DNA of 64,000 nucleotides. Source: Isurus oxyrinchus. Taxonomy: Eukaryota. The DNA is taken from contig JANJGN010000131.1 of assembly GCA_026770705.1 (NCBI GenBank), positions 310,001 to 374,000 of the forward strand. Reading direction: 5' to 3'. The stretch's first letter is position 1. Each line of letters starts with the position of its first letter. Below are positions 1 to 64,000 of the stretch, one piece after another. The notes under the pieces are model-generated. The model was given only the letters and a program-made list of their open reading frames with translations. It was not told the origin of the DNA and did no database searches. Position numbers and translations under genes: made by a program.

Positions 1-372
1 CAGTAGTCATGGGTTTGGAAAGTGCTGACGAAAGGGCCTTGGTGAATTCCTGCAATGCATCTTGTAGATGCTACACACTGCTGCTACTGTGCGTCGGTGG
101 TGGAGGGAGTGAATATTTGTGGAAGGAGTGCCGATCAAGTGGGATGCTTTGGTGTCAAGTTTCTTGTTTTTGTGTTTAGAAGGTGCACTCATCCAGGCAA
201 GATGAGAATATTCCATCACAATCCTGATATGTGCCTTTAGATGGTGGACTGGCTTTGGAAACTCAGAGAGTGAGTTACTCTTTCGCACAATTCCCAGCTT
301 CTCTGATCTGGTGTTGTGGCCACAATATGGCTAGCCCAGTTTAGTTCCTGGTCAATGGCAACCTCCAGGATG
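1..372 (-). mobile_element. LINE (CR1/L2-type) ORF2 3' fragment
   Basis: ORF 7..288 contains NIHSLHHRRTVAAVCSIYKMHC, the same motif seen in the copies at 4.8-5.0, 27.4 and 61.2 kb. Confidence 0.8.
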
Positions 373-454
373 CTGACAATGCATTTATGACACGTGATGC
401 AATTATTCTAGCTGAAGAATTTTAAATAATTTGACTAGATTATAAACAAATGAA

Positions 455-912
455 ACGAGACTTCACTACTCCTTTCTCCAAATCCTCTTGTGATAAAAGC
501 TAACATTCCATTCGCCTTCCTGATTGCTTCACATGTATGTCATGTTTCAGAGACTTATTGATGAGGGCACCCAGGCCCCCTTGTACAGTTACATTTTGTC
601 GGCTCTCACATTTTAAGAATTAATCTGCACATCTATTGATCCTACCAAACTGAATAACCTTGCATTTTTCTGCGTTAAATTCCTTCTTTCCTGTTCTGTC
701 CCCGCCCCCCGCCACTACGACTGTCCAAATCACCTTGAAACCGCTTTTCATCTTCCTCACAACACATGTTCCCACCAAGCTTTGTGTCATCCTCGAACTT
801 GGAAATATTACATTTGGCGCAAACATCCAAATCATTGATATGTTGTGAACAGCTGGCTCTCAAGTAGTGATCCTTGTGGTACCCCACTGACCACATGCTC
901 ACAAAGTTTGAC
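455..912 (-). mobile_element. CR1-type LINE reverse transcriptase fragment
   Basis: ISKFEDDTKLGG (FADD motif variant) and FNAEKCKVIQFGR in minus-strand ORFs. Confidence 0.8.
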
Positions 913-3900
913 ATTTCACTCTATACTTTCCCCCGCCACCGCCACCCCCACCAAAAAAAATCTCCCACTTAGCCCGCCAGCCCCCCTCACCCCACACCCC
1001 ACACTTTGAAATGACATGCTTCAGTTACTGCTGCAGCAAGAGGAGGCCTTTGGATCACCTAAGGGTGTCACAACACTGATGGAAGCCCTTAAAGCTTTAG
1101 TCTGTTTCTCTCTTCACAAAGGTAGCGAGGGCTGCTGATTATTCCCACATTTCACTTTTTTATTTCAGTTCTGAGCACATTGGCTCCCCCCCTCTCTCTC
1201 CTCTCCTGAACATACTTTTTCCAGATGTGTTCAGGGGGACATTTAAATTGACGAATTTCACTGAGACATAATTTGTGCAGTGGAAATAAACCTTTATTTG
1301 AAACGAGGAGACTCCCCACTCCGAGGTTTTGGGACTGGAATAAATACTGGAATAAAATCACAGAAAGATTTTGAAAAGCTGACATCACTGACCTTTGAAC
1401 CTCTGAAAACCACCCTGCCATCTGCAGGTTAGTCCAAAATGTTTTGAACAAGGTTTCCCTGGGATACTGGAGACACTGCAGCATGTCCGCCCCTGGACTG
1501 TAACCTGCCCGATTGACCTTGTCCTCAAAGCCCCCTTTGTGTAATGACATGAAACTCGAGCCTGGTGGGTGGGAATTTCTCAAACCAGTCCCAAGGCGAA
1601 CCGGACAGTTGCAATAGACAGAAAACCAGCAGGACAAACAGGACTTAGGTAAATTACTTCCCAAATGCAGCGTTTCTGTTAGTCACTAAATCCTGGCGGT
1701 GAAAGATGGAAACCAGCCTCACCCTGTGCTCATCACCGAGATGAAGAGATTGGGAAACAAACAGGTTAAACTCATATTGAAAATGGAAATTCTTCTCACT
1801 GTTTAATAAATTTAACAATTACAGAAAAGGGATATTTCACCACATTCTTCAGCTCCTTTCTGAATTGAGTCTGGGTCACTGCATAAATAGCCGTGTTGGT
1901 GCAACAACTCAGGAGCTGAAACATAAACCCCAGTTCGTGCACAAATTTAGGAAGATTTTCAGGAATAGCATCTAACTAATATGGCCGATTACAAGCAGAA
2001 TAGATCATAAAGATTGCCCACAACAGGATAAAATTCCCCGATATAGCAAACAGTAAAATGATGGATTTCCTGCGTTTCTCCATCTCTGGGTCACTGGCAT
2101 TCTCCCCACTGCAGTGAACCCGGAGTCTCCTGCGGGCTGTGCTCGACACTTAAATATATCTGACAGTTAAAGCATTCAACACCAAAATAAAAACAAATGA
2201 TGCAAATAGAGTTAAAATATAATGAAAAAATTCGATTGCTGCCCACATTGACGAAAGATCAGCTCCAGTCACTAATGTGCAAAACCAAGGAGCGTTGGAA
2301 ATTGCATACTGACCTTCATACATAAAGTACCAGCAAGTGCTCTTCACACAGAACAGCAGACTGACTGTTCTGAGAACCACAGCCGCCGTATGCTCGGTGC
2401 AATAATTTGTTTAAAACTTGTGGGAATAATTGGCCAGAAATCTATTAAAGGGGAAAGAGTCTGTGAACCAGACAGAATAATCTGTGGCTGCATAAAGCAG
2501 GACTGCATGGATATTACACACTGTAATCCTCCATATGAACTGAAACTGAGCCCAGCAACGAATAGCAATTTGCCTGAATATGAGATCAAGGATAACAACG
2601 AGTAGATCCGCAGTTGTCATGGACACCAGGTAACGGGAAACACTTTTTCACAGACCGCACCTTCCCCGAGACCGGGTCACAATAGTCAATAAGTTCACTG
2701 TAAGGAAGAGAAAGACAGGAAATTTACTGATTAACTTAGAGCAACTTTTGCAGACTGAAATTTGAAGAGTTATCCTAGGTCAGAATCTAATTACTATACC
2801 AGTGTTTGAACTTTCCGCTGAAGGGAGGGTTTCAAGTTAAACACCATCCTGTTGTAACAGGAAACCAAATGCAGCAGCAGGTCCCAGCGCCATTTCCTGA
2901 CCTTATTCATGGGGTTCGGAGTGAAAATCAGTCACCCCATTACTAGTCCTGCTCAATATCCCATGAACATGCTCCAAACTGCACGCACGAACATTGGAAA
3001 ATCATTTATAGGATGGGCTATGATTTGTACTGAAGGAAAATGGTTCATTTTTTATTTGACAAGACAGCTGAGTGGAATAATAAGGCTGTGTAAAGAAGTA
3101 AATACAGATTTGAATTCATTCATAAATTGTCCTTCAAATCAGGATATCCGAATGTGTCTTCCTGATAATTATTGCTCTCCCAAAAGCCACAATGAACCCT
3201 GAGACTGTATCCCAGTAACACACACACTCTCGAAAAGAACAAACGAAGAGGTTAGGTAAATGGATCGCTAAAGTGAAGAAAATAAATTAGAGATTGAATC
3301 AGAACTGGATACTGGCCAAGAGAAAGGAGCAGCGGAGAGTGACAGCATCCCAAATTCAGGTTGGTAAGCAGGAGAGATTTTACCAATGGATCGGATGTGT
3401 GTGTTTTGGACCAGGAACTAAATGGGCCAGTGGTTGGGATTTGAGGTTGTTACATAGGAATGCAGGAACTAGGAGCAAGAGCAAGCCAATTGTTCCCTAC
3501 GGCCAAGTCTAATGTAGACTAAGCCTATGGCCTTTTTTCGACCTCTACTTTTTAACACTGTCCTCATTTACATTGATGGCCTTAGAGCCCAAAGATCTAT
3601 CGACCACTTTCTTGACTGTATCGAAACCAACAGCCCTATAGATTTGATAATGCCAAAGATTCTCCACTTTCTGAGAGAACAAGATTCTCCCCATCTCAAT
3701 CCTAAATGGCCAACAGCTTATTCTCAGGCTATGGGTTCGAGTTCTGGACTCCCCAGCTAAGGGAAACATTCTCTCAGCATTTACCCAATGAGGAGACTAA
3801 ATCATTTTCTATGACTCGATGAGATAATCACCCATCCTCTAACTTAAAGAAAATGCACGTCTAATTTGATTGATTGATTGATTGATTAGATACGTATATT

Positions 3901-4034
3901 GTTCAGTAGGCAAGGAGACCGAAACTGTAAACATTAATCCATATGGTTTCTCAACAATCACATGCATAATTCTATGAACAGGTTCCTTACTCGAAGACAG
4001 GGAGCACTGCCATTTATTATCCTAATCACTTGCT

Positions 4035-5245
4035 GCAATATTGTATCCTATCCTCATTACAGCTTTGCTTCAAACATGGACAAAAGAGCTGAACTCCCGA
4101 GGGGAGATGAGAGTGGCTGCCCTTGACATCAAGGCAGCATTTGGCACAGTGTAGCATCAAGGGGCCCTAGAAAACCGTGAGTCAATGGGAATCAGGGGGG
4201 AAATATCTGCTGCTTCTAACCATACCTAGCACAATGGGAGATGGTTGTGGTTGTCGGAGGTCTGTCATCTCAGCTCTAGCAATTCACTGCAGGTTTTCTT
4301 TAGGGTAGTGTTCTCGGTCCAACATGTTCAGCTGCTTCATCAATGACCTTCCTTCCATCATATGGTCAGAAGTGGCATGTTCGCTGATGATTGCACAATG
4401 TTAAGTAGCATTAACGACTCCTCAGGTACTGAAGCAGCCCATGTCCAAATGCAGCAAGACCTGGACAATACAAAGGCTTGCACGGACAAGTGGCAAGTAA
4501 TATGTTCACCGCTCAATTGTCGGGCAATGTCCATCTCCAACAAGGGAGAACCCAATCATCGCCCTTTGTCATTCAATGGCATTCCCATCAATGAATCCCC
4601 AGTATCAAACCCTGGGGTTTACCATTGACCAGAAACGGAAGTGAATGAGCCATCTAAATACTATGGCTACAAGAGCAGGTCAGAGGCTAGGAATAGTGCA
4701 ATGCGTAACTCACCTCCTGATTCTCCACAGCCTGTCCACCATCTGCAAGGCACAAGTCAGGAGTGTGGTGGAATGCTCCTCGCTTGATTGAATGGGTGCA
4801 GCATCCAAAGCACTCAAGAAGCTTGACACCATTCAGGGCAATCGTTGGATTGGCAGCACACCCAAAAACATTCACTCCCTCCACCACCATCGCACAGTAG
4901 CAGCAGTGTGTACCATCTACAAGATGAACTGCAGGAAATCACCAAGGCTCCTTCGGCTGCACATTTCAAACCCTGACCACTGCCATCTAGAAAGACACAA
5001 TCAGCAGACAGATGTGAACACCGCCAGATTCCCCTCCAAGTCACTCGCCTTCCTGACTTGGAATTATATCGCCATTCCTTCACTATTGCTGGGCCAAAAT
5101 CCTGGAAATCCTTTCCGAACAGCACTTTGTGTGCACATACACCACATGGACTGTAGCAGTTCAAGAAGGCAGATCACCACCGCCTTTTCAAGGGCAACTA
5201 GTGATATGTAATAAATGTTGGCCCAGCCAACGAAGCCCATTTCAC
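4035..5245 (+). mobile_element. LINE (CR1/L2-type) 5'-truncated RT and 3' end within the GPCR intron
   Basis: AALDIKAAF, SGMFADDCT, NIHSLHHHRTVAAVCTIYKMNC, ending in an AT-rich tail (gaataataataaaa). Confidence 0.85.
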
Positions 5246-6259
5246 ATGATTGGATAATAATAAAATATATTGCATGTTAGCTTTCTCTAGTTTGTGTACC
5301 TGAGCACCCAAGTTATGAAAATTTACAATTACAGGTGTCTCACCTGTTGAAACGCTGGATGAGGATAGAATGCAACTCGTCTGTGTTACTATCTCAGGGA
5401 AACTAAAGATTATTGTGCAATATTAACACAGGACAGTGATGTGTGTGTAAATTAACACGAAAGATAATTCATAAAATTAATGGTCCTGGCCTCCCATTTG
5501 GTGGTGATACTCGGATGATCAGCGCTGATTGTAAATATAATTAAAGCCTTATTTTTTTCCACCCTTGCGGCATGTTTTGCTTGCCCACGTAGTGGGGTGG
5601 GGGAGATGAGGTGTGCATGAGGTGCGAGGATGTCGGGGTGGTTAGTAGTTGTTTTGGGGATGGGCGAGTAGTTAACGGGCTTTGCAGTCGGTTGGGGGCG
5701 AATGGATGGGCGATGGCTAGTGAGAGGTGTGCAATTGGGTCGAGGCGAAGGCAATCGGGTCAGATTGCGCATTCTGGGGTCAGTAGTTGGGGGGGTGATG
5801 TGGTTTTTTTTGTGTGGGCTGAATGTGGGAGGTCTGTGCGTGGGGGTTGGGCGTGCATGGGCTGCGCCCCACAGTTATTCACTGACACATGCTAGAAATT
5901 AACACCTGGAAAATTCTAGGGCAAGCATGTGTCACACAGCAGGCACAAGAGTCCAAAACTGAAGTCAGTTTTGTGGTCATTGTCAGAGGGGCCCGGGTAG
6001 TACCGATATGCGTATCAGAAGTTTAAAGTTCGCAGGTAATTACCATGCATGCTCCTGGATCAAGACTTTTGATTGGTCCTGATGTGCAGAGCGGCAGACA
6101 TTTCAATATTTACCACTGTTGGCATCGGGCGATCCAGGTTAATGATGCAATCAGAATCAAATTCACCGCAATGGACTCCAGACACCAGCTTCAGATAGAG
6201 GGAAATTACAAAAGAGGGAAATGGCGACCAGGTCAAAGAAGGCTGGCGAAGTGGGAATA

Positions 6260-7310
6260 ACAAAAAAGAACACATGTTAAGAATTATCTTAAAGGATGAT
6301 AAGTTTGTAGCGAGGACAACAGATTTAGGAGGTAATTCAGAACATGAAAGTCTTAATATTTCACTGTGGCCACCCATGCCAACGGCTGCAGACATGTCGA
6401 GAAGAGGAAGGAGAGGGGTTTTGACATTAGTATAGTCACATAAGATAGAATTTGTGCCTTTGCTAAGGACGGTGTAAGAGTTGTAATAAGGGAGAAAAAT
6501 GGTTAGAAGGATTTAAGCATGATGTCCCTGGAAGGTGGGGCGGGTAGCAGCAGGAACAAGGAATTTGCAGAGGAAAGAGAGGTTAGAGATGGAGTGTTTG
6601 CTTACATGGACTGAGGCATCAGGGGTTGTTTATTTACAAGAGCAGGGGTGATGGCTACAGATTGGAGCAGGAGAAGAACAGTGGCTAAGCAGATGGAACT
6701 AATAACTGTATCAGCAACTGAGGAACATGTTGAAGAAGTTCGCTGTTCAGCAGTTTGGTGGGAGTGCACTGAACCAGTCCCCACCAGCAGCCACCCCCCA
6801 GCCCAACCCCTACAGCACACCTTCCACCAAACCAATCAAAAGCTTGGAAATCTCACACATGAAAAATGATGGAACGCTCACTACTCATGGGGATGGGTAT
6901 CACAGCAACACACAATAAGCAGAATCACCTTCAAAAATGGAATAGATTTTCCATCAGTGACCGTTCATCATTAAACTCGATATTTCACCGCCTCCACCTT
7001 TGTGGATACAGGGAGAGTCTCTACATAATCAACAACAACAAAACACCGGGCCTACTTCGACAGCACGTACCAGCACAGCATCATGCAGAAGGTGTGCAAT
7101 GCCGCAAGATTCACCTTCTCTAACGCACCATCCTGACTTGGACCAATAACCTCTCCCTTCATCAGAGTTCTGGAATTCCATAATACCAGATAGGAGCACC
7201 GTCAGCAGAGGGAATAGTTCAGCTCAGCAAGAAGACCCAGCAACAGCTTCTCAGCTCACCTCCAGATGGGTAATAAACGGAACTTTGTCACAAGCATCCA
7301 TTTCCAAGGA
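6260..7310. mobile_element. Older degenerate LINE fragments in the GPCR intron
   Basis: 6830-7300 resembles the LINE 3' end seen at 4.7-5.2 kb; both pieces recur inverted at 58.9-59.9 kb. Confidence 0.5.
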
Positions 7311-8358
7311 ACACATTTTGAAAATAAAAACCTGTGGGAGGGGGATAATGACTTACATCTCTGAATAAAGTAATGCAGAGACAAGGGAAGGAAATTAGGT
7401 CTGTGGGCAGAAATGGGAACGGAGCCAATTGTTGGTGAGGGGAGCAAGTATTGTTGAACAATTATTACATTTTGTACCCTGTCCTAAAAATATAGATTTT
7501 GTGACTGTTAGGCAAAGCGGGAAATGGTGGAATACAAGTTGTTTGGAGCTGAATCATTCTTGGAGATTCTCTCTTGTTCCTGCCTGCTCTGATTGCCACA
7601 GATCAGTGCAAATTACAACCTCCATCAGACAGCAAAACCAATACCTGCAAAATATATTTCGTCTGTGATATTGGGTTTCAGTTCAAAGAGCAGACTGCAG
7701 CTGTTCAATATCTATAATCCATCGCTGATATTTATTGCATTTAATATTCAACCAGCCAAATTATGCAGAAAAAAATCAATTGAAGCAAGTCGTGAGATAT
7801 AAAAACGGTCCATGGAACAGGGAACAGGAAATCGACAACTGGTGAAATGCTACTTGACAGAAACGTAAGGAATTACATGCCACACGACGCAAAAATTACA
7901 AACAATAAATTAATTAGCTCGCATAAAGCACAAAGACAGCAAACACAGTGAAAGATGTTTTATAAAATACATTTCTAAAATAATCACTCACCAGGAATAC
8001 CAACAGCAGCGAGGAGTGGTTAGTAAATCCTTTGTAAATTATAAATTACCCAAAGGATCCGACGTTCAGCTGGAATATTCCAAAACATGATCTCATTTTC
8101 TGTGAGATCTAATGATCGCCTTTAATATTGGGGGCCACTATACTCTTTCAAGCACTGATGTACACAGTGAACACATTGCCTAGATGTAGGCAGAGAAGAG
8201 TCTCCAGTGATTCAATTTAACCATACACTGGCTGACATTAAGTACAGTCACTTAGCAAACAAGATGCCTTAACCCTTTCATTCCATCAATTTCTATGGAA
8301 AAATATAATAAAAACAACATGGCATTCCTGTCAAGATAATTCATTCAAAGCAACCACA

Positions 8359-8366
8359 TGACGTCA
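8359..8366. promoter_or_regulatory. CRE palindrome TGACGTCA upstream of GPCR copy A
   Basis: Perfect TGACGTCA about 270 bp upstream of the ATG; conserved in the inverted copy at 57806-57813. Confidence 0.5.
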
Positions 8367-8974
8367 GCCACTTTCGTGAGAAACAGATTATGGAATCTTG
8401 CAGGCTTGCAGCACACCTTGAGAAATAAGTAGATTCAAATCCAGAGTTCTGATTGTTTTGGTGATAAAAATTCTGCCCAGCAATTTCACGTTATCAATTC
8501 ATTTCTCAGGCGATGAACATAAAACAAGTCCCAGGGGATGGTCAGAAGCAGTAACAGTCCTAAAGGATGTATGGTTGATGATCATCTCGTGATCAGAAAG
8601 TAAAAAGTGAACTGATAATTTGAAACTTATGTCTGGTCTAACACTAAACGTATAAGTGATACCTCCGAGTGACACATATTATGGAAATGATAAAACAGTT
8701 TAACTTGAAAACTGGCCTTGCAAATGATACCCCGGTGTAACAAAAACCATGTAATTGAAATCCATGGAATATTAGTGCCCATGTAGAAAATGGACAATCT
8801 AAATTGACCTTGTGCCTGACACCACAGACTTACAGTGATCACGTAACTGATACCTGGTCGCACAGTGCTCGTTTAAATGATACCGAAATCCAGCAGTGGG
8901 TGTTTTACAGATACTGTCATCAAACGGTTACCATGGGATTAAAACCTGATGTTCTGCTGGCCTTGTATCCGACA

Positions 8975-9310
8975 CTCCGATCTAACAGTGACCTTGTAAC
9001 CAATGTCCCGATCCACAATTTACCTTCTACAAGCAGTCTGTTCTAATCGCCACCTTGTAACTGATAATCCAGCCTAACAGTGACCTTGTAATTGTTATCA
9101 TGATTTAACATTGGCCATGTACTTGATAGTCCAGTCCAGCAGTGACATTTTAACTGATAATTGAATCTAACAGTGACTTTGTACCGGATGTCCCAATTTA
9201 ACCCTGATCATTTATTTGAGGCTCTGGCTGACAATGACCTTGTGACTGATATCCCAGTTTAATAGTGACTTTTTACCCGATCCTACGGCCTGAAATTGAC
9301 CTTTTGTTAC
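8975..9310. repeat. Degenerate minisatellite (~31-bp unit)
   Basis: Recurrent taacagtgaccttgtaactgata.tcc; inverted counterpart at ~56980-57200. Confidence 0.75.
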
Positions 9311-9869
9311 GTTAGTGTCATTGTTCAGATGTGTTTTTTTCAATGTAATCTTTAGTTTTGGAAATTAGAGATTTAACTGATGGCAGTGGGTACATCTGGT
9401 GACGAAACTGGCAAATGCAGCCCTAAATTTAATGCAATGGAAACAGCCTTGGTGTTTATTATTCTTAGAAAGCTGGAGCCATGTTGACTTAAGATTTAAC
9501 AGCCAGGAAGTTAAGGCCTTCATAATGCAGGTGGTCTTAATTAAATAAGGAACAGGAACAGGACGTCTGCAGTTATTCCAATGAATTAAAAGCTATTTAC
9601 GTGGTTTACCAGAATTAAGGAAAGTTTTGGAATTAACGGATAATTATTTTGCCATTCTACATGGTAACAGACCATGTGTGTCATGTTTATGTGAAGATAT
9701 CTGGAGCTCAGTTGAGAGTTTAGAAAAAGATGGAGTGCAAAAATATATTTGTGATCAAAATTCGGTTCAAGTTCGCGGTGTTTGCTTCAAGAATTAAAAC
9801 TTTTGTCAGCTGTAGAGATTTCATACTCTCTCAAACACATGGCCTCACAGTCACACAAATGCAAGTGGG

Positions 9870-11790
9870 TGTGTGCACACACATACACACACACACACAC
9901 ACACACATATATACACAACAGATACAAATGCAGATATACACAACCCCATAAGCAGACTCATGCAGGACATGTAAACATATACATGAATATGTTCATTACT
10001 ATGCTTCAACGAACAGAAAAATATAGATCTAAAGACACACTATCATGCACAATAATGCAAATACATAGGCATTTCCATACACACATTAACAAATTGACAC
10101 ACGGGCACTTAGATGAACAGGCAATAGCATTTTCACACACACTGAACAAGAAACGAAGATGATTATATTCACACACCCACAATAACACAAACACATAGAA
10201 ACACACATTTTAGTACACATGGACAACTAAACAGACATAAACACATAGTTATAAACATCCATCAACACATAAAGGCACGCCGTAACATATTCACACGCTC
10301 ATGCAGGCAAAATTATTAACATAGCAAACAGAGAATCTAAAAAGTCATAATGTCAGATACATTAACAAGCAAGGACGGAATCAAACGCAAAAATAGCTGG
10401 AAAACTCCACAGGTCTGACAGCATCTGCGGAGAGGATCACAGTTAACATTTCAAGTCCGCATGAATCTTCATCAGAATTAAGGAAAAATAGAAATGAGGT
10501 GAAATATAAACTGGTTGAAGGGGTTGGGACAGGTAGAGCTGGATAGAGGGCCAGTGATAGGTGGAGGCAAAGAAGAGATTGACAAAGATGTCATAGGCAA
10601 AAGGACAAATGAATGTTAACGGTGGTGATGTTAGCAAAGGAACATGCTAATGGTGATATTAAGGGTAGAAAGCAGGACGAGCAAGTGACAGATAGCCTCC
10701 GTGGGACTGTGGTGGGGGGAAGTGATCGAAATAGGCTAAAAGGTGGAGGTAAAACAATGAGTGGACATTAAATTAAAAGTATTATAAATAGGTGGAAAAA
10801 GAAAAGCATATTAAAAAATATTTTTTTAAATTATAAAGTATTGCAAATATTGGACTATACGCAGACACCGGTCTGTCTGCCAGCATGACTCAGACCTCCT
10901 GGTCACTTGCCATTTCAACACACCACCCTGCTATCATGCCCACATGTCCGTCCTTGGCCTGCTGCAATGTTCTGGGAATGTCAACGCAAACTGGAGGAAC
11001 AGCACCTCATCTTCTGATTAGGCACTTTACCGACTTCCAGACTTAACATTGATTTCAACAACTTCAGATCATCAATTTTCTCCTCCATCCCCACCCCCTT
11101 TCCGATCCCCTATTTCCAAAAATTTATAATTTTTAAAATATGATTTTTTAAATATATTTTCCTTTCCCCACCTATTTCAATTATTTTTAAATTGATTTCC
11201 ATTCATTTTTCTTCACCTTTTAGCCTATTTCGGTTTCTTCCCCCCACCGCAACCCCATCACATTTCCACCATCAACACCCCTTTATCCTTTACTCGTTGA
11301 CATCATTGGAAATCTCTTCTTTGCCACCACCTATCACAGGCCCTCTATCCAGCTCTACCTATCCCACCCTCCTCAACCAACTTATATTTCACCTCATTTC
11401 TATTTTTCCTCAGTTCTGATGAAGAGTCATCCGGACTCGTAACATTAGCTCTATTCCCCTCCGCAGATGATGTCAGACCTGCTGAGTTTTTGCAGCTATT
11501 GTTGTTTTTGTTTCAGATTTACAGCATCCACAGTATTTTGCTTTTATGGACGTAAACAAACTCTTTGACACAGGCGTTAATAAGTGAACATAAACATCAA
11601 CGCAGAAACAGGCACACTGATACACAAACATTTACAAATGAACAAACAAACATACACAGGTGCGCCACACATAATTAAGCATATCAACATTCATTCCACA
11701 TCAACACACACATCAACATTCATACAACATGGCACACAAACACAGTTAAATGCAGAGCACGAGACACCCCTGCACGCTATACGCAAATAT
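9870..11790. repeat. Degenerate (CA)-rich tract split by a Penelope-like insertion
   Basis: CA/ACAC-rich sequence at 9870-10330 and 11560-11790. Confidence 0.7.
10385..11547 (+). mobile_element. Penelope-like element relic with inverted terminal (pseudo-LTR) repeats
   Basis: 10390-10850 is the reverse complement of ~11100-11510; the middle encodes QRKLEEQHLIF*LGTL..RLNIDFNNFR, typical of the C-terminus of the Penelope GIY-YIG ORF. Confidence 0.75.
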
Positions 11791-12379
11791 ATATTTGAAA
11801 AAAAACAATTGCCAGACGGAAGTCTTTTTCAAGTGTCCTTTTTTAGCGGGCACATCTTCCAAAAATTTCTGGGAGCACATAAAGACCCAGGAAACACACT
11901 GAAGCAATGTTCTGAATTATAAACTGATTTAAGTTAACTATGTGCCAAACATTACTACCACAAATAAATAAACAAGTTGAAAATTTACAGAGTTCAGAAT
12001 CTCAGAATTAATAGCGATCAGTACCTACCATTAAAATAATTGTTATCAATTATTAAACGTCCTGCAATTTACTGCATAATATAATCCAATGATAGGCCGC
12101 ACGAAATTGATCCAAATGAACTGGTACCGAAGGGGGAAAAGACAGTTTGTTTCCAATACGGGCAGGATGAGGAAAGTAAAGTGAGAACAGCTGTGGGGTT
12201 AGTGACAGGCAGAGATTGCTGAGAGTCGCCAATTTATTACCAGATATGCACTGAAAATGTAATGAGAAGACAAATCAATAGTTTGAGGGAAATACAATAG
12301 ATTTAATATATATTTTAAAAAGTAAGATGCCCTTGGATTCTAACAATGTAATTAAATTTCCTCGGTTATATTCCTGTAG

Positions 12380-12656
12380 ATTCCACAGAACGCATGTGGA
12401 TTGAAGACAATGAGGACGATAACGGGAACGTCTGCACAACAGCTTCCACCTCCATTGCCCTGTTCGTCCTGAGCATTTTCTACAGAACTGCCGTCACTCT
12501 GGTGAATGTGAGAAAATTGAATTTACTAACACGACAATCTGACAGAAGCGGTTTGAAAACTTTCTTAATGTTTCAACGATTAAGATCTATGACATAAATG
12601 CACCAGTTCATAAACATCTGCTTCATTATATTCTCCCTCTTTTACAGATCAAGTGA
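12380..12656 (+). pseudogene. IGHM: Orphan immunoglobulin heavy-chain (IgM-like) membrane exons TM1 (12380-12507) and TM2 (12648-12656)
   Basis: Acceptor ttcctgtag, then (D)STERMWIEDNEDDNGNVCTTASTSIALFVLSIFYRTAVTLVN|gtgaga, then tttacag|ATC AAG TGA. Matches the IgH TM consensus (N.WTTASTFI.LF.LS.FYS.AVTL.KVK) with W>C, F>S and K>N changes; no CH exon recognised upstream. Isotype (IgM vs IgW) is by recognition only. Confidence 0.88.
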
Positions 12657-13041
12657 TCGGTTGAATTTCGGACCCCGTAGCTTTTCCTTTAATTCCAATT
12701 TAAAATATGTTCTCTTGGTCACTGTAAAAGTGAAATGTTCTCACTTTGTAATTCCGGATCTGTAACCGAACCTGCCATAGAATTTCCGTTTGTCTGTTTG
12801 AAATGTGCGAGGTGTTAATGGTCGTAATGAAACTGAAGCATCTAATTTCCATGGACTTAGAATTCCATTTGTCTTTAATTAACTTTTCTCGTTCTGTTTT
12901 CACTATTGTTCCCTTCCCTTTCTGTTGAGCCGCTGTTTTCTCTTTCTGATCTATGTTTCCGTGGTACATACGGTTTACCAACTCAGAGTGCATGTTCCCA
13001 ATGTGACGCTCAGGCATTATATTCACGTCTGTTAACCATAA

Positions 13042-13047
13042 AATAAA
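13042..13047 (+). terminator. Polyadenylation signal of the IgH TM2 3' UTR
   Basis: AATAAA about 390 bp after the TM2 stop. Confidence 0.55.
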
Positions 13048-14114
13048 CTTTCATGTAAAATATTCTCTGAAATTGCTAATGAATGTGGAATGAAAAGTGA
13101 ACTAACTATGGCTTTGCTGAATTCCTTTTTCTGCGGTCCATCGACACTGCTCCATTTTCCCTATTACACATTTCTCCCTATTTCACCAGTCCTGTCTGGG
13201 ATCTATTTGCCCAGAAGGCCCCAATGGGCCACCCATCGCCCCTTCCGTGCAAAGGGACCTTTACCTCTGTCTGTTTCTGGCATTTGCCTGAGGTGGAATG
13301 ATTGAACAGGGAGGGTCACCTCTGTGATTTGACTCATACTCTGGGCGGTCACAGTCACATGTCAGGTAATTTTATACAGTAGCGTTCGGCTTCATCAGAG
13401 GCTGACGCATGACAGGATGTTGGATCAGAAATCTTCCTTTACACTGCCCTAGCCAACACTCCCACGGTTGGTACAGTCAGGGTCATAACAGGGTTAAGAT
13501 CCCTCTGCATTGTCCAATTAAACACTTTGAAGGCAGGGGTGCCGCTGGCTAGATATATAACACAGTCATAATTGGGAGCATTAACCAAGGGGCGATTCCA
13601 GAGACTCGAACGTGTCTGGCACTGATATATGATCGAGTGAAAATCCTGTAAATTATTAAAGAGCTTTAGGTCTCTTGCACACACCAGGGGGACAAAACCG
13701 CGAAAATGTCCAAAGACGGGGTTCCACGTGATACAGCAAGTAAACATAAACATGGGGCTTGTTCCTTGATCCTGGGGCCTATCGAATACTGAGACACTGG
13801 CTTCGAAGTATTTCTTAAATACACAAACAGGCATTACTCGCACCCCACCAAACCAACGCCTTCTTGTTAAGAATATATACGGTCCACATTCCGGTAAATA
13901 CACACTGACTGTCCACTTCCAACTTTTCTTTTAAATCCATTAGCCCTGTCATCCTCCCTTTTCCTTCGATTGTGAACTGTTTCCTGATCAGCTCATTCCT
14001 ACTGATACCATCTCTCTGTTGTCACTGAGCATAACCCCAGGGATCCTCTCTGCCTGCTCCAATCCTTCTGATACAATCTCCCTGAACTAAATGAACATCA
14101 CCCCACGGTTACGT

Positions 14115-14850
14115 AAATACAGAAAATGCTGCAAAAACTCAGCAGGCGGACAGCACCTGTGGAAGAAGGAATAGAGTTGACGTTTCGAGTCTGTCTGATG
14201 AAACGTTATAGCTTTGTTTCTGTCTCCACAGATGCTGTCAGACCTGCAGAGTTTTCTGTGTTTCTTTCAGATTTCCAGCATCTGCAGTTTTATTCGTTTA
14301 TCACCCTCGGGTTTTGTTCCTTCTGCTTCATTGCTTTTTCAGTGGTTCCTTCAGCGCCTCCCAATCATGGGAATATCAGGAGAAGTTCTCTTCTCGACCT
14401 AATATCTTCCAACATTTTCTCTAAAATCTCAGAGTTCACGGGCGAGGTTCCTTGTTGTTGAAAGTAGGAAGAGTGAGGCAGGGAAAAATTACCGACGCGT
14501 CTTAAAGACTCGGAATGCTGTTTGTTAATCGGTGAAGTTACTGTTAAAGCCTTTATCTCTCCCAATCTGACTCCCATCCTCTTCCACACTACCGTTCAGG
14601 ACATTTCAAACAACAACAGAAAAGGCAATAAAAGCTCAGCAGGTCTGACAGCATCTGCGAAGGAAAAGACAGAGTTAATATTTCGAGTCCGTATGACTCT
14701 TCTTCAGAGTCTTCTTCTCTGAAGAAAAGTCATACGGATTTGAAGCGTTAATTCTGCCTTTCTGTCCACAGATGCTGTTAGACGTGCTGCGTTTTTCCAG
14801 CATTTTCTGTCTGTGTTCCAGATTTCCTGCATCCGCAGTATTTTGCTTTT
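14115..14850. mobile_element. Two short palindromic Penelope-terminus relics (~14115-14300, ~14605-14850)
   Basis: ctcagcaggtctgacagcatctg... followed by its reverse complement cagatgctgtcagacctgc...; same motif as the termini of the 10.4-11.5 kb element. Confidence 0.7.
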
Positions 14851-15384
14851 ACCGTTCAGGATATCTCTCCACTGTTAGCTGCATTTATTTTTAGCCACCA
14901 CCGTTGTGCTCCTGTGTTTCTCTGTCCTTTCCCAGTCTCGGAAACACTCAATGGACGCACGGCCCCAATAAGATGCCAAGAACTCACTCCCACGGGCCAC
15001 AGTCCTCAGTCAGGAGTCACAGGCGGAACAAACTTTCCCGCTGAGTGGGGGCTGTGGACGGCTCGCTGCTGAATCAGTGCGGGAAATTATCAATTACGGT
15101 CGATATATGTTACGGTTCAATGAATGTTGAAATTGAGTGGCTATTTTAATGAGAACGGAAGTCATCTTTTCATTCAATTGAAACGCTCTTTTTAATAAAC
15201 AGCAGGCACGAGCAGTGTATGACTTCACAATAACATGGCCTTCGTCGATTGGTCCTGCAGCAAATGATGTCACAATTTTTCCAACACGTCACTGCACCGT
15301 GATTGGTTCTTGTTCCATTAAAGTCGGCTGTGCATGAGTTCATTATTCTTACTCTGGATATTCCAAGATGCTTTTCGACCGTCA

Positions 15385-15910
15385 CCCTGCACCTTATGAG
15401 ACAATGATCGCTGTCTCCTTGATGTTCCCCGCTGACACTTGATCTACCTGTCTAACCTCATTTGCAAGAGCCAGGTCTAGCAGTGCCTCCTTTCCTGTTG
15501 TACCGGACACATACTGCTATACAACATTCTCCTGAACACAATCGAGGAGCTCTTGCCCTTCTCTGTCCTTTATACTGCGAGTATCCCAGTCTATATTCCG
15601 GTAATTAAAGTGCCCTATTATTAGTATTCTTTCATCATTGCACCTCTGTGTTTACCCTGCAGAATTGTTCCATTACATCCTTCCTACTGGCAGACGGACG
15701 ACAGACAACACCTTGCACTTAATGGCACATTTTTCCCCCGTAGATCTCGCCAAATTGATTCTGTCCTTCAACCTTCTTGGACATCCTCTTTCTGCAGCAC
15801 TGCAATGCTCTCCTTAACCAATACCGTCACCCCCGTCCTTTTCTTCCTGCATAATCTTTACTGCACGCATTGTACAGAGGAATATTTAGCATCCAGTCCT
15901 AAACTTCCTT
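15385..15910 (-). mobile_element. CR1 LINE APE-endonuclease fragment
   Basis: Minus strand reads IIGHFNYRNIDW...ELLDCVQEN..QYV..TRKEALLDLALANEVRQVDQVSAGEHQGDSDH. Confidence 0.8.
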
Positions 15911-16797
15911 GATCCTGTTGAAATCGGAAGGCTACGAAACGGGAAGCCAGTGACAGCGTGGTCGAATTTATGAGAGAATTGCAGCAAGGTGATGCAGTGC
16001 ATAATTTCCAAAGCAGTAAGTGTACAATTATCTTGAGGCTACTTTAAAAACTCACGTTGCAACTTATAACATTAGACAAGCATATGAACATCGAAGATTA
16101 CATGACAATCCTGCAGCCTGTGTCAGATTTCCTGTCCTGTTTGAAAATTCTTGCATCGGGGGATTTTCTACCACAGCGTACATTTAATTGTGCAGCACTC
16201 ACATAGTGTTTAAAGGGCTTTTCAAGTATAAGAAAGCGTTAGAAAAATTTGAAAAGTTTTAAAGTCCGTAGAAGTGCTTTAAATCATAACAAAACACCCA
16301 TCTGCCTTTGGCCTGAAAAGGGACCGCAGGGAACTTGTATCAGGCTCGTGACGTCAGGAGGGGCGGCCGTCGCCAGAAGTCACCCCGATGCTACATTTCA
16401 CAGATCATTTTGTCCATGGGCCATGCATCAGCCAAAGGCTTAAATTCTGGCGGCAGCCAGTGAACCAGTCAAATTGGGATTCTCCAGAGCAATCAGGGCC
16501 AAAGGCCTCTCATTCACCCCTGACCACAAAATCCAGGTCGGTATCTTTTTATGAGAAAATAAATTGTGATCATGCCGCAATCTCTGGGTGTCAACTCCAT
16601 TGAAAAAAAAAACCTTTTATTCTCCCAAAACATAAACGTCAGTCCTGAAGCAGCTGGGCTGAACTGTTATTATTTAATATTAATACATTTAATGCAAGAG
16701 ATCAAACCACCTAATTAACTCCCTGGAGCTTCACATCAGTTATAAATGTGACAATCTTTCAGTGCAGTGCAGAAGGCGTTCAGAACATTTGTTGAAA

Positions 16798-19700
16798 ATG
16801 AACGGATCACCAAAAGACCTTCTGTCTGCCATTTATTATCCAGTCCTTGCAGCTCTCGGGGTTCCAGGTAAAGTATTGTAATTAGTATTTTGATACGGAA
16901 ATCGGTTATCTGCAGGAATTCTACCTTTTAAAAGCATTGTATATCCATAACGTTATACTCATACTCCCAGTTCGCCCTTTATCTGTACAATTCTCCCCAT
17001 TAATGGAGCAATTTCCCTCTTTTATCAAGTATATTTTATCCCTCTAAAAGAACATTTTCCCCACTTTATAGGTATAATGTCTAAATTTTGAAAATATAAT
17101 TTGTTCACTTTGCCTAAAATTCTCGTCGCTAATGGCTAAATAATATGCTGTTAAAGATGCAATTATAGGCTGTTAGTGGCATAATATAACCTTGTTAAAA
17201 ACAAAATTTCACAATTTAAGTGCTATCATATCACCCTGCTAAGTGTGCAATTTCTCGCTGTTAATGGCAAAATATTACCGTTGAGGGTGAAATTTCTCGC
17301 TGTTAGCGGTATAATATCACCCTTATAAGGGTGCAAATTTTCGTTGTAAGTGGTATTATATTACCCTCTTCAACGGTGTTTTGCACCATTTAGTACTGGT
17401 GTATTTTCACACTGTTATCACAGTGCAATTGCCTTTCCATTCTATTGCTGGCATTGTTGCTGAAGGAGAATTATCACATTGTAATCACGGTGCAAGTATG
17501 ATCAACTTCTGTTACTGTAGTTGTATTTCAACAGCGACATTACAGTCTAAATATCTTTCCATTGTGTTTCCGGTATCGTTACTGAAGGTGAATTATCACA
17601 TTGTAATCACGGTGTGAATGTGAACACCTTCTGCTACTGACTGTCTAACTGTGGTTGAATGATCACACTTTAATCACAGTTAGAATGTGATTGTGTTCTG
17701 TTACTGACAGTCTAACCGTGGATGAGCTATCACACTGTTTTCACGGTGCAAATGTAAATCTGTTGTGTTGTTCACATTGACAATGATCGAATAATTCCCA
17801 CGAATGATTCACTGATAGAGAGCAATGTAACATTCAAAATTTCCCCAATGAATTTGTTGGAAGGACATCATGAGCACCCAGTTTTTGACAGATGTATAAA
17901 CAATGTAATAGTAGACGTTTGATGAATATTCTATATTAACACCACAATCACAAAGATGTGTTTCTGCTCTCAAACTCCAACATTAATTGGTTCATGAGCT
18001 GCTGCTGACGCTTCTACCTGACCACCGTTGACGCCGGAATTTCCTTCTGCTATCACCGGGCAATGTCCCACATTTTCCCGTCTCCGCTGTTTGTTCACAT
18101 TGAGTGAGGCTGCCTACTAGGTTGCGTCTTTCACATCTGAGGCTCAATGCTTTGATTTCAAATATCCACTACAGGACAACATTGATAGTTGGTCCCGACA
18201 GTGCAGTGCAGTGCGGAGTCAGTGCTGCATTGCAAGAGGGACCTCACTCGGAAGGAGATTTCGGCTTCCGTCATTTCCAAATGTTCAGATCGACACTGAT
18301 CTTCCAGTTGACTATATGTGAGGAGCTAGGATGTATCTTCACATGCAGGCAAACGCCCTGTCTGGAAGATCAGAAATCATTCATTGCCCCTTTACTCCTC
18401 GCTGTATGTGGATATTTTTGAGCAAGTTTAATTCCCAAAGTTCCCAACAACGAAAAATTTACAATAATTATTGCCAATTAGTATATAGGATAGGAACTAT
18501 ATTGATCTTCAGTGAGATATAATCCGCGCCCTTATTCGTTTCCACACATCTTGTTGCTTGTTTTGTTATTTACCTTCGTCATTATTTCCTGCAATGCCTT
18601 GCAGATGCGTACAATTTCTTCTTGCTTATGCAAAAATTCTATGTTGGTTTCTCTGTGTTAACGATGTCTTTTGTTCTCCATTAGTTTTTATTAAACTATT
18701 TGACCTGCCCTATATTGAATTAAGATTTCAATTTTCAAAGCTGAATCACTTGCCCATTGCAATTGCGCAACTGGGGACGACATCTTAAAGGTACAAATTC
18801 ATGCAGAATCCTATACAATTGTTGATTTGTTTATAGTTTGAGCAGTAACCTTCCTGTATTCGTTCTCTCCCAAACTCACACACACACAAACTCAGTCTCT
18901 TTCCATCTTCTCTCTTTCTCTCTCTCTCTTTATTGCAGCTAACCTGGCGGTGATTGTGATCCTTTCTCGAGTGAAATGCCTGTATAATCTATTATTTACA
19001 ATCCCTGGCGGTGACAGATCTCCTGCTCATTATAACCGCTGTGATATTGAACTGGATTGCTGGTATTTATTTCCCACTCAGTTTCCTGTCAATCACACCA
19101 GTATGCAGTCTCTGTGAAGCCCTAATATATTCAGCCATAGACAGCTCTGCCTGGTTAACTACAGCTTTCACCTTTGATCGATTTGTGGCCATTTGTTGCC
19201 AGAAGCTGAAAATAAAATGTTCTTCCAAAAAAACGGCGGCACGGGTTATAGGGACAATCTGCACAATCAGCTGTGTCAAAAACACCTTCCAGTATTTTAT
19301 ATACGAATCTTTGTACATAATTGACAATGTACCCTGGTGCTGCGATGTAAAAGTGATATTTTATACCTCACTTGCATGGATCGCCTATGACTGCATTCAT
19401 CACATTTTAACCGCTTGTCTCCCATTCATTCTGATTTTACTGCTCAATGTCCTGACAGTCAGACACATTCTCGCAGCCAGTAGAGCTCGCAGGAGACTCC
19501 AGACCCGGAGAAATGGAGACAATCAGTGTGACCCTGAGATGGAGAAGCGGACAATGTCCATCATTTTACTCTTCTGTGTATCGGGAAGTTTCATCCTGTT
19601 ATATTTGTTACTTTTTATAACTTTCCTCTATGTGCAAATTGGAAATGTTAAATACTTATCAAGCTCTGAAATCAATCTTTCAACATTCATTCTTGAGGAA

Positions 19701-19837
19701 AAAGCATACATGCTTCAGTTTTTGAGTTCCTGCGCAAACCTGTTTCTTTATGCAGCGACCAGAGTAAATTCAGAGAAGAGTTAAAGAATGGGGTGAAACA
19801 TCCACTACTTGAAATTGCTAAATTATTTGGACGATAA
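16798..19837 (+). pseudogene. GPR139-like GPCR pseudogene (copy C), exons 16798-16867 and 18939-19837
   Basis: TATAAAT at 16741; exon 1 MNGSPKDLLSAIYYPVLAALGVP G|gtaaag; exon 2 after tattgcag; FTFDRFVAICCQKLK; frameshifting deletion near 18978 and 1-bp deletion near 19760 relative to copy D. Confidence 0.9.
17090..17780. repeat. Two adjacent degenerate minisatellites in the GPCR C intron
   Basis: aatttctcgctgtta.tgg.ataatat repeats (~40 bp) followed by aattatcacattgtaatcacggtg repeats (~60 bp). Confidence 0.7.
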
Positions 19838-20549
19838 GGACAGCAAAATCCAACTTCAACTGTACACAAGATTCCATCCTTTCCCCTTCTTGTCGATGCC
19901 ACGCATTGTTTTCCATTCTAGTTAACAGTCACTCAGTTTGAAAATAAGACTGTTAAAGGCGCAATACATCCGAGCACAATTAAGTGTCAGTATCTGTTCT
20001 CTGGTAGTTAAATGTTCTCTTCCCCATATTTTCTGTGGTCTGTCTTATTCCCATCAGAATCCAGGGTCCTTGTAGTCCTCGTCGTATCTCTACGTTCATG
20101 TGGACGGCAAAGTGTCGTATATCTGATTTGTTACCACATTCCAAGATGAACTGTAGATAAAGCAACTACAATCTCCCCGCGTCCTGCCCCAGTAATGATT
20201 CTGATCTTGATGGTTGGATACGCTTCGAAATGGATGCACATACTATCCTCAGGAATTGTTCTCCACTGACCAAGCACCGCTTTACAGCAAACACCTGAGC
20301 CCCTAAATATACAAACAGCGGACTGGGGGATTGCAATGGCAAAACACCATCAATTCATCTTCTGCACTTTCCGTTGGCCAATTGGGAAGAGTCCCATCTC
20401 GAAAGGGGCCCCAAAAATGACCAACAAAATAATTTTTTAAAACGTTATAAAACTGCATAAGGACATTATCTTCATTTATCATTTATAAATCTTCAGCTGA
20501 TTTCGTTTCCAGCTGTCCTGTTAGCCACGTTGATAAAGGTAGAAGGGAT

Positions 20550-20840
20550 TTTTTTATTCGTTCAATCGCTAAATGCTCTTGTTCAGAGAGCATTTAAGAG
20601 TCACGTAGAGGCCAGACAGCAGATGCTCTTTCCTGCAGGAAATAATTAAACCAAATGGGCTTTTACAGCAATTAGCAATGGTTTCATGATCATCATCAGA
20701 CGCTTAATTAAAGATTTTTATTGAATTCAAATTGCTCAACCTTCCACGGTGGGATGTGAACTTAGGTCCCCAGAGAATTAGATTGGGCCTTATGCAATGT
20801 TAACCTGGTCATAATGCTGCTACACCACCACCTCCCATCA
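20550..20840 (-). mobile_element. SINE (HE1-related) relic
   Basis: Reverse complement shows ggtggtgtagtagc..taattctctgggga..ttcacatcccacc..gaatttgaattcaataaaaatct, matching the element at 48.9 kb. Confidence 0.6.
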
Positions 20841-22849
20841 GTACTTAGCTGGTCCTACCAATTTATCTTAACAGTTATTCGACAACAGGCCCAGACGTGA
20901 TTAACTAAAATGTCAGTTGATCGCTTCAATATTCGGGGCGTGAACTTACTTGCAGCAGTGGTACCGAGGTTTAGCTGTGGTTTGCTGAGGCACCTTCTAC
21001 CATGACCCAGAATTCCATTTGTGAAAGAGGCCTGTGGGAGTATCCCCCGTATTTGCCTGGAAGAGGTGAATTGATGTTACACTGAAGTCACACATCCTGA
21101 CGACTGAGGTGATGGCAGAATACCGAATGTGGACTGGAACATGCATTAATACATCATTCGGCAAACAGAAACTCTAGTTCTGCAAAACTGACCCTCCACC
21201 AATGTTTCACGATGGGCTTGGCACCTTAATATCATGGAATTTAATTTGGAGGAGTTCTCCTCTCACAAACTATTTGGTGTTATTAAGACTTGTTTTTGGA
21301 GGCCTTGTGGTTGGTTTCTGGATTTCCCAGATGACTGTTCTGCAGCCTGGAAGGAGAGGCAGCAGATCTGATGATGTGTCCATGGAAAGGCTGTAGCGGG
21401 GCCAGCGGTTGCGATGCCTCTGGACCAGCAACGTTACAGCTGAAATGCAGTGTCGGCTATGAAGAGGTGAAGCTCTGCCAAATGCAATCTGTTGAATTGG
21501 AGCCAGACTCTTTAATGCTCCTTGACAGCGGCAGGAGTTGCCATTGCATTGTATGAACCAATATTAACAAACTCACTCGATCTTCTCGCAATACTCAATA
21601 GATCCATTTATCAATGATCTGGTGGGCAGGATTTTGGGGTGTGCATAGCGTGAAACACAATCGAGTTTAGTTGACACTTAATGGATTCCAGAAAACAACA
21701 GGATGTTGGTGCTGCAGTGTTGCTTTGTAATGCAGTAGGGGCCTACAACTCGGCAATTTGGTCTGATTGGCGAGACGTTCCATTCGTTTTCATTTTGGGC
21801 GGATGCTGGATGACACTGACACTGCTCAGGAGCACATTCGTCTTTCGAAAGGAAGGTACAGAAAGAATTTGATGAATTTATTAGTCGGGTTGTCTCGTTA
21901 TTTCCGTTGCATGAATTAATCCATTGTAATTCCCAATAAGATCAGTCGTTATTTTTTCATGTTCTCCTTTACAAACTAGATTTCTTAAAAACTTATTTAA
22001 CAGGAAACATTACCCCCATGATATCTTACAATATCTTTAAAAGTTACACGTTTCTCACGTTATGATGTTGAATGTTAATGAAGCATGTTGACATTGAATG
22101 TCACGTGACAATCTAGAAGCCCCCTTACAAATTCACCACAGAGACATTTCCTATCCTGTGTGAAAATCATTGCTGCATTACAATCAGTCAGCCTAACATT
22201 GCCGCCAGGTGAATGTCCAGTGAGCAGAATCGGGGCAATTTTAATGGTGAATTGGAAGAGTTTCGGTTAATAACCGACAGCTAACATGGATTTGTAATAA
22301 GGCAAAATAGAGAAACTTGACAGAACTTTTCTCTGAAGTAATAGACGGGATGGTATTCGTGGGTCCCGATGGTTTTGCATCGTGAAGCAAGTTAACACAG
22401 TGTCCCACAAGTATTGGTGTTCAGTCAATTGTCATTTGTGATATCTGTTAGACATATGGACACGGGAACAAAGGGTAAAAATTTAAGCTTTGCCGATAGC
22501 GCAAGACATGGATATGGAGAAAACTGTGTGCAGGCTAGTTGACATAATTCAGGAAAGACAGCTGGAAAGCCAAGCGCATGAGATATGGAATTTACTGCAA
22601 AAAATATGATTTGGAATGCTATAATTGGAAAAAAATCGAGTTGGGAAGCAACATAAACCAACAGGCTAGAACTTTCGGTGATGCCAGTACAGTGGTGTAT
22701 ATTCTGGAAGGAGGGCCTTTGGAGTTCTCAAAATCTGCTGCGGAATCCATCAAATCTCATGACATCAGAGAACATCAAATCAAACATGGATAAGGAAAAC
22801 TACTGCTATTAGATATCAGACATCCAGAATCCAATTTTCCAGGATTGGG

Positions 22850-24360
22850 CATGGAGGTGATGGGCCGCTGGAGGAGAGGGTGGGAGGGCGGTGTTGCAAT
22901 CATCGGGTGTGTCCAGGGTTGTTACAATTGGATACCAGGAGAGAATGCGGCGTGGTTGGGGTGGTGGTCGAGGTGTTAGAGTGATACCCTGGTCTGTTCA
23001 GGCAGTTGGAAGGCTTATGGGGTAATCAGTGGTCTGCAGGGTGTTTGGGGAATCGAGGGAAATTGTCGATGTCATGCTTGACGAATATTCGATGCGTTGG
23101 GAGTGTGTTTGGCAGGTTATCGGGGGTATTCGTGAGGTCAGTTGGGTCCTCACTGGGTGACGGTGCAGTCGGGTGCTTGTGGTTCGTTGATTGTTGGGAG
23201 GACAGCCTGGGGGCGGGAGGGTAGTCAGGGGTTGGGGAAGGTAATGGGGCGTAGTCAGGGGCGGGTTGAGAGGATAGGCAGGGGAGTTTCAGCAGTCGGG
23301 GAGGTGGGAGATATAGTTGATGTTTCCAGTGGGGGGTCGGGGTTCTCATTTCTATAGTGACCCAGGAGTTAGAAGCGATTTTCATTCTTCTCACTCCTCC
23401 TGGGAAACTATTTTCCCGGGACAGGCATAACGAACTGAAGTTTCCATTTAAATCCACGTGTCGGACGGTCCCTGATGTTCTTCGGAAGTTTGAATTTTCC
23501 GGTCAATACCCGTGCAGCCCTCATATGGGGGCTTCCGGACCGGGGGCGGATGGTGGAGGTTGTGCTTCTCCCACAGCATCTTTGGGGTGCCTCATGGCTG
23601 CGGCCCTACGGAGATCAGAATGTATTGTCAATATATCCCAGATCTTCTGACCAGTAGATGGCCTGACCCCGAGGTACCAGAGAGATATGATGTTCGATGC
23701 CATGTAACTCCCCACTTCAGGACTGCCCGGCAACTTCCCCCAGATTTTCCACATCCTTTGGGCAATTAATACTGCATCTGGAAAACTCCAGAACCCTGGG
23801 TTAGATTTGGAGGAGTTGGATTGTCCTGGCATACATAGCAGAATAGGTACCCAGGAAACATGAGAAGGATTAATACCTGTTCCAGCTGCTGGGTAACCAG
23901 AATTAAGATCTGCATTTCTGAAATGGACACCCCAATTACTGTCCAGACAGCCCGAGTGTGCCCTAGAACCCCGACAACCATCCAAAATCCAATTACCCAT
24001 ACCCTGACTAATACGTTGAAACTTCAACTGCCGCCGAGACGACGGGGACAACCCCCATCCCCAAACTAATCCCCCACATTCCCATTACATCCAACCCCCG
24101 ACTACCGTCCCGAACACCCGAATCTCCCCCTACCCCAGACAACCCTCCGGATAACCCAAACGTTACCCACACTCCCACCCCACTGTGCCTACTCCGCACT
24201 TCAATGCCCACCCGCTAACCACCCCCCCGTCCAATCGTCTAGCCCCCTTCCCCCACTAAACGTCAACAACCTCAAACTGCCTGATATCCCTCGACCTACC
24301 CTAATCCCTCACCCCTATACTTGCCACCCGACTACCTGACCCTGCTGTCTTGCACACTGA
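22850..24360. mobile_element. Two oppositely oriented copies of an interspersed G-rich repeat
   Basis: G-rich 22850-23520 and C-rich 23690-24360 share the core ttttcctgggtacctattctgct...ggaagtttgaa with a third copy at 27.7-28.8 kb. Confidence 0.55.
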
Positions 24361-24394
24361 CCTTCTCTCCGCGCTGTGCCAATCTTCATTTTAT

Positions 24395-24860
24395 GATTCT
24401 GAATCTGTAACTGAGGCATTCGTGGACAGTATTTCCACCTTTCTGTCTGAAATTCGCGAGATAATTATTATTTTAAAATAACTAGCTTATAATTTCACTA
24501 TAGCTTGAATTGCATTTGTAACTATGTCTTTTCTTTCGCTGTTGTCCCCTTCCCTTTATGCTAAATTTCTGTTTTCTCTTTCTGGCTTATGTTACACTTC
24601 TACTTACAGTTGGCAGCTCAGAGCACATGGGGTTGTCTCAATGTGACGCTCAAACGATACATTCACTTTTGTGACTTTTAAATGAATAATGTCTACAAAA
24701 CATGCCCTGAAATTGTTAATAAATCTTCAATGATAATTGCACCAAGTATGACTTTGCTGAATTCATTTCTCCTCGCTTCATCGACATGGCTGCATTTTCC
24801 CTATTTCACGTTTTCCTCCTTTCCCGACTGGTATTTATCACGATTCCTGTCTGCAAAGTG
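24395..24860 (+). repeat. Diverged paralog of the IgH TM2 3' UTR and downstream flank (12760-13200)
   Basis: Shared co-linear blocks: ccccttcccttt..ctgttttctctttctg, ctcagag, caatgtgacgctca, ctgaaattg.taat, ctttgctgaattc, catcgaca..gct.cattttccctatt. Confidence 0.75.
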
Positions 24861-27059
24861 TTTGAACTCGAGGCCCTTCAGTCAAAGAGCGATTCACCAC
24901 ACAACGCCCCACCTGTGTAAAGAAATGTTTACCCCTTCCCTTTTATGGTAAAAACCAGAAGCAGAATGATGGAACGGCGAAGAGCAGCTCAGTGACGTCT
25001 CTGATCTGTCACAGTCAGCGTCGGGTCGTTCTAAATAATAAAGGTACTCTTCCTCAGAGGTTAATGCAGCACAATGTTTGAGGAAGAATACGTTCTTTAC
25101 ATATCACATAAAATATTCCCAGGCCTCTACAGCTCTGGTTAGGCACGGAGTAAAGTGCCTCCCCACCCCCCGCCAGTTGCACAGCCGATATATAACACTG
25201 ATATTGCCGTTGGCACAACCATAGGCTAATTCCTAGAGGCCGGGAAATATATGGCACATAAACACCGTCGAGACAAAATCTTGTCGGCCTTCTTATGCTG
25301 AACCGCGCAAAAAACATGAGAACGATTCTGAGAGATTGGGACCAATGCAGATCTGATATAGACATACTATTGAACAGAAACTCTACAAGCTTTCGCTAGA
25401 ATTTGTCTTCCCTCAGGCTTGAGAGGGAGCAGAACCCGTTGGACATTGGGGCCTCGATGACACAAAAAGGAAATCAGCCTGAACAAAGTGATGTGGTGCA
25501 AATACCGGGGCCTGTCTAATGCACAAACCCTAATGCCTTCTCTGGCACTTTTAGTTTCTTTGATCTGGAAGCTGCATGACTACTTGAACCCCTTATGAAG
25601 ACAACTGCAGATAGTACGTCCACACCATGAAAAGCTGCCTATTCTTTAAGGATTTCACACTGGCAGATCTGGCCTCTTTATGCAGACATGGACTATCCAG
25701 TGAATTGTAATTATTGTTTACCCACTACACAAATCCATGCTTCCCCACATCAATTATTATTACTAAAACTAAAAGAAAACACGAGTTACCAGATTAGCTA
25801 GTCACAACACTTGATATCACGCGAATTGTCAAAACTAGCATGAATTACGTCTTGATTGAAAGAATGAAACGAGGGCTGAGAGTTAAGATTTCGCATCAGG
25901 TTTTGGAAAATTCACGTGTCCACTGGTCAAGAACAGCTATAGAGGCGGAGATTAGAAATGAAGGAAAGAGGTGAGATGGGCTTTGATAATGCGCAATGCA
26001 CAAAAAGTTAACTGACTAAAGATGGTGGTGTAAGGCTGAATATGGGTTGCAATTGGACAGATGTTTCTGCTTGCTGTTTACACAGATACACACATTACTC
26101 CTGATCAACCGATCACAACTGACCTTTGAAAGCAACACTCCAGGCCGGAGTTGTTTCTTCGCTGCAAAAAATGGTGCAACTCCGCCAGGTTTACAACTCA
26201 TTTTGTGTTGCAAAGTGGAGAGTGCCTAATTTCAAAATGAGAATACAAATATTACAACTTTGATTTTAAACATTGAAACATAGTACAGATACTGAGTATA
26301 GTTGTTTGAATTTGCATGGCATTACTAATGATTGAGTAAAAGTAATTATACATTTGGATATTTGCTGGACATAGATTCTAACATTCTGAAATTCATTACA
26401 AGCTGAGGCACCAGGCGGAAACCAACAGTTGTCCTGCTGTAATAACTGGCATGGCGCCTGAGTCTAAATATTAAAACCTTCCAAGCATTCTGGTAGATCA
26501 GTGCCGGCCTGTTTCCAGACCAATGTTTATCATTTCTAATGTTCCGTTCCCAGAACTATACAAGTAATCCAGCATGTAATCTAACCAGGGATTTGTACAG
26601 CTGTAGCAAAGCTTTTCTCCTTTTCTGTTAAAGCCTCAGTTCATGGTACAGTAAATAGACTTACGTTGTGCATATCCATTCAGAGTAATGAAAACCCTCT
26701 TGATCAGAAAAAAAACGACTTTTGGCTCTTTGGTATGAATTCAATTGCACAAGTAAACACTGCATATGTCGAAAACTGTATAAGAATCACAAGCCCAACT
26801 CTTCGTGTCTTTCCATCAGGAAAGTTTGTTTATTCAGGTAATCTGTGCGAGCACTCCGCAGAAAATCCTTCAAAAGGAAATTGGTCAATTACTTGGAAGA
26901 GGATATGGAGCCCAACACATGTGGTCATTTAACGTAACTGACCAAAGCATCATTTACTCCATCAATGTTAGAATCTGATATCAGTACTTCGTCACAATTA
27001 GGCACAATATCAGTTAAAAAGTCAAAGGGTAAAGTGATGCTTCTGTAATAGTATTTTTA

Positions 27060-27700
27060 TTCATTCATGGATATGGGTGTCCCAGGTCCAGTCAGTATTT
27101 AATGCTCACCCGTAATTGCCCTTGAGAACATAGTGTTAATGAGCTGCTTTCTTGAACTGCTGTGGTCCATGTAGTGTTGGTACACCTATGTTTCTGTTAG
27201 GGAGGGAGTTCCAGGATATTGACCCAGGGACATTGAAGGAACAGCGACATATTTCCAGGTCAGTATGATGAGTGACTTGGAGGGGAAATTCCAGTTGTTG
27301 GAGTTCCCATATATCTGCTGCCCTTGTCATTCAAGAAGGTAGTGGCCGGAAGTTTGGAAGGTGCTGTCTAAAGTGAATTCCTGCATTGCAACTTGTAGAT
27401 GACAAATAGTGCTGCCACTGTGCACCGGTGGTGGAGGGAGTGAATATTTGTGCATGGGGGGTCAATCCCACGGGTTGCTTTGTCCTGGATGGTCTCAAGC
27501 TTCGTGAGCGTTGTTGGAGCAGCACTCCTCCAGGCAAGTGGGAAGTACTTAATTCCACTTTTGACTTGCACCAAGTAGGTGGTGGGCACGCTTTGGGGAA
27601 TCAGGAGGTGAGTTAATCGACGCAGGATGCCTAGCCTCTTACCTGCTCTTGTAGCCACAGTGTTTAGATGGCTAACCCAGTTCAGTTTCTAGTCAATGGA
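27060..27700 (-). mobile_element. LINE (CR1/L2-type) 3' fragment
   Basis: ORF 27368..27658 ATRAGKRLGILRRLTHLL...NIHSLHHRCTVAA. Confidence 0.85.
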
Positions 27701-27704
27701 TGTG

Positions 27705-28830
27705 TCAGGGGAAGGGAAGAACAGGATTAGAAAAGCCGGCGTGAGGTAGGATGCTTTGAACTGACAGAATGTGTAAGGTGTTGTGAACAGTTGACGTAGT
27801 GTAACTTGTTTCAGGAGTAGGTTTCGTCGGCAGTTGAGGAATGGTCGGGCTTGTAGTCCAGTTCAAGTGGGGCAGGATAGCTCGGGGCATAAATGTTCGG
27901 GCGGGTTGGCTGATTCAGGCTGTCTGCTGGGTTGGGGATGTAGAGTGGGTAGTATAGGTCGAGTGGGTTAGAATAGTCCAGACTGTAGGATAGTCCTTGG
28001 AGGCAGGATGGGTTGAGGGGGGTAGGTTGGGCTAGGAGAATTGGGTGCTTCAGGGTAGGATACTTGGAGTGTGTATGATGGGTTGGAGGTAGGATGGGGC
28101 GAGTGGGGTTGGGTGTGCCATTCGGGATGGATGGATCAGGGGTAGAATGGTGGAGTATGGTAGGATGGTTCAGTGATGTAATCTGTGGCTGCCTGGTTGG
28201 ATGAGTTGAGTGGGGCAGTATCGGTCAGGGGCATAGGATGGTCCCGGGTTTAGGGTAGGTGGAATGGGATAGGAAGGGTAGGGTGGTAGCATCGTTCCGG
28301 GGAATAGGATACTTTGGGATTAAGATAGGTGGAGTAGGTAGGATGGGTCGGAGGGGGTAGAATTAGTCCAGGGGTATTTTGTGTCTGCGGGTTTCAGTCG
28401 AGGCGTGGGCGAGACGATTTGTGGAGGGAGGAATAATCGGGTGGTGTTTTTTTAGTCGGGTTATTCAGGGGGATGGGGTTGTAGTCCGGGGTAGGAAGGT
28501 AGTCGGGCTGTCAGGAGGATAATCAGGGCAACCGAGTGAGGAATGGTGGAGGGGAATATTGGGGGTCAAGTGGGGAATCGGAAAGTAGGAAATTATTTCA
28601 AATCCCCTAACTTTTCCTGGATACCTATTCTGCTCAGAGTGGTGGAGCTACGTATGTTCTGCAATTCCAAGGCATCCAGGATAATTTCCCATCGGAAGTT
28701 TGAAGTTCCTGTGCAATATCTGTGTAATGTTTACATGAGAAATTCCTGTGGGGGCCCCGGAAGCATCTTCTGGGCACTCCCCGTGCACAACCCCTCCCAC
28801 CCCCACATAACGAATTCGGAAGTTCAGTGC
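27705..28830 (+). mobile_element. G-rich interspersed repeat, same family as 22850-24360
   Basis: Long gggt/ggtagg low-complexity tract followed by the conserved ttttcctggatacctattctgct core. Confidence 0.55.
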
Positions 28831-28834
28831 GAAT

Positions 28835-29110
28835 GACAATGGTTCCCTGAATATAGTCTGCTCTGACCCTAAATACAATGCTCTCTGCCCTGTAAATGGA
28901 ATGATCTCTGTCCCCAATACAATTTTCACTGTCCCCTAAAACAATGACCACTGAACCATAACCATAATGATCACTGGCTGCTAAATACAATCCTTGAATG
29001 TCCCCTAACTACAATGATCATCTTCTCCTAAGTTCAATCATTAACGTCCCCTGAATGCAATCTTCACTGTCCCCTAAAAATAATGTTGATTCACCCATAA
29101 ATTGAACAAT
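28835..29110. repeat. Minisatellite (~23-bp unit)
   Basis: Recurrent acaatgatcactgtcccctaaat. Confidence 0.75.
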
Positions 29111-30369
29111 GCGCTCTCTGCAGGGAACATTCGTCAGAGCTCCGCAAGGGATTATTTAGGAGTTTACTAGAAAAGTATCATATTACCGCTGCTTTAAATG
29201 TTATTTATACATAATTATTTTAAAATAGACTCTGCACAGTCACAGGCCCCTGTGTATTGTACCCAGTTCGGTGAGTATGTTTTTGTCCAGGAGCTGGTGA
29301 TGCAATTGATAACTTCCAGCGTTTTTTCTTTTTGTTTCTTTATGAGATTTTCAGATTTCTTTCCATGTTACATTATTGCCTTTGAATTACTTTCATCTTT
29401 TTCAGCTTGTGATTACTGGCTCTAATGGCTTAATTACAGTATAACTTTTTACAACCAACGCTTTGTTCAAATACCTTAAGTGTAAAAATTACAGTAATCA
29501 GGGATTCAAGCACATCATTAAACCGAGATGAGATACGGACCAAGTTGTGGCCTAAAACAGAGCAATTCTATTTCATTGATTTATTAACCTGTGTTTGCTT
29601 TTCTACATATAATTTCCAATCCCTGTTTTGTAGACTCCAGCCGATCATAGAAAACACACTAATTTAAATCATGAAGTCTTCTTAATTTCACAAAGTTCAA
29701 ATGAACATGTAATTAAGAAAAGACTTTGAAATGGAAGTCGATCTGTAAGTTTACTAAGCTAGATATAGGGCATTGTTGTTTACGTGTCGTCTCAGAGGTG
29801 AAACACAATTGTTACATGTAACTGCTAACCAAACCTCCACTTTAATAGCAATTTCTCAAAATGCACAAATCCAACCAAGAGGATAATTACTTTTTATTTT
29901 AAGTTTCAGCTTCTTGTTCCGTCGCCAGAACTCTCGTTTATAAAAAATTCTTATGTATTTGTAACAAAGTGTGACACATGTTTTGTGATGGGTGTCCTGC
30001 AGCATAATTGCATCGGCTCCAAGACTAACAGCAAATATGCAAACGGAAATGGTAGGTTGTTTGATAATGACAGAGAAACTAACCAATCAATATGGACATT
30101 CATTTTGAGTGGAAAGGTTCGGCTCTTTTAAAGATAACAAGTTTATTTAATGTCAGGAGATCTAATTGTTCTAAATAAACATCAAAGAGGTATTTGAACT
30201 TAATCATTATTTAATTGTCATTGGGCCAGTTTGGTGCAGGTCACTTTCTAGTTGCGGACAAAAACGCCCAACACTTTAAGATTTTTTTTTCCGCGGTATG
30301 GCCGAACCTAACTCTGAACGGTGATCGAAACCTGGAATATTGGCTGAACGGTACAATTCAAAATATGAT

Positions 30370-30860
30370 TATGTCAGCCTGTTGCCTGAATGCTCTCTGG
30401 GGCAGATCTCATGCATCCGCATGTGTGTGAAGAAGACTTTACAGGATCGACAGAGCTGACTGTCTTTTTGTTGTTTCTGGTGCTTAGCTCGATGCCGGGT
30501 GTTCCATCGGTTCTATTTTCAAATATTTTCTCCCGCTTGCTAGGCCAGTTAAGGGGGAAGTTGTCACTCCACTGCATCTCCCTGGGCGTAGCGTCACATA
30601 GAGGCCAAACTTGGGAAAGACAACTGAATTCCTTCATGAAAGTAAATGAATGAAACGGACTGTGCTAATTCATGAGAATTCTGTAGTTTCATGGTCATCA
30701 TTCATAATTGCTCTTTTTTAATTTTCAGCTTACTTTCGTGAACTGAATTTATGTTCATCAGTTGACGTGGTGGGATATAGATTTTCGTCCCTGAATCACT
30801 AACCTTGCCTTCAGATTTACTAAACCATGAACCTGACCACTATTCCAACATACACCAAGG
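30370..30860 (-). mobile_element. SINE (HE1/LINE-tail type) relic
   Basis: Reverse strand has tRNA-like head (gtggtcaggttc..atcccaccac) and internal blocks shared with other shark SINE copies in the window. Confidence 0.5.
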
Positions 30861-31239
30861 CAATTGTCTACCAACGAGATATAGAGACTAGGGTTCAATT
30901 GAAAATATCAAAACTGAGATTGATAGGATTTGGTACCAACTGCTTTAAACTAAGGTGTCCAAATGGAGACATTCTGCATATTAGCAATGCACTAATTGAA
31001 GGACAGGGAAGATTCTCGGACCAGAATATCCTTCTTCTTTTGCTATGGGTCAACAACTTCGGGATAGGATCCAAAATTGCACTGGTAAATGCATAACTGA
31101 AACCAGAAACCAGCTATAGTCAGCAATTTCTGCAAAGCAGCGAGAAGGGACCAAGGACGCATAGAACAGCACCAAGCAGATTGGAAAAATGGTCGCCAGT
31201 ATAGTAAGTATGACTATATTTCAATAGTGTGACAGCAAA

Positions 31240-31550
31240 AAGAATGTGATGCACACTGGACAGAGAGTGCTCCAATGCAATGGATGTGGACAACGTTTTA
31301 ACTAGTTAGCACAGCATGAATAAATAAACGCATCGCATCATTCACAGTGGGGAGAGGTCTTGCACGTTTTCAATGACTGGACAAAGTTTCAACAAATCAT
31401 CCAACGTCAGTAGCACAAGGATGCGGTATACTGCGAAACATTGCAAATGAGGACACTGTAGGACGGGACTTGCTTCCTCAGCCTGCCTGCAAATCAATCG
31501 ATATATTCCCACTGAGAAGAAGTCGTTCACATGCTGCATGGATTAGGGAA
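31240..31550 (+). pseudogene. C2H2 zinc-finger array remnant
   Basis: HTGQRVLQCNGCGQRFN*, HRIIHSGERSCTFSMTGQSFNKSSN, PTEKKSFTCC: degenerate HTGEKP linkers with stops and frameshifts. Confidence 0.7.
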
Positions 31551-32793
31551 GATGTTAACAGTTGTTTCTTCTTCTCACAGTCCGTTATGTTCAAGAGGTA
31601 GACGTAGGAAAAACCTTTCAAATGATATGTCGTTGACGACTGACTCAGTCGTGCATTTCAATTGCTGACAGATGCGTGAAATTTCAAGTAGCAGCAGAAT
31701 TTCAATTATGTTCTTACTAATGATGTTAATCACATCTGGGGTTATTTAATAATCTGGACAAAGGGCATATAAAGCGAAGGCTAATGCATCAGTTTCCACC
31801 TCGACATTGAAAGACCTTTCGAGGTATAACAAATAATTACTTCCTTACTCACGATCTTCCGCTGGCAACAATGACAAATATTGAGACCTGTGCTGCATTT
31901 TGCATTTGGGGAGCAGGAGAACTGCCATACCCCAAGCTCATGTGCAGTACTCACCCGAGATTGGGATAATGATCTGTTGCAATGAGCAGCCAATAACTTC
32001 TCTGGCGTGAGATTTTGTGGCTATCAGGATGGCAAGAAATGTGTTTGTGCATGGTCAGTGGGGAGCGGCAGTGCTGTAAAGTGTGACGAGTCATTCAAAA
32101 GCTCATTGGCTTTGGCAGAACCAAAAAATCTCGCCGCCGAGAGGGGCCATAAAATTCTGAATTTGCCATTACATTTGATGAGTGATTTTTAATAATTCTG
32201 TTGTTCACGATTGATGCCCGTTGAAAGTAAGACACTGTAGTTAGACTCGATTTATGCTGTTTGATAATACTGGAAATGTCATCGTAATTGTCCGGTTGAA
32301 AGTGTAGAAGGCGAATTACTGTTGTTCATTTTTTCCTGCCCCTTATTCCTATGTTTAATGACAAGGGTTAGCGAGTGTGAAGCGGTGACTAGTGAGTTGA
32401 GAACAATGCATGGGAGCAGCATTTGTTACCGTTTCAGAACGCCTTTTACCTATAAGGTATAAACCACACAAAGCAATAACATTGAGGTTCCTACCTTAAA
32501 TTGTTAAATTTTGGTATCCAATATCAGATCTAAGCCGGACTCTCTGTCTCCTACATGGATTTCCAAGGCCCTGGCGTCTGGTGTGGATGTACCAGGACCC
32601 TGCTCGCACGAGGAAGACAACTAAAAACTAACAGGGAGCAGGCAACATTCTTTATACATTGTTAAATTCACACGGAGGTAAAGGGACTCAAAGAAAATGA
32701 CGCTGCTTCCGGGAGACAAAACTTTTGTGTGAGATAAACAGAAGCAGCAATGGATGGAACACTCATTATGACTCATGTTGAATTTTATTGATA

Positions 32794-35020
32794 TCATCTT
32801 TTAAATAATTTAACAAGCAGATTCAGTGGGAATTTCACACCATTCTTTAACTCTTCTCTGAATTTACTCTGGGTCCCTGCATAAATAAACGGATTGATGC
32901 AAGAACTCAGGAGCTGAAGCATACGTGCGATTTCCTCCATAAGAAAATTTGATTAATTGAAATTGGTAGAGTCTGCATAGCTAAGATTCGCAATTCGGAC
33001 ATAAAGGAAGTTTATAAGTCTTAACAAATATAACAGGATGAAACTGCCCGAGATACAGAAGAGCAAAACGATGGACTTCCTTCTTTTCTGCATCTCTGGG
33101 TCACTTTGATTCTCTCCATTGCTCTGGATCCGGAGTCTCCTGCGGGCTCGACTGGCCGTTACAATGTGTCTGATGGTCAGAGCATTGAGTAGTAAAATAA
33201 GGAAGAAGGAGAGGCAAAGGGTTAAAACGGCGATTATGCTTTCATAAGCGACCCATGCAGGTGACGTATAAAATATTGATTTTGAGTTGCATTGCCAGGG
33301 TATATTGTCAATGATAAAGGCAGGCTCACACATAAAATACAAGGGGATGCTTTTAACACAGTTCAGTACACAGACAGTTCCTATCACCGCAGCCGCCATT
33401 TTCTCAGTGCAATATTTAATTTTCAGCTTCTGGCAGCAAATGGCTACAAATCGGTCAAAGGTGAAAGCCACTGTTACCCAGACAGAAGAATCGATGACTC
33501 CATAATTTAGCACAAGTCTGAGGCTGAAGACCGGAGTGATGGCCAGGAGACTGAACGGGAAATAAATACCTATAATCTGGTTTAATATCACTACTGTGAT
33601 CCCGACAAGAAGATCCGTCACGGCCATGGACATCAAATAGTAAGTGATACATTTGGAGAGACCGCATCTTCCTCGAGTCAGTATCACAATCACGACCAGA
33701 TTAGCTGTGACAGCGAAACGCAGCCAGCAAATAGCCAATTTTGGGAAAGAAATTTAGAACATAAAATGTTGGAAATTCTCAGTCAGGCAGCAGTTGAAAA
33801 GAGAGGAACAAGTTAGCATGTCAGAAAGATGAACTGGAGAAAAATATCCTAAAACACGGCAATCTGTTCTGTACTGTCAGCAACACTAAGGGCTAACTCA
33901 AGGTGAACATTGAACGTCCTGCATTGTGACCCTGAAATACAGTCAATGTTGTTCTCATTCAACGTTTAGAGATGGGAAAATATAACAATACTCTGAAACA
34001 TTGGAAAATCGAAGGTTAACAAATACATTATAGAGCTTGAAAAAAGTTCAGCAAAAAAAAAGCTACTACTTAACTGAAAAGAAGATGAAGGAGATGTGAT
34101 GCATCTGAGCTGTAACAATTCGAAGTCAAAGGAACAAGGCTTCACAGCCACGAGTAAAGCTGATCATGCTTACTATGGCTCAGTTTACAGCAATCTCACT
34201 TTTGAGTCAAAAGGTTTAGCGTTCAAGCCCAACTGTTGGACTTCAGCAACGTTGCACTGCCCGATATGCTATATTTCAGCTAAAACAAAAGACTGAGGAC
34301 CGGTCGTGAGTACAAAATCTTACTTAAGAAATAGCTGTTATTCACATTCCAGCGCAAGGAGCAATATATGCACATGGCAAAGTGAGGTAATTGAACAGCT
34401 CTGTCAATAACACCAAAGAGCTATATTTACAGCGTGATAAATCATCCATGGTGCCAGTGTCAATAATACAATTGATTTACATTGCACTGTGATATTAGTG
34501 TGCTAAATACTTCGCCCACGTTAATAATGACAATAACAACATCTAATTACGTTTAGACTGAGAGGCGGCACTGCTAAGTTGGGAGAAAAGTTTTAGTTAA
34601 AGAGATAAAACGGCATTGGCGAAGCAAACATAGTAATCCCTGACATGGAAGTAAGTATAGTGGCAATGGGAAGAAACTGTTCTCGTGAAGGGGAAAAATT
34701 ATAGCCTTAAAGTGGAGAAAAGAGACCAGTAATGACCAGTAATATTGCAAGGAAAGGGAAGGTTTAATCTCATTTAAAAGAAGAATGCACTAAACGTGGA
34801 GGTAAGGATACTGCAAAAAGGGGAAAACATTATAAAAAAACAAATTATCCTTTTAATGGGGTGAACCTTAGAGAAGCAGTACAGCTAAATTAAAGAAGTG
34901 ATAGAATGAAAAATGATTCTGGTAACTGGTAACTAACCCTAATACTTTACCTGGAATACCGATAGCTGCAAGAACGGGATAGTAAATGGCGAACACCAGA
35001 CCTTTTGGTATCCCATGCAT
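32794..35020 (-). pseudogene. GPR139-like GPCR (copy D) with one premature stop; exons 35020-34951 and 33704-32794
   Basis: Exon 1 MHGIPKGLVFAIYYPVLAAIGIP G|gtaaag; acceptor ctgtcacag; frame open through TM6, TAA at 32953-32955, then in-frame TM7/H8 (MLQLLSSCINPFIYAGTQSKFREELKNGVK...KR*). TATAAAT and TGACATCA just upstream. Confidence 0.92.
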
Positions 35021-35342
35021 TTCTCTCATAAGCTCCAAGTGGGCTCTGTGCTACACTGAAAGACTGTTAGATTTATACATGATGTCAGACTCTAGGGAGA
35101 CAGCGAGAAGGTTTGGCTTTTTACATTAATTAAACTAACTGAAAAAAACATTTTAGTGCAGCCGCTGCCGCGCTCACATTTATGTTTTTGATGGAATAGA
35201 ATCTGTTTTCAAGCACACTGGCGCGGCTCCAAATTGAAATAATCAGACAGGAGAGTACGGTCCAAGTTGCATTTTTTCCTAAAATTTAAATAACAAGTCA
35301 AATAAGCCATTGTAATTGTGAAAGTGAGCACTGTGCATGAGC

Positions 35343-35462
35343 ATCCATGGCTTTAAACTCCGCAGGAAAACATTACAAAGTTCTCACTCTTGATCATTTT
35401 TCGTCCATGTATTTAGACTCCGCAGGAAAACATTACAAAGTTCTCACTCTTGATCATTTTTC
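35343..35462. repeat. 60-bp tandem duplication upstream of GPCR D
   Basis: actccgcaggaaaacattacaaagttctcactcttgatcatttttc identical at 35357 and 35417. Confidence 0.95.
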
Positions 35463-35559
35463 AGCCCGTTTGAACACGGATCACGTGTAACGTGGCTCCC
35501 TTTCCCTTCTGGAATGAGGAACCAATCAGTAGCCATCCATCATCAGCCTCTCTGCCTGC

Positions 35560-37090
35560 TTGGATGTCAACTCACGACGAAACGTGTCTCAATTAACTCT
35601 GTAAATGAAACACCAATGCTATGGGTATTGGCTTGTGTCCTATTTCTGTTTGGCTTTTAGATGGATTTGTAGCAGAATTATTGAGCCAGTCCCACTCAGG
35701 CACCTCCATCACACTTTTGCCTGGTATATTCATGACCAGATCAGTATTGATCTCGTTCAACCCCTGAACTGGAAAATGAGGTTACGTTTGCTTTGGAATG
35801 TAAGCTTCCCCATGCCCTTACTTGCTCCATGTTTGAAATTTATATTTCCTTCTGCCACTTTGATGTGGACACATCGGGGAATTGGCTATGGCCCAATATT
35901 CAACAGAAGCTCACCAACACCCAGTTATCTTGAATACACATCCATGCACCTCGCTTACTGGAATGGAACTTTTCCGTTCTCTCAGAATCTCAGTTTCTGC
36001 TGAATATGTTCGATTATCCCTTCTAGCTTTCTCCAATAGAGCATGCAATTACTTCAGCCGAGTATTTCCAGCGCACTGTGGTTGACAGAACCCAGCGCCG
36101 GGCATGCAACATGTCTCACACTTCTGCTTTCACACCTTCTCCCCCTCCAGTTTCCACAATAGGCTTCTCCTTGCCCTTGCCTACCATTCCACACATCTCT
36201 AGTATCATTTGGTCCACCTCTGCATTTTCGAACTCATCCGGCATGTTGTCACTGCCCAATATGCCCAACTCACTTCTACTCTTTAACATTGAGAATGGGT
36301 CTTTGCTCCACTCCGCACTTGTCTCCTCCAAAATCAATCCTACCCTTCCTTTTCCGAAGACCCTTCCCATGCACGCAATGAACATGCAACGCCAGCCCCT
36401 GTCTCCCTGCCCTTCTCTCTGTCCTACGTCCCAAACAATGCTTCTAAATGGAAAATCTATTTGTTTGAACTTCTGTCCATTGAGTATACCCTGTTCACTG
36501 CTCAATATGCCGTCTGCTCTACATTCTGGAGGTTAAATGTAGATTGGTGATAATTTCTCAGGTATATCCATTCGGTCCACAAGTGTGATCTTCTGGTCAC
36601 TTGTCACCCTCATTATCTGTCCGTTCTCACTTTGACATGACTGTGATTGAACCCTCCTACTGCTCCAAGGAAATGGAACCTGTGCTCCAGGAGTAAAATC
36701 TCATATTTCCTTAAGGCACTTTCTAGGCTTTTGGATTTTCCATAAATTTCAACAATCGTGATCACACCCACTGCATTTTTCTTCCTTCTTTGCTCTTTGT
36801 TATTGCGTTGGGAAAACATTTCTTGATTTTGATTCTGTTATAAACAGTTTGCCATCTTTTAGACATTCCTCTTCTGCTTTTCCTTGTTCCACTTTGACTT
36901 CCACCATCACTGTTTTTGTCATTTGATTTCTCCTGTTTTCCCATTTACCAGAAGCATCTCCTTTTGAACCTTTTTCCCCTAAATCCGTTTTTTGCCTCTA
37001 CACTTGCATTAAAACTGTTCCATCTGTAACTTTTGACTGATCTGATGAAAGGTCACATGCTGCCGGATATCTTGAGTATTTCCATCGTTT
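35560..37090 (+). mobile_element. Degenerate Penelope-like retroelement
   Basis: Eroded RT/GIY-YIG-like content and terminal motif ctgatgaaaggtcac..atgctgcc..ttgagtatttcca at ~37040-37090. Confidence 0.5.
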
Positions 37091-38479
37091 CCTGTTTAAT
37101 TCCATTCAGGGTGTTTACATTCAGTGTAGAAATGTGCAGCTCAGCACGGTTATATTCACAGTGCGCATGCCTGGTTTGGCACGGTTACTTCCATTGTGGA
37201 CTAGTTCAATTCAGTTAGTGTAGCCATGTCAATCCCGGCAATAACCAATGTGCACAGGTGTGTGAATTTACATTTTGTGTGGCAAGATCCAGTTCATAAC
37301 GTGTGTGCTTGGTGCTTTCAGTCTAAGCTCAGTCCACTCACATTCAGAGAACACAACCTCCTGTTGAGCTTGATTAAATTAATGATGGAGCGCTCCAAAT
37401 CAACATAGTTATAAGCCATGTAGAAAGTCCTGTTCAGCTCGTTAGCAATCACTGTTTAGTGGAAAACCAGTTTAGGGGATTATCACGCTGGTGTGACTGT
37501 CCAGTTCAGTAAATTGCATTCACTGCATTCAGGTTAAATTGTGCACAGCTGCACTCAGTACGAACAGGCCAATTTCTATCCTGTTACACTGAATGTACAT
37601 GGACGACTTTTTGCCCGATTATTGTCAACTTTGTCCAGTGGAACACAACTACGTACAATGTGCACAGCCCCGGCTGTGAACACTTTCTTTCTTGCAGTGG
37701 AAAATTTCACTTCAGCGTGATTACATTCCATATAGAATAATCAATTTCATTACTGCTGTATTCGATGGAGACAGGACTGGCCGAGCATGGTTATGTTTCG
37801 TGTAGATTTATGAAAGTCTACTCGGTGTTAATAAATGTGTACATGGACATTTGCATTCAGACTGGACTGGTTCAGTTCTGCATTCTTACTTTTAATTTGA
37901 GCTTCTGTGGTTCACTGTGGTGGACAGTCCCAATTGATCACTGTGAACCTTTTAATTTCCCAGCAGCTATGCTTCGTGTGCAGATGTCTTGATCAGTGAG
38001 GTTACATTCAATTTGCGTAATTGCAGTTCTGTAGCATGATTTTCAGTGCAGACTGATCTCGGCCGGAGAGATTTTATTCATTGTGATTTTCCATGACAAA
38101 ATCTAAGTCTATTGTTACTGATAAAGGAAGGTTCATAGGCAAAAATACCAGGGGATGAGGAGGTTCTGGACACTTTGGAATTGTCTTCTCCAGAAAACAA
38201 GAGACAGCAGGGGCACTAAATATATTCAAGGCATAGTTAGACAAATTATTGATCGACAGGAGATCCAATGGTTACTCAGTCTGGCAGGAAAACGGAGTTA
38301 AGGCCAGGATTACATCAGTCATGAACTCCGATGGGTATCACACAGCGTTGACAACAAAATGCATCTTAGGAGAATTGAATGGAGCAGTTAACAGCAGCAA
38401 CAGAGTTAAAAGTGCTCTTCATAACAGTTAATCGATTGCAACTATTTGATAAATTTACGAATAAACATGTGGAGGGTAA

Positions 38480-39137
38480 ACAAAAATATGGAAAAATACA
38501 TACCACTATCATTTATAGTTTCACGCCAATTAGAAAATATGCTGATCTGTAATGGTTAAGCTCAAATCGCCACAAAACAACACCCTCCCACAAATTATAT
38601 TCCTTCTCCCACAGTTTGCTCTTTCAGTTATCCAACAACAATCCTTCGCAATGTCCTCTTCTTAACCAAAATATTTACTGTATCACATGGCTTGTTTTTG
38701 GCAGCACTTTGGATACAAAACTTACTGTTGCTTCATTTTGAGCCTTCTAAATACGGTGAAAAGCTGAGACCCAAATACAAATCGTGCGAATCAGCTGTCA
38801 CCCCCTGTCAACTGAACTGTATTCACATTACCGATCAACAAATTAAATGAGTTTTGTACATACCACAGCCATCGCGAATTAAATTTATGTCGATATCAAT
38901 TTAAATTAACATCTAGGCATGTAAAATAAATGACCTGTTTAACTAAGAAATTCTGGTTTTAATGACATTATTGAAGTAACAATTAAACTACATTGTGCAG
39001 CATTTGTATCATTACCAAAACGTCCGTCAACACAAGACACAGAAATCGCGGACACACATAGAACAATCTTGAATGTTTTGCTGTTGGAGGACAGCCAAAC
39101 ATCCGGAGAAGCTAGACAGTAAACATCTGACCCTCAT
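38480..39137 (-). pseudogene. Decayed leader plus V-set Ig-superfamily exon (paralog at ~40385-41035)
   Basis: Leader-like MRVRCLLSSFSGCLAVLQ (ATG 39135-39137); downstream fragments LEGS, GRVLFCGDLSL, TINDSGMYF(S) in copy 1 and MWYSQ, TINDSGKYF in copy 2; many stops and frameshifts; no convincing RSS. Confidence 0.4.
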
Positions 39138-39231
39138 GCTTCACAGTTGAACAAACATTGAAAAGACCTAATTCCGGAAAGAAAATACGTATAATTCAGA
39201 TTCAGAATGTTTCCGTTTCGTATTTTGAGTG

Positions 39232-39383
39232 GCTCAGGAAACTGACTGGAAAATAAACAGCCGTAAACCGGCTTAATACCAGTGTAATGATAATAACTTG
39301 GAGATCTGTCACTGCCATGGACTCTGCGTATCTGGAAAGACCACATCTTCCTCGGGAACGGATGACGATAGTCAACAAGTTAG
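39232..39383 (-). pseudogene. GPR139-like GPCR exon-2 5' fragment (copy E)
   Basis: (CT)n-cttgcag acceptor then NLLTIVIRSRGRCGLSRY..SMAVTDLQVIIITLVLSRFTAVYFPVSFLS; truncated after TM2. Confidence 0.85.
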
Positions 39384-41851
39384 CTGCAAGGGAGAGAGAG
39401 TGAGAGAGAGAGAGAGAGAGTGGAGAGAGAAGGGAAGAATTAGTGCTGAATCTCCCAGCTACAACGTCCGTTTGGCGGGAGAATGGTATGGCACATGGAC
39501 CATCAATACTTCATTCAACGCTGGAACTGACTACTTTGCCAATGTATTAATGCTGGTCCATTTTTTATTTATATTGTCGCAGATAAAGTGGAAGTCGGAA
39601 TATAAAATGACACAAAACACTACTTTCCGACTGATGTAAATTTTATGTAATCTAGAAGTAGAAGGAATTGATCGTCATTAAATTGGCAAAAGGACAACCT
39701 GAGAATGGCATAAAAATACAGATAAAAGCTTAGTACATTTATTCATTTATAAATACAGTAAATGATAACATTATGAAACGTTAAACCACTATAACAATGA
39801 AAGCAATCGAATGACAGGACATAAGATATGGGTAATAACGAATTCCTAATAAATATCAGAAGGAACCAAGGTACGATCAAAAAGAAAATTTGAGTTTTGC
39901 CCCTGTGGAAACAAGTCAAAGCGCATCAAAGGCTTTTTTGCAGTTCAGTGATTGCAGTAGTGGAAGATCAGGTCTCGCAGCAGTAGTGTGGATTTTCAAC
40001 TGATAAAACAGCAAGGCCTTGGCTTAGAGCCTCGTCAGAAGGACGACAGAATAGACAGTGCTGGACAATCTCAGGGGCATGGAGCTCGTCTACAGACACG
40101 AGATCGGAAGTAGGGATCAAACCCAAGGCTTTCCGAATGATCACTGAGGTTTCAAAATTTAGTTGAGCTAAATAAAGTGGCTATGAGCATAATGAATTCC
40201 GGCTTCGAAGGTTACCACACAGCCTTGACAACAAAGTGCACTTCTAAGGTGAATTGAATGCAGCTGTTAACCGCAGCAACGGAGTTAAAAATGGTCTTCA
40301 TAATAGATCATCGACTGAAATGATTGATGTTAAAGCTGCGCATTGCAAATCGAACAGCAATAAACATGTGGTGGGTAAACAATAACATGGAAAATACTTA
40401 CCACTATCATTTATAGTTTCACGCTAATTAGAAAATATGGTGACGTGCAATGGTTAAGCTTAAAGCACCAGAGAAAAATTCTCTTCCACAAATGGTATTC
40501 TTTCTCCCACAGTTTGCTCATTCAGTTATACAACAACAACCCTTCGCAATGTCCTGTTCTTCTCTAAATTATTGACTGTACCACATGGCTTATTTTCGGC
40601 AGCAATTTGGATACAAAACTTATGGTTGCTTCATTTTGATCCTCCTAAATGCGGTGAAACTCTGAGGCCCAAATACAAATCCTGCGAATCAGCTGTCACC
40701 CCCTGTCAATTCAACTGTATTCGCACGATCCATCAACAAATTAGATGAGCTTTGTACACACCGTAGCCATCGTGAGTTAAATTTACATCGATATCAATGT
40801 AAATTAATATCTAACCATTTAAAATAAATGACCCGTTTAATGAAGAAATTGAGGTGTAAATTACAATATTGAAGTAACAATTAAACTATACTATGCAGCA
40901 TCTGTATCATTGCCTATAATCCTGTCAACACAAGAAACAGAACGCCTGGGAACTCATAAATCAGTCTTGAATGTCTTGCCATTGGAGCGCAGCCAAAAAC
41001 CTGTAGAAGCTACATAGTAAACATCTGACCCTCAAAGATTCACAGTTAAGCAAAGGTTGACGGGAAAAAAATGTAGAATACAATGAACAATGCCAGATAG
41101 TACAGGAAGCTACAGAGACAAGACGCATGCCCCTGTAAAAACCATTACCCAGACACAAAACTAGAGAGACATAGTTCAGCCATCTTTAGGATACAAAGGG
41201 TTGAGTTATGAGAGAATTCCCTTTAAAAGTTAAGACAACTGTACACTGTACTATTAAGAAATTATATTGAATTTTAAGAATAACTTCTTCAAATCAATAT
41301 TTGTTTGAATATCCAGATTGTTCAATGCAGTGGATTTATAATTTTATGCTATCTTACATAGGATTGCTAGGTTATATTCGATGATATAGTATTGATATAG
41401 ATATGAGTTGTAGCCTCATACTGAAATTCTCACGAACCCACATATAAGTAACAATATCATAGAAATTGTAAGTTTGCTTTCTAAGTGCGGATATTGGTAA
41501 ACGTTTAAAGAGTTTTTTTCTTACTGTTATATACCTGTAGTAATATTCTACCCTGGTATAATTTTTCTGGTTCGAATACTCTGAGGAGTGAAGGTATTTT
41601 ATTTCGGGTCCACGTTTATAGTTCGTAAAGCTGACTATATTATTTTAATGATCTATTTCTTTCTGAGATGAGGTTTTAAGCTAACAATAACATTCAGTGG
41701 GTTGGTTTAACTTTCCGTGTGGTAAAGTGAGTAAAACCATAAACAGGCAGCCATAAAACCTCTTACCAATTTCTTTATAATCTAATTTACATCATCATCC
41801 AAAATCGACTTCATTAATTCTTTGTAAAGATAGGGTATTAATAGTAGATGA

Positions 41852-41889
41852 CGTTTTTGTACAGCGTTCTCGCTCCTTGCTACACTGTG
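41852..41889 (-). other. Recombination signal sequence of V1
   Basis: CACAGTG (41889-41883), 22-bp spacer, ACAAAAACG (41860-41852). Confidence 0.9.
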
Positions 41890-42206
41890 TGTACAGCACA
41901 GAAGTAGGTGGCAGTGTCTGTGAGACTCAAGGCTGAGATGGTCAGGGAGTTGCTTTTCAACAAACTTCGAATGACGGCTCTAAAGTCACTGTTTGCCGAC
42001 ACCATTAACAGCAGCTTTGGGCTCTGGTTCGGAGACTGAACGTACCAATATATCACAGAGAATGGGATGGTTTTGCAGCAGTGTATCAACATCGTTTTCT
42101 GTTCACCCGGATTCTGTAATGGATAAATTTGTATAACATCTTCTTTACATTTAACACACAAAGTGATCACTAGAGCAAAGCCACCAGCTCTAATCTGTCC
42201 CAACAT
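41890..42206 (-). CDS. Intact TCR alpha/delta-like V segment with leader and V in one exon (V1)
   Basis: ATG-initiated MLGQIRAGGFALVITLCVKC leader directly joined to EDVIQ..IHC..IYWYVQSPNQSPKLLL..LTISALSLTDTATYFCAV; conserved Cys/Trp/Cys; canonical RSS follows. Confidence 0.88.
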
Positions 42207-45169
42207 GTATCTCAGAACATAGGAGCAGCTGTTTGACTTTCAACTCTACAGCCCTGCTCCATATTCAATTAGTTATCATTTCGTCTGATGCATAAATTTA
42301 TTTGCTTCCCTTAGCCCAATACCCCATGATGTAATTGTGCTTAGCTAAGGAACATCTTGGAAATATAGCGAAAGAAATACAAAAAATTGTGTTTGTGTGT
42401 GTAGTCATTCATTCTTGTTTAAGTTAATAAAGAGGTAAGATACCCCTTGAGAAAATAGAGCCTAAATGTGGCAGAGGACAAGGGAGTCTGCTGGGACTGT
42501 TGCAGGATGAGCAGCGACAGAGTTTATCTAGGCAATTGGGCACATAAGAAGAAAACTGGGTTTCATTTCTAAAGGGAGGAAAGCTGAAAATCAGAAAAGT
42601 TGCTTTTCTGATACACTGAACTTCGTTAGGTCACACGTGAATCTCTGTCCTAAGTTCTAGTTTCTATTTCGATGCATTTGTTTTTAATCTCATGACCCGA
42701 ATTTTGAGATCATACTGTCCAGATACCATGACAACGATTTGTCTCGTATATCTAGAAATGAATAAAGTGGGTTTTGCCCCTATATTAGTCTTTGGGTTAC
42801 AGAAGTATTCGAGAAAACATATATAAGGAAAACGTCTCTTCTTGTGGGAGATACTAGAAGTCGTAGCATACATATAAGATAGATGAAGAGTTGTACGGGA
42901 ATTCTCTTACTTAGCGTAATCAGATGCACAGACTTGTTGGGCTGAGCACCCTGTTTTTGCGCTGCATATCCTGTCTAACTACTTAACGCTTCGAATGGAG
43001 TCAAGAGCTTCGGATTCACAACCTTCTCCATGGAAGAAATTCAGTTTTCCCTCAAAAATAGCCTACCTCTAATTTTAAGATTATATACGCTCGTCCTTTA
43101 TTCTCCTATAAGAAGATTTTTTTTTCTGTATCTACCCTGTCAAACAGTTAAACAGTAAACCACCTCTAACGGGTCTCCTTTCAAGACTCGATGGTCAATG
43201 GAATACAACGGACAATTCTGCAACCCTTCCCCATAATATCATATCTCCTGCATCCTGCTGGTGAATCTGTGCTGTATTAACTAGGAAGCAAATTAATGTT
43301 GCCTTTGGTGAGGCGCAGAGAGCTGAATGCATTCATGCAGATACCGTCTGACCAGACAACTGAAGTCTAACTTTTGCTGCTCCATGTCCCAGTTACCTTC
43401 TATAAGGACTCACTTTGTTTTCGCCATTCTGATGGTATTTTCTGTCCCTCTACTCGCTTTCAATGATTGTAAAAGTGGACACTTAAGTCTCTTTAAATTC
43501 CTTCCTTTCTCCACGTTTAGGTTTTGGAGGTTCAGGGTGAAAGCCCTCACACCTGCACACAGTAAACTCAATCTGCCACATTGTATCCATTCATTTATTC
43601 CGTCAACTTCCTCGTACAGCCACATACATAATTTAATTAAATATGCAATCTTGGGTGTATAATTCACTTTCATTTACTCCAGGTCATTAATAATGTTCGT
43701 AATAACTATGCTTACATATTTGGAGGGACAAAATGTAATAAAATTTTGCATATTCTGTCAGTATTGTTTTACACATTTAAATACTCACATGTTATAAAAC
43801 TGACTGGAATGGACACTAATATCAATCTGAAATGTTCTTGCATCGTGTGCATTGAAAGGGCCTAGATTCTGCTCAAAGTATTGTTGCAGAATTAGAGAAA
43901 TGTAAGAGGGACTAAAGGATAGGCTGGACCTGCTTCATTGATTCATACATCCGAAAATCAAACGCACCGACAGCTTCTCCCGCATGTTACTTCGCCATTG
44001 CTGGTCACGAGGGTAAGTTCCATCATTTAGGAAAGGAAGTAATACTCAGTGCAGCGCCGCCCTCAAATACAGCCCCGAGGTTATTGCTGGCGGGTTCAGC
44101 AGCCGCGGTTTTATACATTAGCGTGACAGAAATTCGACCCGTATCACAATAAGAGACTCGTGTTTCCCTTAAAATTAATAATATATATTATTTCAATGAT
44201 AATTTTCTCATTGATCTGCTGACACTGCAGGAACAATTGATCAGGACTGTCTGATTTCTAAGCGTTCGGCTTTTTAAAAAAAATGTCTTTATTTGAAATA
44301 TCACCGAGTGGATATAGGATATTTTCGTACATTTTGGAAAACGCGTGTGAAATTTTGAATGTTGATCTGCTTTATATTAAATGAAGTTTCCAGAAGATAT
44401 CTTATAGTATTGTTCACCATCTCTGGGGTATTAAAAACAAATTGTGTTTGAGACACTTTTTACAGCACTCAGTGTGACAATAGCAAGAAGTGCCTGCCAT
44501 GCTTAAGCTATTACGAGTGACGATCCACAGATGAGTCAACATTAGTACATTCTTCCTAACGCTGATTAACAAGCAGTGAATTGTTGGTCCGGGGAACAAA
44601 GCAGACATCAGGCCCCATTTAAAGTCAACTATTATTTGCTTCCATTTTTAAAACTGCAAACACTTACATTTTGTTTGTTATTATTATTGGTTAGAATGCA
44701 AACCAGTTAGGACTTTTAAAGCAACTTTTTTTGGTTTAGCTTTTCAACCGGGCCGTATCTCTGCAGTGATGAGTGTTCGCAAGCACAAATCCAAAGAGCT
44801 GCACGGACAATCATGGTCCGGAGGTGTATTTAAATAGTTTTATATTTTAATTACGGGAATAAGTCATAGAAATGTTCACGCATTAATGACAGAAAAATGT
44901 CTCATATTTAACATTAAATTAGCTCGCCTTCGGCCCTGAGCATGGAGACGGAGTCTTGTTGCATGTAATTTATGTGCCATTTGGGAAGCCCAGGACGATT
45001 TGTTTGTCCTCTTTCTCAACACAAGCAGGTGTACCTCCAGTTGCTCGTTGTCCAGCTCAGGCTCTTTGAGCGTGAAGAAACGCTCAGGCCACATGGAAGG
45101 CTGAGAATCTTCGAGACCGCACATTAGGATAATTTCAATTGGTTTTCGGGCCATAATATCTAGCTTTGC

Positions 45170-45760
45170 AGATTATTGGAAGTTATGCAATCCACTAGTG
45201 ACGTGGGAAATAATTGACGCATTCTGGTGATACAGACAATCACATAACAGGTAACACTTATCTCGGAGAAGTATTAAATTCTCCATTTTGGTAGGTAGAG
45301 TGAGGAAAGGTAATATGGATTAAATACGCGATCTTATCAGGGGGCAAGAGCTCCTGGAGTTATATGAAACCAAAATTTGTAGGTCACAGGACGAACAGAG
45401 ATGGCTACTCAGGATCATAGATTTCCTAATAGAGGAATGATTTTCCTCTAAGCCTTTGTCAAATACTGGGTGCTAGTCCAGACTTAGGGTTTTTGGTGTA
45501 ATTAATATGTTACGTGCTAACTAAGAGATCGGCCACTTAGAACTGAGGTCGCAATAAATGTTCACACTCAGATAATTGTGAATCATTGGAAATCTCGACC
45601 GCAAATGGACTGTATGTTTATTCAAGACTGATATCGAGAAATCAAAGACAATCAAATAAATGTTGCAAGGAATTTCAGTCAATAATTTTAGTCTGGATTC
45701 TAGCGAGTGACAAAGGAGCCTGGAGTGTCAGAATAACCTAATCTTGCTTCTGTATCTTAT
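45170..45760 (+). mobile_element. Highly degenerate CR1 LINE 3' remnant
   Basis: Eroded CR1 tail motifs (ttcacactcagataattgtgaatcattggaa, ttcaagactga..cgaga, cttgcttctgtatcttat). Confidence 0.45.
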
Positions 45761-47284
45761 CTATTTTATCCATATGAATAGGATAGAAAACAATATTAAT
45801 TCTAACATTCTCTGCTTGTTTTCGTCATCTAGAATAGAACAGAGATGGTAATGTGTGGGATCTGTTTCATCCTGATGCCTTTGTGAGACATGTGACAAAT
45901 ATGGCAGACATTTCCTTTTATCGATGTGTTGTAATTTTAGTGAATGGTCTCCCTTTATGTTAAATTTATGTTATCTGACAATTTAATAAGTTCAAGGCCA
46001 TATGTTTGCATTCATAGTCATCACCCATACATAGAAAAATAATATTGATAACAATTTCTCATATAGATTTTCAAAGGACTTTCTGCAGGTTTAAAATGTA
46101 ATACCTATAAAATGTAATACCTATGAAGGCAGATATAGGATAAACAAACTACGTATGAAAACGTATTTCATGATGTTTTAACATAATGCAATTTAAATTT
46201 ATGGGTTTCAACATTATTGCCATTGTTTGTGATGCATCATTAAATTCGATTTTCCACCTGGCTGAAATCCGTCTCCACTTGTTTCTGAGTGTTTTAATGA
46301 ACAGAAGCGCATCATTAACAATGTTAACGGTATGAATTTTAGAATAGCACTGAAATTAGTCATCGGTTTGGCACTGATTTTTTTTTTCTGAGTTCAGGTG
46401 TAGTTTCTACGCTTTGAAAGTTTGAAGTTGCAGAAGAATTTTATTCATCATTTGCATTTAATAGAGTGTTTCGGGCAACACAAGTTTCTGGGGAATTCCT
46501 ATTACAGCTCCCTGGTTGAAGAGGACCGGCTGATGCGTACCTGCCCTAACATCAACCCTTTGACCATTACTTTCTCTCTTATTACATGTTACGTGTTCCA
46601 GACATTACTTCACCAGGTTTAGCTGCGAAAAAAATCAGTTTTAGCAAGGATCACTCGAAAAACTTTGCCCTTGGCTGAACTGCCAATCTAATCATTCAAC
46701 GGACGACAATTACAGCGCCAAACAGGGACTCCCTGCATTTCTTATGTCACCTGCCTCGATGGAGGCATTTTCTGAAGTTATACCGTATGGACCTGAAGGT
46801 TACCACATACCCAAGAGAGATGAAGACAAGCTCATTCATGACTTATCTACAGTAAGCAAAGTGACCTCCCAAGCAAATAAATCTGACCTTGATTGAACTG
46901 ATTTCCCTTCACCGCTTGGAAATGCTTTCAGTTAAACTATGCGTTACTCACTGCAACTCACGTCATCAACAAAGTTTTTTTAAAAAATCACTATAATGTA
47001 AACCCAGTCCTTGCTGAAGTCTTTCTTTGCTATTTCACTAGAGATGCACCAGAGAAATATGACTTTCATGTTTGGATCGATAACTTGGAAACTAAATCGA
47101 ACTCAATCCACTCTATAGGTCGTGTTGATACATTTGGGGCTTTGGTACAGTTTGCAAATATTTATCTGAACCGCTACATTATATTTGTCCTGTGACTCTG
47201 ACAGCACACCGTAGTGTTGTTCTTCTCACTACCAGGCTCCACAGTCGCAATGAGAGCTTACCTCCAAGTCACAAGGGCCCATCA

Positions 47285-47323
47285 AGTTATTGTACAAGTG
47301 TCGGGCTGGTTCTAATTGCTGTG
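47285..47323 (-). other. RSS of V2
   Basis: CACAGCA (47323-47317), 23-bp spacer, ACAATAACT (47293-47285). Confidence 0.8.
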
Positions 47324-47773
47324 AGCGTCAATACGCAGTAATACATAGGCTGCGTCAGAGAGCTGCAGTTTGGAGAATTTTAAGGTAATGATGGTATTCG
47401 TAGTGACCAGTACAGACGAGAAAAGACTTCGAGCAGAATGTGCTCTCATTTGGCAACCAGCCGAAACCCTGCGAAGTAGAATTTGTGATTCTTTGTCCGG
47501 GTGTTGCAGGACCCAGAATAAGCTGAAGGAACCTTTGGTACTGAAATAGATGCAGTCTGAAATTGTAATGCCTCCTTTTGTCCAAACCACTGTCAGCAGG
47601 CGTTGTGTCACAGAGATTTCCTGAGTCAGGCCAGCTTTAAATGGAAAATGCAAAAGCTATCCCATTTATAAAGTGCTGTTACGTTTGGTTCAAAATTACT
47701 ACCAAGAATACTTATCCGTGATAAGTGCTCCAAATACGGCACCGAAAAAGAGTAAGCGCACTGCCGCTTTCAT
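47324..47773 (-). pseudogene. TCR alpha/delta-type V pseudogene (V2): leader 47773-47716, V exon 47634-47324
   Basis: Leader MKAAVRLLFFGAVFGALIT with mutated donor (G|ataagt); V exon ISVTQ..SDC..SLFWVLQHPDKESQILLRR..LKFSKLQLSDAA then a +1 frameshift before MYYCVL. Confidence 0.88.
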
Positions 47774-48924
47774 TAACACAGTAACCTATAGAAACTGGCA
47801 CAAATTGACCTCTGAAAGTAGCCGCATTGAGGGTCGATGTTCCCTTCTTGTGTCCCCAGTGATATGTTGTAATGTTCAATCTTTCGGGTAAAACACGGCT
47901 ACGAGTCTCCAGGCAATGAGAAAGGAAACGTTACAATCACACAAGCTGCAAGCATCAAAAATCCAAACAGGATAACGATTTTATTCAGAGGGAAGGAAGC
48001 AATATATTTTTATAGTATCTAATTTAGGTTATTCGCTCTCGACGTATTTGTGAACTTGTTGCAATCACTAACAGCTGGACATTACGATTGAATTTCACCA
48101 AATGCATTGAAGTTCACCAACGTCTTGTATATAATGTAGCGTGTCACAGAACGTGGCATAAGTCAGTAACTTGCACGGGATATTTTGTAAATATTGAACC
48201 TTTCTTTTTCTGTTTGAGTTCCATTAAAGGCACTAGAATATTAGAGTCCTGCACGAAGTTCACAAAAAATAAACAAGGGACATATAAATAAAAGGTTTCC
48301 CCTGTGGACAATTTTGTTACATTATTAGTTACCAACTGCTCATCTAAACGGTACTTTGTATTTTACTTCCTTCGGTGACATTAACAAGTGCAATAGTTTG
48401 CATAGTGAATGAAATGCTAACTATATCGCTTTTGCTGTAGCAAAGCTTCCATGAGACCTGAAACACACGTGGGCATTTTTAGCCGTTGAGGTTATGTTAA
48501 AACCACTTCGTGAGGTGACGCTTCTCGCCGCTGCTGTAACCTGGGAGCGACAGTTGCGGTACAAGGTGGGACAGAACGAGACAGGTGCACTTCCGGCTCT
48601 AATGGCGGCTCCTTATCTCCAACTGAGTGGTGACAGAAGAAAAAGGCTGAATGCAAAGTAGGGCAATTCTATGAGACAAAATATTCAAAGAAAATGATTA
48701 AACATTTGAAAACGCTGGTGACACTACATGTTCACTCTCCAAGTGCATTTCTGGGGAACTGATTATAGAATTTATTTATTTTTTTAAATAAAGGACATGA
48801 ATTAGGATCGGAACAGACAAGGGGCTGGGGAATGTTTTCATGGAAAACATGAAACTAAGGCTGCTCTTTACATACTTTACGTGTAAAGTTACGCCGTGCA
48901 ACATCACCGCTTAAGAGCAGACAA

Positions 48925-49275
48925 TGGCTTAGTAGCAATGTCACTAGAGTAATTATTCAGACACTCAGGCTCATCTTTGGAGGATGCCTATTCAAATCCC
49001 ACCACAGAAAGCTGGTAAAATTAACTTAACAAAATCTGAATTTATAATTCATTTCAATGATCCTGTCTGTGAATTATCAATGATTGTCACAAAACCCATG
49101 TGGTTCACTGATATCCTTCAGGGAAAGAAATCTATCGCCCTTACCTGGTCTGACCTCTATGTGACTACAGATTGATTGTTAACTGCCCTTTGATGAAATA
49201 CCCTAACAAACCATTCAGCTCAGTGACATTTAGGGATGGACAGCTTATGCAGGTCTTGTCAGCGACGCCAACATC
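48925..49275 (+). mobile_element. HE1-type tRNA-derived SINE
   Basis: ggcttagtagcaatgtcactag head, ttcaaatcccaccac B-box-like motif, ggttcactgat.tccttcagggaa..cttacctggtctg core, LINE-like tail. Confidence 0.75.
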
Positions 49276-50337
49276 CTATGAAAGAACTATAAGAAATTTA
49301 GGAAGCACGTCAGGAAACTTTAGCCCAGCAAACCCCCAAAAAGCAGCAATGTGATCCTGAAGATGTCACCCCTTTTTATTATATTGACTGAGGATAGATG
49401 TTCACCAACAGATCAGGCAGATCTATAGTTTCCTCCCTTCCATCCTACTCACCTTCCTAACTTCATCCTTCCTCTCCCCTTCCTGATTTCGTTCTTCCAT
49501 TCCAGCATTCCTATCTCTATTCCTCCCATCGAAATTCTTCAATATGTAATGTGAAGTTTTCACTGTCACAACTGAATGTTGTAGCCCACAACTGATACAC
49601 CACAACTGTTCTGTTATTGAGCAGATTCTGTGTGACTTTAACACTGTCTATTCCTGCACACACAGGTATACCGCGGAGTACCAAGTTATAGACTTGTGAA
49701 TATCAAATGCAGTTTGCCATTTTATACAATAGATATTGATGTTGAATCTGTAGACCGTGTATTCGGTGTCAAAAGGTGGGATGAGCCACATTTGCAATAA
49801 ACGAAATCAAAAATAAAAGTACATCTAAAAACCTCAGCATTTCTGACAGCAACTGCGGGGAGCAACACAGTTATCGTTTGGAGTCCGCATAACTCTGCAA
49901 CAGAACGTGCCTGCTGTCCGAATAAGCGTATGCAAATGGTTGTAGTTTCTTCATCTTTGCCCCTTCCCAATGTTGACAACACATTCCACCATTAAAGTCA
50001 TGTTCAGACGGAGTCTGCCGTTCTGCCAGCATGAAGTATTAATTCAGGGCACTGGGAGAGCTGCAATGCCCTTCTTGAAATATGCCAATGAATCATTTAT
50101 GTGTAAAGGAGGAAGCAAACGGGGCTACAGTACAATACATTCGAAAGCTCCCACAGTTCTACACCGAAATGCCAGTCTACATTAAAAACGCAATCTCCAG
50201 ACTGGGACTTAAAATAACATTTTCTGATTCTGAGGCCAGAGTGCCACCACTGATCCACAAATCTGTAAAGGAATAACAGCAGTGTGACGGCTGATTGAAG
50301 CAGGGAATTCCGAGAATTCACAACAACTGGAGCTGAT

Positions 50338-50376
50338 AGTTTTTGTACCAGTGGTAAGGGTTTATGTAACGTGGTG
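50338..50376 (-). other. Degenerate RSS of V3
   Basis: Near-consensus nonamer ACAAAAACT (50346-50338); at 23-bp spacing the heptamer reads CACCACG. Confidence 0.65.
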
Positions 50377-50684
50377 CTTCATAGCCGCGCAGTTATACAC
50401 GGATCAGTCAGAGAGCTGGGTGTCTGTGATGTTCAAAGGGATGTTTGTGTTGCTCCTATCCTGTACGGCTGAAAAGCGCTTTGCAAACGCTGGTGCATTC
50501 TCTTCATTCCCAGCCGTGTGTCTGAGCAGCACATACTGAAGGCCTTTTCCCGAGTACTGTACGTACCAGAATAGGTAAGCAGCTGTGTATGTCGCTGGGT
50601 AGATACATGACAACACCACAGTATCACCTTCACTCACTGCTACAATTGAGGGTGTTTGGGAAAGTCTCTCCTGTTGGCCGTATT
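50377..50684 (-). pseudogene. TCR alpha/delta-type V pseudogene (V3) V exon
   Basis: Acceptor ttttccag; LSQTPSIVAVSEGDTVVLSC..YLFWYVQYSGKGLQYVLLR..KRFSA..LNITDTQLSD*SVYNCAAM; in-frame TGA at 50404-50406; leader exon not confidently located (candidates near 51.04-51.17 kb). Confidence 0.9.
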
Positions 50685-53383
50685 CTGGAAAACAATAACA
50701 GAATGTTATCAATGCAACTTTTAGATTTTTTTCATTTGGACGAAATAGGCTTTCCAATGCACACGCACACGCGCACACACACGAGCTCACGTTAAATCAT
50801 TCCCTTCAATACAACGGTTGACTGCATTTCGAGTGTGAAGACAACAACAAAAACAGGGAGCTTCAGCGATTTCACCCCTCAGTTAACTGATCCCAGGCCA
50901 TCATCGGTGTAATTTCCTTCTGGCAGTGTTCAGCCAAGGCTACCGTTTCTGCTGGAAATAGAGAAGCCCTTCTCCGGCCCACTGAGACAATGACAGGTCA
51001 GCTTGTGACTAATTTAGATACTGTACGAACACTCACTGACCAGTGAGCGAAGCCAAGGAAGCTGACCTCACCAATGGAGTGAAGAAAAATTGGAGGAAAA
51101 ATAACAATACAGTTAACAAAATAAAAGCGTTACAATCGCATGAAATACTTACTTGGTTGAACATTTATGAGGAAAAGGAACACTTTGACGAATATTATTC
51201 TTGTCCAGGAGACACACTGGCGATCAGAAGACATGTTGAAGTTGTATCCTGTGTCAGAATTCCATGCTGTACGGAAGTATGTGATGTATATTCAAGACAT
51301 TTGTTACATCCTACCACCACGTTTAGCTGCACATGAGTATGGCTCCGAGATTTATAAACAACACAAAAATTGCAAATGGAAGTTTCCTCAGTTTGATGTC
51401 TTCCAGCAGCCGATAGGTGCGATGCTGGCAGGGGTGGGGCAGACAAACAAAGGCAACGAATCAAAATTTTTAAAAATCCAAATTCATATCTATAGCCCGG
51501 CCTCAATATCGAGGTACATCAATGGCATTTGTTATTTAATAGACACAATTGATCTTTAATATTTCATTGACTCCAATAAATGCTGTTCCTTACCAGATGC
51601 AAGTTGTGTGATGGACACCAATGTAACATTGGTGTCATGGACACTCATACAACAATCAACACAGCGCATTGTTATTCAATGCAGAAAGAATACACTTTGG
51701 TTTTTGTTCGGACAGAACTTGAGTATTTCTGAAAAAGAGACAGGTCTCAGCTTATCACCCTGCACTCATCAGGAAACTCGCAAGAATAAAAATACATGGG
51801 AGGGGGGAGCACAATTTATACTGTATATGAGGAGAAAGATGATTGGTTGGCAAGTGGCATTTCCCTGAATAATGCACCACCTATGGCGAAGGACAGTTAA
51901 CTGCCAAGAATTGTTTGAAATTTAAGCCAGACAGCTTGACCCTGATAGGTTCAGGCTGACTCGTTTCTCATGATGATGAAGAAGAAGACAAAGAAGATGA
52001 AGATGATATTGCTGATCTGACTGGTTTGCTCTCCGGAGGTCCGGCAAAGACTGTGTATGTCGAATGCCTCCCTCCCCGCCCCCACCACTCCGCCCCCCCC
52101 CCCCAACCCCGCCACCACAGCGCCCCCCTCCCCTCCTTTCCGGCTCCGTGCGGTAATGAGACTGGTGAGTCTGGTTGCACCAATCTATGGCAGAGCTACT
52201 CAGCCCCAGTTAGGTGGACCAAAACTGAGCACAGTTCTCCAAATGTGTTGTTAGCAAAATCTTATATATTTGCAGCAAAGCTTCGTTACACTCCTTATCC
52301 AAACCTCTTGCGACGGCTTCACAAACACTGTTGATTAGTCTTTGTTATTAACCAGTTTGAACTGAGAAAAAAAAACATAAAGACATTGTTCTCCTGCATA
52401 TTTTTGGCTCTTCCCTTTCTCTCTGTACGTATTTAATTCGAAGACTGACAGAGAGCTATAGATACAAAATGGCAACTCAAAAAACACTATGTTCCTCCGA
52501 GTACCGAATCAAAAGTGAGGGATGGATTTAGTCTTCATTGTATTGAATCGGAGCTAATCCATTGCACAGCTATGAATTCCATGTCAGAGCAATAATCGAT
52601 CTAGAAACAAACCTGGCCTAATTAACCAGAGTGAGAGCGAGAATATTCATCACACAGAGAGATCAAGGCGAGCAAATGAGAAAAAAAAGAGTTAAGGATA
52701 GAGACAGAGTCAATAGACAGAGATAAATTGAAGGAGAGTCCTAGACAAGGGAAAGGGAAACAGGCATAGAAACTGACAATTAGTGGAAAGAAGCTGTACA
52801 TTCATTTCACAATTCCATCTCATTATTCATTCATAGTTACTGGGAGACAGCACCTTCTGAAATTATATAAAGTCCTTCAATAGTTCAGAGTGTCTCAGGT
52901 TGCTTAACGACAAGGGCGTATATAGTGAAGAATAGTCACTCCTTTAATCTAGTGATAGAGTTAGAGGAAAATACAGAATCTGTTTAAATAACATCTTAGG
53001 AAAGAGATATAAACGTGATTTTTTCTTTCCATGTATTTACGATGCTTGATGAAGATCCAGGAGATGTAAAGGTCTTTTGAATTTTCAACTTCTGCTCTGT
53101 TAAAATTTCACTCGTACAGCATGAAATTCACAGAAATTTGGAACAAGGAATCAGGCCTCTAAGCATTCTCCAATCAATAAGATGTTTAATTTTTTATGTT
53201 CTAAAAGCGCAAGGAGAAGTTAAGGAAGTTAAACAATTGTAATGAAATCCTTTGAATGATTATAACTGCTGCAAGCTGGAGCGGTCGTTGGATACCCGCT
53301 TCTTAGTTTATTGTCAGAGAAACCAACGGATCTATGATCAAAGGTAATTAACCGCTCTCAGTTACTCTCAGGCAGCATAAGTC

Positions 53384-54100
53384 ATGCTTCCTGCTCCAGT
53401 GAATCTTGTCATCTGCTACTTCATGACATAGTTTAACCGTAGACCGCACAACGTTAAACGAAAACTTATGTGTCACATTCCCACCTCATTGCATAGAAAG
53501 AGCCAGATTAAAATGACCTGGCATCAAGGCCGAGATAAACAGACTCTTGGTCAAAAAAAAATGTTGAAGTTCTGAACTATAATAACACAGGCAGGCATGC
53601 GCACAGGCACTTGTCAAAGAGGCTACACAAACAAACACACACACGTACACACATAGGTGCGCTTGCACACACGCAAACACGCACCTACCCACACAACCAC
53701 ATGCATTTCGACATCAACACCTATGTAGCTGTATATATTTTATGTCGTTTTAAATGGAAATAGAAGCGGACAAACTGCAAGAACATTGGCTGCTATTTTG
53801 ACTTATTTTATTAACTCACAGTCTATCAAAATGGAGAACCCAACAACACTGTCAGGGTGCAAGGAGGAGGGGAGTAAACATTGCTCAAACACCCGTGATA
53901 CCACCACCACCGTATATCACTAGTGGTGGCGCTGCAGTTGTTCCCTCAAACAGTTCAGTTTCATATTCACTTAACAAACGTTTGCATTCAAGCAGTTACC
54001 AAGACCATAAGGATCCCCAAACACAGGCTTTTATGCCTAACATTTCAGAAGGCACACACAACAGTGTTACGTTGATCTTTTATATACCGCTTGGTGATGA
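53384..54100 (+). pseudogene. Possible highly decayed V gene in the opposite orientation
   Basis: Leader-like MLPAPVNLVICYFMT*FN with gt at 53439; acceptor at 53821; fragments TVRVQGGGE*TL, Y..WWR, HKDPQTQAFMPNISE; no intact Cys motifs or RSS. Confidence 0.25.
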
Positions 54101-55419
54101 ATATCAAGGTCACATGCTCAACGACTATTTATTACTCTTTGGTCCAGTGACTAATCAGTTACCAGTCACATCTGTGCGCACAATTAGCTACACGTGACGG
54201 CTGGCTAAGTTAGTTTAATAGAAGATACCAGTACAGGCATGAACAAGGAGCAATGGATGGTGAGGGAAATCCTCAATTTACATAATTTAAAAATGCTTGC
54301 AAATCTCCGGACTCTGAACAGCATCTTTCAACTCATGTCACTCAAAAATAAATAGAGTAAACTGGATAAATCCTAGAATAATTTTAATTCTAAACACCAA
54401 TCGTTACTCTTCCAGGGGCTTGAAACTATTTTTGTGTTTGCAAATTTGATGCCAATTCAGTTTCTTTCTGGAAGCTATTGTAATATTTTCGATAAGCAAC
54501 TAATTGAGGTCCGAAATTGCTCTAAGACTTCGATAGCTCAAACAATGTGACACAATAGTAACCTAACAGCACAGGAACGACTTCAAATTCCCATGAGTCA
54601 ATTTTCAAAACGTTCTATATCCTCTTTTTCTAGACTCATATAATGATGTAAATTATAGATCAGGCATTTTTTTCTCTCTAGGAGATATTCTGAAAAAATA
54701 TATCTATATATTCCAGTGCCCTCCCCCCATTACTCAAGGACGTTCGTGTCTCATTGTGAAGGGCAACTATGCACAGCCCATCTCAGAGCTGGAACAGGTG
54801 CATGATATCCCTTTCGCAGTGATATTTGCTGGTTGAAATCCCACAGAAACGGCACACAGATATTTGACCTCTTAACAATGTGAATACTCTAGTGCATAAG
54901 CAGAAAGTAACGCCTGGCCACAGCCCGGACTGTTGCATGTCCACTCTTTGGTATCGCTGTGTCAATGAGTCACCAAGTGAAATGGAAGATTGAAGTCATT
55001 GGGAGTGGGTAACAGCTACTCACCGGTGTGGTTGTATGTATGAGACAGTATTGAGGAGGGGCAGTAGATCTCTTCTTGCTCTTACTGTACCTGAATGCAA
55101 TTATGCCTTCATTGGCGGAATGTGTGAGTGAACTTGGATCTAAGTGGTGATTAAGCAATTAAGCCGCATCGCTTGGTCTGCATAGAGCCACTAGAACCTC
55201 AGCAGGTTGGACAGTAGGTGAATTCTCTCCTGCACACATGGCAGGCTAATTACACAGCCCAGGTGTAGACTTATAGGTTTCTCAGCAGGTCACGAAGTCT
55301 GAACCCATTTCCAAAGTAAAATGGACTCAAAATAAACTCTCAATTCTCCTTCACGCTATAGAGAGTGCAGTTTATGATGAAAGAGATGGGAGTTTTACCA
55401 ATGGCCACTAGGTCAAAGG

Positions 55420-56340
55420 GAGGAGTTTTGTCCTCATCGGGCGGGCACAGAGAGGTGGACAGGAGCTTTCCGGCAGGTGACTGCCAACACGCGATCAGGG
55501 CCGGAAAGCGATTTCACGCTGGCAGGTCAATTAAGGGCCACCCCGCGTGAAACTCAGCTGGTGACAGGTTGGAGGGGCCGAGCGGGGATGGGAGCCTCTC
55601 GGCCACCGGGTCCAATGGCGATCCGGCCGCCAGGCAGCCCCAGGAAGGCTGCTGGAGAATGACGTCTGTCTGCTGTTGCAAAGATAGACTCCTGTGCGGC
55701 AGCAAACACCAGGCGGGAGGGCATGTTGTTTGGGCATTCGGCCCCCAGTTTTACTGAGGTGTGCCTCGCTGACCTCATGGAGGGGGTGGCTGCCGGAAGG
55801 GACACCCTTGTCCGAAGAGATGGAAGGAGGACGCCTCCAAACCTCACAAAGAAGCATTGGGAGGAAGAGGCAGCCTCGGTGAGCAGCCATAATGCACACC
55901 TGGGTGCAGTGCCAGAGGCGTTTGATTGACCTGCTACACTCGGAAAAGGTGATTGCTGTGTTGGCATCAGTCAGTGTGTGGAATTGTTTTGAACTAGCCG
56001 CCCTCCCCATGCAGTTCAGCGTGTCAGAACCTGAGTCCTAACTGTCAATCACTCCGGCTGTGGCCAAGTTGCTGAGCTTTGGCTGCTTTGACTGAGTGCC
56101 ATGCGAATCACCGGCCATGATATGGATGTGGCCTGCAAGGCGCCCCAATGCTGGCCTTCGCCAGGCTGTAATGGCGCTGCATGTTGGATGTGGACTAATG
56201 AATGCTCCTCTGTGCTTTCAGGAGAAGGCAGCCAGTAACAACATTGAGAGGCCACGGACTGGCGGAGGACCCCCACACCTTTCAGCATCGCTGTCTCTGG
56301 CGACGTAGCGGCCTCCAGCCAGGGCTCCCCTTGCTGTGAT
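55420..56340 (+). mobile_element. PIF/Harbinger-type DNA transposon relic with Myb/SANT-like ORF
   Basis: APSFTEVCLADLMEGVAAGRDTLVRRDGRR...KKHWEE.AASVSSH then (frameshift) TWVQCQRRLIDLL; GC-rich terminal region with ggcaggtcaattaagg. Confidence 0.65.
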
Positions 56341-57957
56341 CATCTCCAACTATGGAGGGTTGTATCTATAAATCATTCCTCCTCTGCTCCCTTAGCTTGG
56401 CCATACCAGACATTTAAATCAGTGTTGAAAAAACCCTGCAGATGACAAAAGTTTTAATTCTTTAAGCAAACACCCAGAATTTGAACCGAATTCTGATGAC
56501 AAATACGTTTCCTTCACTCCACCTTGTTCTAAAATCTCAACGGAGCTTCACCGATCCACAAGTGATACACAAGGTCTGTTACCACTTAGAAATGCAATTT
56601 AACTACCTGTTAGCTCCAAAACTTACCTTAATCTTGAGAAACTACGTAACAAGCTTTTTATTTACTGGAATAACTTCAAAGGTCCTGCCTCCTTGTCGTT
56701 AGCTAATTAAAAGCGCCCACATTATCATGATCTTGTAATTTTAGCTGTGAGCCTCTTAAGTCAACATGGCTCCAAACTTTTAAGAATAATAAACTTCAAA
56801 GTTGGTTAAATTGCATTTAATTTACGGCTGCTTTTACCAGTTTTTGCCACCAGATATCCCCACTGCCTACAGTTAAATCTTTAATTCCTAAAATTAACAA
56901 TTGGATTGAAAATCAGCTGAATTATGACACTAGCCATGGGTAACAGAAGGTGAATTTTTCACCGCAGTATCAGGTACAAATTTACTATTAAACTGGTATA
57001 CCAGTTCCAAGGTCAGAGTTAGACTGGGGCGTCAGGAACATATTCACGTTCAAATTGGGGTATCCGGTACAAAGCCACTGTTAGACTGAATTATCAGTTA
57101 GAATAGCACTGATGGACTGGAATGTCATGTACATGGTCAATGTAAGATCAGGATATCAGTTACAACGTCACTGTTGTACTCGATTATCAGTTACAGCGAA
57201 GTTTCGGGTACAAGGTGAATAGGATACCATATTTCAATCCCATGGTCACCGTTTGACAACAGTATCTGTAGGAAGCCCACTGATGGACCTATGCATAATT
57301 CAAATGAGCACTGTGTGACCAGGTATTAGTTGCATGGTCACTGTAAGTCCGTGGTGTCAGGTACAAAGTCATTTTAGATTGTGTAGTGTCATTCACATGG
57401 ACACTAATATTCCATGGATTTCAATTACAGGGTTTAGTTACAACGGGGCATCATGTTCCAGGTCAGCTTTAAAGTTAAACTCTCATATCATTTCCATGGT
57501 AATTGTTGATCCATAGCATCAGTTTTACGTTTACTGTTAAACCAAGCAGTTTCAAATCATCAGTCTACTATTTCCCTTTCTGATCACTAGACAATGATCA
57601 ACTATGCATCCCTTTGGACAGTTACTGCTTCTGTCCATACTCTGGCACTTGTGTTCATCCCCTGAGAAATTAATTGAAACCATGAAATTGTTTGGCAGCA
57701 TTTTATCTCCGGAATAATCAAAGCTCTGGATTTGAGTCTGTTTTTATTTTCTTATCTGTGCTGCAAGCCTGCAGAATTCCATAACCTGTTTATCACAAAA
57801 GTGGCTGACGTCACGTGCTTGCTTTGAATAAATTATCTTGACAGGAATACCATGTAGTTTTTAGTATATTTTTTCCATACAAAGTGATGGGATGAAAAGG
57901 TTAAGGCATCTTGTTTGTTAAGTGACTGTAATTAATGCCAGCCAGTGTATTGTTTAA

Positions 57958-60900
57958 TTGAATCACCAGGACTGTCCTCCGCCTATATCTAGGCAATGTT
58001 TTCAATGTGTATATCAGTGTTTGACAGAGTGTGGTCGCCAGTATAAACAGCGATCATTGGATCTCACAGCAAATGAGATCCTGTTCTTTGAAATTCCAAC
58101 TGAACTTCGGATTGTCTGGGTGATTTATGATTTGCAAAGGATTTACTATCCGCTCCTCGCTGCTGTTGGCATTCCTGGTGAGTGATTATTTTAGAAACTT
58201 ATTTTATAAAACATCTTTCACCATGTTTGTTGTGCTTGCCCTTAACGTGAGTTAATTAATTTTATTCTCTGTAATTCTTGTGTCCTGTGACATGTAATGC
58301 CCTGTGCTTCTGTGAAGTAGCATTTCAGCAGTTGCTGATTCACTGTTCACAGTTCATTGGACCGTTTGTATATCTCAAGACTTGCTTCAAGTGATTTTTT
58401 TCTTCAGAATTTGGCTGGTGAAATATTTTACGCAATAAATATTAGTGATGAATTATAGCTATTGAACAGCTGCAGTCTGCTGTTTGAACTGAACCCCAAT
58501 AACTGAGCAGAATATGTTGCGCAGGTATTGGTTTTGCAGTGTGATGCAGATAGTAATTTGCACTGATCTGCGGAAATTAGGGCAGACAGGAACGAGGGAA
58601 GATCTCACATAATGATTCAGCTCCAGGCAAATTCCTCTCCACCATCTCCCGCTTTGCCTAACAATAACCAAATTTAGATATTTAGGAGAGAATTTAAAAT
58701 GTAATAATTGTTCAACAGTATTTGCTCCCCTCACCAACAATTGGCTCCGTTCCCATTTCTGTCCACAGACCTAATTTCCTTCCCGTGTCTCTGCATGACG
58801 TTGTTTAGAGCTGCAAATCATTATCCCCCTCCCAAGGTTTTTTTTTATTTTCAAAATGCGTCCTTGGGAAATGGATGCTTGTGACAAACTTCCATTTATT
58901 ACCCATCTGGAAGTGAGCTGAGAAGTTGGTGCTGAGTCTTCTTGCTGAGCTGAAGTATTCCCTCTGCTGACTGTGCTCCTACCTGCTGTTAGGGAATTCC
59001 GGAACGCTGATGAAGGGAGAGGTTACCGTTCCAAGTCAGGATGGTGCGTTAGAGAAGGTGAATCTCACAGCATTGCACACCTTCTGCATTTTGCTGTCCT
59101 GGTACGTGCTGTCGAAGTAGCCCTGGTGTGTTGTTGTAGTTGATTCTGTAGACATTCTTCCTGCATCCACAGAGGTGGAGGAGGAGAAATAGCAAGTTTA
59201 ATGATGGACGGACACTGATGGAAAATCTATTCCATTATTGAAGGTGATTCTGCTTATTGGGTGTTGCTCTGATAACCATACTGAGGAGTAGTGAGCGTTC
59301 CATTATGTTTCAGGTGTGAGATTTCCAGGCGTTTGATTGGTCTGGTGGGAGGCATGGTGTAGGGTATGGGCGGAGGGGTGGCTGCTGGAGGGGACTGGTT
59401 CAGCGTACTCCCACCAAACTGCTGAACACCGAACTTCCTCATCATGTTACTCAGTTGCTGATATAGTTAATAGTTCCATCTGCTTAGCCACTGTTCTTTG
59501 CTGCTCCATTCTGTAGTCATTACCCCTGCCCTTGTAAATAAGCAACCCCTGTTGCCTCAGTCCTTGTAAGCAAACACTCCATCTCTAACCTCTCTTACCT
59601 CTACAAATTCCTTGTCCCTGCTGCTAACCCCCACGTTTCTGCCCCCCCTTCCAGGGACACCATGCTTAAATCTTTCTAACCATTTTTCTGCCTTATTACA
59701 ACTCTTACACCGTCCTTAGCAAAGGCACAAATTATATCTTATGCGACTCTGCTAATGTCGAGCTGCCTCTCTTCCCTTTTCTCGACATGTCTGTGGCCTT
59801 TGGCATGGGTGACCACAATGAAATATTAAGAGTTTCATGTTCTGAATTTCCTCCTAAATCCTTTGTCCTCGCTACAAACTTATCATCCTTTAAGATAATT
59901 CTTAAAATGTGTTCTTTATTGTTATTCACCCTAAGCCAGCCTTCTTTGACCTGATCTCCATTTCGCTTTTGTGTAATTTCCCTCTATCTGCAGCTGGTGT
60001 CTGGAGTCCATTGTCGTGAAATTAATACTGACTATATCATTAACCAGAGCTCCTGATGCCAACAGTGGTGAATATTGAAATGTCTGCCGCTCTGCATATC
60101 AGGATCCATCTGAAATCTTGATCCAGGAGCATGCATGGTAATTTCCCATGAACTTTAAACTTCAGATGGGCAGATTTGTACTGCCCAGGCCCCTCTAACA
60201 ATGACTCCAATACTGACTTTAGTGTTGGACTGTTGTGCCTGTTGTGTGACAGATGCTTGGCGTAGTATTTTCCCGCTATTAATTTCTAGCATGTGTCAGT
60301 GAATAACTTTCAAGCGAAGCCCATGCATGCCCAACCCCCACCTACAGAACTCCCACATTCATCCCACACACAACAGCCCACAACACCCCCAACTACTGAC
60401 CCCAGAATACCTAATCTGACTCGATTGCCTTCCCCTCGATCCACTTGCACAGCTTTCACTAGCCATCGCCCGTCCATTCAACCCTCAACCGACTGCAAAG
60501 CACGTTAACTACTCACCCATCCCCATCCCAACTGCTGACAACCCGCCATCTACGCACCTCATACACAGCTCATCTCTCCCACCCCGCTACGTAGGCAAGA
60601 AAAACAAGCTGCAACGGTGGAAAAAGATAGGGCTTTAATTATATTTACAATCAGCGCTGATTATCCGAGTATCGCCACCAAATAGGCGGCCAGGACCATT
60701 AATTTTATGAATTATCTTACGTGTTAATTTACACACGCATCAAAGCCCTGTGTTAATATTGCACCAGAATCTTCAGTTTCCCTGAGATAATAACACAGAC
60801 GAGTTTCATTCTATCCTCATCCAGTGTTTAAACAGGCGAGAAACTGGTAAAAATTGTAAATTTTCATAATTTGGGTGCTCGGGTACACAATCTAGAGAAA

Positions 60901-63900
60901 GCGAACATGCAATATGTGTTATTATTATCCATTCATGGGAAATGGGCTTCGTTGGCTGGGCCAGAATTTATTACCCAACACTAGTTGCCTTTGTGAAGGT
61001 GGTGCTGAGCTGCCTTCTTGAACTGCTACAGTCTTCGGGGTGTAGGCGCACCCAGAGTGCTGTTCTGAAGGGAATTCCAGGATTTTGGCCCAGCGACAGT
61101 GAAGGAACGCCGATATATTTCCAGGTCAAAATGGTGAGTGACTTGAAGGGGAACTTCCGTTTGGTGGTGTTCACATCTGGCTGCTCCCCTTCTCCTTCTA
61201 GATGGTAGTGGTCGGGGTTTGAACGTGCAGCTGAAAGAATCTTGATGAGTTCCTGCAGTGCATCTTGTAGATGGCACCCACTGGTGCTACTATGCAACAG
61301 TGGTGGAGTGTGTAAATATTTTTGAATGTGCTACCAATCCAGCGAGGTGCATTGCCCTGAATTGTGTCAAGCTTCTTGAGCGTTCTTGGAGCTGCACCCA
61401 TCCAAGTAAGCGAGGAGCATTCCACTACACTCCTGACTTGTGCCTTGCAGATGGTGGACAGGCTTTGGCGGTGAGGAAGTGAGTTACACGTCGCACTATT
61501 CCTTGCCTCTAATCTGCTCTTGTAGCCATAGTATTTATATGGCTCGTTCAGTTCCATTTCTGGTCAATGGTAAACCCCAGGATTTGATAGTGGGGGATTC
61601 AGTGATGTTAATGACATTGAATGACAAAGAGCGATGGTTGGTTTCTCCCTTGTTGGAGATGGTCAATGCCTGACACTTGAGTGGTGCGCAAGATACTTGC
61701 CACATGTCAGTGCAAGCCTGGTAATTGTGCAGCTCTTGCTGCATTTGAGCATGGGCTACTTCAGTACCTGAGGAGTCGTTAATGGCGCTGAACGTTGTGA
61801 AATCAGTAGCGAACATCCCACTTCTGACTGCGTGATGGAAGGAAGGTCATTGATGAAGCAGCTGAAGATGGTTGGGCCGAGAACAGTACCCTGAAGGAAT
61901 GCTGCAGTGAAGTCCTAGCGCTGAGATGATCGACCCCCAACAAACACAACCATCATCCTTTCTGCTAGGTATGGTTCGAAGCAGCAGAGATTTCCCCCCT
62001 GATTCCCATTGACTCCAGGTTTGCTAGGGGCCCTTGATGCCACACTCTGCCAAATGTTGCCTTGATGTCAAGGGCAGCCGCTCTCACCTCCCCCCGGGAG
62101 TTCAGCTCTTTTTTCCATGTTTGAAACAAAGCTGTAATGAGGTTAGGATACAGCAATATAGCAAGTGAATAGGATAATAAATGGCATTCTTCCCTCTATT
62201 CGAGTAAGGAACTTCTGATAGAATTATGCATGTGATTGGTGAGAAAACATATCGATTAATGTATACAGTTTTGGCCTTCTTGCCTAAGGAAAAATATACT
62301 TAAGTAATCAATCAGTCAATCAAATTTGACATGCATCTTCTTAAATTTAGAGGATGTGTGATTATCTCATCGAGTCATAGAAAATAATTTAGTGTCCTCA
62401 TAGCATGGATGCTGAGAGAATGTTTCCCTTAGGTGGGGAGTCGAGAACTCGATCCCTGAGATAAAATGTTGGCCATTTGGAATTGAGATGAAGAGAATCT
62501 TCTTCACTCAGAAAGTGGAGAAACGTCCGAATTATCAACTCTAGAGGGATGTTGGTCGGTAGATTTTTGTGCTCTAAGGCCATTAAGATAAATGTTGATA
62601 GTTTTGGATGGTAGAAGTCGAAGAACGGTCATGGGCTTAGCGAACATTAGAGTTGACCAAAGGGAAATATGGCTTGCTCTTGCTCCTAGTTCTTGCATTC
62701 TTATGTAACAACTTCATTTCCCAACCATTGGCCCATTTAATTCCTGTCCCAAAACACAGACATTAGATCCATTGGTAAATTCTCTCCTGCTTGCCAGCCT
62801 GAATTTTGGGTGCTGCCACTCTCTGCTGTTCCTTCGTGTTGGCCAGAATCCAGCTCTGATTCAATCTCTAATCTATTTTCTTCAGTCTAGCGATCCATTT
62901 ACCTCCCTGTTCTTTATTTATTTTCGAGAGTCTATTTGTTACTGGGATACAGTCTGAGCGTTCATTGTGCCTTTTGGCAAAGGCAATAATTATCAGGAAG
63001 GCACATTTGGACATCCTGATTTGAAATACAATTTCTGAATTTAAATCTGTATTTACTTCTTTACACAACCTTAATGTTCCACTCAAATGTCTTCTCAAAA
63101 ATAAATGAACCATTTTCCTTCAGTACAAATCATAGCCCAACATATCGTTGTGATGCAGTTTGCAGCATTTTCATGGGATATTGAGCAGGACTAGTAATGG
63201 GGTGAGTGATTTTCACTCCGAATTCCATGAATAATTTAGGGAAGTGGCGATGGGACCTGCTGCAGGATTTGTTTTCCTGCTACAACAGGATGGTGTTTAA
63301 CTCGAAACACTCCCTCCAGCATAAAGCTCAAACACTGGTAAAGTAATTAGATTCTGACCTTGGATAACTCTGTTCAAATGTCACTCCATCAGTCTGTAAC
63401 AGTTGCTCTAAGTTAAACAATAGCTATCCTGCCTTTCTCTTCCTTACAGTGAACATACTGACTATTGTGACCCTGTCTCGGGGAAAGTGCGGTCTCTCAA
63501 AATGTGTTTCCCTTTACCTGGTGTCCATGGCAACCGCGGATCTACTGGTCGTTATCCTTGATCTCATATTCAGGCAAATTGCTATTCTTTACTGGGCTCA
63601 GTTTCAGTTCATGTGGAGGTTTAAAGTGTGTAATATCCATGCAGTCCTGCTTTATTCAGCCACAGATTGTTCTGTCTGGTTCACAGTCTCTTTCACCTTT
63701 GATAGATTTCTGGCTATTTGTTCCCAGAAGTTGAAAACAAAATATTGCACCCAGCATACGGCGGCTGTGGTTCTCGGAACAGTCAGTCTGCTATTCTGTG
63801 TGAAGGATACATTCTGGTACTTTATGTATGTAGGTCAATATTCGCTTTCCAATGCTCCTTGGTTTTGCACATTAGTGACGGATGCTGAATTCTCATCAAT

Positions 63901-64000
63901 GTGGGCAGCAATCGAATGTCTTCATTATATTTTAACACCATTTGCGCCATTTGTTTTGATTTTGATGTTGAACGCTTTAACTGTCAGATATATTTTAGTG
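57958..64000 (+). CDS. GPR139-like GPCR (copy B), exon 1 ending 58177 and exon 2 from 63450 to beyond the window
   Basis: Exon 1 ...ELRIVWVIYDLQRIYYPLLAAVGIP G|gtgagt; acceptor cttccttacag; exon 2 open to the window end (NILTIVTLSRGKCGLSKCVSLYLVSMATADLLV..FTFDRFLAICSQKLKTKYCT..LNALTVRYILV); no in-frame ATG in exon 1, so the start is uncertain. Confidence 0.8.
60935..62150 (-). mobile_element. LINE RT fragment, duplicate of 4035-5245
   Basis: EVRAAALDIKATFGRVWHQG, KKLDTIQG, IYKMHCRNS; same intronic position as in copy A. Confidence 0.85.

Follow-up and report, generated by a model that had tools for sequence, protein, structure and literature searches.

Arrays of olfactory receptor genes sit beside mammalian immune loci, and orphon V segments have been carried away from their J and C segments by segmental duplication. 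In elasmobranchs, one chromosome carries an antigen-receptor complex, termed the AgRC, in which TCR alpha/delta V exons alternate with clusters and pseudogenes of IgM (Flajnik et al., 2025, PMC12227049). Among class A receptors, GPR139 needs F109, H187, W241 and N271 for activation by Trp/Phe (PMC5430874), and GPR210A and GPR210B are orphans placed beside GPR139/142 in coelacanth, gar and fishes by Rinne et al. (2019, PMC6504862).

Here we describe a stretch of 64,000 nucleotides of Isurus oxyrinchus (G000:C131:310001-374000 in the 4.98 Gb assembly; “the window” hereafter), in which a first-pass annotation had seen an expanded GPR139/142-like receptor family interleaved with immunoglobulin and TCR pieces and duplicating together with them. 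Our census of the window gave five GPR139-like loci (A–E), three TCR-type V segments (V1–V3) and one IgM transmembrane (TM) exon, and the window is one of about 30 copies of a segmentally duplicated block. In this block orphan class A receptor genes have been duplicated along with damaged TCR V segments and an IgM tail that is likewise an orphan, and these immune pieces are probably passengers. The features are as follows, in coordinates of the window.

1796-8088, minus strand: receptor A, exon 2 at 1796..2697 and exon 1 at 7992..8088
1796..2697, minus strand: receptor A exon 2, pseudogene with four in-frame stops and NRF for DRF
7992..8088, minus strand: receptor A exon 1, with ATG, one in-frame stop and a phase-1 donor after GIP
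9828..14158, plus strand: remnant of an IgM cluster (3′ end), its V and constant exons missing, 77-80% to the corresponding end of a whole cluster on C38
12380..12507, plus strand: orphan IgM TM1 exon, 79% protein identity to the whole-cluster exon
12648..12656, plus strand: IgM TM2 mini-exon, two residues and a stop
16798..16867, plus strand: receptor B exon 1, with ATG and a phase-1 donor after GVP
18939..19835, plus strand: receptor B exon 2, pseudogene with frameshifts near both ends
24386..24813, plus strand: second IgM remnant, 3′ flank only, TM exon absent
32794..33704, minus strand: receptor C exon 2, interrupted by a single premature stop (32953-32955)
34951..35029, minus strand: receptor C exon 1, with ATG and a phase-1 donor after GIP
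39229..39383, minus strand: receptor D, a 50-residue exon 2 fragment
41852..42170, minus strand: V1, open frame, canonical heptamer, 22 bp spacer
47285..47773, minus strand: V2 pseudogene, without its leader donor and frameshifted ahead of the second cysteine
50338..50860, minus strand: V3, TCR-alpha-like pseudogene, leader without ATG and with a stop
58081..58177, plus strand: receptor E exon 1, start codon lost in the window
63450..64000, plus strand: receptor E exon 2, continuing past the window to C131:374348
1..41588: part of the block with an inverted copy at C131:402272-444511, 92-96% identity
9964..52346, plus strand: section of the block to which an older copy at C26:5.92-5.96 Mb is collinear, about 79-88%

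All five receptors, found where the first-pass annotation had placed five GPR139/142-like loci, are broken in the window, and sister copies are partly open. Exon 2 of receptor C is open in 29 of 30 fetched copies. Receptor E keeps its start codon in all 13 of the other copies displayed, and its exon 2, here cut short by a stop in helix 7 a little past the window's edge, is open in 16 of 20 other fetched copies. The two-exon layout with a phase-1 intron after G(V/I)P, which had been ascribed to every locus, was recovered in A, B, C and E, but no exon 1 was found for D; likewise the DRF motif is present in B, C and E, but A reads NRF and D lacks the region. That the loci fall into at least two subfamilies was borne out, yet along another line than the proposed A/B versus C/D/E, with A+E set against B+C+D. 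A and E form an inverted pair of one subfamily with 84% DNA identity, and B and C make up the second in quick trees; D, which was excluded from the tree set, is placed with B/C by its exon start only.

The three TCR-type V segments are present as annotated, each with a recombination signal in which 22-23 bp separate heptamer and nonamer. A functional TCR V gene has an ATG leader, an open V exon and a canonical 23-RSS. This combination is lost in V2 and in V3, the window copy of which has a stop in the V exon and a non-canonical heptamer; V1 has the open frame and the RSS, yet its domain is shortened and a clear split leader is absent. The best unfused matches of V3 include many TCR alpha chains. 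Those of V1 are light chains with weak scores, so V1 and V2 are called “TCR-type” because of their signals and the segments around them. All 15 J-pattern matches lie on C242, as the single J-alpha-type cluster of the genome and on a separate contig from that of the window. These 15 matches, at C242:669-694 kb, form the sole grouping of J segments that combine a 12-RSS with the FGxG pattern, and no TCR-alpha constant exon was found within the 30 kb of C242 examined. C131 may nevertheless belong to the same chromosome as this J cluster.

As for IgH TM exons, which had been reported in the plural, one IgM-type exon stands (12380-12507) but the second remnant has none, while the older copy of that remnant on C26 retains its TM exon. 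The orphan TM1 exon has several conserved residues altered. A functional IgM cluster would have V-D-J and four constant exons upstream of TM, and the remnant in the window has lost these; no C1-set (constant) exon was found in C131:210-474 kb, the 264 kb around the window, with the same C1 profile that recovered whole IgM clusters on C38 and C26. To the right of the window, an additional IgM TM exon adjoins receptor E (C131:379429-379554), and this E-TM pair mirrors the A-TM pair as an older inverted duplication (80-85%) within the block.

Two further items of the first-pass annotation, IgSF exons and a ZNF relic, were not recovered. None of 294 additional ORFs reached a Pfam cut-off (294 of the 410 listed ORFs were searched, plus 24 others separately), and the best zinc-finger match was 10 residues at 31328 with an E value of 0.19; neither further IgSF exons nor zinc fingers were found in the window by Pfam and local V, C1 and zinc-finger profiles. 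Real zinc-finger arrays lie at least 43 kb upstream of the window. C2H2 arrays occur at C131:215-267 kb (32 motifs) and C38:9.18-9.25 Mb (41 motifs), flanking the block and an IgM cluster, respectively, and are absent from seven other scanned regions. What was first taken for IgSF exons is possibly a local duplicate of about 850 bp (38326-39161 and 40203-41060, 81% identity). Its 95-residue plus-strand frame, which has no Pfam match, is uninterrupted in both copies, as it is in their two counterparts within the inverted block, but carries stops in the C26 copies. Decayed LINE-like repeats at 4046-5267, 27054-27699 and 60922-62148 are common to many other regions.

Genomic matches to the parts of the block number 30 for V3 (at least 88%), 27 for E, 38 for C (at least 90%) and 31 for the TM exon (at least 95%), the last count leaving out nine rows at 90-91% that were taken as whole-cluster type. 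V3 and E lie 12-14.5 kb apart on opposite strands in 19 of the 30 V3 copies (19 of 27 from E's side), and the TM exon and C lie 19-24 kb apart in 27 of the 31 TM copies (27 of 38 from C's side). Because this spacing is fixed across copies, the arrangement exceeds chance. The copies are 90-100% identical. Within C131, the inverted copy of the first 41.6 kb of the window starts about 30 kb to the right, and in the older copy on C26 the TM exon, B, C, D and V1-V3 follow in identical order; between 23 and 40 Mb, C26 also bears clusters of IgM genes along with large arrays of V segments. Thus, of the proposed module of receptors and antigen-receptor genes in joint birth-and-death, the joint copying and the birth-and-death of the receptors stand, but its antigen-receptor parts are dead fragments. 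Elsewhere, C26:0.69-0.81 Mb and C38:13.29-13.41 Mb match each other at a constant offset along some 120 kb, which ties the two contigs together through either a common duplication or an overlap in the assembly.

Database searches with the receptor family returned 2107 proteins, of which the best 120 come from sharks and rays and nearly all carry the automatic name “probable GPR139.” Against solved structures the family profile found human GPR139 best with 63.6 bits, the next scoring 40; GPR142 of Isurus oxyrinchus scores 303 bits, against the 63.6 bits of the family profile for human GPR139. A PDB search with a single sequence was uninformative (GPR139 at 23.7 bits, below 5-HT1A), and a Pfam Srw search gave mostly galanin-type receptors, though GPR142 was reached through it. 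The true GPR139 and GPR142 were located as single genes on C15 and C22, separate from the family, and this GPR142 has 99% identity with its Carcharodon carcharias counterpart and carries the phase-1 intron of the family at the same position in helix 1. Orthologues of GPR139 or GPR142 would be expected in single copy; searches with two of the subfamilies gave at least 150 matches each.

In quick trees, supported by SH-aLRT only and with GPR139 represented by the Isurus oxyrinchus gene alone, GPR139 and GPR142 join with a support of 99, and the shark family joins a salamander gene with a support of 100, apart from them and also apart from a clade of single-copy genes that spans coelacanth, fishes, amphibians, turtles and catshark. 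The phylogeny with GPR139/142 therefore sets the receptors in a clade of their own, and the label of an expanded GPR139/142 family is to be dropped. Having GPR139 as nearest characterized relative and the phase-1 intron in helix 1, the family belongs to the wider GPR139/142/210 group, and judging from sequence the receptors are probably a separate clade of the GPR210-type expanded in sharks and rays. None of 42 family rows keeps all four residues for Trp/Phe activation, some keeping three, and the sites vary by subfamily; both shark orthologues, GPR139 and GPR142, keep all four.

The course of events that we favor is as follows. The block would have arisen in the shark antigen-receptor complex, the long home of two receptor subclades, and would have spread by repeated, partly inverted duplication. 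After duplication the copies would die one by one, as all five in the window seem to have done, while selection would keep some receptor frames open. Such open copies may, as G-protein-coupled receptors, sense peptides or small molecules in pockets that differ from one subfamily to the next, and the receptors would adjoin antigen-receptor genes because both occupy the same unstable DNA. The family is large, undergoes birth-and-death and has a variable pocket, as a chemosensory repertoire does, and by analogy with other large receptor families the open receptors are most likely a repertoire of this type, a role that seems about twice as likely as one in leukocytes. Against our explanation stand the open frame and canonical heptamer of V1, and some copies may be haplotype duplicates of the assembly.

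The location of the family has to be weighed next. A total of 119 matches to the salamander protein, drawn from 5958 first-look candidates, were scored, and 62 of them lie on IgH/TCR or module contigs, which are estimated at less than about 2% of the assembly, with the other 57 on contigs without IgH/TCR evidence. On a tree of 42 loci, all 18 sampled from the IgM/TCR region fall into two clades that hold none of the 24 loci from elsewhere, and the location labels change 2 times versus 14 in shuffles. These resident subclades are old, with relatives in Stegostoma, Chiloscyllium, Heptranchias, Heterodontus and Pristiophorus. Such crowding and such age count against our explanation, as an accidental neighborhood would not require them. 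An open receptor lies at C26:35.26-35.46 Mb amid about 25 TCR-type V segments, some of which we take to be NAR-TCR-like, and between two IgM constant regions; another receptor lies 57 kb from the whole IgM cluster on C38. Close relatives of the C26 receptor recur on C26, C140, C152, C210 and C301, which suggests a second, larger repeated unit.

On these grounds, the subclades resident in the IgM/TCR region could be lymphocyte or leukocyte receptors kept there by shared enhancers or open chromatin, with amplification raising their dose. The two exclusive clades, the open receptors amid the V and IgM genes of C26 and near the C38 cluster, and the IgM 3′ flank retained in the block all speak for this alternative, which we nevertheless regard as unlikely, as local duplication alone predicts clades by place, and no receptor was found in two light-chain regions of 60 kb each or in 30 kb at the J cluster on C242. 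In addition, the bamboo shark relative of a C26 gene lies on a sequence of 13,660,452 bp that corresponds to chr45, whereas the TCR-alpha V and IgH genes of that species are on chr44 in an assembly whose small chromosomes may be split (PMC7677710). The accessible part of an axolotl TCR paper names no such receptor gene (PMC12529555).

A repertoire linked to the TCR/Ig locus, as first proposed, thus holds for the two subclades but not for the family members elsewhere. Neither V nor C1 domains were found in six 100 kb arrays (C110, C34, C35, C39, C32 and C29) holding 27 receptor loci, and since about half of the sample lies elsewhere and these arrays lack Ig, the link is an enrichment of two subclades and is not family-wide. 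Family members also occur at C21:96.4-96.5 Mb, on a contig with an MHC-class-II-like C1 exon at 80.9 Mb (labeled by a look at its sequence), and a probable tandem repeat at C32:4.085-4.100 Mb has frames of great length that are open in several phases and match zf-C2HC weakly. A bolder scenario, in which sharks and rays have hundreds to thousands of GPR210-type receptors and two old subclades, resident in the antigen-receptor complex since early elasmobranchs and expressed in lymphocytes, would drive the amplification of IgM/TCR-bearing blocks and sense ligands as a germline-encoded repertoire next to the rearranging receptors, we hold to be quite improbable.

Returning to the explanation by copied receptors with immune passengers, the fate of the open frames was followed by comparing variants, each site being scored a single time relative to a majority reference, with the mutation spectrum seen in neighboring non-coding sequence, in the copies best by score (30 of 38 for C, 20 of 27 for E and 26 of 30 for V3). 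For C, 94 synonymous and 115 non-synonymous variants gave an omega of 0.49 (p 4e-7), with a stop in 1 of 30 copies and a frameshift in none, which shows purifying selection on receptor C, the control being imperfect as the synonymous count was 1.43 times the intron-based expectation. For E, 42 synonymous and 97 non-synonymous variants gave an omega of 0.89 (p 0.29), no different from neutral, and this result speaks against our explanation; stop variants numbered 0 versus 7.3 expected, and four copies share frameshifts. V3, with 14 synonymous and 41 non-synonymous variants (omega 1.28), 3 stop variants versus 3.7 expected, and leaders that lack ATG and run into a stop in 17 of 17 copies displayed, evolves neutrally and its leader is dead. 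These tests are rough, because the copies are related and were picked by score, which favors intact ones, and because of the synonymous excess in C. They supersede earlier dN/dS values of 0.41 for C, 0.60 for E and 0.23 for V3, obtained from 16, 10 and 6 copies, respectively, and the low V3 value disappeared with 26 copies. With V3 neutral and its leader dead, no constant exon in the 264 kb and J segments on C242 only, the immune pieces look like passengers, and the V segments and IgM tail of the block are likely just that.

The same counts bear on a further alternative, that the block is neutral amplified DNA whose open frames are merely young and most of whose copies were never used. The five broken copies of the window, the neutral-like omega of E and the 90-100% identity among copies fit such a view, and so does the near absence of close matches among RNA-like contigs (their tissue and species match being uncertain), only 3 of 343 having at least 95% identity to the stretch from C to V3. 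Family matches among these putative RNA contigs are short, about 80-87%, with no joint across the intron, and bear on expression neither way. We consider this alternative rather improbable, given the omega of C, the deficit of stops in C and E versus the expected number in V3, and a family maintained across 2107 matching proteins, the best 120 of them from sharks and rays. Finally, that the copy number is largely an assembly artefact of uncollapsed haplotypes or false duplication is very hard to believe, for although small contigs carry many of the copies, C76, C101 and C387 hardly differ from one another and a collinear stretch is common to C26 and C38, single contigs (C38, C42 and C131) hold many copies, 2-10% divergent and differing in orientation, and stops and frameshifts are specific to individual copies.

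A little-studied family, partly resident in the shark antigen-receptor region, has been masked by the name “probable GPR139.” Were this family sensory, it would fill a large gap in what is known of shark chemosensation, and if the subclades of the IgM/TCR region were leukocyte receptors, they would be a new gene class in the oldest antigen-receptor complex. The public nurse shark RNA set of 20 tissues allows a direct choice between these readings. How V segments as orphans, and fragments of IgM, multiply in shark genomes is also visible in the block, and this affects Ig and TCR gene counts. Neither the expansion of these receptors in sharks nor their residence in the AgRC was found in the literature covered, subscription papers and bioRxiv supplements lying outside its scope.

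Compared with known systems, C26 of Isurus oxyrinchus has the same interleaving as the AgRC, so far as the article could be consulted; its accessible text and supplements mention no GPR/GPCR genes and no amplified unit in which receptors are joined to orphan V segments and an IgM tail (PMC12227049). The interleaving of IgM and TCR V genes is thus already published. Receptor arrays next to immune loci, and V segments that have become orphans, are familiar phenomena as well. GPR139 and GPR142, class A receptors for L-Trp/L-Phe (PDB 7VUG, 9M42), share the two-exon layout and the phase-1 intron with the shark family, which differs from them in having mostly DRF for DRY, hundreds of copies and a different clade. 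For GPR210A/B, comparable clades adjoin the shark family in our tree, where coelacanth and fish relatives were found that are not tied by Ensembl id to the proteins of Rinne et al.; in its accessible part that study includes no shark and no expansion (PMC6504862), while the shark expansion groups with a salamander gene. The mammalian olfactory arrays beside TRA/TRD and MHC are likewise birth-and-death class A receptors near antigen-receptor genes, whereas the shark receptors belong to a different family, have an intron and are interleaved with the immune genes rather than only flanking them.
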